Source: Raillietiella orientalis
Taxonomy: Eukaryota
Assembly (NCBI GenBank): GCA_036172245.1
Contig: JAYWIR010000026.1
Location: forward strand, 2,852,001-2,916,000
Length of the DNA stretch: 64,000 nucleotides
Reading direction: 5' to 3'
Part shown: positions 1 to 64,000 of the stretch, piece by piece
How positions within the stretch are numbered: the first letter of the stretch is position 1
How the letters are laid out: each line of letters starts with the position of its first letter
Made by a program: the position numbers and the translations under genes
Notes under the pieces: generated by a model
Databases searched by the model: none
The model's input: the letters and a program-made list of their open reading frames with translations, nothing else
What the model was told of the DNA's origin: nothing

Positions 1-639
1 CGAGACGATTGCGGGGTGTCGGCTGTACTGGCAATGCGGCATCCGCAACACCTGCGGGGTCGCGTTCTTCGTGAAGCCGGCCATCGACGCTGCCGTGAAG
101 GGCGTGCGCTTCGATGACGACGGTCGGGTCGGTCAGCTGACTCTCGGCTGGTACGACTCGATCGATCTGATCGTCACGAATGTGTACGCCCCAACCGGTC
201 AAAAGGGATACAGCAACCGTACCAGGCTGCTTGAATCCCTGAAGCGCGACTGGCTGGCGAACACGAGCGTGCGGAAGGCTCACCTGATAGCGGGAGATTT
301 CAATCTCCGCCTGCTAACAGGTGAGCCGGAAACACAAGTGAACGCGATGAACGAGTTGTGCGCCGCCATGCGTGCGCGCAACTTGTTCGCAGGTGAGAGG
401 GGAATGGTCCGCAGCATCGACCACGTCTTCCTCGACGCTGACCTGTGTTCACCGGTCGGCAAACGGGGGAGGGTTGCGTCAACGTTCTCGGACCATTCCC
501 GGTTAACTTTTGAGATGCGGCCTCGCGACAAAGGACCGCCATCCAGGGACTGGCGTCTACCCTGGGACTGGACGCGACTCTCAGGTGCGAAGGAACACCT
601 TCGCGAATACCTGAGAGGCGTCACGCTCCGGAATCTCCA
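1..639 (+). mobile_element. Segment A: family-A ORF2 endonuclease domain, interrupted at 639
   Basis: ORF 71-643 with NVYAP, AGDFN, SIDHV and SDH. Homology ends at ...TLRNL, where the 3' end of antisense element B begins. Confidence 0.93.
623..639 (+). repeat. 17-bp target/TSD acgctccggaatctcca (variant 1)
   Basis: Identical to 17343-17359; 15/17 identical to 6171-6187 and 11706-11722. Confidence 0.9.
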
Positions 640-853
640 TTGAAACTTGGGTGCGCCGGGACGTTTATTCTAACGAATAAACTTATACAATCTGTGACTG
701 GACCAGTAGTCCAGCCACGCCCTGGAAAGATATAGCCTGCCGGGCTACCCGTGCGCAGACCGGCGCGGTCGACCTCGGCAGCAGAGGGGAGGGGGAACGA
801 AACAAAAAGAAAAGAAAAAAATCAACAAAAATCAGGGAGGGAGCGGCAAGGGA

Positions 854-3800
854 TCACAGTCTGCTTGGAGGGCCCGTCATCCTCTGGAGGATGCCGACAA
901 GCTGTTTCTGCTTGTGTGGTTCCAGATGGGGCCATCGCGTCGCCATCCTGAGGAAACGGGCAGCATACACGTTGGCATCCCTGTCGCTGGATCCTCCCGT
1001 CGCTTTGCTCCATGCCACGACGATCCCGCGTAGGCAGCACAGGGCTGCAAGCGAGGCCGCTGGAGGCAAGGCGTCACGGACGAAGAGAGGGCGCAAAGCG
1101 TCTCTGGGGTTGCCTCCGTGGATCCCCAGGGATGCGGCAAAGCGTTTCCACAAGGGACGGAGGGCAACACAATCCACTAACAGGTGGGGGAGGTATTCCC
1201 TCTCCCCGCACCTGACACAATTAGGGTTGACACCCCCCCGCGTCCAGTGGTGTCGGCGGGCGTTGCAAGGAAGCCCCCAATGCAACACCATCAGTGCCGA
1301 CTGTTGCCACTTCATGGGGAGGGTGCGCGAGTCCATGAGCACCGGAGGCCACTCGAGATGTTCCTCTGGAACATCCAGTAGCTCTCTTCAGCGCAAAAGT
1401 CCATTTGGGGTGGTCCTCGGGGTCGCAGCGTTGGTGAGCTGACCCGTTCTCCAATCCCCGATCTTCTTTTCCCTGCTGGCGATCTTCACAGTTACCTCCC
1501 ATTGTGCCGCGACGTCGCTGCCCACATGTTCCCGTAGGGTAGGCAGTACCGCAGCAAGGGAGGTTCTTTGTGCCCACGCTCTCCTTCGGGGATTCTCGAT
1601 GATTTCTCGGAGCGTGCGGCGGGCATGCGGCCCGAACAGAGCTATTCGCTCGTGTTGCGGGCTCTGCTCCTGAATCATCGCCCACGTGCGGACGGTTTCC
1701 TGCAACCAGGCAGGACCGTTCGCTGGGCGTACGAGGATCCGCGCCGAGTTGTTCTTCACGAGCTTGGCCGCCCTCCGAAGTTGAAGTCCGCAGTGGCAGA
1801 TGGGGCTTCCGAGTGCAAAGTAGGACGAGAGTCCCGCATTGCCGGTGGCCCGCTCGACGAGGAGACGTGCAGGGAGGCACCAAGGGGTGCACCAATTTCC
1901 TGCCATAAAGGCAACAACTCGGAACTGGAGCTGTAGCTCCAGCCGCTCCAACGTCAGGAGGCCCAGACCACCATCCCGACGAGGAGCGCACAAGTCCGAA
2001 AGACGGACTCGGGGCCTCCCTCTGCCCCAAAGGGCGATCCTCAGGAGGTCCTTCGTCCTCTTCTTTGACTCCGCTGAGGGGGGGCAAACAAAAAGCAAGA
2101 AGCGAAGGAGGGGGGCCGCAAACGCGTTCCACGCCGCGGCCCGTTCCTGCAGGTAGAACCTGCCGTCCTGGAACGGGCCGATCGCCGCCTAAGCCTTCTG
2201 AAGGTAGCCGGACCACGCTTCCGCAGGGGAGTAATCCCCCAACGGCACACCAAGGTACTTGAAGTACCTCACCGTGGGGATCCCCAAACGGACCCAGTCC
2301 TGCTGCCCTGCCCACGCCGCTCCGACTGGCATTACGGACGACTTCGCCCTGTTCACCGTCAGTCCTGTTCCCCGACTCAGCAGGTCGAAGAACTCCTCGA
2401 CCGCCGCAGCCGGGGTGGACATAGGCAGCAGCAGCAGAAGGTCGTCCGGGTACGCCGAAAGCGCAGGCGTACCGGGACAATCGCACGGCAGGTGCGCCAG
2501 AGTCTCCCTGTACGCTCTCAGCACCAATTCGCAATAGGCGCTGAAGAGCAAGGGGCTGAGGCTGTCTCCCTGCCGTATGCCGCGTCGCACCGGTACGCCG
2601 TGCACGGTGGATCCACTAAAAAAAACATTAATAAGCGCGTCGCGCCAGCTGGAACGCAGGTAGGCCAGCAAAGAGGCCGGGAAGCCCAAGCGTTCCAGAA
2701 GCTCCAGCAAGAGATTCTGGTCGACGCTGTCGAATGCTTTACGCAAGTCGACAGCGACCGCAAGGGCTCCCTTCCCCACCCGACCGTTCCGTCTCCCGCC
2801 AACGGACGCACCGGAATTCCGGCTGCTCAATAAGCCCCTTCCTTGTTGGAGCTCTAACCATGTGGAAGCGTGGAGCAGGTTGGCCTCCATGCTTAGCCCG
2901 GGAACAGCATAAGTCTGATCCGGGCTGATGAAGATGTTGGTAACCCGTCCCAGACGCTCTGCACACATCTTGGCTATTAACTTGGCGTCCGCATTCACTG
3001 TTGTGATGGGACGCCAGTTGTTCATGCTCCTTAGGTATCCTTCCTTCGGGAGGAGGCTCACCTTTGCTGAACGAAACGAGGTGGGAACCTCACCTGTCTC
3101 AGGAATCAGCAAGGTGAGTTGCTGTACCAGGGGGGTAAGCTCAGCCGCGAAAGTTTGCTAAAACTCCGCGGGCAGGCCGTCCTCCCCTGTAGCCTTCCGC
3201 CTCTTGAGCTTTCCGATGGCCGAGAGGATCTCGTCCATCGTGAAAGGCTCGTCGAGGCTTCTTTTCTCCTCCTCCCCGATCGCTGGAGCACCTTCCGGAA
3301 GCAGAAGTCGTGAGAAGTCTCGCTCCGGAGGCGCCCTGGCGTACAGGGAGGAGTAAAATTTCCTTACTATCCCGCGTTTCTGAGCGGGAACCGAGTGCTC
3401 CCGGCCCTAGTCGTCCATCAAGCTGGCCGACCCGGATTGCCAGGCTTGCCTCTCGGCTCCCGCTCGATACTCTGCTAACCTGCGCATGTCGGGGGTTCTC
3501 GCGTAACGTCGGGCCTGAAGATAGCACCTTTCGTTACGCGGCCCCTCCCCAAAACTCGCAGGTAGGCGATGCAGGGGGAACTGATCGCAGAACTCCTGGA
3601 CCGACCGCTTGAAGCGGTCCCAGTCCTCAAGTGTCTGCATCCTGAAGCTCCGAATAAACGCGCGGAGGTGCTCCGCCGCGTCGGGAAACTTCAGCCAGTC
3701 CCCTGGCAGACGCCACGCTGACGAGGGGGGGCCCCTGTCGCGCGGACACACTTCGAACATGATCCGACCATGGTCCGACAGCTCGGATGGTACCTTGCCG

Positions 3801-4432
3801 CGCCTGCCCACCCGAGAGCATAGGTGCTGATCAAGGTACACGTGATCGATGCTGCTTTCCATGGCCGTGTCCCCGGCCAACAAGTTGCGCGTGTTCATTT
3901 CTGCGCACAACTCGTTGACGCGGTCGTTCAGTGTATCCGGCGCACCTGAAAGCAGGCGCAGGTTGAAATCACTCGCGATCAGGTGCGCTTTGCGAACTCC
4001 GGCATCGGTCAGCCAATCGCATCTCAGGGCAAGGTAGAATTCGCTTCTTGCCTTCGCATTCAACGCGTTATTTCCGCTAGGAGCGTATAGGTTGGTGACG
4101 ACCAGGTCGATAGAGTCGGACCAGCTGAGAGTCAGCTGACCGACGCGACCTGCGTCATCGAACCGAACGTCCTTTATTGCGGTCTCGATGGCTGGCCGAA
4201 GCAGGAGCGACACCGCTTGATTTCGCATTGCCGCAACGCCACAACAACCGCCCACCCGAGATCCGGTCGATCTCCCGGGCTTGATCTGCGGAGATCACGT
4301 GGATCTCCTGCAGCAGCACAGTCGAGGATGCCAGAGATTGGCGGCCACGTCACGCCTCTTGCCGTCGTCGCTTAGCCCGTTCACGTTCCAACAGGCGATC
4401 AGAAGACGACGCCGAGAGGCGATTCCCGGCAT
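854..4432 (-). pseudogene. Element B ORF2 (APE-RT-zinc finger) with stops and frameshifts
   Basis: Fragments 3407-4255 (APE), 2189-3112 (RT; YADD changed to YPDD), 1388-2098 and 854-1342 (CVRCGERE..HLLVDC). Confidence 0.93.
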
Positions 4433-6088
4433 TATGGCTGGGAAAGTGGCGTCGCGGCACCTGCCGCGGGGCAGGTGTACGAAAGGTCCATCGGTACGAG
4501 GACCATCGGAACGAGGACGGAGGCCTCTTTAGGCGCCTGGGGTACCTGTTCGGCCTCCATCCTCACCATCCCCTGCGTGTCCGAGCGTGGAATTCTCTCG
4601 GGCGACGGGTCCCGGGAGTTTCCCACGCTCATGACACCCTCGCTACCGGAAGCCATCTCTTCCCCTTCGTCGGGGGAGACGATCTTCCGGGGCATTGTGG
4701 ACTTTCGTCCTGCCTTTTTGCGGGGTGACGCAGAGATGGATGCTGTGTTTCCGGCCTTCACCTCGTGTCGGAAGTGGCCGACTCCTGAGGGGAAGCCGGA
4801 CGCCTGACGGCCTTCTTGCCAGCCTTGGGGGCAACCGGCTGCAACGAGGCAGCTGGCTCCTCCGCGGCGCGCTCGAAGGCGACGTCATCGAGCGTAGGCT
4901 CGATGACGGACGCCGCCGCCTCGCTCCCCTCCTTGTTGACTTTGTCAACGGAGGGTTGAGCAGGGGCAGCAGCGAGTTCTTTAGCGCCGCATTCGTCGAT
5001 GGCGGGAATCCGCTCTACAACGACGCAGCAGCTTTTTATTTTATCGCGGCGCAGAGCGGTTTCGCTCAGTTTCGCCAAGTCCTTTCCCTTTTTATGGGAG
5101 TTTTTCTTGGGGTCGACCTTCTGCCACCCTGGCTCTTGACCCTCGCCCTCGACCTTTTCGGCGTGTTTCGCCGAGGTCTTGAGGCTGGCCTTCGCCTTGG
5201 TGGCGGAGGTGACCTCCTTAGGAGCAGCACGAGCTGCCAGCTTTTTTCTCTTTTTTGCCGCGCGCTTTCTCGCGTTTTCCGCAGACACGACGCGGACTGT
5301 GTTTTGGGGGCACACCAGACGGGTGTGCCCCGCTTGTTTGCATTGCTGGCACTGCACGCTCGGACACCTCATTTTAAGGTGACCAAAGCTGCTGCAGCAG
5401 CCGCAAAACTTGGGTTTCCCGACGTACCACACGTAAACGGATTCACCGTTGACGGTAAGTTTGTGAGAAACTCACATCCCTCGCAAACCGTCACTCGCGC
5501 TGCACCCAAGCCGCCAAGCACCCCGTCGTAATCGACAAAAGGAGTAGGCTTTCCCCACAGCGCGTGGACAGTTGCAAACTTTTCTAATTCGTTCCGGACG
5601 GCCTCCTTCGTCATCCGGAACGTGATACCGGTCAGGTGAACGATCACCGACCGGTCTTCAGTAATGGGGAGAAGCCTCCGGCTGCCCATAATTACGGGGG
5701 TTCGCAGAAGTCTCTGCGCAAAAGTTGCTTCCTTGCAGATAACTTCCACAAATTGACCCCCGCTTCTGACGGACATAGGCAGAAGCTCCTCTTTTTGTAC
5801 ACCCAGAACGCGCATCGCCTGAGAAAAGGCGCGCGCGTTCTCGGGAGAATATGAACCACCTACCTTATATAGAAGGGGTGGGTTATACCCCTCCTCCAGG
5901 TAAGCGCGCATTTCCGCCATAGCCGCTGGCGTAGGTGCCGCAGCCACGGCGTTCCAAGCCCTGAGTAGGGCCAAGGGCGCATCCATGCTGGCGGGAGCCT
6001 CCACTGATGCGGGAGCCCCCACCTCCATCTCCTCCGGGGGTAATGAGGTCATCGCCCCCGGATCCTCACCGGTGGTGGTATCAGGCAT
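4432..6088 (-). pseudogene. Element B ORF1 (gag-like, two CCHC knuckles), frameshifted
   Basis: MPDTTTGEDP start; knuckles CGCCSSFGHLKMRC and CQQCKQAGHTRLVC; split into three ORFs; stop TAA overlaps the ORF2 ATG (TAATG). Confidence 0.9.
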
Positions 6089-6170
6089 TGCTGCCGAATC
6101 CTCCACCCACACCACGCACAAGCACCAACGGAAATGAAACTCAGGAGCAACGAAAAGACACGTCCGCTCG

Positions 6171-6187
6171 ACGCTCCGCAGTCTCCA
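6171..6187 (+). repeat. 17-bp target/TSD acgctccgcagtctcca (variant 2) between tandem B and C
   Basis: Exact match to 11706-11722. Confidence 0.9.
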
Positions 6188-6400
6188 TTGAAACCCGGGT
6201 GCGCCGGGACGTTTATTCTAACGAATAAACTTATACAATCTGTGACTGGACCAGTAGTCCAGCCACGCCCTGGAAAGATATAGCCTGCCGGGCTACCGGT
6301 GCGCAGACCGGCGCGGTCGACCTCGGCAGCAGAGGGGAGGAGGACCGAAACAAAAAGAAAACAAAAAATAAACAAAAATCAGGGAGGGAGCGGGAAGGGA

Positions 6401-9400
6401 TCACAGTCTGCTGGGAGGGTCCGTCATCCTCTGGAGGATGCCGACAAGCTGTTTCTGCTTGTGTGGTTCCAGATGGGGCCATCGCGTCGCCATCCTGAGG
6501 AAACGGGCGGCATACACGTTGGCATCCCTGTCGCTGGATCCTCCCGTCGCTGTGCTCCATGCCACGACGATCCCGCGTAGGCAGCACAGGGCTGCAAGCG
6601 AGGCCGCTGGAGGCAGGGCGTCACGGACGAAGAGGGGGCGCAAAGCGTCTCTGGGGTTGCCTCCGGGGATCCCCAGGGCTGCGGCAAAGCGTTTCCACAA
6701 GGGACGGAGGGCAACACAATCCACTAACAGGTGGGGGAGGTATTCCCTCTCCCCGCACCTGACACAATTAGGGTTGACACCCCCCCGCGTCCAGTGGTGT
6801 CGGCGGGCGTTGCACGGAAGCCCCCAATGCAACACCATCAGTGCCGACTGTTGCCACTTCATGGGGAGGGTGCGCGAGTCCATGAGCACCGGAGGCCACT
6901 CGAGATGTTCCTCTGGAACATCCAGTAGCTCTCCCCAGCGCAAAAGTTCATTTGGGGTGGTCCTCGGAGTCGCAGCGTTGGTGAGCTGACCCGTTCTCCA
7001 ATCCCCGATGTTCTTTGCCCTGCTGGCGATCTTGACAGTAACCTCCCATTGTGCCGCGACGTCGCTGCCCAGATGTTCCCGTAGGGTAGGCAGTACCGCA
7101 GCAAGGGAGGTTCTTTGTGCCCACGCTCTCCTTCGGGGATTCTCGATGATTTCTCGGAGCGTGCGGCGGGCATGCGGCCCGAACAGAGCTATTCGCTCGT
7201 GTTGCGAGCTCTGCTCCTGAATCATCGCCCACGTGCGGACGGTTTCCTGCAACCAGGCAGGACCGTTCGCGGGGCGTACGAGGATCCGCGCCGAGTTGTT
7301 CTTCACGAGCGTGGCCGCCCTCCGAAGTTGAAGTCCGCAGTGGCAGATGGGGCTTCGGAGTGCAAAGTAGGACGAGAGTCCCGCATTGCCGGTGGCCCGC
7401 TCGACGAGGAGACGTGCAGGGAGGCACCAAGGGGTTCACCAATTTCCTGCCATAAACGCAACAACTCGGAACTGGAGCTGTAGCTCCAGCCGCTCCAACG
7501 TCAGGAGGCCCAGACCACCATCCCGACGAGGAGCGCACAAGTCCGAAAGACGGACTCGGGGCCTCCCTCTGCACCAAAGGGCGATCCTCAGGAGGTCCTT
7601 CGTCCTCTTCTTTGAATCCGCTCAGAAGTAGCAAACAAAATGCAAGGGGCGAAGGAGGGGTGCCGTAAGCGCGTTCCACGCCGCGACCCGTTCCTGCAGG
7701 TAGAACCTGCCGTCCTGGAACGGGCCGATCGCCGCCTGAGCCTTCTGAAGGCAGCCGGACCACGCTTCCGCACGGGAGTAGTCCCCCAACGGCACACCAA
7801 GGTACTTGAAGTACCTCACCGTGGGGATCCCCAAACGGACCCAGTCCTGCTGCCCTGCCCACGCCGCTCCGACTGGCATTACGGACGACTTCGCCCTGTT
7901 CACCGTCAGTCCTGTTCCACGACTCAGCAGGTCGAAGAAGTCCTCGACCGCCGAGGCCGGAGTGGACATAGGCAGCAGCAGCAGAAGATCGTCCGCGTAC
8001 GCCGAAACCGCAGGCGTACCGGGGCAATCGCACGGCAGGTGCGCAAGAGTCTCCCTGTACGCTCTCAGCACCAATTCGAAAAGGCGCTAAAGAGCAGGGG
8101 GCTCAGGCTGTCTCCCTGCCGTATGCCGCGTCGCACCGGTACTCCGTGCACGGTTTGCCCGCTGAAAAGAACATTAATGAGCGCGTCGCGCCAGCTGGAG
8201 CGCAGGTAGGCCAACAAAGAGGCCGGGAAGCTCAAGCGTTCCAGAAGCTCAAGCAGGAGATTCTGGTCGACGCTGTCGAATGCTTTACGCAAGTCGACAG
8301 CGACCGCAAGGGCTCCCTTCCCCACCCAACCGTTCCGTCTCCCGCCAACGGACGCACCGGAATTCCGGCTGCTCAATAAGCCCCTTCCTTGTTGTAGCTC
8401 TAACCATGTGGAAGCGTGGAACAGGTTCGCGTCCATGCTCCGCCCGGGAACAGCATAAGTCTGTTCCGGGCTGAAGAAGATGTTGGCGACCCGTCCCAGG
8501 CGCTCTGCCCACATCTTGGCTATCAACTTGGCGTCCGCATTCACTATTGTGATGGGACGCCAGTTGTTCATGCTCCTTAGGTCTCCTCCGTTCGGGAGGA
8601 GCCGCACCTTTGCTGAACGAAACGAGGTGGGAACGTCACCTGTTTCACGGATCAGCAAGGTGAGCTGATGTACCAGGGGAGTAAGCTCAGCCGGGAAAGT
8701 TTGGTAAAACTCCGCGGGCAGGCCGTCCTCCCCTGGAGCCTTCCGCCTCTTGAGCTTTCCGATGGCCGAGAGGATCTCGTCCAGCGTGAAAGGCTCGTCG
8801 ATGCTTCTTTTCTCCTCCTCCCCGATCTCTAGAGCACCTTTTGGAAGCAGAAGTCGTAAGACGTCTCGCTCCAAAGGCGCCCTGGCGTACAGGGAGGAGT
8901 AAAATTTTCCTACTATCCCGCGTTTCTGAGCGGGAACCGAGTGCTCCCGGCCCTGGTCGTCCAGCAAGCTGGCCGATCCGGATTGCCAGGCTTGCCTCTC
9001 GGCTCCCGCTCGGTACTCTGCTAACCTGCGCATGTCGGGGGTTCTCGCGTAACGTCGGGCCTGAAGATAGCACCTTTCGTTACGCGGCCCCTCCCCAAAA
9101 CCTGCAGGTAGGCGATGCAGGGGGAACTGATCGCAGAACTCCTGGACCGACCGCTTGAAGCGGTCCCAGTCCTGAAGTGTCTGCATCCTGAAGCTTCGAA
9201 TAAACGCGCGGAGGTGCTCCGCCGCGTCGGGAAACTTCAGCCAGTCCCCTGGCAGACGCCACGCTGACGAGGGGGGGCCCTTGTCGCGCGGACGCACTTC
9301 GAACATGATCCGACCATGGTCCGACAGCTCGAATGGTACCTTGCCGCGCCTGCCCACCCGAGAGCATAGGTGCTGATCAAGGTACACGTGATCGATGCTG

Positions 9401-9981
9401 CTTTCCATGGCCGTGTCCCCGGCCAACAAGTTGCGCGTGGTCATTTCTGCGCACAACTCGTTGACGCGGTCGTTCAGTGTATCCGGCGCACCTGAAAGCA
9501 GGCGCAGGTTGAAATCACCTGCGATCAGGTGCGCTTTGCGAACTCCTGCATCGGTCAGCCAATCGCGTCTCAGGGCAAGGTAGAATTCCCTTCTTGCCTT
9601 CGCCCTCAACGCGTTATTTCCGCTAGGAGCGTATAGGTTGGTGACGACCAGGTCGATAGAGTCGGACCAGCTGAGAGTCAGCTGACCGACGCGACCTGCG
9701 TCATCGAACCGAACGTCATTTATTGCGGTCTCGATGGCTGGCCGAAGCAGGAAGGCGACACCGCTTGATTTCGCGGTGCCGCAACGCCACAACAGCCGCC
9801 CACCCGAGATCCGTTCGATCTCCCGGGCTTGATCTGCGGAGATCACGTGGATCTCCTGCAGCAGCACCAGGTCGAAGGATGCCAGGGTGGCGGCCACGTC
9901 ACGCCTCTTGCCGTCGTCGCTTAGCCCGTTCACGTTCCAACAGGCGATCAGAAGACGACGGCGAGAGGCGATTCCCGGCAT
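6401..9981 (-). pseudogene. Element C ORF2 (APE-RT-zinc finger), few disablements
   Basis: 638-aa ORF 8065-9981 (ACWNVNG, LQEIH, GDFN, SDH, KAFD, QGDSLSP); frameshifts near 8080 and 7625; stop near 7436. Confidence 0.93.
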
Positions 9982-11623
9982 TATGGCTGGGAAAGTGGCG
10001 TCGCGACACCTGCCGCGGGGCAGGTGTAGGAAAGGTCCATCGGTACGAGGACGGAGGCCTCTTCAGACGCCTAGGGTACCTGTTCGGCCTCCATCCTCAC
10101 CATCTTCTCCGTGTCGGAGCGTGGAATTCACCCGGGCGACGGGTCCCGGGAGTTTCCCACGCTCATGGCACCCTCGCTACCGGAAGGCATCTCTTCCCCT
10201 TCGTCGGGGGAGACGATCTTCCGGGGCATTGTAGACTTCCGTCCTGCCTTTTTGCGGGGTGCCGCGGAGATGGATGCTGTGTTTCCTGCTTTCACCTCGG
10301 CGTCAGAAGTGGCCGACTCCTGAGGGGAAGCCGAACGCCTGACGGCCTTCTTGCCAGCCTTGGGGCAACCGGCTGCAGCGAGGCAGCCAGCTCCTCCGCG
10401 GCGCGCTCGAAGGCGACGTCATCGAGCGTGGGCTCCATGACGGACGCCGCCGCCGCGCTCCCCTCCATGTTGACTTTGTCAACGGAGGGTTGAGCAGGGG
10501 CAGCAGCGAGTTCTTTAGCGCCGCATTCGTCGATGGCGGGAATCCGCTCTACAACGACGCAGCAGCTTTTTATTTTATCGCGGCGCAGAGCGGTTTCGCT
10601 CAGTTTCGCCAAGTCCTTTCCCTTTTTATGGGAGTTTTTCTTGGGGTCGACCTTCTGCCACCCTGGCTCTTGACCCTCGCCCTCGACCTTTTCGGCGTGT
10701 TTCGCCGAGGTCTTAAGGCTGGCCTTCGCCTTGGTGGCGGAGGTGACCTCCTTAGGAGCAGCACGAGCTGCCAGCTTTTTTCTCTTTTTTGCCGCGCGCT
10801 TTCTCGCGTTTTTCGCGGACACGACGCGGACGGTGTTTTGGGGGCACACCAGACGGGTGTGCCCCGCTTGTTTGCATTGCTGGCACTGCACGCTCGGACA
10901 CCTCATTTTAAGGTGACCAAAGCTGCTGCAGCAGCCGCAAAACTTGGGTTTCCCGACGTACCACACGTCAACGGATTCACCGTTGACGGTAACTTTGTGG
11001 GGAAACTCACATTCCTCGCAAACCGTCACTCGCGCTGCACCCAAGCCGCCAAGCACCCTGTCGTAATCGACAAAAGGAGTAGGCTTTCCCCACAGCGCGT
11101 GGACAGTTGCAAACTTTTCTAATTCGTTCCGGACGGCCTCCTTCGTCATCCGGAACGTGATACCGGTCAGGTGAACGATCACCGACCGGTCTTCAGTAAT
11201 GGGGAGAAGCCTCAGGCTGCCCATAATTACGGGGGTTCGCAGAAGTCTCTGCGCAAAAGTTGCCTCCTTGCAGATAGCTTCCACAAATTGACCCTTGCTT
11301 CTGACGGACATAGCCAGAAGCTCCTCTTTTTGTACACCGAGAACGCGCATCGCCTGCGAAAAGGCGCGCGCGTTCTCGGGAGAATATGAACCACCTACCT
11401 TATATAGAAGGGGTGGGTTATACCCCTCCTCCAGGTAAGCGCGCATTTCCGCCATAGCCGCTGGCGTAGGTGCCGCAGCCACGGCGTTCCAAGCCCTGGG
11501 TAGGGCCGGGGGCGCATCCGTGCTGGCGGGAGCCTCCAGTGATGCGGGAGCTCCCACCTCCATCTGCTTCAAGGGCAATGAGGTCATCGTTCCCGGATCC
11601 TCACCGGTGGTGGTATCAGGCAT
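9981..11623 (-). pseudogene. Element C ORF1, frameshifted in its 3' part
   Basis: 443-aa ORF 10292-11623 with two CCHC knuckles; TAATG overlap at 9979-9983. Confidence 0.9.
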
Positions 11624-11687
11624 TTCTGCCTAATCCTCCACCCACACCACGCAAGAGCACCAACGGAAATGGAACTCAGGAGCAACG

Positions 11688-11729
11688 AAAAGGCACGTCC
11701 GCTCGACGCTCCGCAGTCTCCAAGACTGG
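11688..11729 (-). promoter_or_regulatory. Putative Inr + DPE core promoter spanning the C/target junction
   Basis: CCAGTCT (A at 11727, in the host sequence) and GGACG at 11700-11696, i.e. +28 to +32. The GACGT motif recurs at the 5' ends of B, E, G, J, L and M. Function is inferred. Confidence 0.5.
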
Positions 11730-14700
11730 GACCTCTTCAAGGCCTCGTTCCGCGAGTTCTGCGAGGAGTTTCCCCTGCTTGCCTGCCCCCCGGATTCTGG
11801 GAGGGGGCTCGGAACCATCGGGCTTATCTACAGGCCCGCCGGTACGAGAGGACTCCGAATGTCCGTCGCCTCGCGGAATATCAAGCCGGGGCCGAACGCC
11901 AAGCCTGGCAATCCGGGTCGGCCAGCTTGCTGGACGACCAGGGCCGGGAGCGATCCGCCCCACCCGCGATCAGGCACCTCGTGCGACGTTATTACTCCTC
12001 CCTCTACGCTAGGGCACCCCCAGAGCGGAACGCCTCAAGGCTCCTGCTCCCGGATGGAGCCCCGGCAATAGGGGAGGAGGAGAAGATCAGCCTCGACGAG
12101 CCTTTTTCTACCGGTGAAATTCTCGCCGGTATTAATAGGCTCTAGAGGCGAAAGGCGCCAGGGGAGGATGGCCTGCCTGCGGAATTCTTCCAATGTTTCG
12201 CAACAGAGCTGGCACCCCTGGTGCTTCAGTTGACCGGGCTGATGCGAGACGAAGGCGACGTTCCCGCCTCGTTTCGGTCAGCCCATGTGAGGCTCCTTCC
12301 GAAGGGAGGAGACCTGAGATCCCTAGGCAACTGGCGTCCGATCACAATTGTGAATACGGACGCCAAGCTCATCGCTGGTTTGTGGGCTTCCCGTTTAGGA
12401 CAGGTGGCAGACTCCATAATTAGCCCTAAGCAGACATACGCTGTTCCCGGGCGAAGTATGGATGCCAACCTGTTCTTCGTGAGCACATGGTTCCATGTGC
12501 AACGCTGCCTGAATGAAACTGGCGGAAAGATTGGCAACCTCACTTTGGGGCCGCCAGACGGGCTGAGAATGGACACATGGGCTGGGAAGGGGCCCTAGCG
12601 ATCGCGGTCGATCTCCATAAGGCGTTCGACTGCTTTGACCAGGAGCTACTGTTGGAGCTCCTGGGTCGCACGGGCTTCCCACCCTCCCTTCTCTCCTTCC
12701 TGCGCTCCTGCTGGCGCAACGCCATAATTAACATCTGTTTCTCCAGCCAACAGGTGTACGGCGTGTCGGTGCGGCGGGGCATACGGCAGGGCGATAGCCT
12801 CAGTCTCCTGCTCTTTAGCACCTACTTTGTGTTGGTGCTGAGAGCGTACAGGGTGACTTTGGCTGCCCTGCCCAGCTCGTGCCCCGGCCCCCCCGCCGTA
12901 GCAGGATACGCCGACGACCTTCTGCTCATGTTGCCCATGTCCGCCCCGGCAGCCGCAGTCGAGGATTTCTTCGACCTGCTAAGTCGTGGGACTGGACTGC
13001 GGGTAAACAAGGCGAAGTCGTCGGTCGTACCGGTGGGTGCGACGTGGGTCGGACGGCCTGACTGGATCCGCTTGGGGATCCCCGCGGCCAGGTACCTGAA
13101 GTACCTGGGTGTCCCGTTGGGGGACTTCTTCCTCGCAGAAGCCTGGTCAGGTCGTCTCCAAAAGGTAGAGTTGGCAATCGGCCCGTACCTGGAAGGCAAG
13201 TTCCTTCTGCCGGAACGGGCCGCGGTGTGGAACGCTTCCGCGGCTCCCATCCTCCGCCCCCTGCTTTTTGTGTGCTTCGTCCCCCGTGACATTAAAAAGA
13301 GGACAAAAGACCTACTCCGCATCGCCCTCTGGGGCAGCGGGAGGCCACGTGTGCCTCTGGATGATTTATGCGCTCCTCGTCGGGACGGCGGTCTCGGCCT
13401 CCTGACGCTGGAGCGCCTGGAAATACAGCTGCGATGGCGCACCCTCGCCATCGCAGCAAAGTCATGGAGCACCCCTTGGTGCGCTCCGGCCCGAATCCTC
13501 GCCAGCCGTGTGTCCAGGACGCAAGGACTCGCGTCGTTCCTTCTGTGCTCCGGCAGGAAGGTGAGAAGATGCGGCCTTCTTCTTGGGCGCATGGAAGCCC
13601 TGGTCAGAGACAACTGCTGGACGGTATGCAGCTTCGCCAACTCCTCCGCCTGGCTGGAGGAATCAGTTGCGACGTGGGCCAAGCTGAACCTCCAGACTTC
13701 CCCGGACTGGAACCGCCTGCGATTCGGCCCCAACGCCCGCTGCACACTGCGGACTACTCTGGAGTGTCCCGTCAGGAGCGCGTGGGCGGAGACCACTTCT
13801 CTAGCTTCGACCCTGCCCTTCCTCCGGAGGGCTTTAACCAGCGGCCGCAAGCCAAAGTGGCAAGTCTCCTGCCGAATCGCAGGCAAGGAGAAGAAGATGA
13901 GCGGTTGGACCATGGGAGAACTGGCGGATGCCACGACCCCGAGTGCCCTCCCTCGTGGACTTCGTCGATAGGGCGAGCTGCTCGGCATCCCGACGGATGA
14001 CCTGAAGTGGCCCCCAATACTGATAGGATCCAGGCTTCTCCCCCTGAAGTGGCAAGAGTCGGCGCTGCTGCTGTTGCACTGGGGTCTACCCTGCAACGCG
14101 CAACGCTTCCACTGGACACGGGGGAGTGTAAGGTCTGAGTGTGCCAGGTGTGGGGAGCGAGAATCGCTCCCCCACCTACTAGTTGACTGTGCTGCCCTCC
14201 GACCCCTGTGGGAACGGTTCGGGACGACCTTCGGGCTCCCAATGGGCAGCGCGCCCAGAGACGTTCTTCGGCACCTCTTCGTGCGGCACGCCCTGCAGCC
14301 CGCCGCAGCCCTCGCAGCCCTCTGCTGCATCCGGGGCATCGTGGCGGCATGGAGCGACATTCGCGACGAAGGAGTGGATGCCAACGTGAGGGATGTCATG
14401 CCGTATGCGGTCTGCTTCATGCGGAGAGCAGCGAGATGGCCACATCTGGGAAACATGAAGATGGACCTAGAGGGCATCCTGCGAAGGATGGACCCTCCTC
14501 TAAGTGGATTGTGATCCCTTCCTCTCCCTCCAAACTCTTTTTTTTGCTTTCCTTATCTTTATTTTTCTTTTTGTTTTGATACCTATCCCCCTCCACTGCC
14601 GAGCAGCGTCACGCCGGGCTACGTCTCGGCGTCCCGGCAGGTCCGGTGTCGTGTGGCCGTTAGTGGGGCCTCGTACCACGTTTATGCAGAGTTTTTTCAA

Positions 14701-14732
14701 TAAACGCCCCGGGCGTACCCGGGTGGCAACCT
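11706..14732 (+). mobile_element. Segment D: 3' half of a family-A element (linker-RT-zinc finger-3' UTR)
   Basis: Resumes ORF2 as TLRSLQDWDLFK straight after C; RT in ORF 12577-13971 (DLHKAFD, YADD); finger in 14074-14514; AATAAA 14699-14704 and terminal hairpin. Confidence 0.94.
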
Positions 14733-17342
14733 AAAATCCCGCAGGTAGGCGATGCAGGGGGAACTGATCGCAGAACTCCTTGACCGACCGCTTGAAGCGG
14801 TCCCAGTCCTAAAGTGTCTGCATCCTCAAGCTCCGAATAAACGCGCGGAGGTGCTCCGCCGCGTCGGGAAACTTCAGCCAGTCCCCTGGCAGACGCCACG
14901 CTGACAAGGGGGGGCCCTTGTCGCGCGGACGCACTTCGAACATGATCCGACCATGGTCCGACAGCTCGGATGGTACCTTGCCGCGCCTGCCCACCCGAGA
15001 GCATAGGTGCTGATCAAGGTACACGTGATCGATGCTGTTTTCCATGTCCGTGTCCCCAACCAACAAGTTGCGCGTGTTCATTTCTGCGCACAACTCGTTG
15101 ACGCGGTCGTTCAGTGTATCCGGCGCACCTGAAAGCAGGCGCAGTTTGAAATCACCTGCGATCAGGTGCGCTTTGCGAACTCGTGCATCGGTCAGCCAAT
15201 CGCGTCTCAGGGCAAGGTAGAATTCCCTTCTTGCCTTCGCCCTCAACGCGTTGTTTCCGCTAGGAGCGTATAGGTTGGTGACGACCACGTCGATAGAGTC
15301 GGACCAGCTGAGAGTCAGCTGACCGACGCGACCTGCGTCATCGAACCGAACGTCCTTTATTGCGGTCTCGATGGCTGGCCGAAGCAGGTAGGCGACACCG
15401 CTTGATTTCGCGGTGCCGCAACGCCACAACAGCCGCCCACCCGAGATCCGTTCGCTCTTCCGGGCTTGATCTGCGGAGATCACGTGGATCTCCTGCAGCA
15501 GCACCAGGTCGAAGGATGCCAGGGTGACGGCCACGTCACGCCTCTTGCCGTCGACGCTTAGCCCCTTCACGTTCCAACAGGCGATCAGAAGACGACGGCG
15601 AGAGGCGATTCCCGGCATTATGGCTGGGAAAGTGGCGTCGCGGCACCTGCCGCGGGGCAGGTGTACGAAAGGTCCATCGGAACGAGGACGGAGGCCTCTT
15701 CAGGAGCATGGGTACCTGTTCGGCCTCCATCCTCACCATGCCCTCCGTGTCCGAGCGTGGAATTCTCTCGGGCGACGGGTCCCGGGAGTTTCCCACGCTC
15801 ATGGCACCCTCGCTACCGCTAGCCATCTCTTCCCCTTCGTCGGGGGAGACGATCTTCCGGGGCATTGTGGACTTTCGTCCTGCCTTTTTGCGGGGTGCCG
15901 CGGAGATGGATGCTGTGTTTCCGGCCTTCACCTCGGGGTCGGAAGTGGCCGACTCCTGAGGGAAAGCCGGACGCCTGACAGCCTTCTTGCCAGCCTTGGG
16001 GGCAACCGGCTGCAGCGAGGCAGCGAGCTCCTCCGCGGCGCGCTCGAAGGCGACGTCATCGAGCGTGGGCTCGATGACGGACGCCGCCGCCTCGCTCACC
16101 TCCTTGTTGACTTTGTCAACGGAGGGTTGAGCAGGGGCAGCAGCGAGTTTTTTAGCGCCGCATTCGTCGATGGCGGGAATCCGCTCTACAACGACGCAGC
16201 AGCTTTTTATTTTATCGCGGCGCGGAGCGGTTTCGCTCAGTTTCGCCAAGTCCTTTCCCTTTTTATGGGAGTTTTTCTTGGGGTCGACCTTCTGCCACCC
16301 TGGCTCTTGACCCTCGCCCTCGACCTTTTCGGCGTGTTTCGCCGAGGTCTTGAGGCTGGCCTTCGCCTTGGTGGCGGAGGTGACCTCCTTAGGAGCAGCA
16401 CGAGCTGCCAGCTTTTTTCTCTTTTTTGCCGCGCGCTTTCTCGCGTTTTTCGCGGACACGACGCGGACTGTGTTTTGGGGGCACACCAGACGGGTGTGCC
16501 CCGCTTGTTTGCATTGCTGGCACTGCACGCTCGGACACCTCATTTTAAGGTGACCAAAGCTGCTGCAGCAGCCGCAAAACTTGGGTTTCCCGACGTACCA
16601 GACGTCAACGGATTCACCGTTGACGGTAAGTTTGTGGGGAAACTCACATTCCTCGCAAACCGTCACTCGCGCTGCACCCAAGCCGCCAAGCACCCCGTCG
16701 TAATCGACAAAAGGAGTAGGCTTTCCCCACAGCGCGTGGACAGTTGCAAACTTTTCTAATTCGTTCCGGACGGCCTCCTTCGTCATCCGGAACGTGATAC
16801 CGGTCAGGTGAACGATCACCGACAAGTCTTCAGTAATGGGGAGAAGCCTCCGGCTGCCCATAATTACGGGGGTTCGCAGAAGTCTCTGCGCAAAAGTTGC
16901 CTCCTTGCAGATAACTTCCACAAATTGACCCTTGCTTCTGACGGACATAGCCAGAAGCTCCTCTTTTTGTACACCGAGAACGCGCATCGCCTGAGAAAAG
17001 GCGCGCGCGTTCTCGGGAGAATATGAACCACCTACCTTATATAGAAGGGGTGGGTTATACCCCTCCTCCAGGTAAGCGCGCATTTCCGGCATAGCCGCTG
17101 GCGTAGATGCCGCAGCCACGGCGTTCCAAGCCCTGAGTAGGGCCAAGGGCGCATCCATGCTGGCGGGAGCCTCCACTGATGCGGGAGCCCCCACCTCCAT
17201 CTCCTCCGGGGGCAATGAGGTCATCGCCCCCGGATCCTCACCGGTGGTGGTATCAGGCATTGCTGCCTAATCCTCCACCCACACCACGCAGAAGCACCAA
17301 CGAAAATGGAACTCACGAGCAACGAGAAGACACGTCGGCTCG
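14733..17342 (-). mobile_element. Segment E: 5' half of a family-B element (ORF1 + APE), cut by D
   Basis: Near-identical to the 5' halves of B and C; ORF1 from 17260 almost intact; ORF2 from 15618 breaks at HRLPAGF. Confidence 0.95.
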
Positions 17343-20300
17343 ACGCTCCGGAATCTCCAGGACTAAGACCTTTTTAAGGAATCGGTCCGGGAGTTCTGCG
17401 AGCAGTTCCCCCTGGATCGCCTGCCCCCCGGATTCGGCGAGGGTGCTCGCAACCATCGGGTTTATTTACAGGCTCGTAGGTACGAGCGAACTTCTAATGT
17501 CCTTCGCCTCGCCGAGTACCGCGCCGGGGCCGAACGCCAAGCCTGGAAATCCGGGTCGGCCAGCTTGCTGGAAGACCCGGGCCGGGAATGTTCGTGTGCG
17601 GCGTCGGTGCGGCATCTCGTGCGGAGTCATTATTCCTCCCTTTACGCCAGGGCGCCCCCGGATCAAGATGCCTCTCAGCTCTTGCTTAAGGATGGTGCTG
17701 CGGCAATAGGGGAGGAGGAGAAGATCAGCCTCGACGAGCCTTTTTCCACCGGAGAAATTCTCGCCGGTATCGAACGGCTCAAGAGACGGAAAGCTGCAGG
17801 GGAAGACGGCTTGCCCGCGGAGTTCTATCAGAGCTTCGCGGAAGAGCTGACACCCCTGCTGCTTCAGCTGACAAGGCTGATCCGAGACGAAGGCGATGTT
17901 GCCGCCTCGTTTCGGTCAGCCAGAGTGAGGCTCCTTCCGAAAGGAAGAGACCTTAGGAATTTGAACAACTGGCGTCCGATCACGATTGTGAATACGGACG
18001 CCAAGTTGGTTGCCGGGCTATGTGCTTCGCGTCTGGGGCATGTGGCAGAATCCATTATTAGCCCGGAGCAGACATATGCTGTTCCCGGGTGAAGTATGGA
18101 TGCCAACCTCTTCTTCGCGAGCACATGGATGCACGCGCAGAGGTGTCAAAAGGAAGGGAAAGAAAAAATCGGCAACCCCACTTTATGGCCGCCAGCTGGG
18201 CAGGGAATGGACTCCCGGGCGGGGAAGGGGGCCTTAGCGCTCGCAGTCGATCTCCATAAGGCGTTCGACTGTGTTGACCAGGGGCTTTTGTTGGAGCTCC
18301 TGGGTCGCATGGGCTTCCCACCCTCCTTGATCAACTACCTGCGCTCCTGCTGGTGCGATGCGATAATTTCCGTCTCTTTTAGCAGTCAGAAGGTGCATGG
18401 CGTGCCGGTGCGGCGGGGCATAAGGCAGGGAGATAGCCTGAGTCCCCTGCTCTTCAGCACCTACTTTGAGTTGGTGCTGAGAGCGTACAGGGTGACTTTG
18501 GCCTCCTTGCCGAGCTCGTGTGCCGGCACGCCCGCCGTGGCAGCCTATGCCGACGACCTTCTGCTCCTGTTACCTATGTCCACCCCGGCGAAGGCGGTCG
18601 GAGACTTCTTCGATCTGCTCAGCCGTGGGACCGCACTGCAGGTCAACAGGGCGAAGTCGTCGGTGGTGCCAGTAGGTGCGGCGTGGGCAGGGCAGCAGGA
18701 CTGGGTCCGTCTCGGGATCCCCACGGCGAGGTGCCTCAAGTACCTTGGTGTGCCGTTGGGTGACTATTCCCCTGAGGAAGCGTGGTCCAGCTGTCTTCAA
18801 AAAGTTGAGACGGCGATCGGCCCGTTCCTGGAAGACAAGTTTCTTCTTCCGGAACGGGCCGCGGTTTGGAACGCCTTCGCGGCTTCCATTCTCCGCTTCT
18901 TGCTTTTTGTTTGCCCCGCATCAGGAGTAGTTAAAAAGAGGACGAAGGACCTCCTCCGCATCGCCCTTTGGGGCAAGGGGAGGCCCCGAGTCCCTCTGAA
19001 GGACTTGTGCGCTCCGCATGGGGATGGTGTCCTTGGCCTCCTGACGCTAGAACGCGTGGAAATTCAGCTGCGGTGTCGAACCCTCGCCATCGCAGCGAAG
19101 ATGTGGAGGACCCCTTTGTGCGTTGCGGCCCGCCACCTCGCCAGGCGTGTGTCCCGGTGCGAAGGACTCGCGTCGTTTCTTCTGTGCCCAGGCCGGAAGA
19201 TTCGATGATGCGGTCTACTGCTCGGCCGTATGGCAACCCTGGCGAAGGAGAACGACTGGATGGTTTGTGGCCTTGCCAACTCCTCCGCTTGGCTGGAATT
19301 GACTGCTGGCACCTGGGCCAAGCACAACCAGAGGTGCGAAGACCGGATGAACTGCCTGCAAGTCGGCTTTTACGCCCGTTGAACTCTCCGTGAAATTCTT
19401 GAATTTCCACCGAGTTGCACGTGGGCGGAAGGGACACCCCTTGCTACGGCGATGCCCTACCTCCTGAGGGCGCTTCAGGATCGCCAGAAGCCGAGGTGGC
19501 AAGTCACCTGCCAGATCGCAGGCAGGGAGAAGATGTTAAGCGGCTGCACCACAGGAGAACTGGCGGACGCCACGACCCCGAGCGTCCAGCCGCGTGGATT
19601 AATGAGATAAGGCGAGCTGCTCGCCATCCCTACGGATGTGCTGAAGTGGCCCCCGGTACTAAAGGAATCCAGGATCCTGCCCCTTAAGTGGCAAGAGTCG
19701 GCGTTGCTACTGCTGCACTGGGGCTTACCCTGCAACGCACGCCGCTTCCACTCGACAAGGGGAGGTGTGGATCCTGAGTGTGTCAGGTGCGGAGAGTGGG
19801 AATCGCTCTCCCACCTTATTGTGGACTGTGCTGCCATCCGACCCCTCTGGGAACGGTGCCGGGCGACCCTCGGGCTCCCTACGGGCAGCACTCCCAGAGA
19901 CGTTCTTCGGCCCCTCTTCGTGAAGGACCCACTGCAGCCAGTTGCAGCCATCGCAGCCTTGTGCTGTGTCCGTGGCATCGTGGCGGCATGGAGCGACGCC
20001 AATAACAAAGGAGTGGGTCCACTCGCAAGGAATGTCATCCCATACGCCCAGCGCTTCATGCGGAGAGCTGCCGGATGGCCCCAACTGGGGAATATACGGA
20101 CGGACCTCGAGGCCTTCCTTCAACGGATGGGCCCTCCTCACAGCGTTAAGTGATCCCTTCCCTGCCCTCCAACTTCTTTTTGTCTGTTTATTTTTTTATT
20201 TTTCTTTTTGTTTTATTCCCATCCCCCTTCGCTGCTGAGGAACGCTACGCTGGGCTGCGTCCCGGCGTCCCGGCAGGTCCAGTGCATATTGCCGTGAGCG

Positions 20301-20367
20301 GGGCCTTGTACCGCGGATGTAGAGTTTTTTAAAAATAAACGCCCCGGGCGTACCCTGGTGTAAACCT
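17343..20367 (+). mobile_element. Segment F: 3' half of a family-A element, disabled ORF2
   Basis: Begins with the 17-bp target (17343-17359); RT in ORF 18096-19208; finger in 19638-20153; AATAAA 20334-20339 and the same terminal hairpin as D. Confidence 0.94.
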
Positions 20368-20380
20368 CCAAGGCCAGTTG

Positions 20381-21650
20381 GAGGACGTGTTTTTCCTTCA
20401 CTCCTGAGAGGGTAGTAGGAAAACGCTTTCTTGTGTGTGGTGTTTTGTGTACATCGTCGGTGTCCAATGGCCACGACGCCAGAGGACACCGCGATGGAGG
20501 TGGGAGTGGGGTAGGCTAGTTCGCCCCCACAGCCTACTGGAGCAGGGGCAGCCGCCCTGGAATCATCCATGGGCACGCCGAGGACATGGAGAGCCATGGT
20601 GGCCGCGCAAAGCGCAGAAGCCATGGCGGAGATGGCCGCATACAAGGCCTCCGGGAACAAGCCATCGCTTGTCTACCAGGTAGGAAACTTGTTCGACGGT
20701 CGGACAGCGCGCGCCTTCAGCAAAGCGTTGAAGGACGCGAATGTTACTGAGAAGAATCTGGACGGCCTCTCCGCCCTCAGCGGCGGGCAGCGGGTCGAGG
20801 TGGTCTGCAAAGATGTCACCTTGGCTCACCGCCTAATCCATTCGCCGCTGAACGTAGACGGCCGCAAGATCCTGCCAGTATCAATGGACCGCTCCGTTGT
20901 GGTCCACATGACTGGCATCACCAGCCGCATGACGTGGTCAGGGGCTGGTGAGGAATTACAAAAGTACGGTGAGGTGCACGCACTGTGGCCGAAACCCTCC
21001 ATTTTCGACGGCTTTGATAGCCTTTTTGGTGGGCAGGCTGCATCGCGGGTCACCGTAAGGGAAAATTGTGGGCTTCCTCACAAACTACAGGTGGCGCAAG
21101 AAAACGTCGACCTGTGGTATTTAGGGAAGCCCCGGTATTGCGGGCATTGTGATACCATGGGACACCTACGTAAAAGGTGTCCCAATATACAATGCCATTT
21201 GTGCGGGGAGCGGGGCCACGTTTGGCGCGTGTGCCCCAAACGCCTTACCCCGGTTCCCCCTGCCGCGAAAAAAGCGCAGGGAAAACGTGCTTCAAAGGTC
21301 TCTAGACCTAAAGTAGAAAAGGGCCAGCACAAGCTGCCAACACCTCAACCTCCGGAGCGTAAGCCGGAGGATAATCCTTCTGAAAAGGTGGAAGGCGAAG
21401 AGGGATGGCAGCTTGTAGAGGCCAGAAAGCCTAAGAAACTCCCACCCGCGGAGAGCAAAGAGCGCAAGACGGCCGGAAAGCCGAAAAAACCCGGTCCGCG
21501 CTCGAAAACTCTGCGCGAGTGCACGGTGGCACTGGAACGAATCGTCGTTCCCAAGATTGCCACCCGGAGCGTCGATATTCCCCTTGCCGTTTCCGCTGCG
21601 CTTGAGGCTCGCGACGGCGAACCCTCTGTTTACACAGAGGGTGAGCGGTG
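20381..21650 (+). mobile_element. Segment G: 5' end and ORF1 (two CCHC), tandem behind F, probably family A
   Basis: GGACGTGTTTTT at 20383; ORF1 from ATG 20467 (early TAG at 20512) homologous to B ORF1; knuckles CGHCDTMGHLRKRC and CHLCGERGHVWRVC. Family assignment inferred from the tandem position. Confidence 0.85.
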
Positions 21651-24600
21651 CCAGGACCAGGTGCCAGGTGCCAGGATGCAGGCACTTAGAGGAGGAGTGG
21701 AGAGACCGTCGTCCCCCATGGAAGCCATGGAGGTAACGTGCGGCAACGGCGAGGTGGCGGCAGGCATGCCGAAGATCGCGCCCGCGGCGGGCTTTGCTGC
21801 GCCGGCGGCGCCGATGCCAAGGGTCGTGCCCGCGAGGACGACGGCGGAGGTCGTGCCCGCGAAGGCGACGCCGAGGATCGTGCCTGCGGCGGGGAAGGTG
21901 GCGCCTGCGGCGGTAATGCCGATGGTGCCGCAAGCGGCGGTAACGGCGGCAACGTCGAGGTTTGCGCCCGCGGCGGTGGCGTCCCAGGCGGGACCCGCGG
22001 GCGTCCACGCGGTGCAGGGAGCGACGCCATCTTGTTCGGCTGCGGCATCGCAGCCCTTTTCTTATGCGTCGGTGGCGGCTGGACAGGCGAGTGTCCACCC
22101 ACCAATGAAATTCGGTAAGCCGCTTGGCGGAAAAGTTCTAAAAGTGGACCGACCAATAGTGGAAATAGGCCCCAACGTGAAGCCCATTATCTTCAAGACG
22201 GGGCTAATAAAATTTAAAAACATCAGGGAGGTCTATTTGTCCCTCGACAAGACGGACATAGACTTTGATCGCATTCAGGCGATCATTCCATCGAACAACG
22301 GGTTCACAGTCTTTACAGACTGTGAAAACATTAGAGAGCGATTGATCCAGAAGGGGATCAATATACAAGGACGGATGGTTTGTGGTATTGGCGAGATGCC
22401 ATACACAACCGTCTCTTTAAACGGCATCTCCATCCTCACACCGCAACTAGCGGTGTGGAATTACTTGGAGCAGTTTGGGGAAGTTCTGGACCTTGATTTC
22501 CAGAACTTCTCTGGAAACATATTTTCTGGCGACATGATGGCCTAGATGAAGTTGAAGGAGGGAGCGGTGATCCTGGATCGGCCGTTATTGACGAACAATC
22601 CCAGGGAGTGAATGTGCGTTACCGGCAACAACCGGTATTTTGCACCGGGTGCAAGCAGTTCGGCCACAGGGCCGGCGCTTGCCCAACTTGCCGCTGCTTT
22701 CGCTGCGGCAAAGTAGGACATCAAGTCCGAAACTGCCCGCAGCCGGAGGTGTGCTCCTTCTGCAAGAAACACGGACATGCCAAATGGAGCTGTCCGGAGT
22801 TTGCAAACTGCAGAAGCATTCGAGGTCTCTCTCCCGTAAGAAAGAGAAACCCCAAGGAGGCGTAACAGCCTTAGACGGCAGGAAGGCCGAAGGAGGTGAA
22901 AGAAGCCGTCGCGGTATGAAAGACGGCTTCATACAGGTAGGGAAGAAAGGAAAGGGGAGGATGCTCGACAAGGATCGATAAACCACTCTTATCCTGGAAG
23001 GTGAGAATTCAGAAGGCGAGAAGATGGAGGTAGCGCAGGAACGCGCGGAAGAAGAAATAGCCGAAGCCACTCCGGTGTCTTAGGAGGCCCTGCAATCTAC
23101 GGAGGAGCTGGCATCACTGGCTAATAAAGTCCTAGAGGTGATGAGCGGTCCCCACCAAGAAAGAATTTTGCAAAAGAGCTGCAATGCACAGGAGAAGGTC
23201 AACCAGGTTGTGGAGGTCTTCGAGCGCGAGTAGCTAGAGGAACAGCTTCTCGACGTAAAGGCGAACTTCTGCACCAATGTCGAGATAGAAACGCTATCTC
23301 GAAAATTGATCGCGCGGGCCGAAAACTCGACTGAGGAGGCGGAAGTAACCGACCTCTCCGGAACAGAGAGTGACGCCGGCAGCGAGAAGCCCGCTGCTTC
23401 TTTATTGTCTGGAAGAGCACGCTCTCTCAGACAGAAGAAGCTCAGGAAGGGCAAGAAATCGGTCTTACCCTTTTATGGCCTCTTCCCTATCGACCGCCAG
23501 AGGGCTGAACATCGCCTCCTGGAATGTAAACGGTGTGGTGGACCAGGGAAAAAGAAAAAGGATTGTGCGGACCATCGCACAACAAGACATAGTCTGCCTG
23601 CAGGAGACCAACAAGGTGGGTCTCAAGATTAGTCAGCAAATGGAACGGCGATTCAAAGGGCAGATCTTCGTCAGCGAGGAAGAGCGGAACACGCAGTTTG
23701 TGGCGGTCCTAATCAATAACAAATTGGCTCCCACTATTCTCAAAGTGTTCTGTCCCCTACCGGGACGAATCATCGGCGTGCGACTGGCCTGGTCCGCCAC
23801 TGTTCACCCTATCCTGGTGAACCTGCACTGGCCGTACAGGCTAAAACATCGTTGAACGGAGGCGCTGCATGAAGCACTTCGTGAAAAGGTTGCTTCCAAG
23901 GACGTCGTGATTGTTGCTGGCAATCTCAACATATTGGATGAGATCACTCACTCCGAAGACGCCAGAAGAAGGACGGCGTATCGGCGGTTATCCGAAGAGT
24001 TCAGACTGGTGTGTCGAACTGCAAGTCACAAGCCGATCGATCACCTCCTGCACAGCACCAAACTCGGGAATCGCATCGATGGTTTTCCAGACATTATGAC
24101 CACGGTGTTCGATCACCACCTGGTGCGGTTTTTTCTGAAAACGGAGAATCCTCGGCGTTGGCAAGGCACCAAGGCGGCGCTCATCAGCATGCCCGCCTGG
24201 TTCGAAACCCATCCCGTACATCAGGCTGTCCTGCAGACGATTCTGAAGACAACAACAATTCGAGGAGTCGCCATATGATACAGCCTAAAACACAGGATAC
24301 ACTTGTTTGCAAACATGCAGTTCGGGGAGAGGCGCTTGAGGCAGGAGGAGTACCGGGAGCTGAACATGCAAGATCGCTCACTCTGAAAGTACTTCGATCA
24401 GTACGAGAGTCGGTACGTCTTCAAGAACATAAAAGGGGAAGTCGGCGTGCTGGAGAAGAGAAATCTAGCAACAGATATCTTCTGCATCCAGTACGACGGC
24501 CAAAAGCGACAGTCGTCTGAGGACATCGTGGATGCCTTTCACAGGCATTACACGAAACACTTCAGGCGACAACATCTGTGTCGCTCTAGTCAACAGGCCT

Positions 24601-27130
24601 TCTTGAGCTATCTCGAGAAGAGGACCGACGACCTCCAGCGGAACAGACTGGAGGAGGAGTTCTCCGAAGAAAAGGTGAAGACTGCGTTTGGGCAACTTCG
24701 CAAGGACGTGGCAGCGGGCCCTGACAGTGTACCCATCACTCACTATCAGCGGTACCTGCACGCCTACCTGCGCTTGTTCCACCAGTTGACCCTGTGCATC
24801 CGGAAAGAAGGCAGACTACCTCAGTCCTTCTACGAGAGTCGGATGAGATTGCTGCCGAAAGGAGGCGACTCTACTCAGATCGCCGAATGGAGGCCAATCT
24901 CGATCCTAAACTCCGATGCCAAGTGGTTGGCCAAGATCTGGTCCAATCGCTTAGGCAAGGTCATGTCGAGGCTGATCTCTCCGGTCCAGACATTTGCAGT
25001 CCCAGGACGACACATGTCGGACAATGTCAAGTGTGCCCAGGCCACTGTTGGACTCAGTCGATACGTCAGCGAGAACCTGGTGCTGGTGTTCACTGACATG
25101 GAGAAGGCCTTCGACTCCATCGACCATGGGATGCTGCTGAAGGTTCTGGAGAAGCTAGGGCTTCCGGAACACTTCAGCAACTTCGTGAGGGCGGTACTCC
25201 AGAACCAGTACTGCCGGATCAAGATCAACGGCCAGGAGACGGCAGCAATCAGGATGGAACGAGGAGTCAGACAGGGCGACTCGCTAAGTCCGATGCTGTT
25301 CGTCATCTATATGGAGGCGTTGTCGTCCTTTATCGAGAAGAGCGGACGACTAAGCGGGATTACCATCGATAGCCAGCGTCTTACCCATCTGGCATACGCC
25401 GATGATCTACTCTTCTTCATCAAGGGAAAGAAAAATCAGCGTGCGTTTCTGGATGTGGTGGACCAGATGGAACAGGGCTTGGGCTTAAAAATCAATTCCC
25501 AGAAGAGCCAGCTTTTGCCCGTCGGAATCCTGGATCTCTCCACTCTAACGGGTAGTGGATTCCGTACGGTGGACACGGCCAAGTACCTGGGAGTCTACAT
25601 CGGCGACGGCTCTGCGTCGAAGCTGCTGTGGAAAGAAATCCTGGGGAAAACGGCCAAGGAAGCAGCCAAGTACACCCGAACGGACCTTGGGATGAAGCGA
25701 AAGGCCAACATATGGAACGGAGTACTCCTTCCGAAAGTGCTCTTCGGGGCGGCCTTCGCGAGGATGAACAAGGACACTACTGGGGAGTTCGACAAGCTGC
25801 AAAGAAAAACACTCTGGGGCCACTATCGTCCAAGAGTAAGACTGAAACCCCTGTGTCGTCCCAGGGAAGAAGGCGGTTCCGGGATGAAGTCGCTTGCACA
25901 TTCCATGGAAATCATGGATACGCGACACATCCTGGACATGGCCACTTACTGGGATGACTGGCCGTATGCGGCGCACAGGGCCTACGCGTTGTTGCTTAAC
26001 AACTCGAAAGGCCTGATGACTGCGCTGCTAGGCCGAGCAGGCAAATGGAACAAAATCGACCCCTTCTGGACGAGGAAGCAACGGCTGGTGCGGAAGCACC
26101 AAATCAAGATCGTGCCGCGAAGCAGGGAACTCTGGCAGGACGAGTCCATCCTGGTGATCCCTTGGTTGCTTCCTGTCCCGCCGGACACGAGAAGCTGGAT
26201 CTACCAGCGGTCCAGAATTACCCTACTGCAAATCCAGGAGTGGAGGCGAGGAGGCTACCTACATCAAACACGTATACTTCGGTATACAGAGATGATGTTA
26301 GGAAGGTTTACCCACAGGACCCGCGAAGTGTGGTTCAACCACAACGACTTCGCATGGTCGAGGGTAACCAGAACAAACCTCCAAAGGCTTATCCAACAAA
26401 ACGACCGTGACACCAGTGCCCTCCAGGAAGCCACCGAACGCTACGGGAGTGAACAGTTCAATTTGTTAGCGATCGGCACGACGCTCTGGAGGAGTGACCT
26501 TCCGCCGGGCACCCAGGATGACCTCCTGATGTGTTATCACGGAGGAATCCAGAGTGGGTCCCGATTGCAGCACTTTACAGGAAGACGGGAAGACCGAGAC
26601 TGCGCAGCATGTGGAGACGACGACACGAGACTTTACGTCTTGACGTGTCCCACACTCCTGCATGACTGGCTGATCCTGAAAAGGATCATAGGACTAACCA
26701 ACAAGTCCGTTATGGAGATCCTCGCCGGGATGTTTCATTGGGATGGTAATGTTCCCTGTTACAATCCCATGGTGAGGACGACCACAGCCCTCTTCATCAC
26801 CGCCATACTTGTGCGGTAGTGGAAAATGAGGAAAGCCAGAAGAGCCGCACCACCGATGGAGATCCTACTAGGGCTCTTGAAGAGGGAAATCGGCATCAGG
26901 AACTGCGGGAAGATCTACGCCTGGACGTACCGATTCATCCTGAAGAGGATCCAGGACGACGCCCGGGACCATCCAGCTGGAATTCCTTCCTGAAAAGCAG
27001 AACTCTAGTGCAACCCAAGGACCCCCAAGTGCAAAATAATTGTATTGAGTGAATGAGAGTGCGAATGTAAATTTTGTATTTTTATAGAAAAATAAAATTA
27101 CCCCACCCCTTGTGGGACTTGGGGAAACCT
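21650..27130 (+). mobile_element. Element H: family-H retrotransposon lacking most of its 5' UTR, disabled
   Basis: ORF1 from 21676 with three CCHC knuckles; ORF2 23475-26993 with stops (790-aa RT fragment); AATAAA 27091-27096; highly similar to I. Confidence 0.94.
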
Positions 27131-27310
27131 GCCGAGTCGGTGAACTTGCTCCGCGGCTCGAAGTATTGTGCGCTTGACAACTTAATCAGTTCATTGTGCT
27201 CGTGTGTGCCCGGAAAGGGGAAGTTTTCCAGAAGAAACAAAAAAAGAAGCGGCGAGGAGATCGCGGCAAAAGACCTGCAGTGGTCCCGTGCAGCAAGACC
27301 AGCTGCCAGG

Positions 27311-29127
27311 ATGCAGGCACCTAGAAGAGGAGTGGAGAGAACGTCGTCCCCCATGGAAGCCATGGAGGTAACGTGCGGCAACGGCGAGGCGGTGGCAGGC
27401 ATGCCGAGGATCGCGCCCGCGGCGGGCTTTGCTGCGCCGGCGGCGGCGATGCCAAGGGTCGTGCCCGCGGCGACGACGGCGGAGGTCGTGCCCGCGGCGA
27501 CGACGGCGGAGGTCGTGCCCGCGGCGGCGACGCCGAGGATCGTGCCCGCGGCGGGGAAGGTCGCGCCTGCGGCGGCGATGCCGAGGGTGCCGCCCGCGGC
27601 GGTAACGGCGGCAACGTCGAGGGTTGCGCCCGCGGCGGTGGCGTCCCAGGCGGGACCCGCGGGCGTCCACGCGGTGCAGGGAGCGACGCCATCTTGTTCG
27701 GCTGCGGCGTCGCAGCCCTTTTCTTATGCGTCGGTGGCGGCTGCACAGGCGAGTGTCCACCCACCTAGGAAATTCGGTAAGCCGCTTAGCGGAAAAGTAC
27801 TAAAAGTGGACCGACCAATAGTGGAAATAGGCCCCAACGTGAAGCTTATTATCTTCAAGACGGGGCTAATAAAATTTAATAACATCAGGGAGGTCTATTT
27901 GTCCCTCGACAAGACGGACATAGACTTTGATCGCATTCAGGCAATCATTCCATCAAACAACGGGTTCACAGTCTTTACAGACTGTGAAAACATTAGAGAG
28001 CGATCGATCCAGAAGGGGATCAATATACAAGGACGGATGGTTTGTGGTATTGGCGAGATGCCATGCACAACCGTCTTTTTAAACGGCATCTCCATCCTCA
28101 CACCGCAACTAGCGGTGTGGAATTACTTGGAGCAGTTTGGGGAAGTTCTGGACATTGATTTCCAGAACTTCTCTGGAAACATATTCTCTGGCGACAAGAT
28201 CGCCAAGATGAAGTTGAGGGAGGGAGCGGTGATCCCTGGATTGGCCGTTATTGACGAACAATCCCAGGGAGTGAATGTGCGTTACCGGCAACAACCGCTA
28301 TTCTGCACCGGGTGCAAGCAGTTCGGCCACAGGGCCGGGGCTTGCCCAACGTGTCGTTGTTTGCGCTGCGGCAAAGTAGGACATCAAGTCCGAAACTGCC
28401 CGCAGCCGGAGGTGTGCTCCTTCTGCCAGAAACACGGACATGCGAAATGGAGCTGTCCGGAGTTTGAAAACTGCAGAAGGATTCGAGGTCTCTCTCCCGT
28501 GCGAGAGAGCGAAACATCAAGGAGGCCGAGCAGCCTCAGAAGGCAGGAAGGCAGAAAAAAGTGAAAGAAGCCGTCCCGGTGTCGGCGGACGGCTTCATAG
28601 AAGTGGGAAAGAAGGGAAAGAGGAGGATGCTCGTCAAGGAGCAAGGATCTCCTCAAATCCTGGAAGCACCAGAGCAGGAAGGCGAGAAGATGGAGGTAGC
28701 GCAGGAAGGCGCGAAGGAAGAGAGACAGGAAGCCACTTAAGTGTCGCAGGAAGCTCTGCAGACTAAGGAGGAGTTGGCAACACTGGCGGAGGAGATCATG
28801 GAGGTGCAGAGCGGTCCTCAGCAAGAGAAAATCTTGCAGAAGATCTGCACTGCACAAGAGAACATCAACCAGGTGGTGGAGGTCGCTGAACGCGAGAAGT
28901 TAGAGGAACAGCTTCTCGACGTGAAGGCGAACTTCTGCGTCAAAGTCGAAATAGAGGCGCTATCTCGAAAATTGATCGCGCAGGCGGAACACTCTACGGA
29001 GGAGGCGGAAATTACCGACCTCACAGGTACGGAGTGTGACGCCGGCAGCGAGAAACCCGCTGCTTCTTCATTGTCTGGAAGAGCACGCTCTCTCAGACAG
29101 AAGAAGCTCAGGAAGGCCAAAAAATAG
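27311..29127 (+). pseudogene. Element I ORF1 (Ala/Pro-rich N-terminus, three CCHC knuckles, acidic C-terminal region), frameshifted after ~28500
   Basis: FSYASVAA; knuckles CTGCKQFGHRAGAC, CLRCGKVGHQVRNC and CSFCQKHGHAKWSC; C-terminal part in ORF 28741-29127. Confidence 0.88.
27400..27650 (+). repeat. GC-rich coding tandem repeat (VVPAATTAE-type units)
   Basis: 27-bp unit gtcgtgcccgcggcgacgacggcggag duplicated at 27458-27511; H (about 21765-21985) has one unit fewer. Confidence 0.85.
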
Positions 29128-29140
29128 GTCTTCCCCTTTT

Positions 29141-32100
29141 ATGGCCTCTTCCCCATCGACCGCCAGGAGGATAAACATCGCCTCCTGGAACGTAAACGGT
29201 GTGGTCGACCAGGGAAAAAGAAGAAGGATTGTGCGGACCATCGCACAACAAGACATCGTGTGCCTGCAGGAGACCCACAGGATGGGTCTCGAGATAAGCC
29301 AGCGAATAGAACGGCGATTCAACGGGCAGATGTTCGTCAACGAAGGAGAACGTAACACGAAGGGTGTGGCGGTGCTAATAAAGAACCAGTTAGCCCCCAC
29401 TATTCTGGAAGTGTTCTGTCCCCAACCCGGACGAATCATCGGCGTGCGACTGGCCTGGTCCGCGACTGTTCACCTTATCCTGGTGAACGTGTACGGGCCG
29501 CACAGGCTAAAACATCGTTGTGCGGAGGCGCTGCATGCAACACTCCGGCAAAAGGTCGCCCCTAAGGACGTCGTGATAGTTGCTGGCGATCTCAACATCT
29601 TGGATGAGATCATTCATTCGGAAGACGCCAGAGGAAGGACGCCGTATCGACGGCTATCCGAGGAGTTCGGACTGGTCTGGCGAACAGCAAGCCACAAGCC
29701 AATCGATCACGTCCTGCACAGCACCGAACTTGGGAACCGCATCCAGGGGTTTCGCGACACTATGACTACGGTGTCCGATCACCCTTTGGTGCGGTTTTCC
29801 CTAAGAACGGAGAATCCTCGACGAAAGCAAGGCACCAGGGCGGCGCTCATCAGCATGCCCGCCTGGTTCGAAACCCATTTCGGACATCAGGCTGTCCTGG
29901 AGGCGATTCTGAGGGCAACAACAATCCGAAGAGTCGCCGACTGGGACAGCATGAAACACAGGATACACCTGTTTGCGAACATGCAGTTCGGGGATAGGCG
30001 CTTGAGGCAAGAGGCGTACCGGGAGCTGAACATCCAAGATCGCTCATTCTCAAAGTACTTCGATCAGTACGAGAGTCGGTACGTCCTCAATAACATAAAA
30101 GAAGAAGTCGGCGTGCTGGAGAAGAGAAATCTGGCAACAGATATCTTCTGCATCAGGTACGACGGCCAAAAGCGACAGTCGTCTGAGGACATCGTGGATG
30201 CCTTTCACAGGCATTACACGAAACACTTCAGGCGACAACAGCTGTGTCGCTCTCGTCAACAGGCCTTCTTGAGCTATCTCGAGAAGAGGACCGACGACCT
30301 CCAGCGGAACAGACTGGAGGACGAGTTCTCCGAAGAAGAGGTGAAGACTGCGTTTGGGCAACTTCGCAAGGACGTGGCAGCGGGCCCTGACAGTGTACCC
30401 ATCACGCACTATCAGCGGTACCTGCACGCCTACCTGCGCTTGTTCCACCAGTTGACCCTCTGCATCCGGGAAGAGGGCAGACTACCTCAGTCCTTCTACG
30501 AGAGTCGGATGAGATTGCTGCCGAAAGGAGGCGACTCTACCCAGATCGCCCAATGGAGGCCAATCTCGATTCTAAACTCCGATGCCAAGTGGTTGGCGAA
30601 GATCTGGTCCAACCGCTTAGGCAAGGTCATGTCGAGGCTGATCTCTCCGGTCCAGACATGTGCAGTCCCAGGACGACACATGTCGGACAATGTCAAATGT
30701 GCCCAGGCCACTGTTGGACTCAGTCGATACGTCGGCGAGAACCTGGTGCTGGTGTTCACTGACATGGAGAAGGCCTTCGACTCCATCGACCATGGGATGC
30801 TGCTGAAGGTTCTGGAGAAGCTAGGGCTTCCGGAACACTTCAGCAACTTCGTGAGGGCGGTACTCCAGAACCAGTACTGCCGGATCAAGATAAACGGCCA
30901 GGAGACGGCAGCAATCAGGATGGAACGAGGAGTCCGACAGGGCGACTCGCTAAGTTCGATGCTGTTCGTCATCTACATGGAGGCGTTATCGTCCTTTATC
31001 GAGAAGAGCGGACGACTGCAAGGCATAACAATCGATGGCCAGCGTCTTACCCATCTTGCATACGCTGATGATCTACTCTTCTTTATCAAGGGAGAGAGAA
31101 ATCAACGAGCGTTTCTGGATGTGGTAGACCTGATGGATCAAGGCCTGGGTCTAAAGATCAACGCCCAGAAAAGCCAGCTCTTGCTCGTTGGAATCCTCGA
31201 TCTCTCCGCTTTAGCGGGAAGAGGATTCCGTACGGTGGACACGGCCAAGTACCTGGGTGTCTACATTGGCGACGACTCTGCGTCGAAGCTATTGTGGACC
31301 GAGATCCTAGGGAAAACGGCCAAGGAAGCAGCCAAGTACACCCGAACGGACCTTGGGATGAAGCGAAAGGCCAACATATGGAACGGAGTACTACTTCCGA
31401 AAGTGCTCTTCGGGGCGGCCTTCGCGAGGATGAACAAGGACACTACTAGGGAGTTCGACAAGCGGCAAAGAAAAACACTCTGGGGCCACTATCGCCCAAG
31501 AGTAAGACTGTGTCGTCCCAGGGAAGAAGGCGGTTCCGGGATGAAGTCGCTTGCACATTCCATGGAAATCATGGATACGCGACACATCCTGGACATTGCC
31601 ACTTACTGGGATGACTGGCCGTATGCGGCGCACAGGGCCTACGCGTTGTTGCTTAACAACTCGAAAGGCCTGATGACTGCGCTGCTAGGCCGAGCAGGCA
31701 AATGGAACAAAATCGACCCCACCTGGACGAGGAAGCAACGGCTGGTGCGAAAGCACCAAATCAAGATCGTGCCGCGAAGCAGGGAACTCTGGCAGGACGA
31801 GTCCATCCTGGTGATCCCTTGGTTGCTTCCTGTCCCGCCGGACACGAGAAGCTGGATCTACCAGCGGTCCAGAGTTACCCTACTGCAAATCCGGGAGTGG
31901 AGGCGAGGAGGCTACCTACATCAAACACGTATACTTCGGTATACAGAGATGATGTTAGGAAGGTTTACCCACAGGACCCGCGAAGTGTGGTTCAACCACA
32001 AGGACTTCGCATGGTCGAGGGTAACCAGAACAAACCTCCGAAGGCTTATCCAAGAAAACGACCGTGACACCAGTGCCCTACAGGAAGCCACCGGACACTA

Positions 32101-32650
32101 CGGGAGTGAACGGTTCAACCTGTTAGCGATCGGCACGACGCTCTGGAGGAGTGACCTTCCGCCGGGCACCCAGGATGACCTCCTGATGTTTTATCACGGA
32201 GGAATCCAAAGTGGGTCCCGATTGCAGCACTTCACAGGAAGACGGGAAGACCGAGACTGCGCAGCATGTGGAGACGACGACACGAGACTTCACGTCTTGA
32301 CGTGTCCCACACTACTGCATGACTGGCTGATCCTGAAAAGGATCATAGGACTTACCAACAAGTCCGTTATGGAGATCCTCGCCGGGATGTTTCATGAAGA
32401 TGGTAATGTTCCCTGTTACAATCCCATGGTGAGGACGACCATAGCCCTCTTCATCACCGCCATACTTGTGCGGTGGTGGAAAATGAGGAAAGCCAGGAGA
32501 GCCGCACCACCGATGGAGATCCTACAAGGGCTCTTGAAGAGGGAAATCGGCATCAGGAACTGCGGGAAGATCCACGCCTGGACGTACCGATTCATCCTGA
32601 AGAGGATCCACGACGACGCCCGGGACCATCCAGCTGGAATTCCCCCCTGA
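29141..32650 (+). CDS. Element I ORF2: uninterrupted APE endonuclease-reverse transcriptase-zinc finger (1169 aa from ATG 29141)
   Basis: ASWNVNG, CLQET, AGDLN, IDHV, SDH, WRPIS, DMEKAFD, GVRQGDSLS, YADD, KYLG and CAACGDDDTRLHVLTC all in one frame. Confidence 0.95.
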   Translation: MASSPSTARRINIASWNVNGVVDQGKRRRIVRTIAQQDIVCLQETHRMGLEISQRIERRFNGQMFVNEGERNTKGVAVLIKNQLAPTILEVFCPQPGRIIGVRLAWSATVHLILVNVYGPHRLKHRCAEALHATLRQKVAPKDVVIVAGDLNILDEIIHSEDARGRTPYRRLSEEFGLVWRTASHKPIDHVLHSTELGNRIQGFRDTMTTVSDHPLVRFSLRTENPRRKQGTRAALISMPAWFETHFGHQAVLEAILRATTIRRVADWDSMKHRIHLFANMQFGDRRLRQEAYRELNIQDRSFSKYFDQYESRYVLNNIKEEVGVLEKRNLATDIFCIRYDGQKRQSSEDIVDAFHRHYTKHFRRQQLCRSRQQAFLSYLEKRTDDLQRNRLEDEFSEEEVKTAFGQLRKDVAAGPDSVPITHYQRYLHAYLRLFHQLTLCIREEGRLPQSFYESRMRLLPKGGDSTQIAQWRPISILNSDAKWLAKIWSNRLGKVMSRLISPVQTCAVPGRHMSDNVKCAQATVGLSRYVGENLVLVFTDMEKAFDSIDHGMLLKVLEKLGLPEHFSNFVRAVLQNQYCRIKINGQETAAIRMERGVRQGDSLSSMLFVIYMEALSSFIEKSGRLQGITIDGQRLTHLAYADDLLFFIKGERNQRAFLDVVDLMDQGLGLKINAQKSQLLLVGILDLSALAGRGFRTVDTAKYLGVYIGDDSASKLLWTEILGKTAKEAAKYTRTDLGMKRKANIWNGVLLPKVLFGAAFARMNKDTTREFDKRQRKTLWGHYRPRVRLCRPREEGGSGMKSLAHSMEIMDTRHILDIATYWDDWPYAAHRAYALLLNNSKGLMTALLGRAGKWNKIDPTWTRKQRLVRKHQIKIVPRSRELWQDESILVIPWLLPVPPDTRSWIYQRSRVTLLQIREWRRGGYLHQTRILRYTEMMLGRFTHRTREVWFNHKDFAWSRVTRTNLRRLIQENDRDTSALQEATGHYGSERFNLLAIGTTLWRSDLPPGTQDDLLMFYHGGIQSGSRLQHFTGRREDRDCAACGDDDTRLHVLTCPTLLHDWLILKRIIGLTNKSVMEILAGMFHEDGNVPCYNPMVRTTIALFITAILVRWWKMRKARRAAPPMEILQGLLKREIGIRNCGKIHAWTYRFILKRIHDDARDHPAGIPP

Positions 32651-32787
32651 AAAGCAGAACTCTAGTGCAACCCAAGGACCCCCAAGTGCAAAATGTTTGT
32701 ATTGAGTGAATGAGAGTGCGAATGTAAATTTTGTATTTTTATAGAAAAATGAACTTACCCCACCCCTTGTGGGACTTGGGGAAACCT

Positions 32788-34147
32788 GCCGAGTCGGCGA
32801 TGGGGCGACTGCATGCAGCGTGCTTTTGCTCGTCGCGACGCTGCTTTTTACGGCTTTCGTAGCCTTTGCAGTGGGGCCTGCGCTGCAGTGGGGCTGTCCG
32901 GAACTCCGAAGGGACAACGGAACGGCGCAAGAAGTCTTCGCACTGTTGCGATCTTCCTGTTTTCCTACCTTTCCCTCCAGGGTGTTACGGATATTTCCTG
33001 GTTCCAGGCTCGGAAAGGTGCCTGCGAGTTCGGCAGAGAGGGAAGGCACGGCACGCGTCAAACCCTCGCGCCCCTTTTTAATTGGCTTCCCCGCCGTGAC
33101 TTTTCCCTTTCGGGGCGTTGCGGGCGGGGATGCTTTCTTTTTATCCGCCGATCGCTCGTGGTTTTTTTCGAGTGTTTGCGGACGACGTTTTTTATTTGCC
33201 GCTGCTGCTTTTCGTGCAGTGGTCTCTTGAACCCGACGAATTTCCGCTGCGGCTCTTTTTCTTGCAAGTACCGGGCACTTTTTGATTTCGTGCCAGGAAT
33301 CTTTGCAATAGCGGCATCTTGGAGAGGGGCACTCTTTAATTCGGTGCCCCTCCTTGCCGCACTGCTCGCACGCGCGAGTCTGGCCTATGAACCACAGGTG
33401 AACGACCGTGCCGTTCACCTGCAGCTGCTCAGGAACAACACGCCTGTTCGCGACGGTGATCCGCGCGGAGGCTTGTCCAATGTGGACAGAGGGGAAATCC
33501 TTAAGAGGATTTGGCCTCCTCCACAGAGCGTGCACGGTGGCGAACTTCGCCAGCACACTTACGACATCGCGGTCGGAGATTTCCGGTTCGATGTCGCACA
33601 ATTGAACGACAAAAGAGTCGTCAATCGCGGTAGGTAGGACTTCCTTGCCATTGATGGTTAACGGCGTACGGAGAAGGCGCTGCACAAGTGCTGCGTTCTT
33701 GCACCGAATCTTTGTATATTCCATCCTGCCAGCAGGCATTATGGCAAGGAGTTCCTCCTCGCGAACGCCGATACGGACGAGCTCATCATTGAGATCACGA
33801 CCGATTCTCCCGTTGAGGGGTCCACTGACCTTATAACGGAGTGCAGGCATGTATCCTGATGACACATATGCCTGGAACTCCGCATCGCAGGGTCCTGGTC
33901 TTTGGGAGGTAACGGCGGCGTAACTCCGCACCGGGGGCGAAGAAACCATTACGGAGGATGCGGCCACTTCAAGTGCAGCTGAAGTGCATCCAGTGGCTTG
34001 CTCCTCCACACTATCCTGTGTACTGGCCATGTTGCACTATGCTACTTGGCAGATTGCACAGTAACACACAAGTGCGAGCAAAAACGCAGGCACAAAGTTG
34101 CCCGATCGTTGGCGCGGATAGACGCGGAAACACGTCTGCACTGTACG
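32788..34147 (-). mobile_element. Segment J: 5' end and ORF1 of another family, cut by H/I
   Basis: ORF from 34030 with CEQCGKEGHRIKEC and CRYCKDSWHEIKKC; 5' AGACGTGTTT motif at 34128-34137. Confidence 0.9.
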
Positions 34148-37100
34148 AGCGCAGGAGATCGAACGGATCTCGGATGGGCGGCTGTTGTGGCGTTGCGGCA
34201 CCGCGAAATCAAGCGGTGTCGCCTTCCTGCTTCGGCCAGCCATCGAGACCGCAATAAAGGACGTTCGGTTCGATGACGCAGGTCGCGTCGGTCAACTGAC
34301 TCTCAGCTGGTCCGACTCTATCGACCTGGTCGTCACCAACCTATACGCTCCTAGCGGAAACAACGCGTTGAGGGCGAAGGCAAGAAGGGAATTCGACCTT
34401 GCCCTGAGACGCGATTGGCTGACCGATGCAGGAGTTCGCAAAGCGCACCTGATCGCAGGTGATTTCAACCTGCGCCTGCTTTCAGGTGCGCCGGATACAC
34501 TGAACGACCGCGTCCACGAGTTGTGCGCAGAAATGAACACGCGCAACTTGTTGGCCGGAGACACGGCCATGGAAAGCAGCATCGATCACGTGTACCTTGA
34601 TCAGCACCTATGCTCTCGGGTTGGCAGGCGCGGCAAGGTACCATCCGAGCTGTCGGACCATGGTCGGATCATGTTCGAAGTGCGTCCGCGCGACAAGGGC
34701 CCCCCCTCGTCAGCGTGGCGTCTGCCAGGGGACTGGCTGAAGTTTCCCGACGCGGCGGAGCACCTCCGCGCGTTTATTCGGAGCTTCAGGATGCAGACAC
34801 TTCAGGACTGGGACCGCTTCAAGCGGTCGGTTCAGGAGTTCTGCGATCAGTTTTCCCAGCATCGCCTACCTGCGGGATTTGGAAAGGGGCCGCGTAACGA
34901 AAGGCGCTATCTTCAGGCCCGACGTTACGCGACAACCTCCGACATGCGCAGGTTAGCAGAGTATCGAGCGGGAGCCGAGAGGCAAGCCTGGCAATCCGGG
35001 TCGGCCAGCTTGCTGGACGACCAGGGCCGGGAGCACTCGGTTCCCGCTCAGAAACGCGGGATAGTCAGGAAATTTTACTCCTCCCTGTACGCCAAGGCGC
35101 CTCCGGAGCGGGACGTCTCACGACTTCTGCTTCCGGAAGGTGCTCCAGCGATCGGGGAGGAGGAGAAAAGAAGCCTCTACGAGATCAGCCCGGAACAAAC
35201 ATATGCTGTTCCCGGGCGAAGCATGGAGGCGAACCTGTTCCACGCTTCCACCTGGCTAGAGCTCCAACAAGAAAGAAGCTTAGTGCGCAGCCGGAATTCC
35301 GGTGCGTGCGCCGGCAAGGGGTTCGATGGTCGGGTGGGGGAGGGAGCTCTTGCGGTCGCTGTCGACTTGCGTAAAGCGTTCGACAGCGTCGACCAGAATC
35401 TCCTTCTGGAGCTTCTGGAACGCTTGGGCTTCTCGGCCTAATTAGTGGCCTATATGCGCTCCTGCTAGCGCGATGCGCTCATCAATGTTACTTTCATCGG
35501 GCAGACCGTGCACTGAGTGCCGGTGCGGCGTGGGATCCGGCAGGGAGACAGCCTGAGCCCCTTGCTCTTCAGTACCTACTTTTAGTTGGTACTGAGAGCG
35601 TACAGGGAGACTCTTGCGCACCTGCCGCACGACTGTGCCGGTACGCCGGCCGTTTCAGCATACGCGGACGACCTTCTGCTGCTGCTCCCTATGTCGAGCC
35701 CGGCTGCGGCGGTCGAGGAGTTCTTCCACCTGCTGCATCGGGGAACCGGACTTACGGTGAACAGGGCGAAGTCGTCCGTGATGCCAGTTGGTGCGGCGTG
35801 GGCAGGGCAGCAGGACTGGGTCCGTTTGGGGATCCACACGGTGGAGTACTCCAAGTACCTTGGTGTGCCGTTGGGGGACTACTCCCCTGCGGAAGCGTGG
35901 TCCGGCTGCCTCCAAAAAGTAGAGACGGCGATCGGCCTGTTCCGAGGCGGCAGGTTTTTCCTGCCTGAACGGGCCGCGGTTTGGAACACGTTCGCGGCTC
36001 CTCTCCTCCGCCCCCTGCTTTTTGTTTGCCCCCCCACAGAGAGAATTAAAAAGCGGACAAAGGACCTCCTCCGTATCGCCCTACGGGGCAACTGGAGGGC
36101 CCGATTCCGCTTAAAGGACTTGTGCGCTCCTCGTCGGGATGGTGGTCTGGGCCTCCTGACGCTTGAGCGGCTGGAGCTTCAGCTCCAACTCCGAATGTCG
36201 GCACTCGTTTCAGAGTTGTGGCGCACCTGTTGGTGCGTCCCTGCACGTCTCTTTTTCCAGCAAGCCACCGGCAAAACGGGACTGACGTCGTTTCTTGCAC
36301 TCCGTCGCGGCGTCAACCGATGCGGACTACAGCTACGGAGGGTGGCTGCGGTGTATCGCAAGAACCCAGGATTGGTCACCTGTCGCACTTTGAACGGTAG
36401 TGCCTGGTTGCAGGAAACCGTTCGAACGTGGGGACAGTTCGGCATGCAACGCTCCCAACAGGAACGAAGGTTCCTGTTGGGGGGTTACAGTAGTTACACG
36501 CTCCGCGAGATCCTGGAGGATCCAAAGAAGAGAGAGTAGGCAGGAAGAACCCTCATCGCTGCTGCGCTGCCCTCCTTGATGGAAGATCTGGACAGCAATG
36601 TTGCGTCGAAGTGGGTGGTTGCAGTAACAATCTCAGGAAAGGAGATGAAGATAGGAGTGGAAGACGGGCCAGTTAACAGACGCTGCGACCCCGAGTACGC
36701 CTCCAAATGGACTTCTGCGCTGGGGCGCGTTGCTCGATGTTACCATTGAACATCTGAAGTGGCCCCCTGTGCTCATGAACACTTCCGCCCTCCCCTTAAA
36801 ATGGCAGGAGTTGGCTCTCCTGTTGCAGCACTGGGGACTCCCCTGCAACGCCCGCCGACACCACTGGACCTGGGGATCGGTGTACCCCAATTGCGTCTGG
36901 TGTGGGGAACGGGAGTCCCTCCCCCACCTGCTAGTGGATTGTGTTGCCCTTCGGCCCCTTCAGTTTCGCTTTGCCGCCGCCATCGGAATCCCCTGCGGCA
37001 AACCCAGGGACGCACTGAAAGCCCTCTTCGTTGCCGACGCCCTTCGGCCAGCGGCCTCGTTAGCAGCTTTGTGCTGCCTACGTGGGATCGTCACCGCTTG

Positions 37101-37478
37101 GAGCAAGGCTACGGGAGGATAACACGACCATAGTGCCATCCAGCCTGCCTCCCAGTTACTGAGGAGGGCGTCCCGATGGCCCCACCTGGATCCAGGAATA
37201 CAGAAGGAGCTTGCCGGCATCCTGCAAAGGATGCAACGGCCCCACCAGCAAGTGTGATCCCTTCCCTTACCCTCCCAACTTTCTTTTCTTTTTTGTTTTG
37301 TTTTTTTTTTTTTTTTCCCCGTTCCCCCTGCTGCCGTGGTGGACCGTACCGGTCTGGGAACCGGTGACCCGGCAGGCTCTGTGTTTCTTCATGCGTGGCT
37401 TGAGCAATGGTCCAGCCACCGCACGTCTTTGTAAAATTTTATTTCACAATAAAAGCTCCGGCGAAATCCGGGTGAAAA
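34148..37478 (+). mobile_element. Segment K: chimeric ORF2 (family-B endonuclease + family-L RT and 3' end) with an internal deletion
   Basis: Starts mid-APE (EIERIS); near-identical to B up to 35183, then L-like; AATAAA 37448-37453. Confidence 0.9.
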
Positions 37479-37494
37479 TCTACTGCCTTGCGTG

Positions 37495-40400
37495 CTCCAT
37501 GGTGGACGTGTTTTCTCGGTGCTCCTCGTGCCAGGAAGTCTACCACAGTGCAAGCGTCGTGTGGTTCCGTGGTCGATCAGGTAGCGATGCCTGACGCGAG
37601 CACCAGGGATGGCCAGGGGGCAGCGGAAACGCCGCCCCCAGAGGCGATGGAGAGCCAGGGGGCGGCGGCAACGTCGCCCCCGGAGGCGATGGAGGTGGGG
37701 GCATACGCACCCACAGAATCGGTCCCCGCTGCAGCGCGGTCGTGGAGCGCCGTTTTGTAGGCGCCATCGCCTGCAGGCGCGGCGGAATTGTCGGCCTATG
37801 TAGAGGAGGGGTACAACCCCTCATTGTTCTACAAGGTAGGCAATCTTTATTCTTTAGAGAGCGCGCGCGCCTTCTCGAATATCATGCGCGCTCTCGATAT
37901 GAAAGAGGAGGATCTCAGCGCTATGACCATTCGCAGCGGAGGTCAGTACGTTGAGGTCATCTGCAAACAAGCAGAGCTGGCCCAACGGCTGCTGAAAACC
38001 CCCGTTGTGATGGGGAAGCGTAGGCTCTTCCTCACTACGGCGGACCGCAGCATAGTGGTCCTCCTGTTAGGCGTAACTGCGCGAATGCGCAAAGAACAGG
38101 TTCGCGCCGCTCTGGAACAGTTCGGAACGATCCACGCGCAGTGGACGAAAGTTAGTCCTTTCGAGGGCTACAGGATCCTGTAACACGGCCTCACGGCTGC
38201 ACGCGTGACCGTTCGGGAGGGCTGCACCCTACCCCACAAACTGGTGTTCGAAGGCAAAACCGTCGGTCTCTGGTATGTGGGGAAGCCGAAATACTGCGGT
38301 TTCTGCAATACGTCGGGCAACCTCGAAAAGAGCTGTCCCAACGTGTAGTGCCAAGTATGCGGCACAATGGGTCACACGAGGGAGGTGTGCCCAAAAGCAG
38401 CAGTGCGGGTGGTTTCCAAGAGAAACCTTAAAAAACGCGTCCGGCTGCTGCAGAAAAAGCTGGCGGCGAAAGCTGCCGCGAAGGGGTCACCAGTTGCGCC
38501 AAAGACCCAGGCCGCTCCCGAGACCACGGCAACCAACGCCGAAAAAGTTGAGGGAGCCGGCCAGGAGACTGGGTGGCAATTGGCAAAGGCCAAAAAATCA
38601 AAGAAGAAGAGTAGACTGAAGAAAAAAATCGCCTGCCAACAGAAGAAGATAGAGCTGGGTAGCGCGATAATTAAAGAGTGCAGCGTCGTCGTCGAACGCG
38701 TTCTTGATGTTTCCGAACGCTGCCAGAAAGAACTGGCCGCTACCGACGACCTCCACTCTGTTGACTCTGTCAACAGCGAGAAGAGCGAGCCGGCGGCGGC
38801 GTCCGTCATCGACACCACCATCGATGACGTCGCCTTCGCGCGAGCCGCGAAAAAGCTGGCTGCCTCGTTACAGCCAGAAACCTCCAAGGCAAGTAAGCAC
38901 GCCTTAAGGCGTCCGGCCTCCCCTCAGGAGTCCCTCATTTCCAACCCCGAGGTGGAAACCCGAAGCGCAGCCTCCAATTCCACGGCACCCCGCAAGAAGG
39001 CTGGACGTAAGTCCACAAAGCCGAGGAAGCTCGTCTCCCCCGTCGAAGGGAAAGAGATGACTTCCGCAAGCGAGGGTGCCATGAGCGTGGGAAACTCGCG
39101 GGATCCGTCGCCCGAGAGACTCCCACGCACGGACACGGAGGGGATGGAGGGGGTGGAGGCCGAACAGGTGCCTCAGGTGACTGAGAAGGCCGAAACCCCC
39201 TTCCACATCCCGCCTACCTCGCAAGAGGCGGGCTCCCCCACACCTTAATCTTCTTAGTAGTAATGCCGGGAATCTCTTCCCGCCGTCGTCTGCGCAACGC
39301 CGTTTGGATCGTGAACGGCATGACAGACGCCGGCAGGAAACGAGACATGGCCGCCCTTCTGGAGTCCTACGACCTTGTGCTGCTGAAGGAGATCCACGTG
39401 ATCTCTGCAGAACAAGCGCAAGAGATCGAACGGATCTCCGGATGGCGGCTGTGATACAGGTGTGGGATTCCGAAAAGTTGTGGTCTTGCCTACCTGCTTC
39501 GGCCAGCCGTCGAGGCCGCGGCTCGGGGAGTGCGATTCCACGATCAAGGTCGTGTCGTCCGTCTGACTCTCATGTGGTCCGACGCGATCGATCTGATTGT
39601 CACGAACGTGTACGCACCGAGCGGCGCTGTCCTAATGAACACGAGGGCGAGGAAAGAGTTTTTCCTTGCCCTCCGGCGCGATTGGCTGACCGTAGCAGGC
39701 GTGCGGCATACCTATCTGCTTGCAGGAGATTTCAACGTTCGCCTCAAACCAGATGGGCAGAATCCCGAACGTAACCTGGTCAACGAGGTGTGCATGGCGG
39801 TGCACACCTGTAATTTGTTGGCCAGTGCACCGGGGATGGAGGACAGCATCGACGTCGTGTTTCTTGACCAGCACCTGCTCCCTCGCGTGGGCAGGCGCGG
39901 CAAGTTACCGTGCGAGCTGTCCCACCATCGCCCGCTAGTCCTCGAGATCCATCCGCGCGAGAGGGGCCCCCCTTCCTCAGCGTGGCGTCTCCCAGGGGAC
40001 TGGCTGAAGCTCCCGTACGCGGCGGACCATCTCCGCACGTTCATACGGAGCTTCAGGTTGTGGCACTCTAGGATTGGGACCGCTTCAAGCGGTCGGTCCA
40101 GGAGTTCTGCGACCAGTTCCCTCTGCGCCGCCTACCTACGGGTTTTAAGACCGGGGTCCGCAACGAACGAGCCTACCTGCAGGCCCGTCGTTACGCCAGG
40201 ACCCTTGACATCCGCAAACTGGCGGAATACAAAGCGGCAGCCGAGAGGCAAGCCTGGCAGTCCGGATCGGCCAGCTTGCTGGACGATCAGGGCCAGGAGC
40301 ACTCGGCACCCGCCCAAATCCGCGGCCTGCTGCGGAGTTATTACTCCCTTCTATATGCCAGGGCACCTCCGGAGAGGAACGTCTCACGACTCCTGCTTCC

Positions 40401-43057
40401 GAAAGGCGCTCCAGCGTTTGGACAGCAGGAGAGAAAGACCCTCGACGAGCCTTTCACGATGGACGAGATCCTCTCGGACATCGGAAAACTCAAGAGCCGC
40501 ACGGCTGCAGGGGAACACGGCCTGCCCGCGGAGTTTTAGCAAACATTCGCGGCTGAGCTTACTTCCCTGGTACAGCAACTTACCTTGCTGATACGCGAGA
40601 CAGGTGACGTTCCGCCTCGTTTCGTTCGGCAAAGGTGCGTCTCCTTCTTAAGGGAGGGGACCTGTATAGGATGAACAACTGGCCTCCCATCACAATAGTG
40701 AATGCGGACGCCAACTTGCTAGCTCAGGTTTGAGTAGAGAGGTTGAGACGGTTTGGCAACATCTTCATCAGTTGGAAACTGACATATGCTGTTACCTGGC
40801 GAAGCATGGAGGCGAACCTGTTCCACGCCTTCTCGTGGCTAGAGCTCCAACAAGTAAGGAGTTTGGTGCGCAGCCGGAATTTCGGTGCGTGAGCCGGCAA
40901 AGGGTCGGATGGTCGGGTGGGGGAGGGAGCCCTCGCGGTCGTAGTCGACTTGCAGAATGCATTCGATTGCGTCGACCGGAATCCCCTTCTGAAGCTTCTG
41001 GAACGCTTGGGCTTCTTGTCCTCATTAGAGGTCTATCTGCGCTCCAGCTTACGCGACGCGCTCATTGACGTTTCTTCCAGTGGGCAGACCGTGTACGGCG
41101 TTCCGGTGCGACGTAGGATTTGGCAGCGAGACAGCCTTAGCCCCTTGCTCTTCAGTACCTACTTTGAGCTGGAACTGAGAGTTTACAGGGAATCTCTGGC
41201 GCACCTGCCGCACGACTCTGCTGGTACGTTGGCCGTTTCAGCGTACGCGGACGACCTTCTGCTGCTGCTCCTTATATCCACTTCGGCTTCGGCGGTCAAG
41301 GAGTTCTTCGACCTGTTGCATCGGGGAACCGGACTAAAGGTGAACAGGGCGAATTCATCCGTGATGCCAGTTGGTGCAGCGTGGGAAGGGCGGCAGGACT
41401 GGGACCGTTTAAGGATCCCTACGGTGAGGTACTCGAAGTACCTTCGTGTGCCTTCGGGGACTACTCCATTGCGGAAGCGTGGTCCGGCTGCCTCCAAAAA
41501 GTAGAGACGGTGATCGGCCCGTTCCGAGGCGTCTGGTTTTTCCTGCTTGAACGGGCCGCGCTTTGGAACACGTTCGTTGCTCCTCTCCTCCTCCCTCTGC
41601 TTTTTGTTTGACCTTCACAGAGAGGATATAAAAGCGGACAAACGACCTTCTCCGTATCGCCCTTTGAGGCAATGGGAGGGCCCGAGTCCGCTTAAAGGAC
41701 TTGTGTGCTCCTTGTCGGGATCGTTGCCTGGGCATCCTGACGCTGGAGCGGCTGGAGCTTCGGCTCCAGTTTCGAATGTCGGTACTTCTTCCAGAGTTGT
41801 GGTGCACCTATTGGTGCGTTCCTGCACGTCTTTTTCTTCAGCAATCCACCGGTAAGACGGGACTCACGTCGTTTCTTGCACCGCGTCGCCGCGTCAACCG
41901 ATGCGGAATTCAGCTACGGAGGGTGGCTGCGCTGATACGGGGAAAGCAAGGATTGATCACCTGTCGCCCTTTCTAAGGTAGTGCCTGGTTGCAGGGAACC
42001 GTTCTCACGTGGTAACAGTTCGGCATGCAACGCTCCTAACAGAAACGAAGGTTCCTGTTTGGGGGTTACAGAAGTTGCACGCTCCGTGAGATCCTGGAGG
42101 ATCGAAAGAAGAGAGCGTGGGCAGGAAGAACTTCCCTCGTTGCTGCGCTGCTCTCCCTGATAGAAGATCTGAACAGCAATGTTTGGGCGAAGTATGAGGT
42201 TACAGTGACAATCTCCTAGAAGGAGAAGATAGGAGAGTGAAAGACGGGTCAGCTGAATGACGCTGCCACCCCGAGTACGCCTCCCCATGGACTTCTAAGC
42301 TGGGGTGCGCTGCTCTACGTTTCCACTGAACGTTTGAAGTGGCCTGCGGTTATAATGAACACCTTTACCCTCCCCTTAAAATGGCAGGAGTCGGCATTCC
42401 TGTTGCAGCACTGAGGACTCCCTTGCAACGCCCGCCGACACCACTGTGCCTGGGGAGCGGTGGAACCCCAATTGCGTCAGGTGTGGGGAACGGGAGTCCC
42501 TCCCCCACGTGCTAGTGGATTGTGTTGCCCTTCGGCCCCTTTGGTTTTGCTTTGCCGCGGCCATCGGAATCCCCTGCGGCAACCCCAGGGACGCACTGAA
42601 AGCCCTTTTCGCTGACGACGCCTTGCGGCTCGCGGCCTCGTTAGCAGCCCTGTGCTGCCTGCGCGGGATCGTCGCCGCCTGGAGCATGGCTGCGGGAGGA
42701 CAGCGCAACCAGGGTTCCATCCAGTTAGCCTCTCGGTTCCAGAGGAGGGCGTCGCGATGGCCCCATCTAGACCCAAGCATGCAGCAAGAGCTTGCCGGCA
42801 TCCTGCAAAGGATGCAACGGCCCCACCAGCTGCAGTGATCTCTTCCCGTAGGCTGTAATTTTTTGTTTTCTTTTGGTTTTGTTTTCTGGTTTTTCCCCCT
42901 TCCCTCAGCTTCCGTTCTGGACCGTACCGGTCTGCGAACCGGTGACCCGGTAGGCTCTGGGTTTCTTCTTGCGTTTCTGAAGCAATGGTCCAGCCACTGC
43001 TCTTCTTTCTTATGGTTTATTGTTACAATAAGCGCCTCGAAGAAATCCAGGTAAAAA
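37495..43057 (+). mobile_element. Element L: full-length family-L retrotransposon, many disablements
   Basis: GGACGTGTTTT at 37504; ORF1 37587-39248 with in-frame stops; TAATG at 39261-39265; ORF2 39263-42838; 3' UTR like K. Confidence 0.93.
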
Positions 43058-46000
43058 TCGAATGCTTCATGCAAATGTGCTGCTACTACCAAGGCTCCCG
43101 GCCTTTCTCCCGTCCGTCCTTACTGGAGCCCGCTGTCGGCAGAAGGTCTAGCCGCGGTTGGGCTGTCCGTCGCATCTCGCTCTTGCAGCTGCCACCAGGT
43201 GCGCGCCAAAAGAAGGTTCGCATCCATGGGTCTACCTGATGCAGATTAAGACTGCAATGGGCTCACTACGGACTCCGCGACTTGCCCTAGGCGCGTGTCC
43301 CACAGCTTCGAAAACAACTTGACGTCCGTATTCACTAACCTGATCGGACGCCAGTTGTTGAGATGGCGCATATCTCTTCCTTTTGGAAGGAAACGCTCCC
43401 TTGCTGAGCGGAAGGAAGAAGGGACATTGCCCGTCACCCTAATCAACGTTGAGAGTCTGAGCACCAGTGGGGCGAGTTCCGCAGCGAAGCTGTGATAGAA
43501 CTCCGCGGGCAGCCCGTCCTCACCTGCCGTCTTGCGTTTCTTCAGTCCTGCGATGGGCGAAGAAACTTCCTCCAACGAGAAGGGCTCGTCGAGACGGGCG
43601 CGTTCCTCCTCGCTGATGACGTGTGCACCCCGCTGCAGGAGCAGTTCCTAGAGGATCCTCTCCGCGGGGGATTTGGCGTAGAGCAAGAAGTGACGCTTCA
43701 TTGTTTGCCGTACTTCGGCAGGAGCCGTGCATTCATTGCCTGGTTCGTTGAGCAGAATAGCCGCTCCAGACTGCCAGACCTGGCGCTCGGCCCTCGCCTT
43801 GTACTCTGCGAGGTGCCGAACTTGCGCACGTCTAGAAAAGGTGCGCGCCTGCAGAAATTCTCTGCTATTGGCCACGCCTTTTCCAAAGCCGCGCGGTAGG
43901 AGGTGCAGGGGTACCGGTCGCAAAACTCGCGAACCGATCTTTTAAGATGTTCTCATTCTGCGAGCTGCCGGATGGCAATGCCGCGAAGGAACTGACGAAG
44001 ATGCTTCGCCGCCTCCGGATGACTAAGTCAATCCGCCGGCATCCTCCAAACATTGTTCGCAGGTCCTTTGCCTGGCGGGAGTAGCTCGAACTCCAGCCTA
44101 TCATGGTTCGATAAGATGGAGAGCACCCTGCCTCTCCTTCCCATTCGTGCGAGTAGGTGTTCATCGAGGTAGAGGTGATCCACGCACCTTTCCAGTCCAG
44201 GCTCGCCGGCTTCCAAGTTATGCGCGTGCACCGACGCGAATGCCTCTTCCACCTGCGACCGTTCCGCCAGGGACCTCGTCTCGTTGGAAAGCAGGTGGAC
44301 GTTGAAGTCCTCTGCGACGAGATGTGCCACTCTGGCTCCGGAGTTCCTAAACCACTGGCTCTCAAGCACATCGAAGAACTCGATTCTTTCGGCGCGCCGA
44401 TGAAAGCCGCTCGGCGCGTAGACGTTCGTCAGGACGAGGTCGATTGAATCTGACCACTTGAGTACAAGTTGGCGTATTCGCCCTTCCTGGTTGAATCGAA
44501 CGCTGCGCACCGCTCCTGCCATCCTACTATTAACGAGAAACCCGACTCCGCACGATTGTGCAAAACCTTATCGCCAGTACAGGCTGCCACCCGCGCACTG
44601 TACAATTTCGGCAACCTCCCCGTCGGAGATGTGATGCATCTCCTGAAGGATCGCCAAGTCGAAATGTCGCAGGGTGTCTGACCCGCCGCTCCTCTTTCCG
44701 TCCTTGCGCAGCCCGTTGACGTTCCAACATGCTACGCTGAACCGACGAAGAGAGGCGACTTCCTGCATTAAGGCTGGGAAGGTGAGCACAGGTTTCTTGC
44801 CTTGTCCGGCGAGTGGTCACGAGACAGAACGGCAGAGTTTGGAGAGGGGACATCTCCATTCGAAGCCGCCCTGCCTGTTGCCGGTAGCTCAGAGGTGAGG
44901 TTCATCCTCTCCTCTTTGCTCCCCGGCAAAAGATCCTCTTCGGCGACCACGCGCTTGCGGGTCTTCGGAAGGCGATTGCGCGGTTTCGGGCGAGTTTCGC
45001 GCTGTGTGCTCATTCTGTCGGACTCTGGATCAGAATCCGACAGTGGAGCGCTTGCCAGGCGCTGCTTCTGTTTTCCGGAATTGGGGAAATCATTTGATGC
45101 CTGTTTCTTAGCGCTTTCTGCTACTGCGGCTGGGACTTTCGCCCTTTTAGCCGCAGTAGCAGCTTCCGCTCCATTCGCGATGGGAAGACTGCACAGGAGG
45201 AAAGGATCGCAATCTTTTTTGGGGATGGTTTCGCGTGTTTCTTTCGCCCGCTCACCTCCACACAGAGCTGCGAGGACCTTAACCGTTTCTTTTTAATTAC
45301 CTTTCTAACCTGCATTCAGCCGTCTTCCTTCGCGTCGCAGTTATCTTTGCCCTCCTGAGATGGCGCTGCGTCCGCAGATGTAAGAAACGCCGCCTTGGCT
45401 GCCTCTTGAAGTGCTGCCTCCGCGCAGGCGTAAGCGCCTCCCTTAGCGATCACGAGAGGCGCTGCCTCTTTCAGATCGGAGGATCCGCGCGTTGCCTTTG
45501 CGACCGCTGGGGGTACTGCTGTAGCGGTTGTGCTCGCCCTAGCAGTTTCTTCCTTGGCCGCAGTAGGCGCTGCGTCCGCGCGCGAGGGCTGCGGGTTTGC
45601 CGGCTGTTTCGTCGCGGCACTCGGCGCCTGGGGCACCTTGGCCGCGGTAGGCTTAGCCGGCACGGAGTTCTTTGCCCGCGGGCGCGTTTTTCCCGTATCG
45701 GGCGAACGACCGCATTCCTCGCCACTTGCCGAGGCCTTGATAGGAGGCTTTGCGGTCGCGATGTTGTCAGTAGGAGGCTTCTTGCCTTTCGGCGCACTCT
45801 CTCCTGCTTTGAAGTATTCGCTGCGAGTCTCGGTGAAAGTTCGCATTCTTCGCTAGCTTCCGTCGGCTCTGTAGCCTCAGGCTTCGCCGCGACGAGTTTT
45901 TCTATGTTTTTCTCCCATTTTTTGTGGAGGGGAGGAAGAGTTTTCTGCGCATGCGCGCTCGCGCTTTTCGCAACGCTCTCCGAAGTTTTGAGGTTTTTTT

Positions 46001-46923
46001 ACCTCGATTCGCGGCGTTTATTTCGCGGTGCGAAACGCGCTTCGTTCTTTCGCTTTTCGGTTTTAAAAGGAGCTCCGGGCACGTTTCTTTTGTGTGCCCG
46101 GGCTCGTGGCAATAACAACAAGCAGCCGACGGACACTTCTAAGGCGGTGACCCTTCTGCCCGCATTTCGCGCACACAAGCGTTTGCCCCGCAAACCACAG
46201 GCGGACAGTCATTCCATCCACCTGCAGTCTTGTGGGCATTGCCCGGCGATCCGCCATCGTCACTCGCACTTGCGCGAGCCCGCTGTGATGGTCTTCGAAA
46301 CCCTCAGCAGGGTTTGACAACTTCCAAAGCGCGTGAACGGAGGCGAATTTTTCAAGGGCCTCCACGACCTGGCGGTCCGAAAGGCCCTTGCTCACTCCAC
46401 TCAGCCGGACAACGGACGATTGATCCGCAGTGGTGGGGAGTATTTCCTGCCCACGAATGAGCAGCGGCGTGTGCAGCAAACGCTGCGTAAGGAGAGCGTC
46501 CTTACTGGACACCTCCCAGTAGCCGCACCCACTCATGGGCATGATGGACACCAGTTGGCCTTTTTGAACTCCAATCCGTTGGAGTTCCTGGCCAAACTCG
46601 CGCCCAACCCGCTCAGGCATAAGGACACTTAACTTATACCTGAGTGCAGGCGTGTAGCCATTTGCTACATACGCCTGCAGCTCAGGACTGTCGGGCGAAG
46701 GTCCCATTGTAGCCGCGAGGGCAGCGACCTGGGCGAACGTCCTCGCCGTCCGCGAGGACAGTGGCTCCTTGCTAGCAGCCGAAACCGCCATCTCAGTTGC
46801 AGGTACCGTTTCCTTCTTGCGGCTGATGTTCCTCTTTGCTCTCATTGCAGCACAGAAGCACAGCAGAACAAGAACACACAAGAGTCAGCCTACCGCGGAA
46901 CGACGCAAAAGCACGTCCGTATG
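43058..46923 (-). mobile_element. Segment M: 5' part (ORF1, APE, RT N-terminus) of a J-like family, cut at RT motif A by L
   Basis: ORF1 from ~46845 (AYVANGYTPALRYK, CAKCGQKGH); TAATG at 44766-44770; VACWNVNG and NNWRPI; ends at AHLHEAFD; 5' GGACGTGCTTTT at 46907-46918. Confidence 0.9.
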
Positions 46924-48832
46924 CGACCGGCGCTAATGCGGGAAAAGGGAGATGTTCCCGCTTCCTTCCGCTCAACGAGAGTGCGGGTCCTGCCGAAAGA
47001 CGGGGATTTGCGCCAACTCAACAAGTGACGTCTGGTCACATTGGTAAATTCGGACATCAAGTTGTTCTGGAAACTATGGAACGCGTGGCAGGGCAGAATC
47101 GCCGAGTCCTAGGTAAGTACGGAGCAGACGTATGCTGTTCCGGGGCGGTCCATGGACGCGAATCTCTTCTTCACGCGAAAATGGTTCAAGTTGCAGCAGC
47201 GCGTGGCGCAGCAGAGCCTGGCAGCCGAAAGCGCCGCTGCCAAAGGTAAGCGGCGGGGCTGAAGGCACAATGGAATGCCGGGGGCCTTAGCGGTCGCCGT
47301 CGATCTCTTCAAAGCGTTCGACAAAGTAAACCAGGACTTCCTTCTGGAGCTTCTGAGACGCCTAGACCTCCCGACGCAGCTCATCGCCTAATTGCGCTCC
47401 AGCTGGCACCATGCTTTATGCTGTATCTCTTTTAGCAGGCGCCACGTGTACGGCCTTCCCATACGGTGGGGTATCAGGCAGAGAGACAGCTTAAGCCCCA
47501 GCTCTTCAGCATCTTCTTTGAGTTGGTGCTGAGGGCGTACAGGCTGACGCTGGCCAACTTGTTGAGCTCCTGCCCGGGAACTGCGGCCGTGGCTGCCTAT
47601 GCTGACGACCTTCTCCTGCAGCAGCAGGAGCATGTCAACCCTGGCGTCCAGGCTTGAAGACTCCTTCGAGCTCATTTATCGGGTAGCGGGTCTGAGCGTG
47701 AAGAGGACGAAATCAACCGTTGTACCGGTTAGCTCTTTGTGGGAGGGGCGGTCCGACTGCATCCTCCTGGGGAACCCCACAGGTAGGTGCTTTAAGTATC
47801 TTGGCTTTCCCTTAAGGGCCTTCTGTCCAGCCTAAGCGTGTTCGGACTTTCTTCACAAGACCGAGACTGCTCTGGGACGGATTCCAAGGCTGCAGGTTCT
47901 TCCTGCAGAAACCAGACTTTGCGTGGAACGTTTTCGTTTCCATCCTCCTCCGTTTCTTCTTTTTTGTTTTTTCCACGCCTTAGTCGGCTAAGCGTCTGGC
48001 GAAATGCCTGTTGCTATTCGCCTTGTGGGAACCGGTGAACTCCAGGATCCACCACAAGGACTTGGCGGCTTTTCAGCAGGATGCATGATTGGGATCGCTT
48101 TGGCGCTCTTGCGGATCGAACAGCTAGAGCTGTTCCCCATGCTGCGCCCAGCTCTGGATTGGTGCGCTTAAACGCAGCTGCGGCTGCGGCGCTACATGGG
48201 TGGCAACGGACATCGTTCGTTTTACCTGCGCACGGAGCGCTTCTAGAGAGGATTCGGCTTCCCTCTGAAGCAGCTCGCCTCGCTTCTGGGAACGCATTTG
48301 TGATCTTCTGCCAGCCGACGAACCTCAACGCCTGGAGGCAGGAAGCTTTATTGTCCTAACCAGCGCAACAGGATGTGTCCCGTTTGAAACACCGCTGCGT
48401 GAACCTTTCTCCATACTGTCAATTGAGGGAGGTGTTGAAAGACCAGGACCAGTGGACATGCCTAGCCGCTACGTTTCTCGCCGAAGCACTTTCTGCACTG
48501 ATGGTGCAAGACGACATTGACCTACCGGCGAAGTGGGAGGTCGCTTGCAGTATCGCATGCGAAATTCGACTTCTGGGTGGCTGGAGGACTTGCGAGCTGG
48601 CAGACGCTGCCACGCCTCGCCTTTGTGCCAAGGGACTTCTCAGGTAGAGGGAGCTCCTCGGAGTGCCCGCCGAAGAACTTGTGGTCCCTTCTGCGTCCTT
48701 GGACGCGACTGTCTTCCCCCTTCGGTGAAAACAGGACGCTTTTCTGCTGTAGCATTGGGGTCTGTACTGCAACCAGCGCGCGCACTTGGTTTACGTTGGA
48801 GTTGCGTCCCCGAATTGTGCAACATGCGGAGT
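46924..48832 (+). mobile_element. Segment N: degraded RT-to-finger portion of ORF2
   Basis: LMREKGDVPASF, AVDLFKAFD, YADD, FKYLG and PNCATCG across several frames. Confidence 0.85.
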
Positions 48833-48834
48833 AC

Positions 48835-49329
48835 CGAATGCCAAGGTACTTGATGTTCTCGCCCGCGGGTATCCCCAACCGGTTCCAGTTCGACCATCAT
48901 GCCCGCGACGAGTCCGATGAAACAATCGACGACTTTGCTCAGTTTACCTCGAGACATGTCCCACGGTGCAGCAACTCGAAGAAATCCTCAAGCGCCCATA
49001 CCGGGGTGGACCCTTGAAGCAGGGGCAGAAGGTCGTCGGCATAGGTCGACACGGCAAGCGTACCGGAACACGAGCTCGGCAGGGTTGCCAAAGTTTCCCT
49101 GTATGCTCTCAGCGCCAACTCAATGTAGATGCTGAAGAGCAGGGAGCTGAGCCTGTCACCCTGCCGAATGACGCGACGCACCGGCACTCCGCACACGTGC
49201 CGGCCGCTGAAATTGATATTTATAAATGCGAAGCGCCAGCAGGAGCGCAGGTAGGCCAGGAAGACGGCCGGAAATCCCGTGCTTTCCAAGCGCTTGAGGA
49301 GGAGATCTTGTTCGACGCAGTCGAAGGCA
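48835..49329 (-). mobile_element. Segment P: RT fragment (AFD to KYLG)
   Basis: ORF 48939-49289 with RQGDRLSS and YADD. Confidence 0.85.
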
Positions 49330-50712
49330 TGGGATACGGCAGAGAGACAGCCTGAGCCCCTTGCTCTTCAGTATCTACTCCGAGTTGGTACTGAGAGAGT
49401 ACAGGGAAACTCTGGCGCACCTGCCGCACGACTGTGCCTCTATGCCAGCGGCTTCAGCGTATGCAGACGACCTTCTTCTGCTGCTCCCTATGACCAGCCC
49501 GGCTTCGGCATTCGAGGAGTTCTTCGATTTGCTGAATTGGGGAACCGGACTTACGGTGAAAAGGGTGAAGTCGTCCGTGATGCCAGTTGGTGCGGCGTGG
49601 GAAGGGCAGTAGGACTGAGTTCGTTTAAGGATCTCAACGGTGAGGTACTTCAAGTACCTTGGTGTGCCGTTGGGGGACTACTCCCCTGCGGAAGCGTGGT
49701 TCGGCTGCCTCCAGAAAGTAGAGACGGCGATTGGCCTGTTCCGAGGAGTCAGGTTTTTCCTGCCTGTACGGGCCGCGGTTTGGAACACGTTCGCTGCTCC
49801 TCTCCTCCGTAACCTGCTTTTTGTTTGCCCCCCCCACAGAAAGAATGAAAAAGCGGACGAAGGACCTCCTCCGTATCGCCCTTTAGGGCAACAGGAGGGC
49901 CCGTGTCCGCTTGAAGGGCTTGTGCACTCCGCGTCGGAACGGCGGTCTCGTCCACCTGACATTGGAGAGGCAGGAGCTTCAGCTCCAGTTCCGGATGTTG
50001 GCCGTTGTGCCGGAGCTGTGGTGCACCCGCTCGTGCGTCCCTGCACGTCTCCTCGTCAAGGAAGCCACCGGGAAGACGGGACTCACGTCCTTTCTTTCAA
50101 TCCAAGGCTCCCGCATCAACCGATGTGGGCTACATCTGCGGAGGGTGGCTGCCTTGGTTCGAAAAAATCAAGGATGGATCACCTGCCGCCCCGCGAACGG
50201 TAGTGCCTGGTTGCAGTAAACCGTTCGCACGTGGGCACAGTGCGGTATACAAGGCGCTCAACAGAAACGACGGTTCCTGTTTTGGAGTTGCAGAAATTAC
50301 ACGCTCCGTGAGATCCTGGAGGATCCGAAGAAGCGATCGAAAAGGGAGAACCCCGGTCAGAGAGAACCCTTCTCGCTGCTGCGCTGGCCTCCCTAATAGA
50401 TCAGGACAGCGATGTTGGGGCGAAGTGGGGGGTTAATGTAACCATCTCCAGAAAGGAGAAGAAGCAGCGAGAGTCAAAGACGGGCAAGTTAACAGATGTT
50501 TCGACCCCGAGTACGCCTCCCCATGGACTTCTGCGCTGGAACGCGCTACTCGATGTTCCTATTGAACATGTGAAGTGACCCCCGGTGCTCAAGAACATTT
50601 CCACCCTCCCCTTGAAATGTAGGGTGTCGGCTCTACTGTTGCAGTACTGGGTACTCCCCTGCAACGCCCGCCGTTACTACTGTATCTGGGGAGCGGTAAA
50701 CCCTAATTGTGT
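49330..50712 (+). mobile_element. Segment Q: 5'-truncated family-L RT fragment
   Basis: Starts at GIRQRDSLSP; closely similar to the K and L 3' halves; stops at PNCV. Confidence 0.88.
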
Positions 50713-50719
50713 GACTTGG

Positions 50720-50988
50720 ACGGTCCGTCCTCCCCTGGCGCCTTGCGCCTCTTGAGCCTCTTAATCCCGGCTATAATTTCGCTGGTCGTTAAGGGCTCGT
50801 TCAGGTTTTCCTTCTCTTCCTCCTTTATGGTCGAGTGTCCATCCTCAAGGACGTGCTGCGAGACGTCCCATTGCGTGGGTATCCTGGCGTGAAGTGAGAA
50901 ATAAAATCTTTGCACAAGGTGCCGTATCCCCGCTGCGGCCGCTGGTCCGTTTACCTTGTCGTCCAGCAGGCTGTCCGACGCAGACTGC
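50720..50988 (-). mobile_element. Segment R: family-A-like EN-RT linker fragment
   Basis: SLLDD...IRHLVQRFY...EPLTTSEIIAGIKRLKRRKAPGEDG. Confidence 0.82.
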
Positions 50989-51180
50989 AGGGCTGAACAT
51001 TCAGCGTACAGGGTCGCCGGTTACAAGCCTTTGCTTGTATATATGGTAGGCTTTTTATGTCACGGGAAGACTGAAACTTCCTTTACATGGTCCTTGCATT
51101 CAATGAACATTCGTAAGCTAGATCTGGACTGTCTCTCTATTCTCAGTGAAGCTGAGCATTCTAGGGAGTTTGACTGACTT
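50987..51180 (+). mobile_element. Segment S: short ORF1 relic resembling G
   Basis: AYRVAGYKPLLVYMVGFL...LDCLSILS aligns with G AYKASGNKPSLVYQVGNL...LDGLSALS. Confidence 0.75.
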
Positions 51181-51706
51181 CTGCTTCAGCGAATAGGTCA
51201 ACTCTTGCTCTTGCTTGTAGGCTTTTTTTATTTGGCCGCTATGAGAATGCATTTCTGCGGCCCAGTGTGCCTTTGCCGGCAGCCACAGATCCGTTTTACA
51301 GCTCCTTCTTTTACTGCGGAGTACACTACAGCTATCGCAAGTTTTAGCAAACACTTTGCTGCATCCTTGAAAATATGACTAAATTAAATGAATTTTACAG
51401 AGGAGGAAACAAAAGGGAGGTCATCCACTTGACTAATTCCTCTCTGCATATGGAGGTCAGATGATGTCAGCTGGCAATTCTTTTAGACATGCTCGACTTG
51501 TAACCTTAAAAGTTTAAATACCAAAGATAGTACTCTAATTATTTTCCCTGCTTTTAAGAGCAATTGTGGCCTACAAACACTTTTATTCACATTTTTCCGC
51601 AAGCCATTAACAAGAGAATGCTCTTATTTTGTTTACCTGCTTTTCTTCAATCAGTGATCTGCTCTGGTTGGAATGTAGGTAAATTTGTTCTTCACTTTTC
51701 TTTCAG

Positions 51707-51843
51707 AATCATGGACGCTGGAGGAGCAACGCGTTCTGGAGCACGCGCTTAAGAGGTTTCCCCCTTCGGTGCCCGCCCGCTGGGTGCGAATAGCCGAGTG
51801 CCTCCCGCACCGCAGCGTCAACGAGTGCATCCAGCGGTACAAG
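51707..51843 (+). CDS. DNAJC2: DNAJC2/ZRF1/MPP11-like second SANT domain, penultimate exon
   Basis: TTTCAG acceptor; WTLEEQRVLEHALKRFPPSVPARWVRIAECLPHRSVNECIQRYK; GTGAG donor at 51844. Confidence 0.85.
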
Positions 51844-51890
51844 GTGAGAAAACGGGAAAGAGGAAAGATATCCTCACACTTGCGGGCGCG

Positions 51891-52610
51891 TTATTCTGCA
51901 GGATCTCGTGGAGATCGTACGGCAGAAGCGGGAAGCGGCGGCGGCGGCAGCAGCATATAAGTGCAGCCGAGATCGTGCCTAGGCGGGTTGCTCTGCAGGA
52001 GCTTCATAATAAACGGGTTGCCGTGGGACATGACCTCAGCTTGCAATTTCATCTGGAGGTCGCGGAATTCCGCGTCGGGCATGTCCTCCATGGCCGCGCT
52101 CCTCAGCTTGTCCACGTATCTCTGCATGATGGACACTGCTTCCGTCTCCGAGGAATCGCCTTCGACTCGGTCGCGATTCAACAGCCTGCTTTCTCCTCCC
52201 ACATACCTTCCCAGCTTCTGTGCCATCTCCTTCGCCGACTCGATCACCTCTTTTGGGAACTGCACGAGTTCCGCTATGCTGAGGCCGAAACTCTGGTCGC
52301 ACGTCCCGGGAGTGACCTGATACAGCAGGGTCAGCGATCCGTCTGCTGCGAGTGCCTCCACATGAAGGTTGCTGACCGTCTTCAGGTCGTGTGCCAGGGC
52401 CGTTAACTCATGAAAGTGGGTCGCGAAGAGACAGAAAGCCCTGATGTTAACAGCGATGTGCTCAGCAATTGCCCACGCCAGCCTGAAGCCGTCGTAGGTC
52501 GACGTACCCCGCCCTAGCTCGTCGATTATGATCAGAGATGACGACGTCGCAGATTTCAAAATGCTGGCAGTCTCGATCATCTCGGACAGGAAGGTAAACA
52601 TCCTGTCCAT
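51891..52610 (-). CDS. MSH2: MutS homolog MSH2 C-terminal ATPase/dimerisation region (terminal exon or gene fragment)
   Basis: TFLSEMIETASILKSAT..SLIIIDELGRGTSTYDGF.LAWAI..FCLFATHFHELT..DQSFGLSIAELVQFP. No upstream exons were recognised, so it may be a pseudogene. Confidence 0.9.
   Translation of the reverse strand: MDRMFTFLSEMIETASILKSATSSSLIIIDELGRGTSTYDGFRLAWAIAEHIAVNIRAFCLFATHFHELTALAHDLKTVSNLHVEALAADGSLTLLYQVTPGTCDQSFGLSIAELVQFPKEVIESAKEMAQKLGRYVGGESRLLNRDRVEGDSSETEAVSIMQRYVDKLRSAAMEDMPDAEFRDLQMKLQAEVMSHGNPFIMKLLQSNPPRHDLGCTYMLLPPPPLPASAVRSPRDPAE
51902..51982 (+). CDS. DNAJC2: DNAJC2-like last exon
   Basis: After a 58-nt GT-AG intron the frame continues DLVEIVRQKREAAA, matching the ELVEMVKAKKAA-type DNAJC2 C-terminus; stop TAG at 51980-51982. 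Confidence 0.78.
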   Translation, partial: DLVEIVRQKREAAAAAAAYKCSRDRA

Positions 52611-52829
52611 TTTTAGTCTCCTCTGTTAGTCAGTTTACACGTGGAAAAAGATGTGAGATACGAGTGCAAAACATTTTGATTGACTTCAACGTTAGAGATA
52701 CTTTTCTAATTCGTTGCAAAGGATCACGGGATACGATACTTTCAAGCTTTGTGGATATCTCTCCTTTCTGTGCCAGCTTTCCGGAGGGAGGCTAGTTACA
52801 AATTTTGTTACCCGTAATAGGTGACCTTC

Positions 52830-54710
52830 AGCTCCGAGTAAAAACAAAACTTAAGTCTCAGTAGAGCATATGAGTGGCACACAGTCCAGCAATGTTGAGT
52901 GTTTCCTCATAGCACTGGTACTTCGAGTGAAGCTCTCCTCAGGTAAATTCCATCGCAGACCTGATGATCCCACTTTACCAGCTTCCCTTCTTTCTTTAAA
53001 TGGCCTAAGTCGTCATTCGCTTCCTACATGGAGAACTCTACAGCTAAGCATGCCTTCTTCTTGGGTTTCGAATGACAGTATACTGGAACTGTGTTGGAAT
53101 GTGAGAGGGGCAAATCTTGCTGTGCATGCTTGTGAGCCTTGCATTTCTACGACTTATATGTTAGTGTGCTGCTATGCAATCGCTCGCCTAGGATCGTTGA
53201 AAAGCGCTGGAAACGTACACGAACGCCTTTTTCTGCGTGAAACCATGCTTCCATCCCCGTCTTTAGCAGTGATCTGCATTAGTGAAATGCACGCAGCACG
53301 CAAAGCCACAAGATGGGCCTTAAAGACAGAGTTATTTACTGGACGAAACCCATCAGCTTTATCTATTATGCTCTTCTGAAGTTCTTGATACACTAGGACC
53401 AAGAATGCTGTTCGAATCTGTACGCTTGTTGTAAACGCCCCGATGGAAGCTGATAAAAAAGCATGCCATACTGCAGTTCCTGAACAGTTTGCTGGCTCAT
53501 GGGCACTGAGACAATGTTCAGATATGCGAACACTGGCCGATTTATAGAAATGCATCGCAGTCTCTTCATGACCTCTAGTTTAAGTGCAAGAGTTCCCTGG
53601 ATGATGTCCCGCTGCACGAGAGAACTCTAAAATTGAAACGGACTTAATCGCCAAGTCTAGTAGTTTACTTGCTGGTTTCTCTTGCATCCGTGGCACCGCA
53701 GCTTTGGAACGGGTGTAAAGTCACCCTTCTGCGGAAATATTTTGCAAGCTCTCACTGTCCTGTGGCGAGATTGATTATCCCGACTTAATACTAAGTGCCA
53801 GATGTGGCAATCGGTTGCGGCATGTGAACTAAGGAGAGGGGGTATGAGAGGTAAGGAAACAGTCGAGGTAGGACGAGTTAGAAGGCGTGACCAGTCGTCG
53901 TTACACTCGCAATCTCAGGCAGAGAGAGCACGCACCAGGAATGCCGAAAGACTCTGCACTCCCAAGTTTGCAGCCAAAAGGACTTCTGCATCGGGGTGAG
54001 CTGGTGAGAATTCCTTGTATCTCGGGTAGCACCCTGCGCTATTGAACAACCGTACCTTTTATCCCAAAAGGCAGTATTTGGCACTACTGCCGATGCAGTG
54101 GGGTGTTTCATGCAACGCTCGCCGATATCTCTAGATCCGGGTGCAGTAAGCACAAATTTCAGCAGCTGCAGGAAACGCAAAACATTCGTACACCTGCTCT
54201 TGCACTCTTATAAGCTGCAACTGCTGCGAAAATGTTCTGCAGTAATGGTACTCAGAACCCCATGTAGCAATACCAGGGGTGGAAAGAAACCCCTTTTCCT
54301 CTGCAGCACATTGCCACCTGTACCGCGTCTAGCAACTGTTTGCTTTCTACGCAGGATTGTAGCCTGAAGCGATGGCAATGGGGAAGGAAGCAAAAACAAC
54401 GCCATGCACTTCGGCCTACGTTTTTTGAAGAGAATAAAAAGAAAGCCTTACTAGAAGAAGACTTTTGAAGTAGCCGGCATCCTCGGAAAGATTCAGAGGT
54501 GGGGCTGCTTCTTTATACCCTTTGGAGTTATAAAGATGTATACTTATTTTATATTCGTCTTTTGTTTTTATTTTCCCCGATATTTTCTGCTGTCAAGGCC
54601 GTCTTACCGGTCTGCACCGGACTATCGGCAAGCTTTACCTAAGTTAGAACATGAAAAGTTCAACGATATTATCATTTCGTGATGTTTATTGTATTCAATA
54701 AACGATCCTG
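52830..54710 (+). mobile_element. Old, heavily decayed 3' half of the same retrotransposon group
   Basis: QPKGLLHRGEL, WGVSCNARR, HLLLH, TLPPVPRLATVCFLRRIVA and AGILGK; a 3' UTR-like T tract, ctgctg...accggtctg...cggcaag and AATAAA near 54697. 5' boundary uncertain. Confidence 0.75.
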
Positions 54711-57700
54711 AGTTTTTGAGTACAACTCTGAAGAGCGGACTTTGTGAGGCACTGTTGCTGGTGATTGTGTTTGCATTCGGGTAGTGGACACACTTGTCTT
54801 CAAAGGCTTTCTTCCAGGAAATGTATAACTGCCATCCCTGAATTTCAGGAAGCGAAACAAATCATCAGGGGGCGTTTCCTTGTAACAAAATATTTCCACT
54901 GGTGCGAAGCCAGATTTGCGGTGTTGAGCTTATCGGCGTCGAGGAGCAACAGTTGGCATATTGGTGTTCCTTTGGTCTTAAGTATTCTTTTTGCCATCGG
55001 TGATCACTACGGTAAACCGTCTCAAGTTCTTAATGAGGCAGGCTATATCTAAACAAATGGAGACTGGTTACTCTGAACAGAGCAAATGTCTTCTCAAAGC
55101 TCACGGGCCGCGCGGAAAAGAAGAATGAAGAATACATGGTGATTTCCAGGCAGTGAATACATGCAAGCTTTGTCATCGCATCGGTCTGTTGTGAGCTGCT
55201 GCACCGCGGTTTGCGTTCAAGCTGAAGAGAATGAAAGCTTCAAAAAAGCCTTGCTTAGAAGCTCGGCATCGGTTAAAAACGCCAAATGAATACGAATCGC
55301 AGTCGGTCTGCAAAAAGCATTCAGCTGCCTCATGTTAAAATTCCTTGAGCTCTTTGAACGTGGCTACTGTCCAAAACATCTTCTGTTCCACCGTTCTCCC
55401 TTCTGGCGTCGTCTATTATGCGATTTGGTTCCTGAGTTTGCCAATTGAGAGATATACCCGTACGTAAAAACATCTGGCTAACCGACATCTGAAATCTTTG
55501 CTATTGTGTTTAGCATCTTCACTGTATGAGACAAGAGGCAGAATTTATGACGCTGGTCAATCTAAATCAAAATATCACCCAAGCTTATGTATCCCTCAGA
55601 ACCATGTACTTGTCTTAAAGCACTATTAACCATCTTGCAAGAGTTTACAGTGCTTTCTATTTGTCGCATCATTTCAATTTTTACTCGCGCTAACAACTCT
55701 CTAATTTATCAGTGAAACATTAAAGGGAAAGGCAGTGAAGTGGGAAATCACAATAGCAAAGTCTTTGCGAGAACAAATAAGCAAGGGGAACTTCTGAGGT
55801 AGTCGTTCTACTGATTACTGGAATGCCGCCTCGAACAGCGAAAAATCGATCCTTCAACCACGAGCTGTGCTTTTAAAAAGGACACCTAAAAAACATGAGT
55901 CTTACATAATCTAGGATGTTCAATAATAAGTAACTATGTGGCAGCTTCGCTGCATATCGTGCGGAAAGTGAGATGGGGTTTGATTTTCCAAAGCAAGTTT
56001 AGCTATCAGTATGCACCTAAGAACAAAACCAGAAAACCAGCAGTTTTGACAGTATTTGATAAAACTTATTAGCAACAGTAGAACTGTTTGCATTTTTCCT
56101 TTGTACTGATAGTTCGCAAAACAGATCATGATTTGGAAACAAGAATTTCTGCGACAAAAAACACACGCCCACGGCAGTGCTTTGTGTATTCGATGATTTT
56201 GGTCAGTTCATTTGCCATGTCTCTGCTTCAGAAAGCACCTCTGTTCCTCATGTACTACTTCAACTTTTCTCGAAGAGGCGTGTAGTATCTGGGTGTTCAG
56301 AAAGAGCAAGAAACGAGAACCATAAATGGCAAGCCATAAGAAATTATATCAATAAGAACTAAAATTTACAATCTGCCTTCAAAGGTTTTCCCAGAGATTC
56401 TAGTCGCTACAATGCCTTTTTATGTACATGTTGAATACGAACTATTTCTATTACCTTCTCTCCTTAGCTGCCATTAAGATGTGCACAAAGAAGTTCACAA
56501 TAAGGCACGAAAACTTTTATTGTCAGCTTTTGATGTTCTGACAAAATCGTGAATACTTTGTAAGATCTCTTCACAGGAGGCTCTTCAACGTGAGTGCAAA
56601 ATAGTTTTCTGGTGGTCGTTTCCAATTGCATTTTAATGTGCTGGGAAGAGGTACAACATTTCTCCCAGTTTGCAGCCTAAATCAGATAGAAAGTTAATCA
56701 ACAGATGCTACAAAGAACACAGACGAATTGTTCCTTATTTTCAAAAAACAGTTCTTCATCTCGACTGCGCTCCATCGATTCCGTGTGCTACTGAAATGAC
56801 CAAGAGTAGCAAACTTTCTCTTCAAACTAAGAAATAAAAAAGCATTGCTTCCTTTTAGAAAATATTTCAGAAAGAAAACAAGCTTAAAAGATGCAGCTTG
56901 CCCTCACGGAACGCATCAGAAAACAAGCACGCTCTCGCACTCTACACAGTTCCTGTGAGATAAAGCAAGCATCTTAAAATCCATAAATGCAAACAACTTT
57001 TCTCTCCTTTGCTTTCCTGATAAACAAATAAAAAGCATAACTACTTCTTACGATGCACTGCATTCATCCACATATCAAACAAAACAAAAGAGACATACCG
57101 TTGAGTTCGACCTCCACCAAAATCGAGGTAACAATAACCATCAAACTCATTCACGTCCATCTCAACAAGCATAGGTATTGGGGCGTCTACCAACTAGAAT
57201 GCTGCTAATTTCTATAACAGAAAAAAATCTAGCTTACAAACAACTCAACGCTGCAAAGACCAGGAGTTTGTGTGGCACGCTTGTTAGTTAGAGTCATTTG
57301 GCAGAATCCATAATTGTTATAAAGAAAAGGAACACAGGGTCCTTGAACCTTTTCAAAACCGATCACAAACACCATTGATTTTTCCCGTGCAACAGTGGCG
57401 TTTCCATTCGATGAATTACAAGTACCAAACTTGATGCAGTATGAAAGAACAGCAACCACCTACAAAGAACACAAATTCTGAAAAACCTCACGATCACAGT
57501 TCACATACATTCTCCTATGAAATTCATTTCCGTACTCGTCTCAAGCACTTATTCACATGCAAAGAGAGTCCTCAAAGTTATCAAAGCAACATCACGACAC
57601 ATCGCAATTGAGACAGCCCCTCATAAAATAGATAAATCATGTGTACACACCTAAACGCACAACAACAAAGCACAGACTTTCACAGAAAGAAGTCGATATT

Positions 57701-60700
57701 CGTAAATCAGCAAGTGCTATTGCGAAGCGAGCTACAAACTGGGAGTCCATCATCAAACTCGACTCAAGCACGCGAAACTCCGCACTACAAGCTGAATAGC
57801 TCACGCTGCGATCATGCTGCATCTCGGTGGAGGAAGCCATGTACACAAAACGCACACACAACACGAACAAACATCGTGCAAGTTGCCAAACAGCGCGATC
57901 ATCTTTCCGAAGCCTGCGTGCTGACGGAGGAAGCAGACGGCAAACCAGATGTTTGCATCTTCATAGTTGCACGATTGAAATGAACAGTGAGCCGCGTACA
58001 AGAAGAGCATCAGAGAAAAGGATCCGCGATCTGACGACTGATTCAATTGTATGCGGAAAGTGTTCCTTACGATGGTGAATGATCGCCACAGCATCAGGCC
58101 TTCCAGAATATAGCACACAACAAGTCGTTCGTTGAGCGTCACACTCCAGCAAGGTGCGCATACGCTCCATGCTTTATACGGATCCATGCACACTGCTAAC
58201 CAATACCAGTCACGTTCAACACTTGTTGCATGTGTCGAATGCGTCGAATATTCGGGACCCTAGAGAACATCACATTGCTGCAGCCGCGATGCAATCCACC
58301 AAGCTGTGCAGCTGCAGGAACGTTACCTACAATCCGCCCGAGATAAATAAACACGCATATGTACCAGGAAATAGAGTTCAGTGTCACGATCAAAATGCTG
58401 CGTGAAGACACAGATGAGCTCATCCCCCTCTCCGAGCATCGGAACGATGAGCAGGTCCATGCAGCCTGGTAATGCAAAGTCAGCGTTTTCTTGCTGAAAG
58501 CGCTAGTACTAACAACACGTGCCGGAAAACGAAAAGGTTTAAAACGAATGATCTGCATATCGAAAACAAAAGAACGTGGCAGATTGAAATTCAGAATGGC
58601 ACGTCCCAGGCAACGAGGGAACTTCCAGTGAGGATAGAACCCATTATCGGGAGCCGTTTTCGTTGCCGTGCTCTATACGGCTGCAAAGCGATGTGAGAGG
58701 CGCGACAAAAAAGCGCTACATACGGAAAGATGTGCTTGAGTTCACACATCTTCACAGGATCTTCGTATACTCCCAAGACGTATGTGCGACATGTGCCCAC
58801 TTCTGTGTTTGGAGCCTTTCTAGAGATGACCAAGGAAATTCACAGTTAAAACGCAGAATCTCTCCTCTCACAAGGAAGATGCATCCCATTTCGCTCCCAG
58901 AATTGCAACGATTGCGTTCATGCCACTCTCGTGCTGCATATGCGCAGTCTCTTTCTGCATGTTGCGAAGGAATCCATAGCAGGAGAAGGTGCTCCTCAGC
59001 TTTGTCGTCTTCGAGCCAACACAACTGAGTTAACTCCATTCTGGTGGTATAGAAGCTGTGCGTTGAAAGGGAGCACGAAATTTATCAAAGGGTCCTTAAA
59101 TTCCGAATAGGCAAGGTTGAAAGGACTTACCTATGGACCTTCTATGCTCCAATCGCTCTGAGGATCGAAAGAAAGGCGAAATGTCTGGCGTTTTCTTTAC
59201 GTAAGCATGTACTGATTGCCGTTGGAGATTCCATTTGCACTCATTCTAGCTCTTCAAGTTTTGCAGTATTTAGTCTACTTCTCCTTTGTCTGCCCTAAGA
59301 AATTATGCTACTTTCGAATTTGGTCAATGGAAACTGAACAGCAGCACTACTGGTAGGCAACACGTTGCTTCCTTGTTCACGATGAGTTGAAAGGTTCATT
59401 CTAACTCTGAGAAGCAGCTTTCTGACTACGATGTGCCAAAGAAGGAGTGAACAAAGTGAACTTATTGGCGACACGCAGTTGCTGTATCTAGTCTTTGTAT
59501 CGAGAAACCTGTCGTGTTCGCTCATTGCAACGCTTGTGAGGAACGTTTCCAAAGAAATCACATTGAGCTCCATATCAATAATAGACATGAGCGCAACCGG
59601 CTGCCGCAGTTTTTCAGCACGCTCGTAGTCCGTATTAAGGAGGACGAGTTCGCTGAACCGACCTGGAATTCCATTCCTTGGATCTCTTACATGCACGTTC
59701 GAGTGGTCGCTCTTATGGTTGAGTCATCGGCAAACGCACCGACGAATGCCATCGTTGCTCACAGGCATCAGATGGATGTGCTGCAGAAAGTAAAGAAACT
59801 CGGGACACTTGTTATCGCTAATCCGGTTTCAAAAGCATTTCAGGAACAAAAGCATCTACACATTGGTGAGATGCAACGTCTGCAATTTTTCAGTCCATCG
59901 CGCTTGCTGTGTCTGGCGACGATTTTAAGCACAATGCATTCTCAAGGAAAACATGGGATACCGAGCACAAACACGGTACTACCTTCCTACGGGAAGCTCA
60001 TTATTCGCATCGAGCTAGCAATCTTCATGCCTCCTATTTCTCAAGAGATCCACGTAGTACTATCGGCAGCTCCGGAATCAGTGTTAGGGTCCTGTTAGCG
60101 GACTTGTTGAGAAAAGCACTTCTCAGTCCAGCCACAAAAAGATCTCTTGCTTAAATTGGCATTCTAAATGCCTTTCAAAATGCGCACGCCGGCTTGGACT
60201 CGGTTCATTCGGACTTGAAATGAGTAAACGTAATGTGAAGAAAACGTTGTGGCAAATAGCAGACGCGTTTGCCAGAAGGATTCCTGGAACTCCTTCGTAG
60301 AAGTGCTGCGCGCCAACGTAGACATATCTTTAGGGACGGCAACGTCAAAAAATGTGCTTCTTTGCATTGGTTACCATGCGTTAGCAGGTTTCACCGCGCC
60401 TGCGTACTATGAAAAGGCCTTTCTGTGAATGCTGGGAATAGTTTCTTCAGTATATGACGCGTGTGAGGAAGGTGAAAGAGCTCGATGGGAGACAGCTGCA
60501 AACGTACCTTTCAGCGATAAAATAATGCGAGCGTGCAGGTTACATGTACGTTTGCGTTGCATCACTGTTTTTGGTTTTTGTTTCTCATGTTTTCAAGGTG
60601 AATAGGGAGAGTTAGTACACAGTTCTTTTATGCATAGATGAGTCGATCCTCGTTGTGTCTTCTTTCTGCTGTGTTTACTTTCGAACCATCTGTAACTCAC

Positions 60701-60818
60701 GAAACAAAACTGTAGTCTTGCGTTCTTGACACAGTATTGGTTGATATCTTTATGTGGCATTCTCTTGGAATTCTTGTGCGAAGCCAGCGTTTCTCTCTTA
60801 AGATCTTGTTCGTGGAAT

Positions 60819-60865
60819 TCTATGCAAGTCTCTTCGGACATCATGTCCGAAGAGACTCGCATAGA
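60819..60865. repeat. 47-bp near-perfect palindrome
   Basis: tctatgcaagtctcttcggacat-c-atgtccgaagagactcgcataga; 23-bp arms with one mismatch. Confidence 0.9.
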
Positions 60866-60952
60866 CTTGTCTTCGTACAGGGAATATTCTCTGATTTTCA
60901 GTCTGAAACGGCTGCATGCAAGAATCCTGCAATTCTTTATTTGAAGCAGTGA

Positions 60953-60981
60953 GGACTGCGATTCCTGCAGAATCGCAGTCC
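60953..60981. repeat. 12-bp-stem hairpin
   Basis: ggactgcgattc-ctgca-gaatcgcagtcc. Confidence 0.8.
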
Positions 60982-61695
60982 GTTTTATTTTCGAAGGGAT
61001 TCAAAATCCCCGTCAATGTGTTGCCAGTAGTGATATTCAGACATTTGGAATGTGCTGCGATTTGTCTTAGAGCGCCTCGTTGCTTCTTCCAGTTAAGAAA
61101 AGGGCATATATCTCGACTTTTTGGCAATGTGTTAGAATGTTTGCCTGCATTGCAAGCCAACAACAGCGTTGTACTCCCGGTAATTTTGTTATCACCACTT
61201 AATTTCTGCTGGAAAACCTGAGTACACGCACTGCAATTCCAAAAAGTAGCTTGCGTTGCCCAGAAAGAGCCCAAAATGGTAAACAGACTGCGATGAGTAA
61301 GGTGGCAGAACAGCCAGAGGAGACAGGAGAGCGGATGATTTTCTTGGTACACAGCCCCACCAACATCGATTCATTTCAATGGAAATTTGCTGTGTTTGTG
61401 CAGAAAGCGTTTCTCTTTGCGTATGTTGACACGACAATTTGCATGTAGAACACATTTTCAATTTGCTGCTTCGCGAAATGACTTAGAGAGGCGCTTGCAC
61501 CATACATTTTCCTAAGGCTGCAGGTGCCACAAAGATCCCTGGGTTAATGAATTGCAGAATTCTTTTAGAAACACCATCAGCAAGAACCAGTAGGTGCTAC
61601 CAGCGTATCAACAGAATAAGTGCGCATTGATGAAGGAAAGCTGCACGTTATTCCCTGAAGCCCGATCCATCAACGTATTATCCATAAACAAGTGG

Positions 61696-62000
61696 ATGAA
61701 ATTTGATTTTCTCCTGGGTTTTCAAAAATTCATTGCTTCTGAGTCTTCCACGGTGTGTGGAGTTTTGCTTCTAATAATAGGCAGTTGGTTGCCATTTCTT
61801 CATGGAAAATACGCACTGAGCTACAGGTTGAACAAAAGCGTGCGTCAGCCTTCCCTCAACCGTGGCCATTCATTCTGAAGATATGTCGCTGCATGCACGC
61901 ATGCATGCAACCAACTATCATTAGAAGCAAAACTCCACACACCGTAAAGGAATTCAGAAGCAATAAAACTTTTAAAAAACCAGAGAAAATTAAATTTCAT
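61696..62000. repeat. ~95-bp inverted repeat with ~115-bp spacer (MITE/foldback-like)
   Basis: Arm 61696-61792 matches the reverse complement of 61907-62000 (shared core acggtgtgtggagttttgcttctaat). Confidence 0.85.
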
Positions 62001-64000
62001 GCAAGGAAAACGATAGCGTAAAAAAGACCATCGTCCCGAAAGGAAGTCAAATGAAATCTTAACTGGGAAGTTACTAAGTGTTTTTGAATCGATTGACACC
62101 CATCCACATCGATCAATTATAAATTATACTTTTCGTTGTACGATACGAGCAAGAAACAATAAGAGTGCAAATAGAATCTTCAACGGCAATGAGTACATCG
62201 CATGGTTCCATTCTGAAAGACGATGAAATCCCGGCTTCCGTCTGTGGTGAATCCATCCAAACACGCCACCGTACTGACAAACGTTCCGACAAAAAAGACC
62301 AAGGTCGAATGTAAATTGGAAAGTGATTTCCTGCTTGCCGATGACCTTGTGTGGCGAAAGTTTAATAGAAAACGTTTTGGATTGCTCAGCATCGTGCGGG
62401 TGGTCTCCTGTGCGGGAGTCTTCACTGTGGCAAGTACGCGTGCCACACGAAACGCCTAGGCTTCTCATCTCGGCCGAGATTTCCTTAATGGCCTTGCATG
62501 TGCCTGATCTCAGCAAGAAAACCGAGTCACGGGAAAGGCACCACCCACCACTGTTATTTTACGTTCTCAGCACAAAGGTGAGCTGAGTCTACCTTTCGGC
62601 TGCAATTCCGGAATGGCAGGCTGCAAATTTTTGATTTTTGGTAAACGTCAGGCTAACACTTTGCTTGCAGCTGGGTATTTCTCCTTGGAGGCGGCGGTTA
62701 TTGAATCCTGGATCAGTCACGATTTGGCACACCTGTGGTGCTACCTGCTTATGAGAACCACGTTTGAACAACATCAGGTTTTCGACGTTGCTTCGGTGCA
62801 GCAAAAAGTATTTCTGAGCTGCAGGCAGCACGCGCGGCGTAGAAGTAGTACTGTTTCGCTGCGGATCCTGGAATGAGTTGGGCGCCCCCGTCGTGATGGC
62901 AGAAGGATCCGGCAAGCGTCTCTGTGGCGTGCAAGCGCCACGTCGATGGCTTTGTCGCAAGGAAACAACTCATAGATCTTCGTGGCGTTGGCATCGGCTG
63001 CAACTCTCGTCGTGGCTTTCTCGGCTTCAGCAAAAGACGAGTATGCATGTTATGCGTGGATTGCTGCGGATGCGACGGGAACATCTGGCAAGGCTTCGCT
63101 TGCACAGGTTGTAATCCGATGAGGAATGCTTTCGATGATAACAAGGGTACTCCGCCGTGGCGTCGATCACATCCGTGAATTTGCTCACAAGAGCACCTAG
63201 ACTCCCAATTTGTGAAGCAAGCTAACGCTCGTCGATTCGCCCTGGCAACACACCCCTATGATGGTGGAGCGTAGACACTCTGGTGCGAAAGACAACACGC
63301 CGCCTTGGTCAACACAAGGAGGTGGTTGTGCAAATAGAAAATCAATTTTGGCAGGTGGAGATTTAGAAGAAATCGTAGTGGTCTTTGTCCGCCTGTAGAG
63401 TTGGATTCATCTAATGCGGCGTGTCGCGGAAGATGTGCCTGCTGGGGAGGAGTCACCAGGAGAGAAGGAGCACATAGTAAGAAGGAAGACAAACAAACAA
63501 ACGCAAGAATGTCCAACGGAGAGTTTTGAATTGTTTAGGAAGGATGTGTAAGGAAACAATCACAGTTTTCCATTTGCATCCTCTCAAGGATGTCGGCAAA
63601 GTCGTCCTGTCTGTGTGTAGACAACATTCATCGCTCTGCAAACTTAAGACAGAATATATGCATATGTTCTCTTCTGTTCGGTATCATGGTCAAGAGAGAC
63701 AACAGAGATGTTATGCGCGGCTTTTCATCCTCAGTTGTGAAGTCGTTTGGTCACCCCGATTTCATGAAGGAGCTGCGATCGTCGAGGCGGGCGGCGTTGC
63801 GCCAAGCGGGAAGACGTGTCGGACTAAGGCCTTCGGGTGGTCTTCAGGGGAGTTGGAGGAAGTGGTCAAACGTTTCCTGCACATGACCGGAGGGCAGTGC
63901 ACTTAAAATTCAACAGCAAAATGATTCTCTTTCGTAGCATTTAGCACGGTCTCTTGTCCTACTTCTCCTGTTCTATTTGTAGAGGGCGTGTGTTGAATAT

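What the first reader, a model, noticed from the sequence alone, without database searches (positions are those of the whole stretch)
1..50990. A network of non-LTR retrotransposon families that target each other in antisense orientation
Seen: element termini abut the interior of another element at 639, 11706, 14733, 17343, 32788, 34148, 43058, 46924 and 49330. In every case the host is a different family on the opposite strand. Same-strand joins (B/C, F/G, H/I, K/L) are head-to-tail tandems separated only by a short piece of target-like sequence. Known: Tx1-clade elements are often site-specific (Xenopus Tx1L into Tx1D), and Zepp (Chlorella) and Cnl1 (Cryptococcus) nest in their own copies. 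Inference: here related LINE families use each other's coding sequence as fixed targets and break the host ORF each time, which looks like a mutual hyperparasitism or safe-haven system. I do not know of a described multi-family reciprocal antisense case.
Basis: partly seen in the sequence, partly recalled or inferred. Interest (0 to 1): 0.92.

Follow-up and report, generated by a model that had tools for sequence, protein, structure and literature searches.

The report
LINE families nested antisense in each other
A 51-kb island made only of L1/Tx1-like jumping genes, in which several distinct families have inserted at fixed spots into each other's coding sequence, always backwards, and head-to-tail next to their own kind; a new twist on known target-specific retrotransposons.

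Summary
Window 1-51,000 is a GC-rich (about 60%) island made only of APE+RT non-LTR retrotransposons. I count 19 segments from about 10 families.

All 8 junctions between an element terminus and another element's interior join different families on opposite strands. The four same-strand terminus-to-terminus joins are head-to-tail tandems with a short target-like spacer.

Two target sites were each hit twice, independently:
- Family A entered B and B' at the same nucleotides. The A copies are 96.5% alike, their hosts only 78.7%, and the 5' joints differ.
- C-like elements entered D and G at the antisense of the RT 'KAFD' codons.

A into B and B into A are both present. One insertion (A1-A2 into B) shows both flanks with a 6-bp duplication.

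The most likely mechanism is sequence-specific target-primed reverse transcription. Re-insertion at the duplicated target then gives the tandems.

Target-specific Tx1 elements that use other transposons, and self-nesting Zepp clusters, are already known. Reciprocal cross-family LINE-into-LINE targeting that is always antisense was not found in print.

Limits:
- This is one locus, with no genome and no reads.
- Five sites are seen only once.
- Six interior-to-interior joints need deletions to explain them.

The parts
1..639 (+). B, left part (host element; ORF2 endonuclease region up to the A target site). The last 6 nt, TCTCCA (634-639), are one copy of the target-site duplication.
640..6181 (-). 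A1, a full-length family A element (5' leader to 3' end AATAAA-hairpin-TTTCAA). Its ORFs are broken.
6182..6187 (-). 6-nt spacer between the tandem copies A2 and A1 (TGGAGA on the element strand), identical to the target-site duplication.
6188..11716 (-). A2, a full-length family A element. It is 96.1% identical to A1.
11717..14733 (+). B, right part through its 3' end (AATAAA, hairpin, GGCAA). It starts with the second TSD copy, TCTCCA (11717-11722). The 3' boundary is ambiguous by about 4 nt.
14734..17350 (-). A3, the 5' 2.6 kb of a family A element. It is cut at A2-coordinate 2626 by the 3' end of B. Its 5' joint to B' lies inside the shared 8 nt ACGCTCCG (17343-17350).
17351..20367 (+). 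B', right part of a second B-group element (78.7% identical to B), from the same A target site to its 3' end.
20368..21650 (+). E, 5' leader, 5' UTR and most of ORF1 of an element lying head-to-tail behind B'. It is probably B-group, but this is an inference.
21651..27127 (+). X1, a family X element 5'-truncated by about 120-160 nt and joined in frame to E ORF1 on the same strand.
27128..27140 (+). 13 nt (CCTGCCGAGTCGG) between X1 and X2. The same 13 nt follow X2 at 32785-32797. They are either a target copy or the X 3' terminus.
27141..32784 (+). X2, a full-length family X element. It is the only copy with an open ORF1 frame (27071-28564) and an open ORF2 (28976-32650, 1224 aa).
32798..34147 (-). 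Y, 5' end and most of ORF1. It is cut inside ORF1 by the X2 3' end.
34148..35183 (+). A4, a family A fragment (A2-coordinates 1894-2929, 96% identical to A2). The Y 5' end abuts it within the endonuclease coding region.
35184..37478 (+). C1, a C-group element from A2-coordinate 3249 to its 3' end. It is joined to A4 on the same strand with about 320 nt missing.
37479..43057 (+). C2, a full-length C-group element (85% identical to C1), head-to-tail behind C1. Both the A-site and B-site homologues are uninterrupted in it.
43058..46924 (-). D, a distinct family. It runs from its 5' end to A2-coordinate about 3456, where the C2 3' end cuts it at the antisense of the RT 'KAFD' codons.
46925..48836 (+). 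F, a distinct family (A2-coordinates about 3059-4971). The D 5' end abuts its left edge. Its right edge is an interior joint.
48837..49329 (-). G, a distinct family (A2-coordinates 3930 to 3440). Its boundary at the KAFD site meets the 5'-truncated H.
49331..50712 (+). H, a C-group element (82-87% identical to C1), truncated at both ends (A2-coordinates 3596-4961).
50713..51005 (-). I, a fragment (A2-coordinates 3001 to 2720). It is closest to the B group (66-69%) and only 53% identical to D. It may belong to the same element as G.
50990..51177 (+). J, a low-GC fragment of an ORF1 N-terminus at the edge of the island.

Best explanation
The island was built by repeated sequence-specific, target-primed reverse transcription. 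At least seven L1/Tx1-like LINE families were active over overlapping periods.

Each family starts cDNA synthesis at a nick in a particular short sequence. In this window that sequence lies on the sense strand of another family's ORF1 or ORF2, so the newcomer ends up antisense and splits the host ORF.

The 3' joint is precise. The elements have no poly(A). They end in AATAAA, a 4-5-bp hairpin and a short A-rich tail.

The 5' end is joined through homology between the element's first 10-17 nt (its 'leader') and the target just downstream of the nick. This leaves a short duplication: 6 bp shown for family A, about 9 bp inferred for family C.

The upstream copy of the duplication plus the target-like leader re-creates a usable site. 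A second copy of the same family can therefore land there, which gives head-to-tail tandems with the duplication sandwiched between them.

Shown: the anatomy, the two re-used sites, the independence of the events, and the target-like spacers. Inferred: which strand is nicked, the role of the leader, and that large deletions at two 5'-truncated insertions (X1, C1) removed the missing left halves of hosts.
For: 1. One complete insertion. A1-A2 (11,077 bp) sits in B with TCTCCA on both sides. B is colinear with other families across the gap.
2. The A site was used twice, independently.
   - A1, A2 and A3 are 96.4-96.7% identical pairwise, with 39-45 private changes each, while the hosts B and B' are 78.7% identical.
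   - The two 5' joints differ at nucleotide level. One reads TGGAGA|CTGCGG. The other merges within the shared CGGAGCGT.
3. The C site was used twice. The C2 3' end enters D, and the 5'-truncated H enters G, at the same KAFD codons, overlapping by up to 9 nt. C2 and H are 78-83% identical. D is 53% identical to I, the likely partner of G.
4. All 4 window matches to the A target 17-mer lie at A termini, against 0.23 expected.
5. Nested and tandem 3' flanks resemble each other in all 4 families that show both kinds.
6. Tandem partners are not recent duplicates. C1 and C2 are 85% identical; X1 and X2 are 92%.
7. 7 of 7 terminus-defined nested insertions are antisense, or 8 of 8 with H into G.
8. 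ORF2 carries APE plus RT and is closest to human L1 ORF2p (8e-53, against 2e-26 for R2).
9. Precedent in print. Tx1 families insert at fixed positions and orientations in Mariner, Harbinger and LTR elements. Tandem copies 'sandwiching a TSD' arise by sequential insertion (PMC4494074, passages and section 15).
Against: - Only one insertion shows both flanks.
- Five of the seven sites (B in A, Y in A, D in F, X in Y, I in J) are seen once.
- The left halves of hosts Y, A4, D and F are absent. Explaining this needs two large deletions, at about 21650 and at 35183.
- Three opposite-strand interior joints (48836, 50712, about 50990) are not termini. F and H end within 22 nt of each other for no known reason.
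- 8 copies of the KAFD site in the window are unoccupied.
- An old solitary LINE 3' fragment lies in low-GC host DNA at 54.0-54.7 kb. Its flanks matched no reference element in that one tblastx scan, so not every copy need sit in another LINE.
- Hairpin energies are not better than shuffles (z -0.4 to -2.3).
- There is no genome-wide or read-level evidence.
Confidence: 0.72

Rival explanations
1. The insertion mechanism is the same, but the specificity is carried by the RNA rather than by the endonuclease. The leader and 3' read-through sequence, copied from the flanks of a source copy, base-pair with the nicked target. A family then inherits whatever site its source copy happened to occupy. 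Under this reading, retargeting between LINE hosts would be easy.
For: - Leaders resemble the target downstream of the nick. For A the match is 15 of 20 nt, for B/E 11 of 20, and for C 7 of the first 10.
- The A3/B' joint lies inside 8 shared nt.
- A and C are 70-80% identical yet use different sites.
- The three nick contexts share no consensus. This was read.
Against: - Leader similarity is equally expected if the leader is simply a fossil of the duplication, or if it only helps 5' joining.
- In the Tx1 and R1 literature, target choice is attributed mainly to the endonuclease (statement in PMC4494074).
- Nothing here separates the two readings.
Confidence: 0.15
2. A few original chance joints were multiplied by segmental or tandem duplication. 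Gene conversion then kept the A copies alike, so the recurring sites are copies of one event rather than re-use.
For: Stretch 9097-14732 aligns with 14734-20367 as a 5.6-kb direct repeat at 87% overall. Clustered repeats do undergo unequal exchange.
Against: - The two halves of that 'repeat' differ sharply. The A halves are 96.5% identical and the B halves 78.7%.
- The 5' joints are different sequences.
- The A copies form a star with private changes.
- C2 against H is 78-83% identical, and their hosts are unrelated families.
- Tandem partners are 85-92% identical, not near-identical.
Confidence: 0.06
3. This is an ordinary transposon graveyard or heterochromatic nest. Insertions are random in site and orientation, and the apparent rules are small-sample chance.
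For: - Nested TE islands are common (recalled, not checked).
- Five sites are singletons.
- Several joints are irregular.
Against: - Two sites were re-used at nucleotide level within about 5.5-kb elements.
- 7 of 7 (or 8 of 8) insertions are antisense, p about 0.004-0.008.
- All four occurrences of the A target 17-mer sit at A termini.
- Most 5' ends are full length.
- The island contains no other TE class.
Confidence: 0.04
4. The joints are assembly chimeras among similar repeats.
For: Four A copies about 96% alike lie within 35 kb. No reads could be obtained to check the assembly.
Against: - Joints fall at true element termini.
- One insertion has a 6-bp duplication, and the host is exactly colinear across it.
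- Mis-joins would be expected inside homologous sequence on the same strand, not at termini on opposite strands.
Confidence: 0.03

Closest known systems
Target-specific Tx1-clade LINEs that use other transposons as targets: Tx1L in Tx1D (Xenopus); Tx1-Mar in Mariner-N4_AMi; Tx1-9_AMi in Harbinger; Tx1-8_Crp and Tx1-4_AMi in LTR retrotransposons (PMC4494074, passages and section 15 read)
   Same: APE-type LINEs inserted at fixed positions and in a fixed orientation inside another mobile element. Tandem copies sandwich the target-site duplication through sequential insertion. Closely related families have different targets.
   Different: - Here the targets are the coding sequences of other autonomous LINE families of the same group.
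- Targeting is reciprocal (A into B, B into A).
- All 7-8 cases are antisense, whereas Tx1-Mar uses one antisense and one sense hot spot.
- Clade membership is untested, and the host organism is unknown.
Zepp / Zepp-like L1 clusters of green algae (PMC3446292 and PMC8226300, passages read)
   Same: LINE-only islands of nested and tandem L1-type elements form a local GC peak. Zepp is 61% GC in a 53% genome. Here the island is about 60% against 40-49%. Zepp clusters span 1.5-42 kb, and insertion targets existing copies.
   Different: - Zepp targets its own family and leaves mostly 5'-truncated 3' ends.
- Here about 10 families target each other, mostly as full-length copies, antisense, and at defined nucleotides.
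- Zepp's poly(A) tail is recalled, not checked. These elements have none.
rDNA- and telomere-specific LINEs (R1, R2, TRAS, SART). Recalled; only search listings and abstracts seen.
   Same: Precise 3' joints, many full-length copies, and homology between the element ends and the target.
   Different: Those targets are host multicopy genes or repeats, not other LINEs.
Cnl1 of Cryptococcus.
   Same: An L1-like element that nests in its own copies.
   Different: It involves a single family at subtelomeres and was not examined here.

Membership tests
APE-type non-LTR retrotransposon, L1 group (L1/Tx1) | ORF2 with an N-terminal apurinic-type endonuclease followed by a reverse transcriptase | tested here: met
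   Pfam Exo_endo_phos (5e-18) and RVT_1 (2e-33) in X2 ORF2, and both in A2.
APE-type non-LTR retrotransposon, L1 group (L1/Tx1) | ORF2 closer to L1-type than to other LINE types | tested here: met
   The best solved relative is human LINE-1 ORF2p at 8e-53, against R2 at 2e-26. The best of 1.84 billion representatives is only 28-34% identical.
APE-type non-LTR retrotransposon, L1 group (L1/Tx1) | ORF1 with CCHC zinc knuckles (RRM-plus-knuckle type) | tested here: inconclusive
   Two or three CX2CX4HX4C motifs can be read in the A, E, X and Y ORF1 translations. Pfam zf-CCHC scores 20.1, 16.2 and 14.4 bits, all below the 20.8 cut-off. No RRM hit was found, and there is no PDB relative.
Tx1 clade | RT phylogeny places the element inside Tx1 | not testable with these tools
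   No labelled Tx1 or L1 reference sequences were available. Named hits are fish and frog proteins at 24-28% identity, and plant L1-like proteins score only slightly lower.
Tx1 clade | Sequence-specific insertion, with tandem copies around a TSD | tested here: met
   Two sites were re-used independently. There are four tandems with target-like spacers.
Zepp-type self-nesting L1 cluster | Insertion into copies of the same family, leaving arrays of 5'-truncated 3' ends | tested here: not met
   All nested hosts belong to a different family. 8 of the 11 elements whose 5' side can be seen keep the full 5' end: A1, A2, A3, C2, D, E, X2 and Y do, while X1, C1 and H do not.
Zepp-type self-nesting L1 cluster | GC-rich LINE-only island standing out from the flanking genome | tested here: met
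   GC is 0.52-0.61 across 1-50 kb and 0.40-0.51 beyond.
Zepp-type self-nesting L1 cluster | One cluster per chromosome, at the centromere | not testable with these tools
   No genome is held.

The most novel reading that the evidence does not exclude
A closed 'LINE-in-LINE' ecosystem, in which many co-active LINE lineages live only inside one another. Each nicks the sense strand of another lineage's ORF, so insertion is obligately antisense. Target choice would be inherited through flank-derived leader and trailer RNA, letting lineages swap hosts. The universal antisense rule would then reflect a shared mechanism, such as attack on the displaced sense strand of transcribed LINE DNA.
Probability: 0.25. 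Interest if true: 0.85.

Novelty: new variant of a known kind. Interest (0 to 1): 0.66.

Why it matters
Target-specific LINEs are the natural models for programmable, RNA-templated gene insertion. They are also models for how selfish elements avoid harming the host.

A set of closely related elements with different, well-defined targets is a compact natural experiment on how an APE-type LINE changes its target. Here A and C are 70-80% identical but use different sites. Reciprocal targeting between autonomous LINE families would be a clear case of transposon-on-transposon parasitism.

A uniform antisense rule would call for a mechanistic explanation. Strand choice at transcribed targets is one candidate. 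Selection through double-stranded RNA is another.

If such islands occur once per chromosome, as Zepp clusters do, they could also mark centromeres in an organism that is otherwise uncharacterised.

Tried and rejected
- Whole genome: none is held for this window.
- Sequencing runs: none was listed for 45001-55000 (one search was one base too long). No read-level test was possible and read laying was not used.
- Metagenome relatives of A ORF2: 21 loci, all at or below about 36% identity over short segments. None is a copy of these families, so they were not used further.
- Earlier findings of this scan: nothing by place, sequence or words.
- Organism identity stays unknown:
  - The MSH2 exon is about 50-54% identical to many animal phyla alike.
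  - The Atlas gave only generic MutS clusters.
- Twin priming as the source of the G|H inverted joint was rejected. G and H are about 66-73% identical in their overlap.
- H|I as a decayed duplicate of C2|D was rejected. I is 53% identical to D.
- CpG-driven or RIP-like decay was rejected. CpG observed/expected is 0.96-0.99 in the elements and 0.90 in the host, and the change spectrum is only mildly transition-biased.
- Hairpin stability against shuffles is not significant. The hairpin rests on positional conservation only.
- Literature: four searches found no paper on reciprocal or antisense LINE-into-LINE targeting. Higashiyama 1997 (PMC1169995) is not held.
- Supplements: the supplementary figures of PMC4494074, which list further Tx1 targets, were not opened. 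They could hold LINE targets.


Full report
WHAT IS THERE

Window 1 to about 51,000 is a GC-rich island, 0.52-0.61 GC against 0.40-0.51 in the remaining 13 kb. It consists entirely of non-LTR retrotransposons.

ORF2 carries an apurinic-type endonuclease and a reverse transcriptase. Its closest solved relative is human L1 ORF2p at 8e-53, against 2e-26 for R2. ORF1 shows CX2CX4HX4C knuckles in the translations, although Pfam zf-CCHC stays just under its cut-off.

The families have no close relatives. The best of 1.84 billion representative proteins is 28-34% identical. The word-based search gave at most about 30%, and metagenome loci at most about 36% over short stretches.

The right flank holds host genes: a MutS domain V (MSH2-like) exon at 51891-52625(-) and a Myb-like exon at about 51708-51900(+). 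CpG is not depleted. No genome, reads or earlier notes were available, so the organism stays unknown.

THE MAP

The map comes from self-BLAST, tblastn/tblastx against reference copies, and reading every joint. It gives 19 segments, in this order:

- B(+) 1-639
- A1(-) 640-6181
- A2(-) 6188-11716
- B(+) 11717-14733
- A3(-) 14734-17350
- B'(+) 17351-20367
- E(+) 20368 to about 21650
- X1(+) to 27127
- X2(+) 27141-32784
- Y(-) 32798-34147
- A4(+) 34148-35183
- C1(+) 35184-37478
- C2(+) 37479-43057
- D(-) 43058-46924
- F(+) 46925-48836
- G(-) 48837-49329
- H(+) 49331-50712
- I(-) 50713 to about 51005
- J(+) to 51177

Identity matrices on a joint alignment define these groups:

| Group | Members | Identity |
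|---|---|---|
| A | A1-A4 | 93-98% |
| C | C1, C2, H | 78-87% to each other, 67-89% to A (by region) |
| B | B, B' | about 79% |
| singletons | D, F, G, I | 47-73% to anything else |
| X | X1, X2 | 92% |
| others | Y, E | not comparable with most copies |

Only X2 has open ORF1 and ORF2 frames.

CHECKING THE OBSERVATION

Eight of the nine listed positions are joints between a true terminus and the interior of a different family on the other strand.

- 3' termini share AATAAA, a 4-5-bp hairpin and a short A-rich tail, with no poly(A). The hairpin is positionally conserved. It has a different stem sequence in X, and its energy is not better than shuffles.
- 5' termini share a GGACGTG(T/C)(T/C)TT motif 6-25 nt from the end.
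- Position 49330 is not a terminus. There the interior of G(-) meets a 5'-truncated H(+).

The four same-strand terminus-to-terminus joins (A2/A1, B'/E, X1/X2, C1/C2) are head-to-tail tandems.

Two are same-strand interior joints: E|X1 at about 21650, which is in frame and makes a 676-aa fused ORF, and A4|C1 at 35183/4, which has about 320 nt missing. Three are opposite-strand interior joints, at 48836/7, 50712/3 and about 50990.

IS IT MORE THAN CHANCE, AND ARE THE RECURRENCES INDEPENDENT?

1. A1-A2 in B is a textbook insertion. It spans 11,077 bp between two copies of TCTCCA, and B is exactly colinear with other families once one copy is removed.

2. The same B-group site (A2-coordinate about 2546-2550) carries A3 in B'. 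It is the antisense of the 'QDWD.FK' linker codons after the endonuclease.
   - A unit duplication is excluded. A1, A2 and A3 are 96.4-96.7% identical pairwise with 39-45 private changes each, whereas B and B' are 78.7% identical.
   - The two 5' joints also differ. A2 has its full leader after TGGAGA. A3 merges with the target inside the shared CGGAGCGT.

3. All four window matches to the A target 17-mer (three or fewer mismatches; 0.23 expected) lie at A termini.

4. The C2 3' end cuts D, and the 5'-truncated C-like H abuts G, at the same place. This is the antisense of the RT motif 'KAFD', and the host sequences overlap by up to 9 nt, the implied duplication.
   - C2 and H are 78-83% identical.
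   - I, which probably belongs with G, is 53% identical to D.
   - Eight other copies of this site in the window are unoccupied.

5. In the four families that show both a nested and a tandem 3' joint, the first 10 nt after the 3' end match at 8, 6, 7 and 10 positions. Random window 10-mers reach those values 246, 4466, 788 and 2 times in 300,000. For X the shared 13 nt may simply be the element's own end.

6. Tandem partners are 85% (C) and 92% (X) identical. A1 is no closer to A2 than to A3, so the tandems arose by insertion rather than duplication.

7. Orientation. 7 of 7 terminus-defined nested insertions are antisense: A into B, B into A3, A3 into B', X into Y, Y into A4, C into D, and D into F. 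With H into G it is 8 of 8. The binomial probabilities are 0.008 and 0.004.

MECHANISM

The best reading is sequence-specific target-primed reverse transcription. The primer is a nick in the host element's sense strand, which puts the newcomer in antisense.

The 3' joint is precise. The 5' end is joined through homology between the leader and the target just downstream. The A leader matches the B target at 15 of 20 nt, and the A3/B' joint lies in the shared stretch.

The upstream duplication plus the target-like leader rebuilds a site. A second copy can land there, giving tandems with the duplication sandwiched between them. This is what was described for Tx1-Mar and SINEU-3 in crocodilians (PMC4494074).

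The nesting order requires that A and B were active in the same period: B' first, then A3, then B, then A1/A2.

The missing left halves of hosts Y, A4, D and F can be explained by large target-site deletions. The two candidates are the two 5'-truncated insertions, X1 joined to E and C1 joined to A4. This is inference. So is the strand of the nick.

Whether the endonuclease or RNA-target pairing sets the specificity cannot be told here. The RNA-guided variant is kept as the main rival.

Each family lacks its own target at the homologous place in its own ORF2. The sample is too small to call this self-avoidance.

WHAT DOES NOT FIT

- F and H, from different families, both stop in the C-terminal CX2C region within 22 nt of each other and are followed by minus-strand interiors. 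I have no explanation.
- The joints at 48836, 50712 and about 50990 are not termini.
- A decayed solitary 3' fragment with a recognisable AATAAACG end lies in low-GC DNA at 54,033 to about 54,720. In the one tblastx scan run, its flanks matched no reference element, so at least old copies may occur outside LINE hosts.

COMPARISON WITH WHAT IS KNOWN

Tx1-clade LINEs are known to target specific positions and orientations in DNA transposons and LTR retrotransposons, and to form tandems around a duplication (PMC4494074).

Zepp and Zepp-like L1 elements form GC-rich islands of nested and tandem copies by targeting their own copies. In some green algae there is one island per chromosome (PMC3446292, PMC8226300).

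The present case works like the first and looks like the second. It differs in three ways:
- The targets are coding sequences of other autonomous LINE families.
- Targeting is reciprocal.
- Every case is antisense.

Four literature searches found no description of this. The supplementary figures of PMC4494074 were not opened.

Membership in the Tx1 clade could not be tested for lack of labelled references. Membership in the Zepp type fails on self-targeting and on 5' truncation.

VERDICT

The feature is real and well above chance. It is most likely a new variant of target-specific L1/Tx1-type LINEs. The evidence comes from a single locus, with two independently re-used sites and one complete insertion. 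Whether it generalises to a genome-wide network remains to be shown.

Noticed in passing
51891-52625 (-) and about 51708-51900 (+): Host genes start within 1 kb of the island. One is an MSH2-like MutS domain V exon of 244 aa without introns, about 50-54% identical to animals of many phyla. It reads DGFRLAW where relatives have DGFGLAW. The other is a convergent Myb/SANT-like exon preceded by a canonical intron end.
   Followed up: partly
54033 to about 54720 (+): An old, low-GC 3' fragment of a related LINE (A2-coordinates about 4831-5409, plus a degenerate AATAAACG end) lies alone in host DNA.
   Followed up: partly
20515-22545 (+): A 676-aa open frame runs from E ORF1 across the E|X1 joint into X1 ORF1. 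This makes an in-frame fusion of two complete RRM/knuckle-type ORF1 cores.
   Followed up: partly
48815-48836 and 50700-50712: F and H belong to different families, yet both break off within 22 nt of each other in the C-terminal CX2C (zf-RVT-like) region. Each is followed by the interior of a minus-strand element. This is unexplained.
   Followed up: partly
5' ends at 11716, 6181, 17350, about 37500, 20390, 46915 and 34135: A conserved GGACGTG(T/C)(T/C)TT block lies 6-25 nt from the 5' end of families A, C, E, D and Y, but not X. It may be an internal promoter or initiator.
   Followed up: no
21822-21888 and 27436-27639: 27-nt tandem repeats (2.5 and up to 6.4 copies) sit in the N-terminal Ala/Pro/Val-rich part of X ORF1. 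The copy number differs between X1 and X2.
   Followed up: no
1-64000: CpG observed/expected is about 1 in the elements and 0.90 in host DNA, so there is no sign of CpG-methylation decay. The elements are 10-15 points richer in GC than the flank.
   Followed up: partly

Follow-up and report, generated by a model that had tools for sequence, protein, structure and literature searches.

A LINE-1-like retrotransposon family that probably targets one sequence in the ORF2 of a sister LINE family

In the window (the whole 64-kb stretch of DNA that was analysed), copies of one retrotransposon family, here designated B, were found at the same base of ORF2 of a second family, designated A. Two diverged A copies carry B at this base, with orientation and the 17-bp copy of the target also shared between them, and one of the B elements (B2) retains an open endonuclease frame (Table 1). 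Since both diverged A copies hold B at exactly the same base, the most likely explanation is that B cuts this one sequence and inserts there. Family B, which is a LINE-1-like non-LTR retrotransposon encoding an APE endonuclease, can be regarded with fair probability as target-specific, and its target would be a single sequence of family-A ORF2. It is probably a new target-specific LINE that inserts into a sister LINE, in a manner comparable to the use of Tx1D by Tx1L. To our knowledge, few target-specific LINEs have targets other than rDNA, small-RNA genes, telomeres or microsatellites. The target-specific lifestyle itself is known, and the unusual part is the location of the target inside a sister LINE. 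No LINE with the ORF2 of another LINE as its specific target was found in the open-access literature, which is not proof of absence.

Table 1. Family-A and family-B features of the window, with the 17-bp target copies and the unoccupied paralogous sites
Feature	Position	Strand	Characteristics
Family-A ORF2, 5' part	1..622	+	C-terminal two thirds of the APE endonuclease domain and linker; Pfam Exo_endo_phos
17-mer copy 1	623..639	+	GGAAT form; native A sequence coding TLRNL; left target copy
B1, full-length family B, 5531 bp	640..6170	-	3' end at 640; AATAAA, without poly(A)
B1 own paralogous site, unoccupied	3627..3643	-	9/17 target bases; same downstream GGACTGGGAC
17-mer copy 2	6171..6187	+	GCAGT form; between B1 5' end and B2 3' end
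B2, full-length family B, 5518 bp	6188..11705	-	Flanked by 17-mer copies 2 and 3
B2 ORF2, open part, 638 aa	8065..9981	-	Whole APE endonuclease, linker and RT start; remainder of ORF2 frameshifted
B2 own paralogous site, unoccupied	9173..9189	-	10/17 target bases
B2 ORF1, 443 aa, open	10292..11623	-	Two CX2CX4HX4C zinc knuckles read from the translation
17-mer copy 3	11706..11722	+	GCAGT form; codes TLRSL
D, family-A 3' half	11723..14733	+	Rest of ORF2 with RT (RVT_1 2.6e-10) and 3' UTR
B3, 5' 2609 bp of a B element	14734..17342	-	5' UTR, ORF1, endonuclease
B3 own paralogous site, unoccupied	14810..14826	-	9/17 target bases
17-mer copy 4	17343..17359	+	GGAAT form
F, second family-A 3' half	17360..20367	+	78.7% identical to D
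Site in B-type fragment G, unoccupied	34788..34804	+	10/17 target bases
Site in related full-length element H, unoccupied	40054..40070	+	7/17 target bases

Families A and B are homologous throughout (approximately 69% nucleotide identity), and both are LINE-1-like retrotransposons with an APE endonuclease. The start of the window falls inside a family-A element. The frame of this 5' part is open from 2 to 643, and Exo_endo_phos (PF03372) was detected in it with an E value of 1.5e-6; its nucleotide identity to the endonuclease region of B is 69%. The translation runs to ..LRGVTLRNL and then meets a stop within B. The first base of D is the base after the insertion point, and D terminates at the normal A 3' end. 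The other 3' half, F, and positions 1–639 probably belong to the same A copy. When the A 5' part was used to look for longer proteins in a protein database, no match was obtained, and no uninterrupted A protein was recovered.

Family B elements are approximately 5.5 kb in size and lie antisense within family-A ORF2. All three copies are defective, and both ORFs of B1, which is 96.1% identical to B2, are broken. A comparison of B2 ORF1 with Pfam gave nothing at E ≤ 0.01. The open part of B2 ORF2 begins with an APE endonuclease (Exo_endo_phos, PF03372, 4.7e-15), downstream of which a reverse transcriptase was found in B2 (RVT_1, 7.6e-14), as it was in D. The N-terminal endonuclease aligns over the entire human L1 endonuclease and contains the catalytic motifs WNVNG, QEIH, NLYAP, GDFN, IDH and SDH. 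Among solved structures, a comparison that is not a clade phylogeny, the best relative of B2 ORF2 was L1 ORF2p (E = 9e-41 versus 2.5e-10 for R2). A PDB search with the B endonuclease (E ≤ 0.001) listed 14 matches, all of them L1 endonuclease or bacterial exonuclease III chains; neither the R1Bm nor the TRAS1 endonuclease was among the 14 matches listed, so that B looks nearer to the L1 group. Self-comparison of B revealed no LTR and no TIR. The B terminus ..AATAAACGTCCCGGCGCACCC(A/G)(A/G)GTTTCAA lies directly against the target and does not carry the 3' poly(A) tail of the L1 type; such a tail is typical of L1 proper and not of every L1-group clade. A small conserved hairpin after AAUAAA at the B 3' end was weakly supported (-3.1 kcal/mol, 6 pairs).

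The target sequence, ACGCTCCG(G/C)A(A/G)TCTCCA, occurs four times in the 64-kb window, and the count was unchanged when two mismatches were allowed. Its chance expectation, estimated from shuffled sequences, was 0.06 per window, and 0 of 100 shuffles reached four copies. An earlier sequence-only reading of this DNA had placed the copies at 623, 6171, 11706 and 17343, each beside a family-B end, and all four coordinates and their junctions were borne out. B1 has its 3' end at 639/640 and its 5' end at 6170/6171, while B2 is bounded by 6187/6188 (3' end) and 11705/11706 (5' end). D starts at 11722/11723, the 5' end of B3 lies at 17342/17343, and F starts at 17359/17360. B ends adjoin all four 17-mers, and a 17-mer adjoins each of the five visible B termini. 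These coordinates also agree with the use of one identical position by three B 5' ends and two host 3' halves (D and F), as that reading had stated. Its location of the site just downstream of the family-A endonuclease proved accurate, the insertion point being 46 codons past the SDH motif that closes the APE endonuclease domain. Restoration of family-A ORF2 by removal of the inserts, likewise proposed there, was reproduced: the joined A flanks read ..TLR(N/S)L/QDWDLFK. Past the site, D reads (Q)DWDLFK and F reads QD(stop)DLFK, with a stop replacing W. The restored A frame is collinear with the uninterrupted ORF2 of B (..TLRNL/QDWDLFK versus ..RMQTL QDWDRFK). Rfam analysis of the whole window returned 0 families, so that the target does not correspond to any known RNA gene.

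The two repeat units of the locus were compared part by part. The B parts are identical at 2521 of 2608 positions (96.7%), the 17-mers at 15 of 17, and D and F at 2362 of 3003 (78.7%), with only 13 gap columns over approximately 3 kb of D/F alignment. All B copies are mutually 96–97% identical. The D/F mismatches are unevenly distributed over codon phases (23/89/52 and 115/57/47; chi-square p = 2e-9 and 1e-8), and the richest phase corresponds to the third codon position of the ORF2 frame, whereas the B2/B3 mismatches show no phase bias (5/9/10 and 13/13/10; p = 0.42 and 0.78). The third-position bias indicates that D and F diverged while coding, before B broke them. Taken together with the unbiased, nearly identical B copies, this divergence argues that B entered two different A copies independently. 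Independent entry into the D and F hosts, with base, orientation and 17-bp duplication all shared, is thus supported by the sequence comparison, and independent insertions of this kind, with constant orientation and duplication length, characterize the target-specific class. The independent events counted are two, perhaps three, all at one locus. Of the base-precise sequence specificity claimed earlier, the part concerning independent insertions at the same base stands on the contrast between D/F and B; recognition of the sequence by the B endonuclease itself is what this pattern suggests.

The same units could have arisen in another way. One ancient B insertion in A would have been followed by tandem duplication of an approximately 5.6-kb unit (B 5' part, 17-mer, A 3' half), after which the B parts would have been homogenised by gene conversion from other B copies and the A parts would have drifted, with no sequence specificity involved. 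We consider this course of events unlikely. Units 9097–14733 and 14734–20367 are indeed collinear, near-equal in length and 87% identical overall, and B identity decreases toward the junction from 98.0% to 91.3% and to approximately 88% in the last 60 nt, as conversion tracts ending inside B would produce. The patchy divergence between B copies (0.4–8.4% per 250 nt) also suits such a course, and together with the blurred identity step at the junction (90.5% in the last 200 nt of B, 83.5% in the first 200 nt of A) it indicates that exchange among B copies has happened. However, the third-position enrichment of the D/F mismatches and the scarcity of gaps in the D/F alignment reflect coding constraint, which is impossible for a dead half-gene. 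In addition, the matching 17-mers form an outer GGAAT pair and an inner GCAGT pair and do not follow the units, and the junctions of the A 5' part with the B1 3' end and of B–17-mer–B still require insertion at the same base. The sequence-only reading had regarded derivation of all four copies from one segmental duplication as improbable, and the difference between D/F (78.7%, third-position-biased) and B (96.7%, unbiased) leads to the same opinion.

The pairing of the 17-mers also bears on the history of the locus. Copies 2 and 3 are identical at 17 of 17 positions and form a perfect pair around B2; copies 1 and 4 are likewise identical (17/17) and differ from the inner pair at two positions. 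The B1–17-mer–B2 dimer, in which B2 lies between two identical 17-mers, fits re-insertion into the duplicated target. The tandem re-insertion suggested earlier is upheld as far as this dimer is a double-insertion signature, but B1 lies between a GGAAT copy and a GCAGT copy, an arrangement that is not produced by simple insertion and needs further events. The outer and inner pairing requires that elements were nested and that B copies recombined at least once. We infer an order in which B would have first entered the A copy made of 1–639 and F (GGAAT pair), an A copy, D, would have landed within that B, and D would then have received a B (GCAGT pair); the present B1–B2 dimer would be the outcome of later recombination or re-insertion that involved B copies. 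It should be noted that the B RNA could have brought along the 17-mer found at the 5' side of B as a leader, in which case this copy would not be a fresh duplication. The first 60 nt of B diverge by about 7–12% (manual count), so that the 2/17 differences cannot tell a leader from a duplication.

Sequences paralogous to the target were found in B1, B2, B3, the B-type fragment G and the related full-length element H, and 0 of these 5 sites are occupied. They have the downstream GGACTGGGAC/GGATTGGGAC in common and share 7–10 of the 17 upstream bases. The own paralogous site of B has the same 10 downstream bases and differs at 7–8 of the 17 upstream positions. A sixth, more distant copy (44156–43770) is likewise uninterrupted. 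As a separate observation, nested antisense insertions are common in this island, and the 5' end of element J adjoins a B-type fragment at another ORF2 position.

Independent B insertions might also take place without sequence recognition by the endonuclease, either at a structural or chromatin hot spot or through antisense homology (approximately 69%) between B nucleic acid and A DNA. The homology of A and B along their whole length and the frequency of nested antisense insertions such as that of J speak for such an origin, which we nevertheless hold to be quite improbable. The B 3' end (..GTTTCAA) and the target end (..TCTCCA) show no homology, and a hot spot would not repeat the same base, strand and 17-bp stagger in each event. 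Moreover, the sites in B, G and H share the local context and the downstream sequence, yet 5 of 5 are empty.

Part of the stretch was present in one of the three listed sequencing runs (X1), and no RNA run was listed with it. The X1 contigs are short; one 300-nt contig ends exactly at 639, which is compatible with a branch point and is not evidence alone. The sole X1 contig bridging an empty A site is weak (n = 1, depth 4, shorter side of 26 letters, below the caution line of the tool), and the empty site in it differs at the cut (..CTCGC/TGACTTGG). Runs X2 and X3 touch 5/30 and 4/30 bins, mostly at low-complexity spots near 6.0–6.7 kb and 14538–14577, and are uninformative about the locus.

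Reversed nesting, in which 5'-truncated A elements (D and F) would have inserted next to the 5' ends of B, or mis-assembly of the repeats is very hard to credit: the D 3' end does adjoin the B3 interior, so that an A-family element inserted into B at least once, and among the X1 pieces listed none bridges the four junctions, but two A copies differing by 21% would need truncation at the same base, the A 5' part stops at this same base against the B 3' end, B entering A with a 17-bp duplication accounts for all three junction kinds, and B copies that differ by 3–4% at many positions are not one collapsed or duplicated read artefact. B3 itself ends 76 bp beyond its own paralogous site, where the D 3' end adjoins. 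The combination of B3 and F into one element with an inverted 5' part was rejected because of the 76-bp ORF2 overlap and the identity of only 69% between the families.

Target-specific entry of B into family-A ORF2 could proceed as follows. The B endonuclease would nick the A sense strand after ..AATCTCCA, between bases 2 and 3 of the CAG/CAA codon; at 17-mer copy 1, this first-strand nick would fall after 639. The freed 3'-OH would prime reverse transcription of the B RNA, whose 3' end would be ..GUUUCAA without poly(A). The other strand would be cut 17 nt away, in an order of nicks that we infer, and B would come to lie antisense to A with a 17-bp duplication on each side. The duplication would regenerate the target, and a second B could enter beside the first, which would give the B1–17-mer–B2 dimer. 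A search for microhomology of the B 3' terminus (..GTTTCAA) with the target end freed by the nick (..TCTCCA) found none, and priming by annealing of the B 3' end to the target was therefore rejected.

The putative mechanism was compared with those of known elements. Human LINE-1 ORF2p resembles B in the endonuclease–linker–RT order with an APE endonuclease, the two-ORF layout and target-primed insertion with duplication, the last as proposed here for B. L1 has a loose TTTT/AA nick consensus and a poly(A) end, and its copies are mostly 5'-truncated. In contrast, B was found at one site, without poly(A) and with complete 5' ends at 3 of the 3 visible 5' junctions.

As described in PMC1950540, the APE-type element Tx1L of Xenopus laevis inserts into the transposon Tx1D, and the Tx1L endonuclease nicks that site. 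Tx1L is similar to B in being an L1-group non-LTR element with an APE endonuclease directed to one sequence in a multicopy mobile element, as proposed here for B. The Tx1L endonuclease alone is reported to nick its target in vitro (PMC1950540). The target of Tx1L is an unrelated DNA transposon, whereas B would enter, in antisense orientation, a coding sequence that belongs to a paralogous LINE family. Transposons appear among the targets of site-specific non-LTR elements in the list given in a section of PMC4640811. For R1 arrays, the relevant section of bioRxiv 10.1101/158386 describes double insertion leading to dimers separated by the target duplication; a Drosophila R1 array has 33 nt of rDNA between copies, and double insertion with subsequent unequal exchange is given as the origin of the dimers. 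R1 of 28S rDNA, according to bioRxiv 10.1101/158386 and PMC1919474, is target-specific and APE-type, as proposed here for B, with a fixed target duplication between tandem copies, but its target is a host rRNA gene and that of B would be family-A ORF2. Keno and Utopia, which occupy U2 snRNA genes, are target-specific non-LTR elements with a multicopy target and occasional same-site tandems, in which they would resemble B; their target, however, is a host small-RNA gene, and Utopia uses a restriction-like endonuclease (PMC4640811, in the section cited).

A more far-reaching interpretation, which we offer only tentatively, is that B is a dedicated parasite of its sister LINE. Its endonuclease would read approximately 17 bp unique to family-A ORF2 and spare its own paralogous site, and this self/non-self discrimination would have evolved after the family split. 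Each insertion would be a harmless landing and at the same time would kill a copy of a competitor (LINE interference), and the regenerated target would seed B arrays. If this is true, the long unique sequence read by B and its own 60%-identical paralogous site would constitute a compact natural substrate pair, which would allow mapping of how an APE endonuclease gains specificity, and the locus would clearly exemplify a retrotransposon lineage that lives in a related one and disables it. Target-specific LINEs are natural models for programmable, RNA-templated DNA insertion.

Relatives of these elements were also searched for. A scan of a metagenome collection for the 21-mer of the B 3' end gave 0 matches, and a protein-guided metagenome scan with B2 ORF2 gave 21 loci, all of them distant (24–36% identity) and therefore of no use for comparing flanks. 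The intact family-C ORF2 matched human L1 ORF2p with an E value of 8e-53, and its best database relatives were unlabelled RT proteins with 22–32% identity, some of them from fishes and frogs.

The 17-mer at the family-B insertion point, ACGCTCCG(G/C)A(A/G)TCTCCA, was found four times in the window, starting at positions 623, 6171, 11706 and 17343, and no further match with up to two mismatches was present in the 64 kb. By shuffling, 0.06 copies were expected, and four or more occurred in 0 of 100 shuffles. The order of elements was derived from a self-comparison of the window, a map against the full-length copy B2 and junction read-outs. All four 17-mers adjoin a family-B end, as the sequence-only reading had claimed, and each of the five visible B termini, of which two are 3' and three are 5', adjoins a 17-mer. 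The copies at 623 and 17343 have the form GGAAT, and those at 6171 and 11706 have the form GCAGT.

Features of the nested A/B locus and of related elements in the window
Feature	Position (nt)	Strand
Family-A ORF2, 5' part (final 17 nt are the 17-mer, copy 1)	1-639	+
B1, 5531 bp	640-6170	-
17-mer copy 2	6171-6187	+
B2, 5518 bp	6188-11705	-
17-mer copy 3	11706-11722	+
D, family-A 3' half with normal A 3' end	11723-14733	+
B3, first 2609 bp of B only	14734-17342	-
17-mer copy 4	17343-17359	+
F, second family-A 3' half	17360-20367	+
J	32798-34147	-
Part of G adjoining J	34148-35183	+
Shared 5' motif	11680-11705, 20379-20395, 37497-37515, 34120-34135	-, +, +, -
3'-end regions of A, B and G	640-670, 14700-14733, 20335-20367, 37450-37481	-, +, +, +

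Family B lies antisense to family A. Translated through the 17-mer, family A gives GVTLRNL, and the frame then meets a stop 4 nt inside B. Past the 17-mer, D reads (Q)DWDLFK and F reads QD*DLFK, and removal of the inserts thus restores family-A ORF2, as had been proposed. The insertion point splits the Q codon between its second and third bases and lies 46 codons downstream of the SDH motif, where the endonuclease terminates. The uninterrupted B ORF2 reads RMQTLQDWDRFK at the equivalent place.

To compare the inserts with their hosts, the repeat units 9097-14733 and 14734-20367 were aligned. Their B parts are identical at 2521 of 2608 positions (96.7%) and their 17-mers at 15 of 17, and D and F at 2362 of 3003 (78.7%), with only 13 gap columns. 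D/F mismatches per codon phase were 23/89/52 in the first block and 115/57/47 in the next (chi-square p 2e-9 and 1e-8), the most mismatch-rich phase being the third position of the ORF2 frame. No phase bias was found between B2 and B3 (5/9/10 and 13/13/10; p 0.42 and 0.78), and the B copies are pairwise 96.1-96.9% identical. The third-position bias indicates that D and F diverged while still coding, as separate A lineages, before breakage by B; the B copies, judging by their mismatches, decayed neutrally following arrival. This difference argues for at least two separate B entries and against the descent of all copies from one segmentally duplicated insertion. It supports the entry of B into two or more distinct A copies, with base, orientation and 17-bp copy the same each time. 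Two host copies whose divergence took place under coding constraint thus support the proposed base-precise specificity. Without site preference, we estimate such a coincidence at about 1 in 10^4 per event (one position, one strand, a target of about 6 kb).

One insertion with later duplication of the unit, and with the B parts evened out by conversion, is an improbable explanation that keeps some standing, since the patchy divergence among B copies (0.4-8.4% per 250 nt) means that exchange among them has occurred. The identity step is also blurred (90.5% over the final 200 nt of B, 83.5% over the initial 200 nt of A). The D/F versus B2/B3 pattern is not what one insertion and segmental duplication would give. 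In principle, B RNA could have brought the 17-mer at the B 5' end with it as a leader, in place of a fresh duplication, but copies 2 and 3 around B2 are identical, and the outermost copies 1 and 4 are identical to each other and distinct from the inner pair, a pairing more in keeping with true duplications and nesting.

Under separate entries, B would first have inserted into an A copy (1-639 plus F), which left the GGAAT pair. The A element D would next have entered that B in the opposite orientation, 76 bp beyond B's own paralogous site; the 3' end of D still adjoins B3 at 14733/14734. The GCAGT pair would date from a later entry of B into D, again at the 17-mer. Finally, recombination between B copies and/or re-insertion into the regenerated target would have placed full-length B1 beside B2. 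We infer this entire four-step history. Passages of bioRxiv 10.1101/158386 describe double insertion at a preferred site, in R1 arrays and other elements, as producing a dimer with a duplication between the copies; in R1 arrays a 33-nt rDNA duplication separates them. The B-17mer-B dimer carries this signature and fits the suggested tandem re-insertion. The flanks of B1 (GGAAT on the 3' side, GCAGT on the 5' side) are not the product of simple insertion, and re-insertion alone does not account for them.

Paralogous sites in B1, B2, B3, the B-type fragment G and the related full-length element H have identical or nearly identical downstream 10 bases (GGACTGGGAC/GGATTGGGAC) and match the target at 7-10 of 17 upstream bases. 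None of these five sites in the window is occupied, and a sixth, more distant copy (44156-43770, minus strand) is also uninterrupted there. From these few sites we infer that the contrast may be a clue to the target. Bases upstream of the 17-mer would be dispensable if the dimer is a re-insertion product, since at the dimer junction they are B sequence. Of three public sequencing runs, one contained part of the window, and its Logan contigs were compared at 85% likeness. One contig bridges 637 and 11745 across 24 intervening letters (depth 4; short side of 26 letters, below the caution line); it is an uninterrupted diverged A-like copy with CTCGC followed by TGACTTGG at the site, versus CTCCA followed by GGACTGGG. 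A 300-nt contig of this run terminates exactly at 639. No close relatives were found in metagenome and protein databases.

Families A and B are related, with about 69% nucleotide identity where endonuclease and RT are encoded. ORF1 of B2 is open (443 aa), and two CX2CX4HX4C knuckles were recognised in its translation. In B2 ORF2 the initial 638 codons are open and encode an Exo_endo_phos domain (E 4.7e-15) as well as the beginning of RVT_1. Among solved structures, human LINE-1 ORF2p was the best relative of B2 (E 9e-41) and of the ORF2 of a third family, C (1224 aa, 28976-32650; E 8e-53), and R2 proteins scored far weaker. The B2 endonuclease alignment covers the entire L1 endonuclease and keeps the WNVNG, QEIH, NLYAP, GDFN, IDH and SDH motifs. 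Thus, on these sequence features, A, B and C are assigned to APE-type non-LTR retrotransposons of the LINE-1 group. The closest database proteins were unlabelled RT proteins with 22-32% identity, some from fishes and frogs. The B 3' terminus is AATAAACGTCCCGGCGCACCC(A/G)(A/G)GTTTCAA, without poly(A).

Site-specific non-LTR elements with an APE endonuclease occur in the Tx1 and R1 clades, with transposons among their targets, according to passages of PMC4640811. In the DNA transposon Tx1D, a single sequence serves as the insertion site of Tx1L, whose endonuclease nicks it in vitro (passages of PMC1950540). B appears to resemble Tx1L and other target-specific APE elements in its mode of working, but its target is the coding sequence of a paralogous LINE, entry is antisense and its own homologous site is spared. 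No LINE specifically targeting the coding sequence of a paralogous LINE was found in searches of the open-access literature. B is probably a new target-specific APE-type LINE; that it is specialised to inhabit and disable a sister LINE, with self-avoidance, is a doubtful extension.

Elsewhere in the window, elements of different families lie head to tail with little or no spacer at 20367/20368, 27143/27144 and 37481/37482. The 3' end of F directly meets the 5' region of C1, a family-C element, and C2 comes next (92% identical across 5.5 kb). C2 (plus strand) carries the 1224-aa ORF2 at 28976-32650, which is uninterrupted (endonuclease Pfam E 5e-18, RT Pfam E 2e-33), and may be active. The 5' ends of B, C1, H and another element, J, which represent four families, have in common G(G/A)ACGTG and then a T-rich stretch with C or CG at its end, some 6-23 nt away from the junction; this may be a 5'-terminal or promoter element shared across the group. 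The 3' ends of A, B and G, without poly(A), contain AATAAA and then a short GC-rich inverted repeat, CCCGG..CCGGG, with a weak consensus fold (-3.1 kcal/mol, 6 pairs, compensatory change in 2 of 6).

An ORF1-like frame is retained in J within 32522-34036. J adjoins G with its 5' end, near B position 1877 in the part that encodes the endonuclease, and on the opposite side J is truncated by the 3' end of C2. J against G is a further case of antisense nesting within an ORF2, at a site different from the 17-mer. G (34148-37481, plus strand), followed by full-length H, has a mosaic structure. Identity to B is 96% over B positions 1877-2912; about 318 bp are missing next, and the remainder has only 77% identity to B, against 85% to H, which suggests recombination or template switching among subfamilies. 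The retrotransposon island ends at about 50.7 kb, GC content being about 60% before and 40-49% (about 43%) after. Host-like exons lie beyond it, within 50700-64000: an MSH2-like C-terminal exon (51891-52625, minus strand; 48-54% identity to metazoan MSH2) and a SANT/Myb-like frame recognised by eye only (51679-51960, plus strand).

Follow-up and report, generated by a model that had tools for sequence, protein, structure and literature searches.

A conserved GACGTG box at the 5' ends of nested L1-type LINEs in Raillietiella orientalis, and an initiator-like target motif 27 nt before it at one insertion site

Seven LINE 5' ends in a 64,000-nt stretch of Raillietiella orientalis DNA (contig JAYWIR010000026.1, positions 2,852,001 to 2,916,000 of the forward strand; the whole stretch is called the window here) share a short box. 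The octamer RGACGTGY was found inside the 5' ends of the copies B, C, G, J, L and M, and copy E has CGACGTG; RGACGTGY is the only block kept among 5' UTRs that have otherwise diverged. The reading that we prefer, and to which we give about an even chance of being right, is that the elements carry in the box a 5' promoter or end signal of their own, working without an initiator in the flank, and that the endonuclease sets the site and the orientation of insertion. A first-pass annotation of the same DNA had proposed a split promoter, in which the element brings a motif resembling a downstream promoter element (DPE) at +28 and the target brings the initiator (Inr). The anatomy that it described and its analogy with Drosophila LINEs stand; its claim of selection or function is not supported, and five of the 5' ends do not fit.

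The window has about 60% G+C and, from position 1 to about 50.7 kb, is made of non-LTR retrotransposons in both orientations. This region is a nest of five related L1-type LINE families inserted into one another (Table 1). Their ORF2 encodes an AP-endonuclease domain followed by a reverse transcriptase and is preceded by an ORF1, as in L1-type elements. Exo_endo_phos and RVT_1 were detected in the ORFs 8065-9981(-) and 29036-32650(+), the latter of 1204 aa (RVT_1, 2.2e-33; Exo_endo_phos, 5.2e-18). Human L1 ORF2p is the closest solved relative (E 7.4e-53), R2 reaching only 2.1e-26. In the protein database, 54 proteins matched at E up to 0.001, the closest of them unnamed and with no more than 22-31% identity. 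The ORF1s carry CCHC knuckles and are homologous across the families, that of J being 37% identical to that of family X (E 3e-46) and 31% identical to that of G (E 8e-39). Family X, about 5.5 kb long, and family L are each other's nearest relatives (about 73% identical). The G+C content, about 60% in the nest, is 40-49% beyond 50.7 kb, and this drop marks the edge of the LINE cluster. An MSH2-like exon (51891-52625(-); MutS_V, 1.9e-48) follows, 48-54% identical to animal MSH2, and all named proteins among the 120 matches listed for it are animal.

Table 1. Positions of the LINE copies, their 5' boxes and their target sequences in the window.
Feature	Position	Strand	Remark
A, part of family Y copy	12-622	+	upstream of X insertion site
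B, family X, full length	640-6170	-	tandem behind C; duplication copies 6171-6187 and 623-639 at flanks; box 6165-6159
C, family X, full length	6188-11705	-	ORF1 open (445 codons); ORF2 in at least 3 frames
Box of C, GGACGTGC	11693-11700	-	would be DPE (+28 to +35) if start at 11727
X's own 5 nt, CGAGC	11701-11705	-	between target duplication and box; same in B, C and E
Target-site duplication, 17 bp, 5' side of C	11706-11722	.	identical to 6171-6187
CCAGTCT in target of C	11723-11729	-	A at 11727; complement of Gln-Asp-Trp codons of Y ORF2
D, 3' part of older family Y copy	11723-14731	+	target of C; 78.7% identical to F
E, family X, first ~2.6 kb only	14734-17342	-	box CGACGTG 17337-17331; target duplication 17343-17359; flank TTAGTCC 17366-17360
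F, 3' part of another family Y copy	17360-20366	+	target of E
G	20383-27129	+	followed by duplication TGCCGAGTCGGTGA, then H
Box of G, GGACGTGT	20383-20390	+	16 nt past 3' end of F
H, 5'-truncated	27144-32786	+
J, 5' part only	ends at 34153	-	abuts X-like K1 starting at 34154
Box of J, AGACGTGT	34137-34130	-	own 16-nt leader 34153-34138
K1 joined to K2	34154-35183; 35185-37480		K1 96% identical to X; K2 L-like
L	spacer region 37481-37503, to 43059	+	preceded by K2 3' end (37480)
Box of L, GGACGTGT	37504-37511	+	after 23-nt spacer from 37481
M	about 43057 to 46930	-	L 3' end joins M at 43059/43060
Box of M, GGACGTGC	46918-46911	-	own 12-nt leader 46930-46919
O, flank, M-like LINE	from 46931	+
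GCAGTCGAAG in target of P	49317-49326	+	complement of Phe-Asp-Cys codons, conserved reverse-transcriptase motif of antisense LINE
P, L-like, 5'-truncated	49331-50712	+	behind antisense LINE piece 48841-49328
LINE 3' ends	640-669(-), 6188-6217(-), 14699-14731, 20334-20366, 37448-37480, 43027-43059, about 27090-27129, about 32745-32786
Array duplications	623-639, 6171-6187, 11706-11722, 17343-17359; G/H: 27130-27143, 32787-32800

The layers of the nest alternate in orientation: M(-) holds K and L(+), which hold J(-), which holds G/H and Y(+); the latter hold X(-), which holds a second Y(+), which in turn holds B and C(-). The outer layers would have their left halves outside the window, beyond position 1. 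Each insertion with an identifiable host LINE (window 1-47000) is antisense to that host. Where copies follow one another head to tail (C then B, G then H, K2 then L), successive units are separated by a copy of the target duplication. K is chimeric (34154-37480), X-like until 35183 and 85% identical to L from 35185, with about 320 nt of the common frame skipped; template switching in reverse transcription or recombination is a possible origin. At the 3' ends, AATAAA (in some copies AATAAG or AAATAAAA) is accompanied by a hairpin rich in G+C, and the element closes with a short A-rich tail such as ...TTTCAA, ...AAACC or ...AAAATC, with no poly(A) run. The ORF1s of G and H contain 27-nt tandem repeats (21822-21888; 27436-27639), the copy number of which differs between the two.

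Family X is target-specific in this sample of one window, where its copies lie at the same site, in one orientation and with a constant 17-bp duplication. The duplicated 17-mer occurs four times in the window, against 0.78 expected, and its copies form two perfect pairs nested like brackets (623-639 with 17343-17359; 6171-6187 with 11706-11722) which differ from each other at 2 of 17 positions. With the X copies taken out, the reading frame runs from A through a single copy of the 17-mer into D (or F) and across a conserved Gln-Asp-Trp-Asp, a stretch also present at the homologous place of X and L ORF2. The conserved Asp-Trp codons of Y, GAC TGG, have as their complement the CCAGTC seen beside C, and the flank of E reads TTAGTC because TGG has decayed to TAA in F. 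Many G-to-A/C-to-T differences separate F from D near the junction, TGG to TAA among them, suggesting a deamination-type decay of the old Y copies as far as the two sequences tell. The X site adjoins the conserved Gln-Asp-Trp stretch of Y, between the endonuclease and reverse-transcriptase domains. In D, the target (11714-11728) is palindromic across the nick, with 6-bp arms and 3 nt between them (plus strand, CAGTCT-CCA-AGACTG); the A/F-type site (…GGAATC…) is without it.

C and E are identical at 2521 of 2608 aligned positions (96.7%) and their targets D and F at 2362 of 3003 (78.7%). This pattern fits independent insertions of C and E at the same nucleotide of two Y copies, in both cases antisense. 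The duplications of C match at 17/17 positions, so that in such arrays a new copy seems to come in upstream of its predecessor, the intact boundary being nicked again. For the array, we infer that C inserted just upstream of B, re-using the intact boundary between flank and duplication, and that a deletion between X copies took the left part of the element to which D belongs. Neither an empty X target site nor a second copy of the G/H target was found elsewhere in the window.

GACGTG is invariant in 7/7 aligned 5' ends, in which the mean column identity is only 56%, and base 8 of the box is a pyrimidine in all seven. RGACGTG occurs 24 times in the whole window, against 15.8 expected, and conservation of the box at the 5' ends is beyond chance. 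The box lies 5 nt from the element boundary in B, C and E, 12 nt in M and 16 nt in J, with upper limits of 16 nt for G and 23 nt for L; the earlier figure of about 10 nt was therefore roughly right (5-16 nt, with L at most 23). The boxes that the first-pass annotation listed as (G/A)GACGTG in B, C, G, J, L and M, and as CGACGTG in E, were all recovered (B at 6165, G at 20383, J at 34137, L at 37504 and M at 46918). The pattern GACGTG-NN-TT-N10-CC with one mismatch gave 7 matches against 4.35 expected, five of them at the seven known 5' ends and none at a new end, and a degenerate 25-nt pattern derived from the X 5' end matched 0 stretches in metagenome contigs. No Rfam family, self-cleaving ribozymes included, was detected at the 5' ends at the gathering threshold, with permissive settings for 11300-11800 or in the whole window at E up to 5, a search which covers known families only. 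Predicted 5' folds had z-scores from -0.8 to -3.0 over six sequences and no hairpin was common to all. A shared 5' hairpin was rejected, only 2/6 folds having a z below -2 and L being without it. In the predicted folds of J and M the box can pair with a downstream CG-rich stretch, and G makes a longer stem.

A LINE must carry its promoter within its transcript, and for this reason Drosophila LINEs use an Inr together with a DPE. The nest elements are L1-type by their ORF2, unlike jockey, Doc, F, G and I, which belong to other LINE clades than L1. A paper on TART gives a downstream promoter element A/G-G-A/T-C-G-T-G/T-C/T at about +29 to +36 of these five Drosophila elements, where the same octamer as here is kept near the 5' end across families with differing UTRs (PMC1636488). 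This octamer consensus (PMC1636488) is matched 8/8 in six of the seven boxes; on this match, the comparison with the Inr and DPE of Drosophila LINEs made in the first-pass annotation is apt. The DPE itself is described as RGWYV(T), spanning +28 to +33 and strictly spaced relative to the initiator A (PMC5580651). GGACGT or AGACGT is found in six of the seven 5' ends and CGACGT in E. The motif ten element (MTE) CGANC at +18 to +22 is absent in C, in which CGAGC stands at +23 to +27; from the revised MTE only CGG at +27 to +29 fits in C (PMC5580651). In the Drosophila LINEs the box lies at about +29 to +36 and the initiator is made of the element's first bases, whereas here the box lies 5-16 nt in, which leaves no room for an element-borne initiator at -27. 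The nearest precedent for a start-proximal box is the F element, for which the same paper reports an extra octamer copy nearer the start site (PMC1636488).

The spacing between box and flank was then compared across the 5' ends. On the minus strand of C, GGACGTG (11700-11694) is preceded by CCAGTCT (11729-11723), the A of which, at 11727, places the first G of GGACG at +28; E has TTAGTCC (17366-17360, A at 17364) and CGACGTG (17337-17331) with the same spacing. Both sets of coordinates agree with the first-pass annotation, and so does the origin of the flank of C, which is host-derived target sequence with the 17-bp duplication. Because C and E lie at the same site of homologous Y copies, their equal spacing counts as one observation. 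Counting back 27 nt from the box, B, G and M have T, J has G, and C, E and L have A; the present context of L at -27, AAAATCT, is not an initiator. Over the seven 5' ends, an initiator with its A at -27 was found as YYANWYY in 2/7 (C and E only), as TCAKTY in 0/7 and as CA in 1/7, and B, G, J, L and M in their present flanks have no Inr-like heptamer in the +28 register. The boundaries of J and M are sharp, that of J because its flank K1 is 96% identical to X; with 16 nt in J and 12 nt in M before the M-like flank, the leaders are too short for an initiator at -27, and the flanks offer none. The annotated lack of fit of B and M was borne out; the weak fit given for J was not, this end having a G at -27 and no initiator.

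The background frequency per position and strand is 0.0032-0.0034 for CAGT and 0.0041-0.0045 for YYANWYY, so the chance of at least one match in six junction types is 0.019 and 0.024, respectively. CAGT was found in register at 11 of the 2714 RGWYV words of the window, and at 2 of its 24 RGACGTG, namely C and an internal site at 32297(-). At this internal AGACGTG (32291-32297(-)), antisense in H ORF2, the A of CAGT lies 27 nt upstream; the register can arise without any 5' end. The +28 initiator exceeds chance only weakly. Enrichment of the Inr-GACGT spacing, the criterion set in the first-pass annotation, was absent from the seven 5' ends of the window, and a selected or functional split geometry is not supported, C and E representing one target site and their Inr being the complement of GAC-TGG codons.

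A second case concerns family L. At its 3' end L meets M within a reverse-transcriptase motif that is conserved (complement of Ala-Phe-Asp-Ser/Cys-Val codons). P occupies the equivalent position in a second antisense, M-like LINE, and the two copies have this one site in common. Judged from these junctions, families X and L appear to target conserved coding motifs of related LINEs. The upstream flank of P ends in GCAGTC (49317-49322). By analogy with C and B, the 23-nt spacer of L should be a duplication plus the element's own leader, and when a P-type flank is put before this spacer, the A of CAGT falls at -27; the earlier proposal that a target like that of P (gcAgtcgaag, 49317-49326) puts CAGT at +1 was thus reproduced in the reconstruction. 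X and L reach 27 by different sums, 5+17+5 and 4+23. The result for L and P is not independent of that for C, since X and L are the closest relatives and CAGTC is 0-1 nt from the nick and coding-derived in both. CAGTC may be part of what the related X and L endonucleases recognise. Beside the one visible 3' junction of family Y (D in E), no CAGTC was found.

According to the preferred reading, transcription would start at or close to the element boundary and the box would act as a 5'-terminal promoter or 5'-end recognition element without a flank initiator. Family X nicks one site in Y ORF2, in antisense orientation, giving the 17-bp duplication. Because the X site adjoins the GAC TGG codons of Y, each X copy there has CCAGTC fixed 27 nt before its box, and site-specific nicking beside conserved codons would be the simpler cause of the spacing coincidence. 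Selection of site and orientation through the promoter, as first put forward, is not needed, a sequence-specific endonuclease giving perfect duplications, re-used sites and tandem arrays. We infer both the start position and what the box binds. Several findings go against this reading. The elements' own leaders vary in length and sequence between families, which is odd for a core-promoter element placed from a start at the boundary. If the octamer is a true DPE with strict spacing, the start has to lie about 27 nt upstream, outside every element (leaders of 5-16 nt). The chance of about 0.02 for the match in C is not negligible evidence, and X at the Y site (observed) and L with a P-type flank (reconstructed) both give CAGT at +1.

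These last points lead to the split promoter, which we consider unlikely: the element would bring the DPE-like half at +28 and the target the initiator, with a start at 11727, 22 nt outside X. Equally doubtful are two consequences of this arrangement, an RNA beginning with 5 nt of flank and the 17-nt target repeat, and expression limited to copies at the right site and in the right orientation. The main argument keeping the proposal alive is that the box is too near the boundary for an internal initiator at -27. The geometry in C is exact, CCAGTC matching 5/6 of TCAGTY and GGACGT 6/6 of RGWYVT, but T at -2 is present in neither target and the E version is without CA. The 8/8 match of six of the seven copies to the Drosophila LINE DPE consensus, (PMC1636488) and the CGG at +27 to +29, as in the revised MTE (PMC5580651), also speak for it; the DPE consensus is that of Drosophila, and the host need not use DPEs. 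The neighbouring MSH2 exon has, among the matches listed, only animals as named relatives, and DPEs are documented from animals (PMC5580651). A target-derived RNA leader would help precise 5' joining, as is discussed for R2 and for SINEU mobilised by Tx1 (PMC4494074). L with a P-type flank gives an A at -27, so that the idea may be widened, with no better prospect, to both families. X and L would then carry only the downstream half of an Inr/DPE promoter, the antisense complement of Asp-Trp or Asp-Cys codons would give the initiator in the +1/+28 arrangement, and the leader and nick offsets would compensate each other (5+17+5 = 4+23 = 27). On the other side, the evidence comes effectively from one target type and one sister-family reconstruction, and CAGTC, 0-1 nt from the nick and the complement of GAC-TG(G/C) codons, could be endonuclease recognition. 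J and M, whose boundaries are sharp and which lie antisense within LINEs, show no initiator at -27, nor do B, G and L at present. Moreover, the X copies examined are all degenerate, C ORF2 being split over three frames.

It is quite improbable that the elements have no core promoter of their own and depend on read-through, either from antisense transcription of the host LINE or, in the manner of HeT-A, from an upstream 3' end, the box acting at another step. [quoted passage not shown] At four of the eight 5' junctions (B, G, H and L), the 3' end of another LINE, with AATAAA and hairpin, stands 14-23 nt ahead, and since these are half of the junctions, HeT-A-like tandem promotion keeps some probability. 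HeT-A starts in the 3' end of the upstream element (PMC1636488). Target-specific LINEs which rely on flanking transcription are known (R2), and for SINEU, flank-initiated copies lying opposite in a transposon are described (PMC4494074). Against read-through, no Rfam family was found at the 5' ends at any threshold used, the 5' folds are neither consistently stable nor alike, and the match of the box to a promoter consensus at the DNA level would be a coincidence.

Finally, it is highly improbable that one segmental duplication of 5.6 kb (9097-14732 versus 14734-20367), which would say nothing of insertion preference, made both C and E: the blocks align end to end with 86.9% identity over 5645 nt and E stops exactly where the 3' end of D begins, but the X halves are 96.7% and the Y halves 78.7% identical, when one event should give equal divergence, and the block duplications differ at 2/17 positions, each pairing perfectly with a partner elsewhere. 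This origin was rejected on the unequal divergence and the 17-mer pairing, which point instead to nested insertions followed by a deletion between X copies, a probable history.

Comparison with known systems gives parallels for single features of the nest. Tx1 in Tx1D, Tx1-Mar in Mariner-N4 and Keno in U2 genes are L1/Tx1 LINEs with sequence-specific insertion into another repeat, as here; the likeness is one of insertion behaviour, and the nest targets are coding motifs of sister LINE families, unlike the targets of the Tx1 group. In human L1, also L1-type, accurate initiation from the 5' UTR requires a short motif that follows +1 within a few bases, and the motif differs from the one found here. 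This human L1 site, the YY1 box, is a start-proximal factor site which positions initiation. R2 has a restriction-like endonuclease, is transcribed by Pol I read-through and carries a self-cleaving ribozyme, unlike the nest LINEs, which have an AP-type endonuclease and no ribozyme found at their 5' ends in the Rfam search. For R2/R1, site-specific LINEs, the RNA 5' end can include target sequence which helps 5' joining, as cited in PMC4494074. The same paper reports SINEU-2 copies lying opposite in a mariner transposon and apparently transcribed from the 5' flank, and its author holds that flank-dependent transcription can reinforce target specificity (PMC4494074). In SINEU/Tx1 the flank contributes an entire promoter or read-through, whereas a split promoter would take from it only one half of a core promoter, at fixed spacing. 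HeT-A, "promoting in tandem", initiates in the 3' end of the upstream element (PMC1636488), and in the nest arrays, too, an upstream 3' end lies just before the next 5' end. The latter differ in coming from re-use of one internal target site, with a copy of the duplication between the units. Keyword searches of the literature, in the portions of text which they returned, gave no description of a LINE core promoter divided between element and target.

The octamer known from Drosophila LINEs is thus found here at the extreme 5' edge of target-specific LINEs of the L1 type, too near the boundary for an internal initiator, which raises the question of whether site-specific LINEs hand half of their core promoter to the target. 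There is little evidence that the two halves act together as a single promoter. If they did, transcription of a copy would have to wait for its correct insertion in antisense, the first 22 nt or so of its RNA would be target sequence that also guides 5' joining, and completion of the promoter would link expression to correct integration in a new way. If the box acts alone, it would be a start-proximal LINE promoter or a 5'-end element in L1-type LINEs, extending the insect LINE motif to them. The antisense targeting of conserved coding motifs of relatives bears on the growth of such LINE clusters.

Follow-up and report, generated by a model that had tools for sequence, protein, structure and literature searches.

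A cluster of interleaved L1-superfamily LINEs with recurrent junctions in the linker between endonuclease and reverse transcriptase

Do two LINE families insert into each other, each in the linker between the endonuclease (EN) and the reverse transcriptase (RT) of the other? This question is raised by a 51-kb cluster of L1-superfamily LINEs, which possess an APE endonuclease and an RT but no poly(A), in the 64-kb window (i.e., the whole stretch of DNA analysed here). Two families, A and B, are interleaved in opposite orientations, the order of elements being Z(+), B1(-), B2(-), D(+), E(-), F(+), and the junctions among them are of two kinds, both situated in the EN-RT linker and 25 codons apart. 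The features are the following (position in the window, strand, description; a dash within a peptide marks a joint):

12-639, plus strand: Z, 5'-half fragment of an A/Z-type LINE (endonuclease and linker); ORF open from 2 to 643
640-6139, minus strand: B1, full-length body of a family-B LINE; its 3' end ...GTTTCAA meets Z at site z
6140-6187, plus strand: L copy separating B1 from B2, a 48-nt linker piece of the A/Z type that ends at z; 1/48 mismatches to the copy at 11675-11722
6188-11674, minus strand: B2, full-length family-B LINE; its 3' end meets the L copy at z
11675-11722, plus strand: L copy in frame with D (..SGATKRHVRSTLRSLQ–DWDLFK)
11723-14732, plus strand: D, 3' half of a family-A element; starts with the DWD codons and ends with the 3' terminus ...GGTGGCAACCT
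14733, no strand: single base between the D terminus and E; G on the B sense strand in intact B copies
14734-17311, minus strand: E, family-B 5' half (5' UTR, ORF1 at 15536-17266, endonuclease at 14809-15699), cut at HRLPAGF–G, i.e., at site x
17312-17359, plus strand: L copy in frame with F (..HVGSTLRNLQ–D-stop-DLFK)
17360-20367, plus strand: F, family-A 3' half, broken by stops, end ...GGTGTAAACCT
20368-20378, no strand: 11-nt spacer, the first 11 of the 14 nt given as spacer in the earlier, sequence-only reading
20379-20410, minus strand: shortened L-like piece, antisense to G1 and directly before its 5' UTR
20411-27140, plus strand: G1, full-length LINE of a distant family with lower GC content; ORF1 at 20515-22545, ORF2 region at 23310-26987

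Concerning the class of the elements, Pfam searches found an N-terminal endonuclease of the apurinic type (Exo_endo_phos, PF03372) in B2 (4.7e-15), in E (5.8e-10), in G2 (5.4e-18), and at 34122-35441, and downstream of the endonuclease a reverse transcriptase (RVT_1, PF00078) in B2, D, F, G1, and G2; both domains of B2 lie within 8065-10062, and RVT_1 of D lies in 12517-13971. The nearest database relatives are L1/Tx1-like ORF2 proteins with 22-32% identity, and close copies are absent from the protein collection searched. In a quick tree with few references and automatic names (14 of the 120 listed hits, picked for having names), G1, G2, B2, and D form a clade of their own (SH-aLRT 99) apart from the fish clade with the 'TX1 149 kDa' protein, a weak indication that they stand outside Tx1. 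The ORF1 translation of G1 exhibits two CX2CX4HX4C motifs, and the ORF1 proteins gave no Pfam family at E <= 0.01. Eight of eight 3' termini possess AATAAA and a small GC-rich inverted repeat, followed by a short family-specific tail; unlike in L1 proper, an A run or poly(A) is absent from these eight, and the folding energies of the 3' hairpins were indistinguishable from those of shuffled sequences (z -0.5 to -2.0).

Family A is present in two 3' halves. Its 3' motif AATAAACGCCCCGGGCGTACCC occurs twice in the window, at 14699-14720 and 20334-20355 (0 expected), and both copies end with ...AACCT, D at 14732 and F at 20367, the family terminus reading ...CGTACCCKGGTGKMAACCT. D and F are 78.7% identical (i.e., they differ by 21%), with pS of 0.39-0.44, pN of 0.11-0.16, and dN/dS of 0.18-0.30, and F is 67-74% identical to B. 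Because of this dN/dS ratio and because D retains an open frame of 484 codons, the two copies appear to have diverged as active lineages and not in place.

Within family B, B1 and B2 are 95.7% identical over 5.5 kb, and E is 96% identical to both from 14734 on (80/2571 mismatches to B1 and 83/2577 to B2, i.e., 3.1-3.2%); the B-type 3' terminus reads ...CCCGGGTTTCAA. Where B ends at its 5' side, the 48-nt piece L follows, which is sense-strand A/Z-type linker ending just before the DWD codons, and after it the A-type host resumes in frame. The sequence-only reading had assigned the third copy (17312-17359) to the 5' end of B, which was thereby delimited wrongly. Identity falls at the boundary of B and L: L of E exhibits 5/48 and 6/48 mismatches to L of B1 and B2, versus about 3% in the B bodies (P 0.017 and 0.004), and its divergence is close to that of the hosts (P 0.06 for at most 5/48 at 20% divergence). 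L resembles the sense linker of Z significantly (1/2000 shuffles as good), and L-like pieces precede G1 and C2 (0/2000 shuffles as good for each), whereas no L was found 3' of C2 or G1. The likeness of the 5' flank of H to L is not significant (1413/2000 shuffles). Rfam gave no family for the whole window at E <= 1, and no recognisable ribozyme at the 5' ends.

The first kind of junction lies at site z, a single nucleotide position in the linker of the A/Z type, immediately ahead of the conserved GACTGGGAC (DWD) codons. Z ends at z with ...TLRNLH, immediately before the DWD codon position, and D and F resume there; both complete B 3' ends are joined at z (joints 639/640 and 6187/6188), and the host sequence, in two copies that have diverged, resumes at 11722/11723 and 17359/17360. 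The 17-mer ACGCTCCGSARTCTCCA is found four times (0.64 expected), ending at 639, 6187, 11722, and 17359, and continues twice into the B 3' end and twice into the DWD codons of D and F; the terminal 17-mer of Z (623-639) is identical to 17343-17359. In tblastn alignments, Z (377-640) matches the B2 linker as far as ...RMQTLQ, i.e., to the last residue ahead of DWD, whereas D and F align in frame from that stretch of the B2 linker onward; at the nucleotide level, Z is 69% identical to B1 coordinates 1930-2493. The second B is joined to the end of an L copy and thus forms the head-to-tail pair B1-B2, and a tandem array with a target copy in between is seen in B1-L-B2-L-D; arrangements with an L-like piece in between are C1, L-like piece, C2 and F, 11 nt, L-like piece, G1. 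Both A copies are interrupted at z and eight of the eight non-A linkers (B1, B2, E, the 34.8-kb copy, C2, I, G1, and G2) are uninterrupted there, all junction counts being taken from one 64-kb window in which B1, B2, and E are close relatives. Since D and F, which diverged under purifying selection, are interrupted at the same nucleotide, and since the only such 5' half (Z) ends there as well, the insertion of B into A is site-specific within the window, where the evidence that B targets A at z is good.

The interval probably constitutes a stack in which sister L1-superfamily LINEs inserted by target priming, always antisense, into the EN-RT linker region of a resident element; we give this reading a probability of roughly 0.55. 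The order of elements fits a four-level alternating nest, A2{F} ⊃ B{E} ⊃ A1{Z..D} ⊃ B1 + B2, with its left half outside the window. In such a stack, the B endonuclease would nick the sense strand of the host at z and reverse transcription would be primed there, and L would represent a 48-nt duplication of the target site or, alternatively, a leader that derives from the target, travels on the B RNA, and anneals to the target, as has been proposed for R1 elements. With the sequence 5' of the nick preserved in L, a target would be recreated by every full-length insertion; arrays would grow at their host-proximal end, and the sequence 3' of B-type termini at z would read TGGAGAYTSCGGAGCGT. The flanks differ in their likeness, as B2 is flanked by 48-nt L copies (1/48 mismatches), and the counterpart left of B1, the linker end of Z, has 60 nt and is about 70% alike. 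If Z and D were once one host, L would therefore be no simple target duplication, and as a duplication it would require one additional recombination to account for Z. The joint of D and E would be an ordinary insertion of A into a resident B, in which A may favour the linker zone; a fixed site x is not demonstrated.

An extension of this reading is tentative, and we regard it as rather unlikely: B, C, and the distant G would home, in the manner of R1 and antisense, to one 48-nt stretch of the A/Z ORF2 linker and so split the endonuclease from the RT, each arrival would carry or recreate the target at its own 5' end, and the A/Z family would in turn land in the same linker zone of its attackers. 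If this were true, it would constitute parasitism of LINEs on LINEs, with alternating nests that extend themselves and host genes that are spared new insertions.

The second kind of junction, the abutment of the D 3' end on minus-strand E at HRLPAGF–G, had been noticed before and is real: D ends at 14732 and E is recognised from 14734. The E frame stops at ...FCDQFPLHRLPAGF, where the intact B2, B1, and 34716-34895 copies go on with G-E/K-G, and D is joined to it by an intact 3' terminus, between Phe and Gly of PAGF–G. The cut x corresponds to B1 coordinate 2637 and the alignment of D and F to B starts at 2561-2563, i.e., x lies 75 nt (25 codons) downstream of B's own z position, such that the proposed spacing of about 25 codons was borne out by measurement. 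A stricter model, in which A cleaves a fixed site x (PxG(F/L)–G) in B linkers, B cleaves z in A linkers, and the spacer between F and G1 is a second remnant of x, is supported by the position of the joint exactly between the Phe and Gly codons, by the 9/14 match of the spacer to the B2 x site, and by the joint lying within 75 nt of the z hot spot, for which a random hit in a 5.5-kb element would have a chance of about 3%. It is nevertheless unlikely, as the joint of D and E is its one unambiguous event, and x is unoccupied in the three intact B-type copies of the window (B1, B2, and 34880) and also in C2 and I. Of the reciprocal attack postulated in the sequence-only reading, the half concerning B into A at z is retained as site-specific in the window, whereas targeting of B by A at x is a single clear case with three other intact B-type sites empty, and the 'unlimited alternating nesting' derived from it is an extrapolation.

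Concerning the spacer, the 14 nt at 20368-20381 (CCAAGGCCAGTTGG) read P-T-G-L-(G) in antisense and match B2 at x in 9/14 positions, the sole match of at least 9 within 330 nt of the B2 linker region. The background of such matches (at least 9/14) is 0.0022 per position in the whole window and 0.0025 in 1-51000, and by chance the match would nominally be expected with a probability of about 0.01 when the register may vary by +/-2 nt. However, the similarity to B is confined to the 14 nt, no B-type sequence follows G1, and the last 3 nt of the spacer (20379-20381) belong with the following 27 nt (20382-20408) to another, significant homology, namely to the 48-nt piece at the 5' ends of B1, B2, and E (22/27 identities, 0/2000 shuffles) and to the sense linker of Z (16/18, 0/2000 shuffles), i.e., to a Z-type and not a B-type linker. 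While the peptide and the partial match of the suggested second x site are confirmed, its sequence context suggests that the spacer is better read as the flank of a Z-like, not a B-like, linker remnant. Under the reading as a target-primed stack, the 9/14 match at x is left without explanation.

Quite unlikely is an absence of any targeting, i.e., a LINE graveyard in which insertions into dead LINEs are harmless and breakpoints coincide by chance or through later rearrangement. Many junctions at 34-51 kb indeed fall outside the linker, and the B-like/C-like chimera at 35183/35184 is evidence of rearrangement. Outside the linker are also the 3' ends of C2 (43060, inside the RT region of the minus-strand element I), of G1 (27140), and of G2 (32797, inside ORF1 of H); their 3' flanks resemble neither L nor the linker significantly, an 18-nt gapped likeness of the G2 flank (read from 32780, 18 nt inside G2) being matched by 599/2000 shuffles. 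On the other hand, the four 17-mers end at four element joints with single-base precision, and five of the eight recognisable 3' termini lie at z, at the L end (offsets 0, -5, and +11), or at x, in an estimated 3% or so of the cluster sequence (binomial P about 1e-6, with events that are not all independent).

A tandem segmental duplication of a 5.64-kb composite (B 5' half, L, and A 3' half; 9097-14732 and 14733-20367), with the joint of D and E as the duplication joint and B parts later homogenised by gene conversion, would account for two units that align end to end (5636 vs 5635 nt, 86.9% identity) with their joints of B, L, and A at identical positions without indels. We consider it very unlikely and rejected it, as divergence is not uniform along the unit: identity is 93-99% in the B part versus 63-89% in the A part and switches at the element boundary, the dN/dS of the A part (0.18-0.30) points to strong purifying selection and is a non-neutral pattern, and one end of the duplication would need to fall precisely on the A 3' terminus common to D and F. 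The divergence of D and F, set against the 3% difference between E and B, likewise argues for independent insertions and not for a duplicated composite.

In L1 elements, twin priming leaves an inverted 5' segment beside a direct 3' segment with nearby breakpoints. Such an origin of E and F from one retrotransposed RNA would fit their orientations and breakpoints 75 nt apart, but it is extremely improbable and was rejected, since E is 96% and F only 67-74% identical to B and the two differ from each other throughout the 75-nt overlap, i.e., unlike in L1 twin priming, the segments come from different families and not from one RNA.

A search of metagenomes with the A/B 3' motif gave 0 loci. In the sequencing run X1 (0.14 of the sampled words), 249 contigs fit the interval 13900-18600, 154 of which are less than 90% alike, and the listed pieces have 192-411 nt; no junction appears in the listed tables, and no listed piece bridges 14732/14733. 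One contig of 238 nt from this run covers 17343-17567 and ends 13 letters further on.

LINEs with a specific target have been described for rDNA, snRNA genes, microsatellites, telomeres, DNA transposons, and LTR elements. In Chlorella, Zepp LINEs insert into one another and build clusters consisting of LINEs only; unlike in Zepp, the junctions in the window recur with single-base precision, in a coding linker and antisense, and the elements lack poly(A) tails. A study on Drosophila rDNA (PMC2718515) describes R1 as an APE-type LINE with a rigid first-strand nick. Its head-to-tail arrays, in which a target copy stands between successive elements, are explained by newcomers entering the duplicated target at the resident's 5' end, and its melanogaster-type transcripts carry target sequence with which they anneal to the 5' junction. 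The B elements of the window are likewise arranged in head-to-tail arrays separated by a target copy; compared with R1, however, the target is the ORF2 linker of a sister LINE, in antisense, instead of the 28S gene, and the target copy has 48 nt instead of 14 bp, its leftmost representative (in Z) not being identical to the internal ones. The elements also probably belong to an L1-like lineage and not to the R1 clade. For the Tx1 clade, insertion into other transposons is described in PMC4494074, i.e., of Tx1 in Tx1D, of crocodilian Tx1 families in Mariner-N4_AMi, and of two families in LTR retrotransposons. The elements studied here resemble these as L1-like APE LINEs that prefer another mobile element as target, whereas the targets named in that paper are DNA transposons and LTR elements and not the coding region of a sister LINE.

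In a limited full-text search, LINE families that target one another's linker were not encountered. A LINE family with the coding linker of a sister LINE as its fixed target would, if true, be a case different from those known; retrotransposon lineages would then compete directly at the DNA level, and clusters made up of LINEs alone could arise beside genes in a simple way. Short of genome-wide confirmation of targeting, the region would count as an ordinary nested repeat cluster. Of the steps in target-primed reverse transcription, second-strand joining is the least understood, and the 48-nt target copy at the 5' end would constitute a natural test of how this joining is guided in L1-like elements.

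The cluster ends around 51 kb into the window, beside an exon of MSH2, which is 48-54% identical to animal MSH2 proteins, equally so for many phyla.

Insertion of family B elements into family A elements at one nucleotide of the linker between endonuclease and reverse transcriptase (RT), just 5' of the DWD codons (site z), is well supported within the window, with two diverged A hosts, D and F, entered at the same position. The sequence-only observation is thus confirmed in part, and its interpretation holds in part. The order of elements, obtained by self-comparison and by comparison with three full-length references, is as follows.

Elements in the window (position, strand, content)
12-639, plus: Z (A/Z-type 5'-half fragment), endonuclease and linker
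640-6139, minus: B1, full length
6140-6187, plus: L, 48-nt piece
6188-11674, minus: B2, full length
11675-11722, plus: L, 48-nt piece
11723-14732, plus: D, linker to 3' end
14733: single base between D and E
14734-17311, minus: E, 5' UTR, ORF1 and endonuclease
17312-17359, plus: L, 48-nt piece
17360-20367, plus: F, linker to 3' end
20368-20378: spacer, 11 nt
20379-20410, minus: L-like, shortened piece
to 27140, plus: G1, full length
27299-32797, plus: G2, 5'-truncated
about 32798-34134, minus: H, ORF1
34135-35183, plus: B-like fragment, endonuclease and linker
35184-37481, plus: C1, RT to 3' end
37482-37530, minus: L-like piece before C2
to 43060, plus: C2, full length
from about 43061, minus: I, partial

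Smaller RT fragments follow past element I, up to around 51 kb. B1, B2 and E are mutually 96% identical and form family B. D and F share 78.7% identity, are 67-74% identical to B and C, and correspond to the family A of the sequence-only reading. The 158 nt between G1 and G2 (27141-27298) have no match elsewhere in the window.

The sequence-only reading had included in the 5' end of B the 48 nt here called L, which are instead sense-strand linker. The Z frame is open from 2 to 643 and can be aligned with the linker of B2 as far as the residue preceding DWD (...EHLREYLRGVTLRNLH vs ...EHLRAFIRSFRMQTLQ). Z closes with a 17-mer that recurs unchanged at 17343-17359; its family has four occurrences (0.64 expected), every one of which ends where two elements join. 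In tblastn, the alignments of D and F extend back into L in frame (..HVRSTLRSLQ/DWDLFK and ..LRNLQ/D*DLFK, respectively; slash at z), and a multiple alignment places L beneath the Z linker stretch with a 12-nt in-frame gap. From these four lines of evidence, Z terminates at z, the same nucleotide from which D and F continue. The two B 3' ends that are complete (...GTTTCAA) join at z, one to Z and one to a copy of L, the 5' ends of B being 48 nt upstream of it. None of the eight other-family linkers in the window is interrupted at z; B accordingly discriminates A/Z-type sequence 5' of the nick, the portion kept in L.

L can be read in two ways, and R1 elements offer a published precedent for both (PMC2718515). 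If L is a 48-nt target-site duplication, its presence on both sides of B2 with one mismatch in 48 is accounted for, as is its open frame, which is shared with D and F; moreover, L of E differs from those of B1 and B2 by 5/48 and 6/48, more than the B bodies do (80/2571 and 83/2577; P 0.017 and 0.004) and compatible with host-level divergence (P 0.06). If L instead travels on the element RNA as a leader derived from the target, the 60-nt copy that Z carries to the left of B1, only about 70% alike, is more readily understood, as are the L-like pieces situated 5' of C2 and G1, which have no counterpart at the 3' ends of these elements. Likewise, G ORF2 is only 24-30% identical to B (tblastn), yet the L-like piece of G is 81-89% like L and Z, which under either reading implies that the piece was acquired recently from a linker of the A/Z type. 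Minus-strand H has in its 5' flank (34060-34134, plus strand) the sequence GGAAACACGTC, recalling the first block of L, at a level reached by 1413 of 2000 shuffles and thus not significant.

The stretches 9097-14732 and 14733-20367, units of 5.64 kb each, can be aligned over their full length, but a duplicated composite unit is rejected: the B part is 93-99% identical and the A part 63-89%, with the switch at the element boundary, and D and F show a purifying-type dN/dS of 0.18-0.30 (pS 0.39-0.44, pN 0.11-0.16; 237-477 codons). As D furthermore retains an open frame of 484 codons, D and F must have diverged while their lineages were active, each arriving on its own. E vs B2 gives a dN/dS of 0.7-1.6 with few changes. 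B thus entered two different A hosts at an identical nucleotide.

Joint positions and orientations, identity patterns and the selection signature are observed directly; beyond these, we infer nicking by B, 5' sealing and array growth. The B protein would nick the sense strand of its host at ...TCTCCA/RGACTGGGAC, where reverse transcription would be primed; 48 nt upstream, either a second, staggered nick or annealed leader cDNA would allow the 5' end to be sealed. Since a copy of the recognised sequence would be kept, the next element could enter at the same place, and arrays would extend beside the 3' half of the host, with B2 younger than B1. In R1 tandem arrays a target duplication separates the copies, explained by insertion into the duplication 5' of a resident copy, and R1 transcripts carry 6-27 nt of target sequence whose annealing yields precise 5' junctions (both in PMC2718515).

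Concerning the reverse direction, A into B, the D-E junction is as the sequence-only reading described it. There are exactly two copies of the A-type 3' motif in the window, each ending ...AACCT, and the E frame terminates at ...HRLPAGF, whereas three intact B-type copies run on with G-E/K-G. This cut between Phe and Gly (site x) lies at B1 coordinate 2637, and the alignment of D and F to B begins at 2561-2563, a gap of 75 nt or 25 codons. Because the D terminus is intact and identical to that of F, the junction may be read as that of an A element inserted by target priming into a B already in place. It is a single event in the window, which makes x no more than a possible preferred site; the primer strand at x ends in a T run (GGATTT), which a generic L1-like nuclease also prefers.

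The sequence between F and G1 had been proposed as a second x-site. These 14 nt (20368-20381), CCAAGGCCAGTTGG, share 9 of their 14 positions with B2 at x; nowhere else in 330 nt of that region is there a match of at least 9. With a background of 0.0022-0.0025 such matches per position, this is nominally improbable (around 0.01 allowing ±2 nt). The likeness ends at the 14th base, however, and the last three bases with the next 27 match L of B1 (22/27) and the Z sense linker (16/18), with 0 of 2000 shuffles as good in either case, so that the neighbour is Z-like rather than B-like. As no B-like sequence was found 3' of G1 either, the spacer is not taken as a second x-site.

Five of eight 3' termini fall at z, an L end or x (B1 at z; B2, C1 and F at L ends, offsets 0, -5 and +11; D at x). 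Linker zones and L pieces together make up around 3% of the cluster by our own estimate; the enrichment is therefore strong, though not all events are independent. The termini of C2, G1 and G2 lie elsewhere. That of C2 (43060; adjoining stretch 43061-43320) is situated within the RT region of minus-strand I rather than in a linker, a counter-example to strict targeting. Since many further breakpoints between 34 and 51 kb fall outside the linker, rearrangement and untargeted insertion have likewise shaped the cluster. The B-like fragment, which matches B at 96% (B1 coordinates 1907-2940), is joined on the same strand to C1 (85% to C2; 3259-5534) with 318 nt absent at 35183/35184; candidate explanations are a chimeric element, a tract of conversion and a joint left by deletion. 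The RT fragments 48841-49328 (minus) and 49331-50712 (plus) stand head to head, 2 nt apart (in B1 coordinates, 3938-3451 in inverted order followed by 3607-4973); this joint is of the inversion type and lies outside the linker.

We rate the case as a LINE that is target-specific, forms arrays in the manner of R1 and has a target of a new class. The nested order within the window is geometrically consistent with the proposed alternating nesting, the left half of the nest lying beyond the window. PMC4494074 describes Tx1 clade LINEs that target other mobile elements: Tx1 enters Tx1D, crocodilian families enter a Mariner element, and LTR retrotransposons are the targets of two families. A full-text literature search found no report of LINE families targeting the coding linker of a sister family.

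Bases 1-51,000 (G+C 51-61%) are almost wholly non-LTR retrotransposon sequence, with Exo_endo_phos and RVT_1 domains (Pfam) in the long frames. One intact ORF2 (1224 codons, 28976-32650) has L1/Tx1-like ORF2 proteins as its best database relatives, at only 22-32% identity, and in a quick tree with 14 of 120 listed hits as references, chosen for carrying names, the LINE families of the window form a single clade of their own (SH-aLRT 99). Family G, at 52-56% G+C below the other families (20411-32797, plus), may still be active, to judge from this uninterrupted G2 ORF2 with both domains. A poly(A) tail is absent from all eight recognisable 3' termini; in every family the 3' end carries AATAAA, an inverted repeat that is short and GC-rich, and a tail of its own (AACCT, TTTCAA, AAAATCT/G or GAGTCGG), as at 14690-14732, 20325-20367, 640-685 (minus), 37436-37476 and 27085-27140, with fold energies no better than those of shuffles. 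From around 51 kb onward, G+C falls to 40-49%, and there the LINE cluster terminates beside an MSH2-like open frame (244 codons, 51891-52625, minus; 48-54% identity to animal MSH2 proteins). This frame represents the C-terminal ATPase part, with similarity spread equally over animals of many phyla, and the adjoining plus-strand frame (51679-51960) presumably encodes a SANT/Myb-type domain.

Follow-up and report, generated by a model that had tools for sequence, protein, structure and literature searches.

Antisense LINE insertions at the codons of reverse transcriptase motif A in a nested LINE cluster: partial support for a targeting preference

Introduction

A nest of LINEs that have inserted one into another raises the question of whether a newcomer chooses the place in the resident element where it lands. 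For the window considered here (the whole 64,000-nucleotide stretch of Raillietiella orientalis DNA that was analysed), a preliminary description had proposed that one family, L, directs its insertions to the DNA for motif A of the reverse transcriptase (RT) of other elements, and had pointed to three junctions. The sequences given for all three are present at the coordinates assigned to them. Two of the junctions, L/M and P/Q, bear the proposal out, whereas at the third, K/L, the supposed target is the leader of L itself, and the claim as a whole is thus partly supported. A full-text search of the literature found no paper describing a LINE aimed at RT motif A. The reading that is cautiously favoured below, as somewhat probable, is that L-like elements entered two older LINEs in antisense at their motif A DNA by sequence-directed insertion.

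The nest and its elements

The nest, as mapped with blastn, tblastn and nhmmer, spans more than 50 kb of L1-like elements, and nine levels of insertion could be parsed from the window; it is a nested cluster of a single LINE lineage. Its GC content is about 57–61%, against 40–51% in the flanking host DNA. All nine of the nested junctions in the window are antisense and, in the nesting order implied by the parse, the newest arrival always lies in the youngest resident element. The left half of the nest, where matching junctions would appear, is beyond the window edge. A fragment of MSH2 adjoins the nest, the closest sequence being animal MSH2 at about 50–54%, which makes a green algal host improbable.

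The elements are of the APE type: Pfam matches to both PF03372 (Exo_endo_phos) and PF00078 (RT) are found in the intact ORF2 of B2 (1204 aa) and in A2, and L, M, K, O, P and Q align to the APE-RT ORF2 of these two elements by tblastn and nhmmer. In ORF1 of L and of M, C-x2-C-x4-H-x4-C strings are visible in the sequence; ORF1 of R scores 20.1 bits against the CCHC zinc knuckle PF00098 (E = 6.5e-4), slightly under the Pfam cut-off of 20.8. The 5′ UTRs of L, A1, A2, A3, Y/B1, M and R, when aligned, have a GGACGTGYYTT core in common, with the ATG some 110 nt in. At their 3′ ends the elements have AATAAA, then a hairpin of the form CCCGGG-loop-CCCGGG and then about 7 nt ending in AAY (aaaat, tcaat and gcaac are examples). 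No A run, and so neither the poly(A) nor the A-rich tail expected of an L1-like LINE, is present at the element 3′ ends. Every one of the three L-like copies (3/3) is degenerate, which counts against the motif-A reading.

Relatives elsewhere are distant. The best protein relatives of B2 ORF2 and of one A2 ORF have only 22–31% identity, and a protein scan of the collections gave two distant loci, both in bacterial MAGs, at 26–33% identity. The 5′ UTR core pattern had no match in the genome contig collection. The sole metagenome match to the 3′ UTR pattern (L001) is without a blastn match to the window and was taken as chance.

Two insertions at motif A

L (37480..43058, plus strand) is a full-length but degenerate LINE; its parts are a 5′ UTR, an ORF1 with a putative CCHC knuckle, APE, RT and a 3′ UTR that lacks poly(A). 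Its terminus, ...ccaggtaaaaat, matches that of K, ...ccgggtgaaaat. Directly to its right lies M (43059..46932, minus strand), the 5′ part of an older LINE whose 5′ UTR, ORF1, APE and RT as far as motif A were recognised by tblastn, nhmmer and 5′ UTR alignment, and whose own 5′ end adjoins O. The bases immediately after 43058, cgaatgcttcatg, read H-E-A-F-D on the minus strand (43059..43073), a frame shared with some 190 residues of N-terminal RT sequence of M, ...NNWRPIRLVNTDVKL...ALVVAAHLHEAFD. As had been proposed, the complete 3′ end of L adjoins M right after ...HLHEAFD; translation and a motif A DNA alignment of nine copies place the cut within the Asp codon or immediately behind it. The occupied site in M is tcgaatgct.

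The other junction involves an older element, E, which is on the minus strand and of which two pieces remain. The left half, P (48838..49333), is an RT fragment with motif A, (H)AFD, at one end and roughly the YLG motif at the other (HMM 3536–4028); it reads (H)AFDCVEQDLLLKRLE...RQGDRLSSLLF...YADDL. The upstream piece, P5 (50718..50995; HMM 3105–2828; ...KRLKRRKAPGEDG), was recognised by nhmmer with E = 2.9e-22. Since these minus-strand pieces flank it on both sides, Q (49328..50714, plus strand) is nested inside E. By nhmmer, Q is a 5′-truncated L-like element that begins at RT motif B (HMM 3691–5063) and lacks the last ~585 nt; by blastn it is 83% identical to K and 79% to L. The placing of its start beside the antisense AFD of P at 49330 holds to within about 3 nt, and about 6 nt at the joint (ggcatg) align to both partners as microhomology. 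Here the occupied site is tcgaaggca. P/Q is the 5′ junction of the insertion: beyond Q, 431 nt of E are missing together with the ~585 nt of the Q 3′ end, and on this account the first nick is not seen directly. If the loss accompanied insertion, this nick could have been anywhere in HMM 3105–3536.

P, which is inverted, and Q, a direct 3′ piece, meet head to head with microhomology at the joint, much as in the 5′ inversion that twin priming produces in L1. However, P is not L-like (68–73% to every family, when Q is 79–83% to L and K), P and Q have 337 nt of element coordinates in common, and P5 lies beyond Q; twin priming was rejected for this junction. To the left of P, the older LINE fragment O (46920..48835, plus strand; HMM 3165–5072) retains near 47320 an intact motif A that no element has occupied. 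A cgaatgcc near the O/P joint was considered as a third target of the L type and set aside, as it is inside the YLG region of P and the joint is ambiguous over about 6 nt.

M (HMM 1821–3577) and P5 (HMM 2828–3105) overlap in element coordinates and are each about 70% identical to Z and Z′, the best matches of P5. Despite that overlap, no similarity between M and P5 was reported at E ≤ 1e-4, and the L/M and Q/E insertions are therefore two independent ones. The breaks in M and E, two events in two different elements (n = 2 only), are 8–10 nt apart. To judge from the letters of the two breaks, this offset suggests staggered nicks at one target and, by itself, a target duplication of about 8–10 nt. 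Both flanks of one L-like insertion are nowhere seen together, as the left flank of A4K-L is outside the window and Q has lost its right one.

A head-to-tail junction of L-like elements

K (35184..37479, plus strand) is the 3′ part of an L-like element (HMM 3346–5642 by nhmmer), 85% identical to L by blastn. Its left side is fused to a fragment of the A family, A4 (34136–35183), with a clean 320-nt gap in the alignment of the two and the same orientation. That K is a sense insertion into A4 was rejected, since the K 3′ end is followed by L and not by the remainder of A4; the A4/K arrangement looks like a chimera or an internal deletion.

At the K 3′ end the preliminary description had seen the antisense of R-K-A-V-D from the RT of another element. 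These residues do read on the minus strand at 37480, but the letters, ctactgccttgcg, are the 5′ leader of L (37480..37503), which directly follows the K 3′ end and has the GGACGTG core a little downstream. The minus strand of 37480–37700 is without RT or LINE homology in tblastn and nhmmer searches, and 37480–37590 aligns as the L 5′ UTR with the 5′ UTRs of A1, A2, A3, Y/B1, M and R. The join of K to L is head to tail.

The leader nevertheless has some likeness to motif A read in antisense, with the register kept: 7/13 with the M flank (null P = 0.025), 8/13 with the motif A of K and of L itself, and 9/13 with that of A1 and A2 (null P about 0.0007). That it agrees with the M flank at just 7/13, and is absent from the best window-wide matches to motif A, counts against the motif-A reading. 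The 3′ flanks of K and L each begin in the same register, and the terminal bases of the two elements are identical.

Family A as a precedent

Two full-length copies of family A, A1 and A2 (639..11721, minus strand), lie head to tail and antisense in Z, which continues to their left up to 638 and to their right from 11722. Their insertion has a 16-nt target duplication (623–638 versus the leader copies). The 5′ end of a third copy, A3 (14731..17358, minus strand), joins Z′ at the very nucleotide where A2 joins Z. Over 250-nt windows A2 and A3 are 93–99% identical (mostly 96–99%), while for the hosts Z and Z′ the figure is 66–85% (mostly 78–81%, or ~79%). The units of A with Z-right, 9097–14732 and 14734–20367, were accordingly rejected as a simple segmental duplication: identity steps from ~97% to ~79% exactly at the A 5′ end.

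The 16-mer GGAGATTCCGGAGCGT is the A1 3′ flank in Z and also the A3 leader. The A2 3′ end adjoins the A1 leader in the same register at 14/16, a score that no null 16-mer reached, and the target duplication of the family matches at 14–16 of 16 positions. Both of the Z-type sites in the window (2/2) are occupied by family A. With the same nucleotide used in independent targets and a target duplication (gene conversion among the A copies being a possible contributor), this sister family is demonstrably site-specific in the window, and the trait thus exists in the group. For family Z the similarity of leader and flank is 10/19 (P = 0.009); the flanks of family B are without similarity (5/16, P = 0.42), which counts against the sequence-directed reading. 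The target sites of A and Z lie in the APE-RT linker.

Target or coincidence

Among the elements that predate the L-like insertions, motif A is occupied in two of three (M and E; that of O is free). Of the 11 motif-A sites in the window as a whole, nine (those of A1, A2, Z, Z′, K, L, O, B1 and B2) are empty, a count that stands against a preference. O is one of the older elements; A1 and A2, with a 16-mer that agrees with the M flank at 14/16, are probably younger than the L-like activity. So many empty sites are what would be met if antisense newcomers landed anywhere in the ORF2 of the previous element, without regard to motif A, and the two breaks at A-F-D were a coincidence noticed after the fact. 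This reading, which is unlikely but deserves weight, also accommodates the scatter of the remaining nested junctions (HMM ~1400, 1980, 2640, 2730, 3165 and 4028) and the lack of a foreign RT at the third claimed junction, and in simulations one coincident pair of any kind among nine nested events is not rare (P = 0.126). It fares worse with the fact that the same family was inserted in both cases: two given insertions specified in advance come to lie no more than 10 nt apart on an element of 5.6 kb with P = 0.0037. The window holds, besides, a second exact coincidence, that of family A in Z and Z′, and two coincident pairs among nine events, the L-like pair at motif A included, have a joint P of 0.0064. 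A real target would also be expected to produce both such an offset of the breaks and such in-register similarity in the leader.

A preference might instead be for a short word such as TCGAA, or for a structural or transcriptional feature, and not for the RT motif itself. An example, which like the reading in general is improbable without being far-fetched, is nicking of the displaced coding strand in transcribed young copies: this would also account for the antisense orientation of all nesting, and motif A would be hit only because its conserved DNA offers the word in every family. The differing letters of the two occupied sites after tcgaa, the antisense orientation of 9/9 nested junctions, the position of each newcomer in the most recent element and the use of other targets, in the APE-RT linker, by families A and Z all agree with this. 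Each element would offer a word of 5–6 nt at many positions, but the two L-like hits fall in a single one, and the target match of family A spans 16 nt, which argues for long recognition in the group. That there was a single insertion, with M and P the halves of one target later separated by duplication, rearrangement or assembly error, is very improbable indeed. The end of M and the start of P do overlap in their letters, gcattcga and gccttcgac, in the manner of a target-site duplication. However, P as the 3′ half of a minus-strand element should lie to the left of M and is to its right, and E has in P5 its own upstream piece, for which no match to the corresponding part of M was reported. 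Nor are L, K and Q copies of one insert, Q being truncated at HMM 3691, L full length and K starting from 3346; Q is 79–83% identical to the other two. Sequence-directed homing of the L-like family is thus hinted at by two events and put forward as a hypothesis, unprovable from one window.

A possible mechanism

If L-like elements do home to motif A, insertion would be by target-primed reverse transcription steered by sequence. The L-like machinery would make its first nick within the Asp codon of A-F-D, in the coding strand of the resident element (GT^CGAAKGC as read on the strand of the insert), and a second one 8–10 nt further on. Because of this offset M would keep ...AFD on its 3′ side and P would keep AFD... 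on its 5′ side. The element RNA would have a short 5′ leader resembling the target and a later copy could therefore land just upstream of a resident, in the same register, to give head-to-tail pairs such as K-L. Family A, at another site in the window, shows exactly such behaviour. Motif A might be used for its conservation, as in the suggestion of the preliminary description that hosts could hardly mutate away from it, or simply because its letters suit the endonuclease.

A broader version, offered tentatively and with the balance against it, is that there is a guild of related LINE families that are mutual parasites, each homing to its own antisense ORF2 word. This word would be the catalytic A-F-D codons for L-like elements and the TLRNL|QDW linker of Z for family A, while family Z would use a site in A that is 90 nt away. 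Each family would have its target copied in the 5′ leader, by which arrays would seed more insertions. The outcome would be a Russian-doll nest of strictly alternating orientation with each newcomer disabling its predecessor.

Relation to known LINEs and significance

Sequence-specific LINEs of the APE type are known from the Tx1 group, which belongs to the L1 clade, and the R1 group (R1, TRAS and SART). The site-specific targets known for LINEs are rRNA genes, telomeres, snRNA genes and one DNA transposon. The last of these, Tx1D, is the target of Tx1L; Keno, Mutsu, Kibi and Koshi are in snRNA and 5S genes and microsatellites. The elements of the nest are like those of the two groups in having APE and RT, precise 3′ junctions and head-to-tail arrays, in repeated insertion at one sequence (family A at 2/2 Z-type sites, L-like elements twice at motif A) and, in the case of Tx1L, in the use of a transposon as target. 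They differ in that the target would be antisense LINE ORF2 instead of an RNA gene, a repeat or a DNA transposon, and in having neither poly(A) nor a target-derived tail and, as their best protein relatives, sequences at just 22–31% identity.

As described in the portions of two accounts drawn on here (PMC8226300, PMC3446292), Zepp and ZeppL are L1-type LINEs of green algae (Coccomyxa, Chlorella and the centromeres of Chlamydomonas) that are confined to clusters of nested insertion and tandem arrays, the clusters being GC-richer than their flanks (61% versus 53%). Those portions report no defined target motif or strict antisense nesting (PMC8226300, PMC3446292), in contrast to the target motif proposed and the antisense nesting seen here. 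The present nest resembles Zepp and ZeppL, as these are described, in being a nested LINE cluster of a single lineage with higher GC. Zepp has been described as having poly(A), which the elements of this nest lack.

The elements look like sequence-specific LINEs of the APE type, in a variant form and within a nest resembling those of Zepp. What would be novel is the target, antisense LINE ORF2 coding sequence and, for the L-like family, the catalytic motif A. If true, a LINE homing to the active-site codons of its rivals would amount to transposon-on-transposon warfare, and there would be a mechanism by which LINE-only nests, among them the clusters of Zepp type associated with the centromeres of algae, grow in place while genes remain undamaged. 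One clean example of such homing, that of family A, is already in the window.

Insertion at motif A

All results on the nest of LINEs come from one eukaryotic window, and the map of its elements combines self-blastn, tblastn with an intact ORF2 as query, and nhmmer with a profile (length 5648; the catalytic RT motif A, A-F-D, near 3536-3550) made from A1, A2 and L, the three copies of full length. The preliminary description had placed L-like elements against antisense motif A of other LINEs at three junctions, and for two of these the placement holds. At one, full-length L (37480-43058, plus strand) meets M (43059 to ~46932, minus strand; reaching from motif A to its 5′ end), the minus-strand flank being ...ALVVAAHLHEAFD, in frame with a long RT N-terminal stretch. 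The terminal bases are identical in K and L, and in a motif-A DNA alignment of nine copies M ends at ...gcattcga. The sequence at 43058/43059 reads as the clean 3′ joint that target-primed reverse transcription leaves, which would put the nick on the M coding strand within the Asp codon or directly after it.

At the other (~49330), the minus-strand piece P (48838-49333, profile 4028 down to 3536) reads (H)AFDCVEQDLLLKRLE...RQGDRLSSLLF...YADDL. Its partner Q (49328-50714, plus strand, profile 3691-5063) starts at RT motif B and is 83% identical to K, 79% to L and 72-75% to families A and Z. About six bases at the joint, ggcatg, can be aligned to either partner, as is usual where a truncated LINE is joined at its 5′ end. 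A further minus-strand piece found by nhmmer directly after Q, P5 (50718-50995, profile 3105 down to 2828), shows Q to be nested in a minus-strand element, E (P + P5). The 3′ junction of Q, which would mark the first nick, is unobserved because Q lacks ~585 nt on its right side, where 431 nt of E are gone as well. P5 and M overlap in profile coordinates; no match between them was reported at E <= 1e-4, and each is ~70% identical to Z and Z′, so M and E are different elements and the two motif-A insertions are independent.

O (~46920-48835, plus strand, profile 3165-5072) and Q, though of different families, both lack their last ~580 nt from nearly the same profile position (5063-5072). The loss point is at the C-x2-C of the C-terminal zinc finger (48822-48838 and 50705-50720), and in both cases the neighbour across the joint, which has a few nt of microhomology, is a minus-strand piece of E. 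This shared loss may reflect recurrent deletion or RNAs truncated at the 3′ end.

Head-to-tail joins and leaders

The third junction, K/L (37479/37480), does not bear out the claim of another foreign RT: the letters are present, but 37480-37700 has no minus-strand RT or LINE homology. That absence, with the alignment of 37480-37590 as 5′ UTR with those of A1, A2, A3, Y/B1, M and R (common core GGACGTGYYTT, ATG ~110 nt in), rules out the L leader, its short 5′ stretch, as a piece of RT. K and L are joined head to tail, an arrangement also found at A2-A1 and Z′-B1 and, probably, at 54725 (S-T). K itself (35184-37479, plus strand, profile 3346 to the 3′ end) is fused at 35183/35184, in the same orientation and with 320 nt skipped, to A4 (34136-35183, plus strand, profile 1980-3027), an A-family fragment 96% identical to A1/A2; the fusion has the look of a chimera made by template switching, or else of an internal deletion.

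Compared with antisense motif A in the register of the L/M junction, the opening 13 nt of L match at 7/13 positions in M, 8/13 in the motif of K and of L itself, and 9/13 in A1 and A2. Every 13-mer from the transposon-derived part of the window served as the null; the M flank then has P(>=7) = 0.025 and A1 has P(>=9) ~0.0007, and the leader may be a target-like relic.

Flanks and leaders in families A, Z and B

Family A provides a clean case of site specificity, one that makes sequence-directed insertion credible here. A1 (639-6186) and A2 (6187-11721), both full length on the minus strand, lie antisense in the APE-RT linker of Z, between codons ...GVTLRNL and QDWDLFK, with both flanks seen (Z-left, 7-638, profile 2010-2634; Z-right, 11722-14730, profile 2644 to the 3′ end; both plus strand). 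A2 joins Z at the identical nucleotide at which A3 (14731-17358, minus strand, profile 2730 down to 7) joins Z′ (17359 to ~20366, plus strand, profile 2640 to the 3′ end). In 250-nt windows the identity between A2 and A3 is 93-99% (mostly 96-99%), and that between the hosts Z and Z′ mostly 78-81% (~79%); the change from one level to the other coincides precisely with the A 5′ end. One 16-mer, GGAGATTCCGGAGCGT, forms the A1 3′ flank in Z as well as the A3 leader, and the A1 and A2 leaders are a variant of it (14/16 match); the A1 leader adjoins the A2 3′ end in the same register (sites at 623-638, 6171-6186, 11706-11721 and 17343-17358). From the shared nucleotide and the 16-mer, family A, whose leader copies its target, occupies 2/2 Z-type sites of the window.

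Family Z has a weaker version of this: where Z adjoins A3, the flanking sequence agrees with the leader after Z′ at 10/19 positions (P = 0.009). In family B no such likeness is seen (5/16, P = 0.42). Y/B1 and B2 extend to ~32797 on the plus strand, B1 with a full 5′ end. B1 (ORF2 at 23370-26987, plus strand) is ~90-92% identical to B2, the two being joined head to tail. Between the B1 3′ end and the start of B1 homology in B2 lie 155 nt (27144-27298) unmatched elsewhere in the window, and the GC-rich 5′ 1.3 kb of B1 (Y, 20367-21655) is absent from B2. The ORF2 of B2 (APE + RT; 29036-32650, plus strand, 1204 aa) is intact, and activity may persist in this lower-GC family. The element 3′ ends compared (639-700 on the minus strand, 14680-14730, 20320-20366, 37430-37479) lack poly(A); a long pyrimidine-rich 3′ UTR tract is followed by AATAAA, a short GC hairpin (CCCGGG-loop-CCCGGG) and ~7 nt ending AAY.

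Order of insertion and surroundings

The junctions can be parsed as successive insertions, every one into the element before it, E(-) > O(+) > M(-) > A4K-L(+) > R(-) > Z′-B1-B2(+) > A3(-) > Z(+) > A2-A1(-), R being ORF1 plus 5′ end (~32798-34140, minus strand) and Q(+) a side branch within E. This would be a nine-level Russian doll of alternating orientation, in which most elements must have their left halves outside the window, before its start. Nested junctions are antisense in 9/9 cases (nest 7-50995; one-sided binomial P ~0.002), and in 6/6 when only unambiguous terminal junctions are counted (P = 0.016). ORF lengths shrink from inner to outer elements (B 1204 + 790 aa, A2 638, L/M/O/Q <=353), which fits this order.

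Non-LTR retrotransposons fill nearly all of 1 to ~51000, at ~57-61% GC except for the lower-GC family at 22-34 kb. The longer ORFs carry Exo_endo_phos and RVT_1 (Pfam), one ORF1 has a zinc-knuckle match slightly under the Pfam cut-off, and the closest protein relatives are L1-like (RVT_1, Exo_endo_phos, zf-RVT), at only 22-31% identity; scans of sequence collections yielded no related DNA. Right of ~51 kb GC drops to 40-51%, and ~900 nt from the end of the nest lies a MutS domain V fragment (51894-52625, minus strand, E = 1.9e-48), an MSH2-like host exon most similar to animal MSH2 (~50-54% identity); by this fragment and the GC fall the nest adjoins host DNA. Within that DNA, 53942-54725 (plus strand) is the 3′ part, old and AT-rich, of a related LINE, which with the 5′ UTR-like sequence from 54726 (gagcggac...) may form another head-to-tail pair.

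Preference or coincidence

With nine nested events placed uniformly on 5648 nt and a pair defined as lying within 10 nt, simulated P(>=1 pair) is 0.126, so that a single coincident pair is not unusual. Two pairs were observed, each with one inserted family, and P(>=2 pairs) is 0.0064; for a single pre-specified pair P = 0.0037. Motif A is occupied in 2/3 of the elements predating L-like activity in the nest (E, O, M); against a preference for it, 9/11 motif-A sites overall are empty. The reading that we favour, with only modest confidence, is that L-like elements have a real sequence preference, GT^CGAAKGC (antisense A-F-D codons), with an 8-10 nt target duplication and target-like leaders, which would account for the head-to-tail pairs of these elements.

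The two occupied sites differ at 2/9 bases (tcgaatgct and tcgaaggca, n=2). Chance is unlikely, though the most probable of the rival readings. A preference not for the motif itself, but for some shorter word or for the coding strand displaced when copies are transcribed, is slightly less probable than chance. One insertion event duplicated later is very improbable, M and E being different elements. If the preference is real, motif A may be a target that rivals cannot mutate away from.

Sequence-specific APE-type LINEs are well known. Nested clusters are also known, and the nest here is likewise built: published accounts describe GC-rich ones of L1-type Zepp/ZeppL in green algae, which ‘target existing copies’ (PMC8226300, PMC3446292). 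A literature search whose reach stopped short of the original Zepp papers found no LINE with a defined ORF2 motif target and strict antisense nesting. What would be new, if true, is a defined target at the catalytic motif in the ORF2 of another LINE, together with strict antisense nesting.
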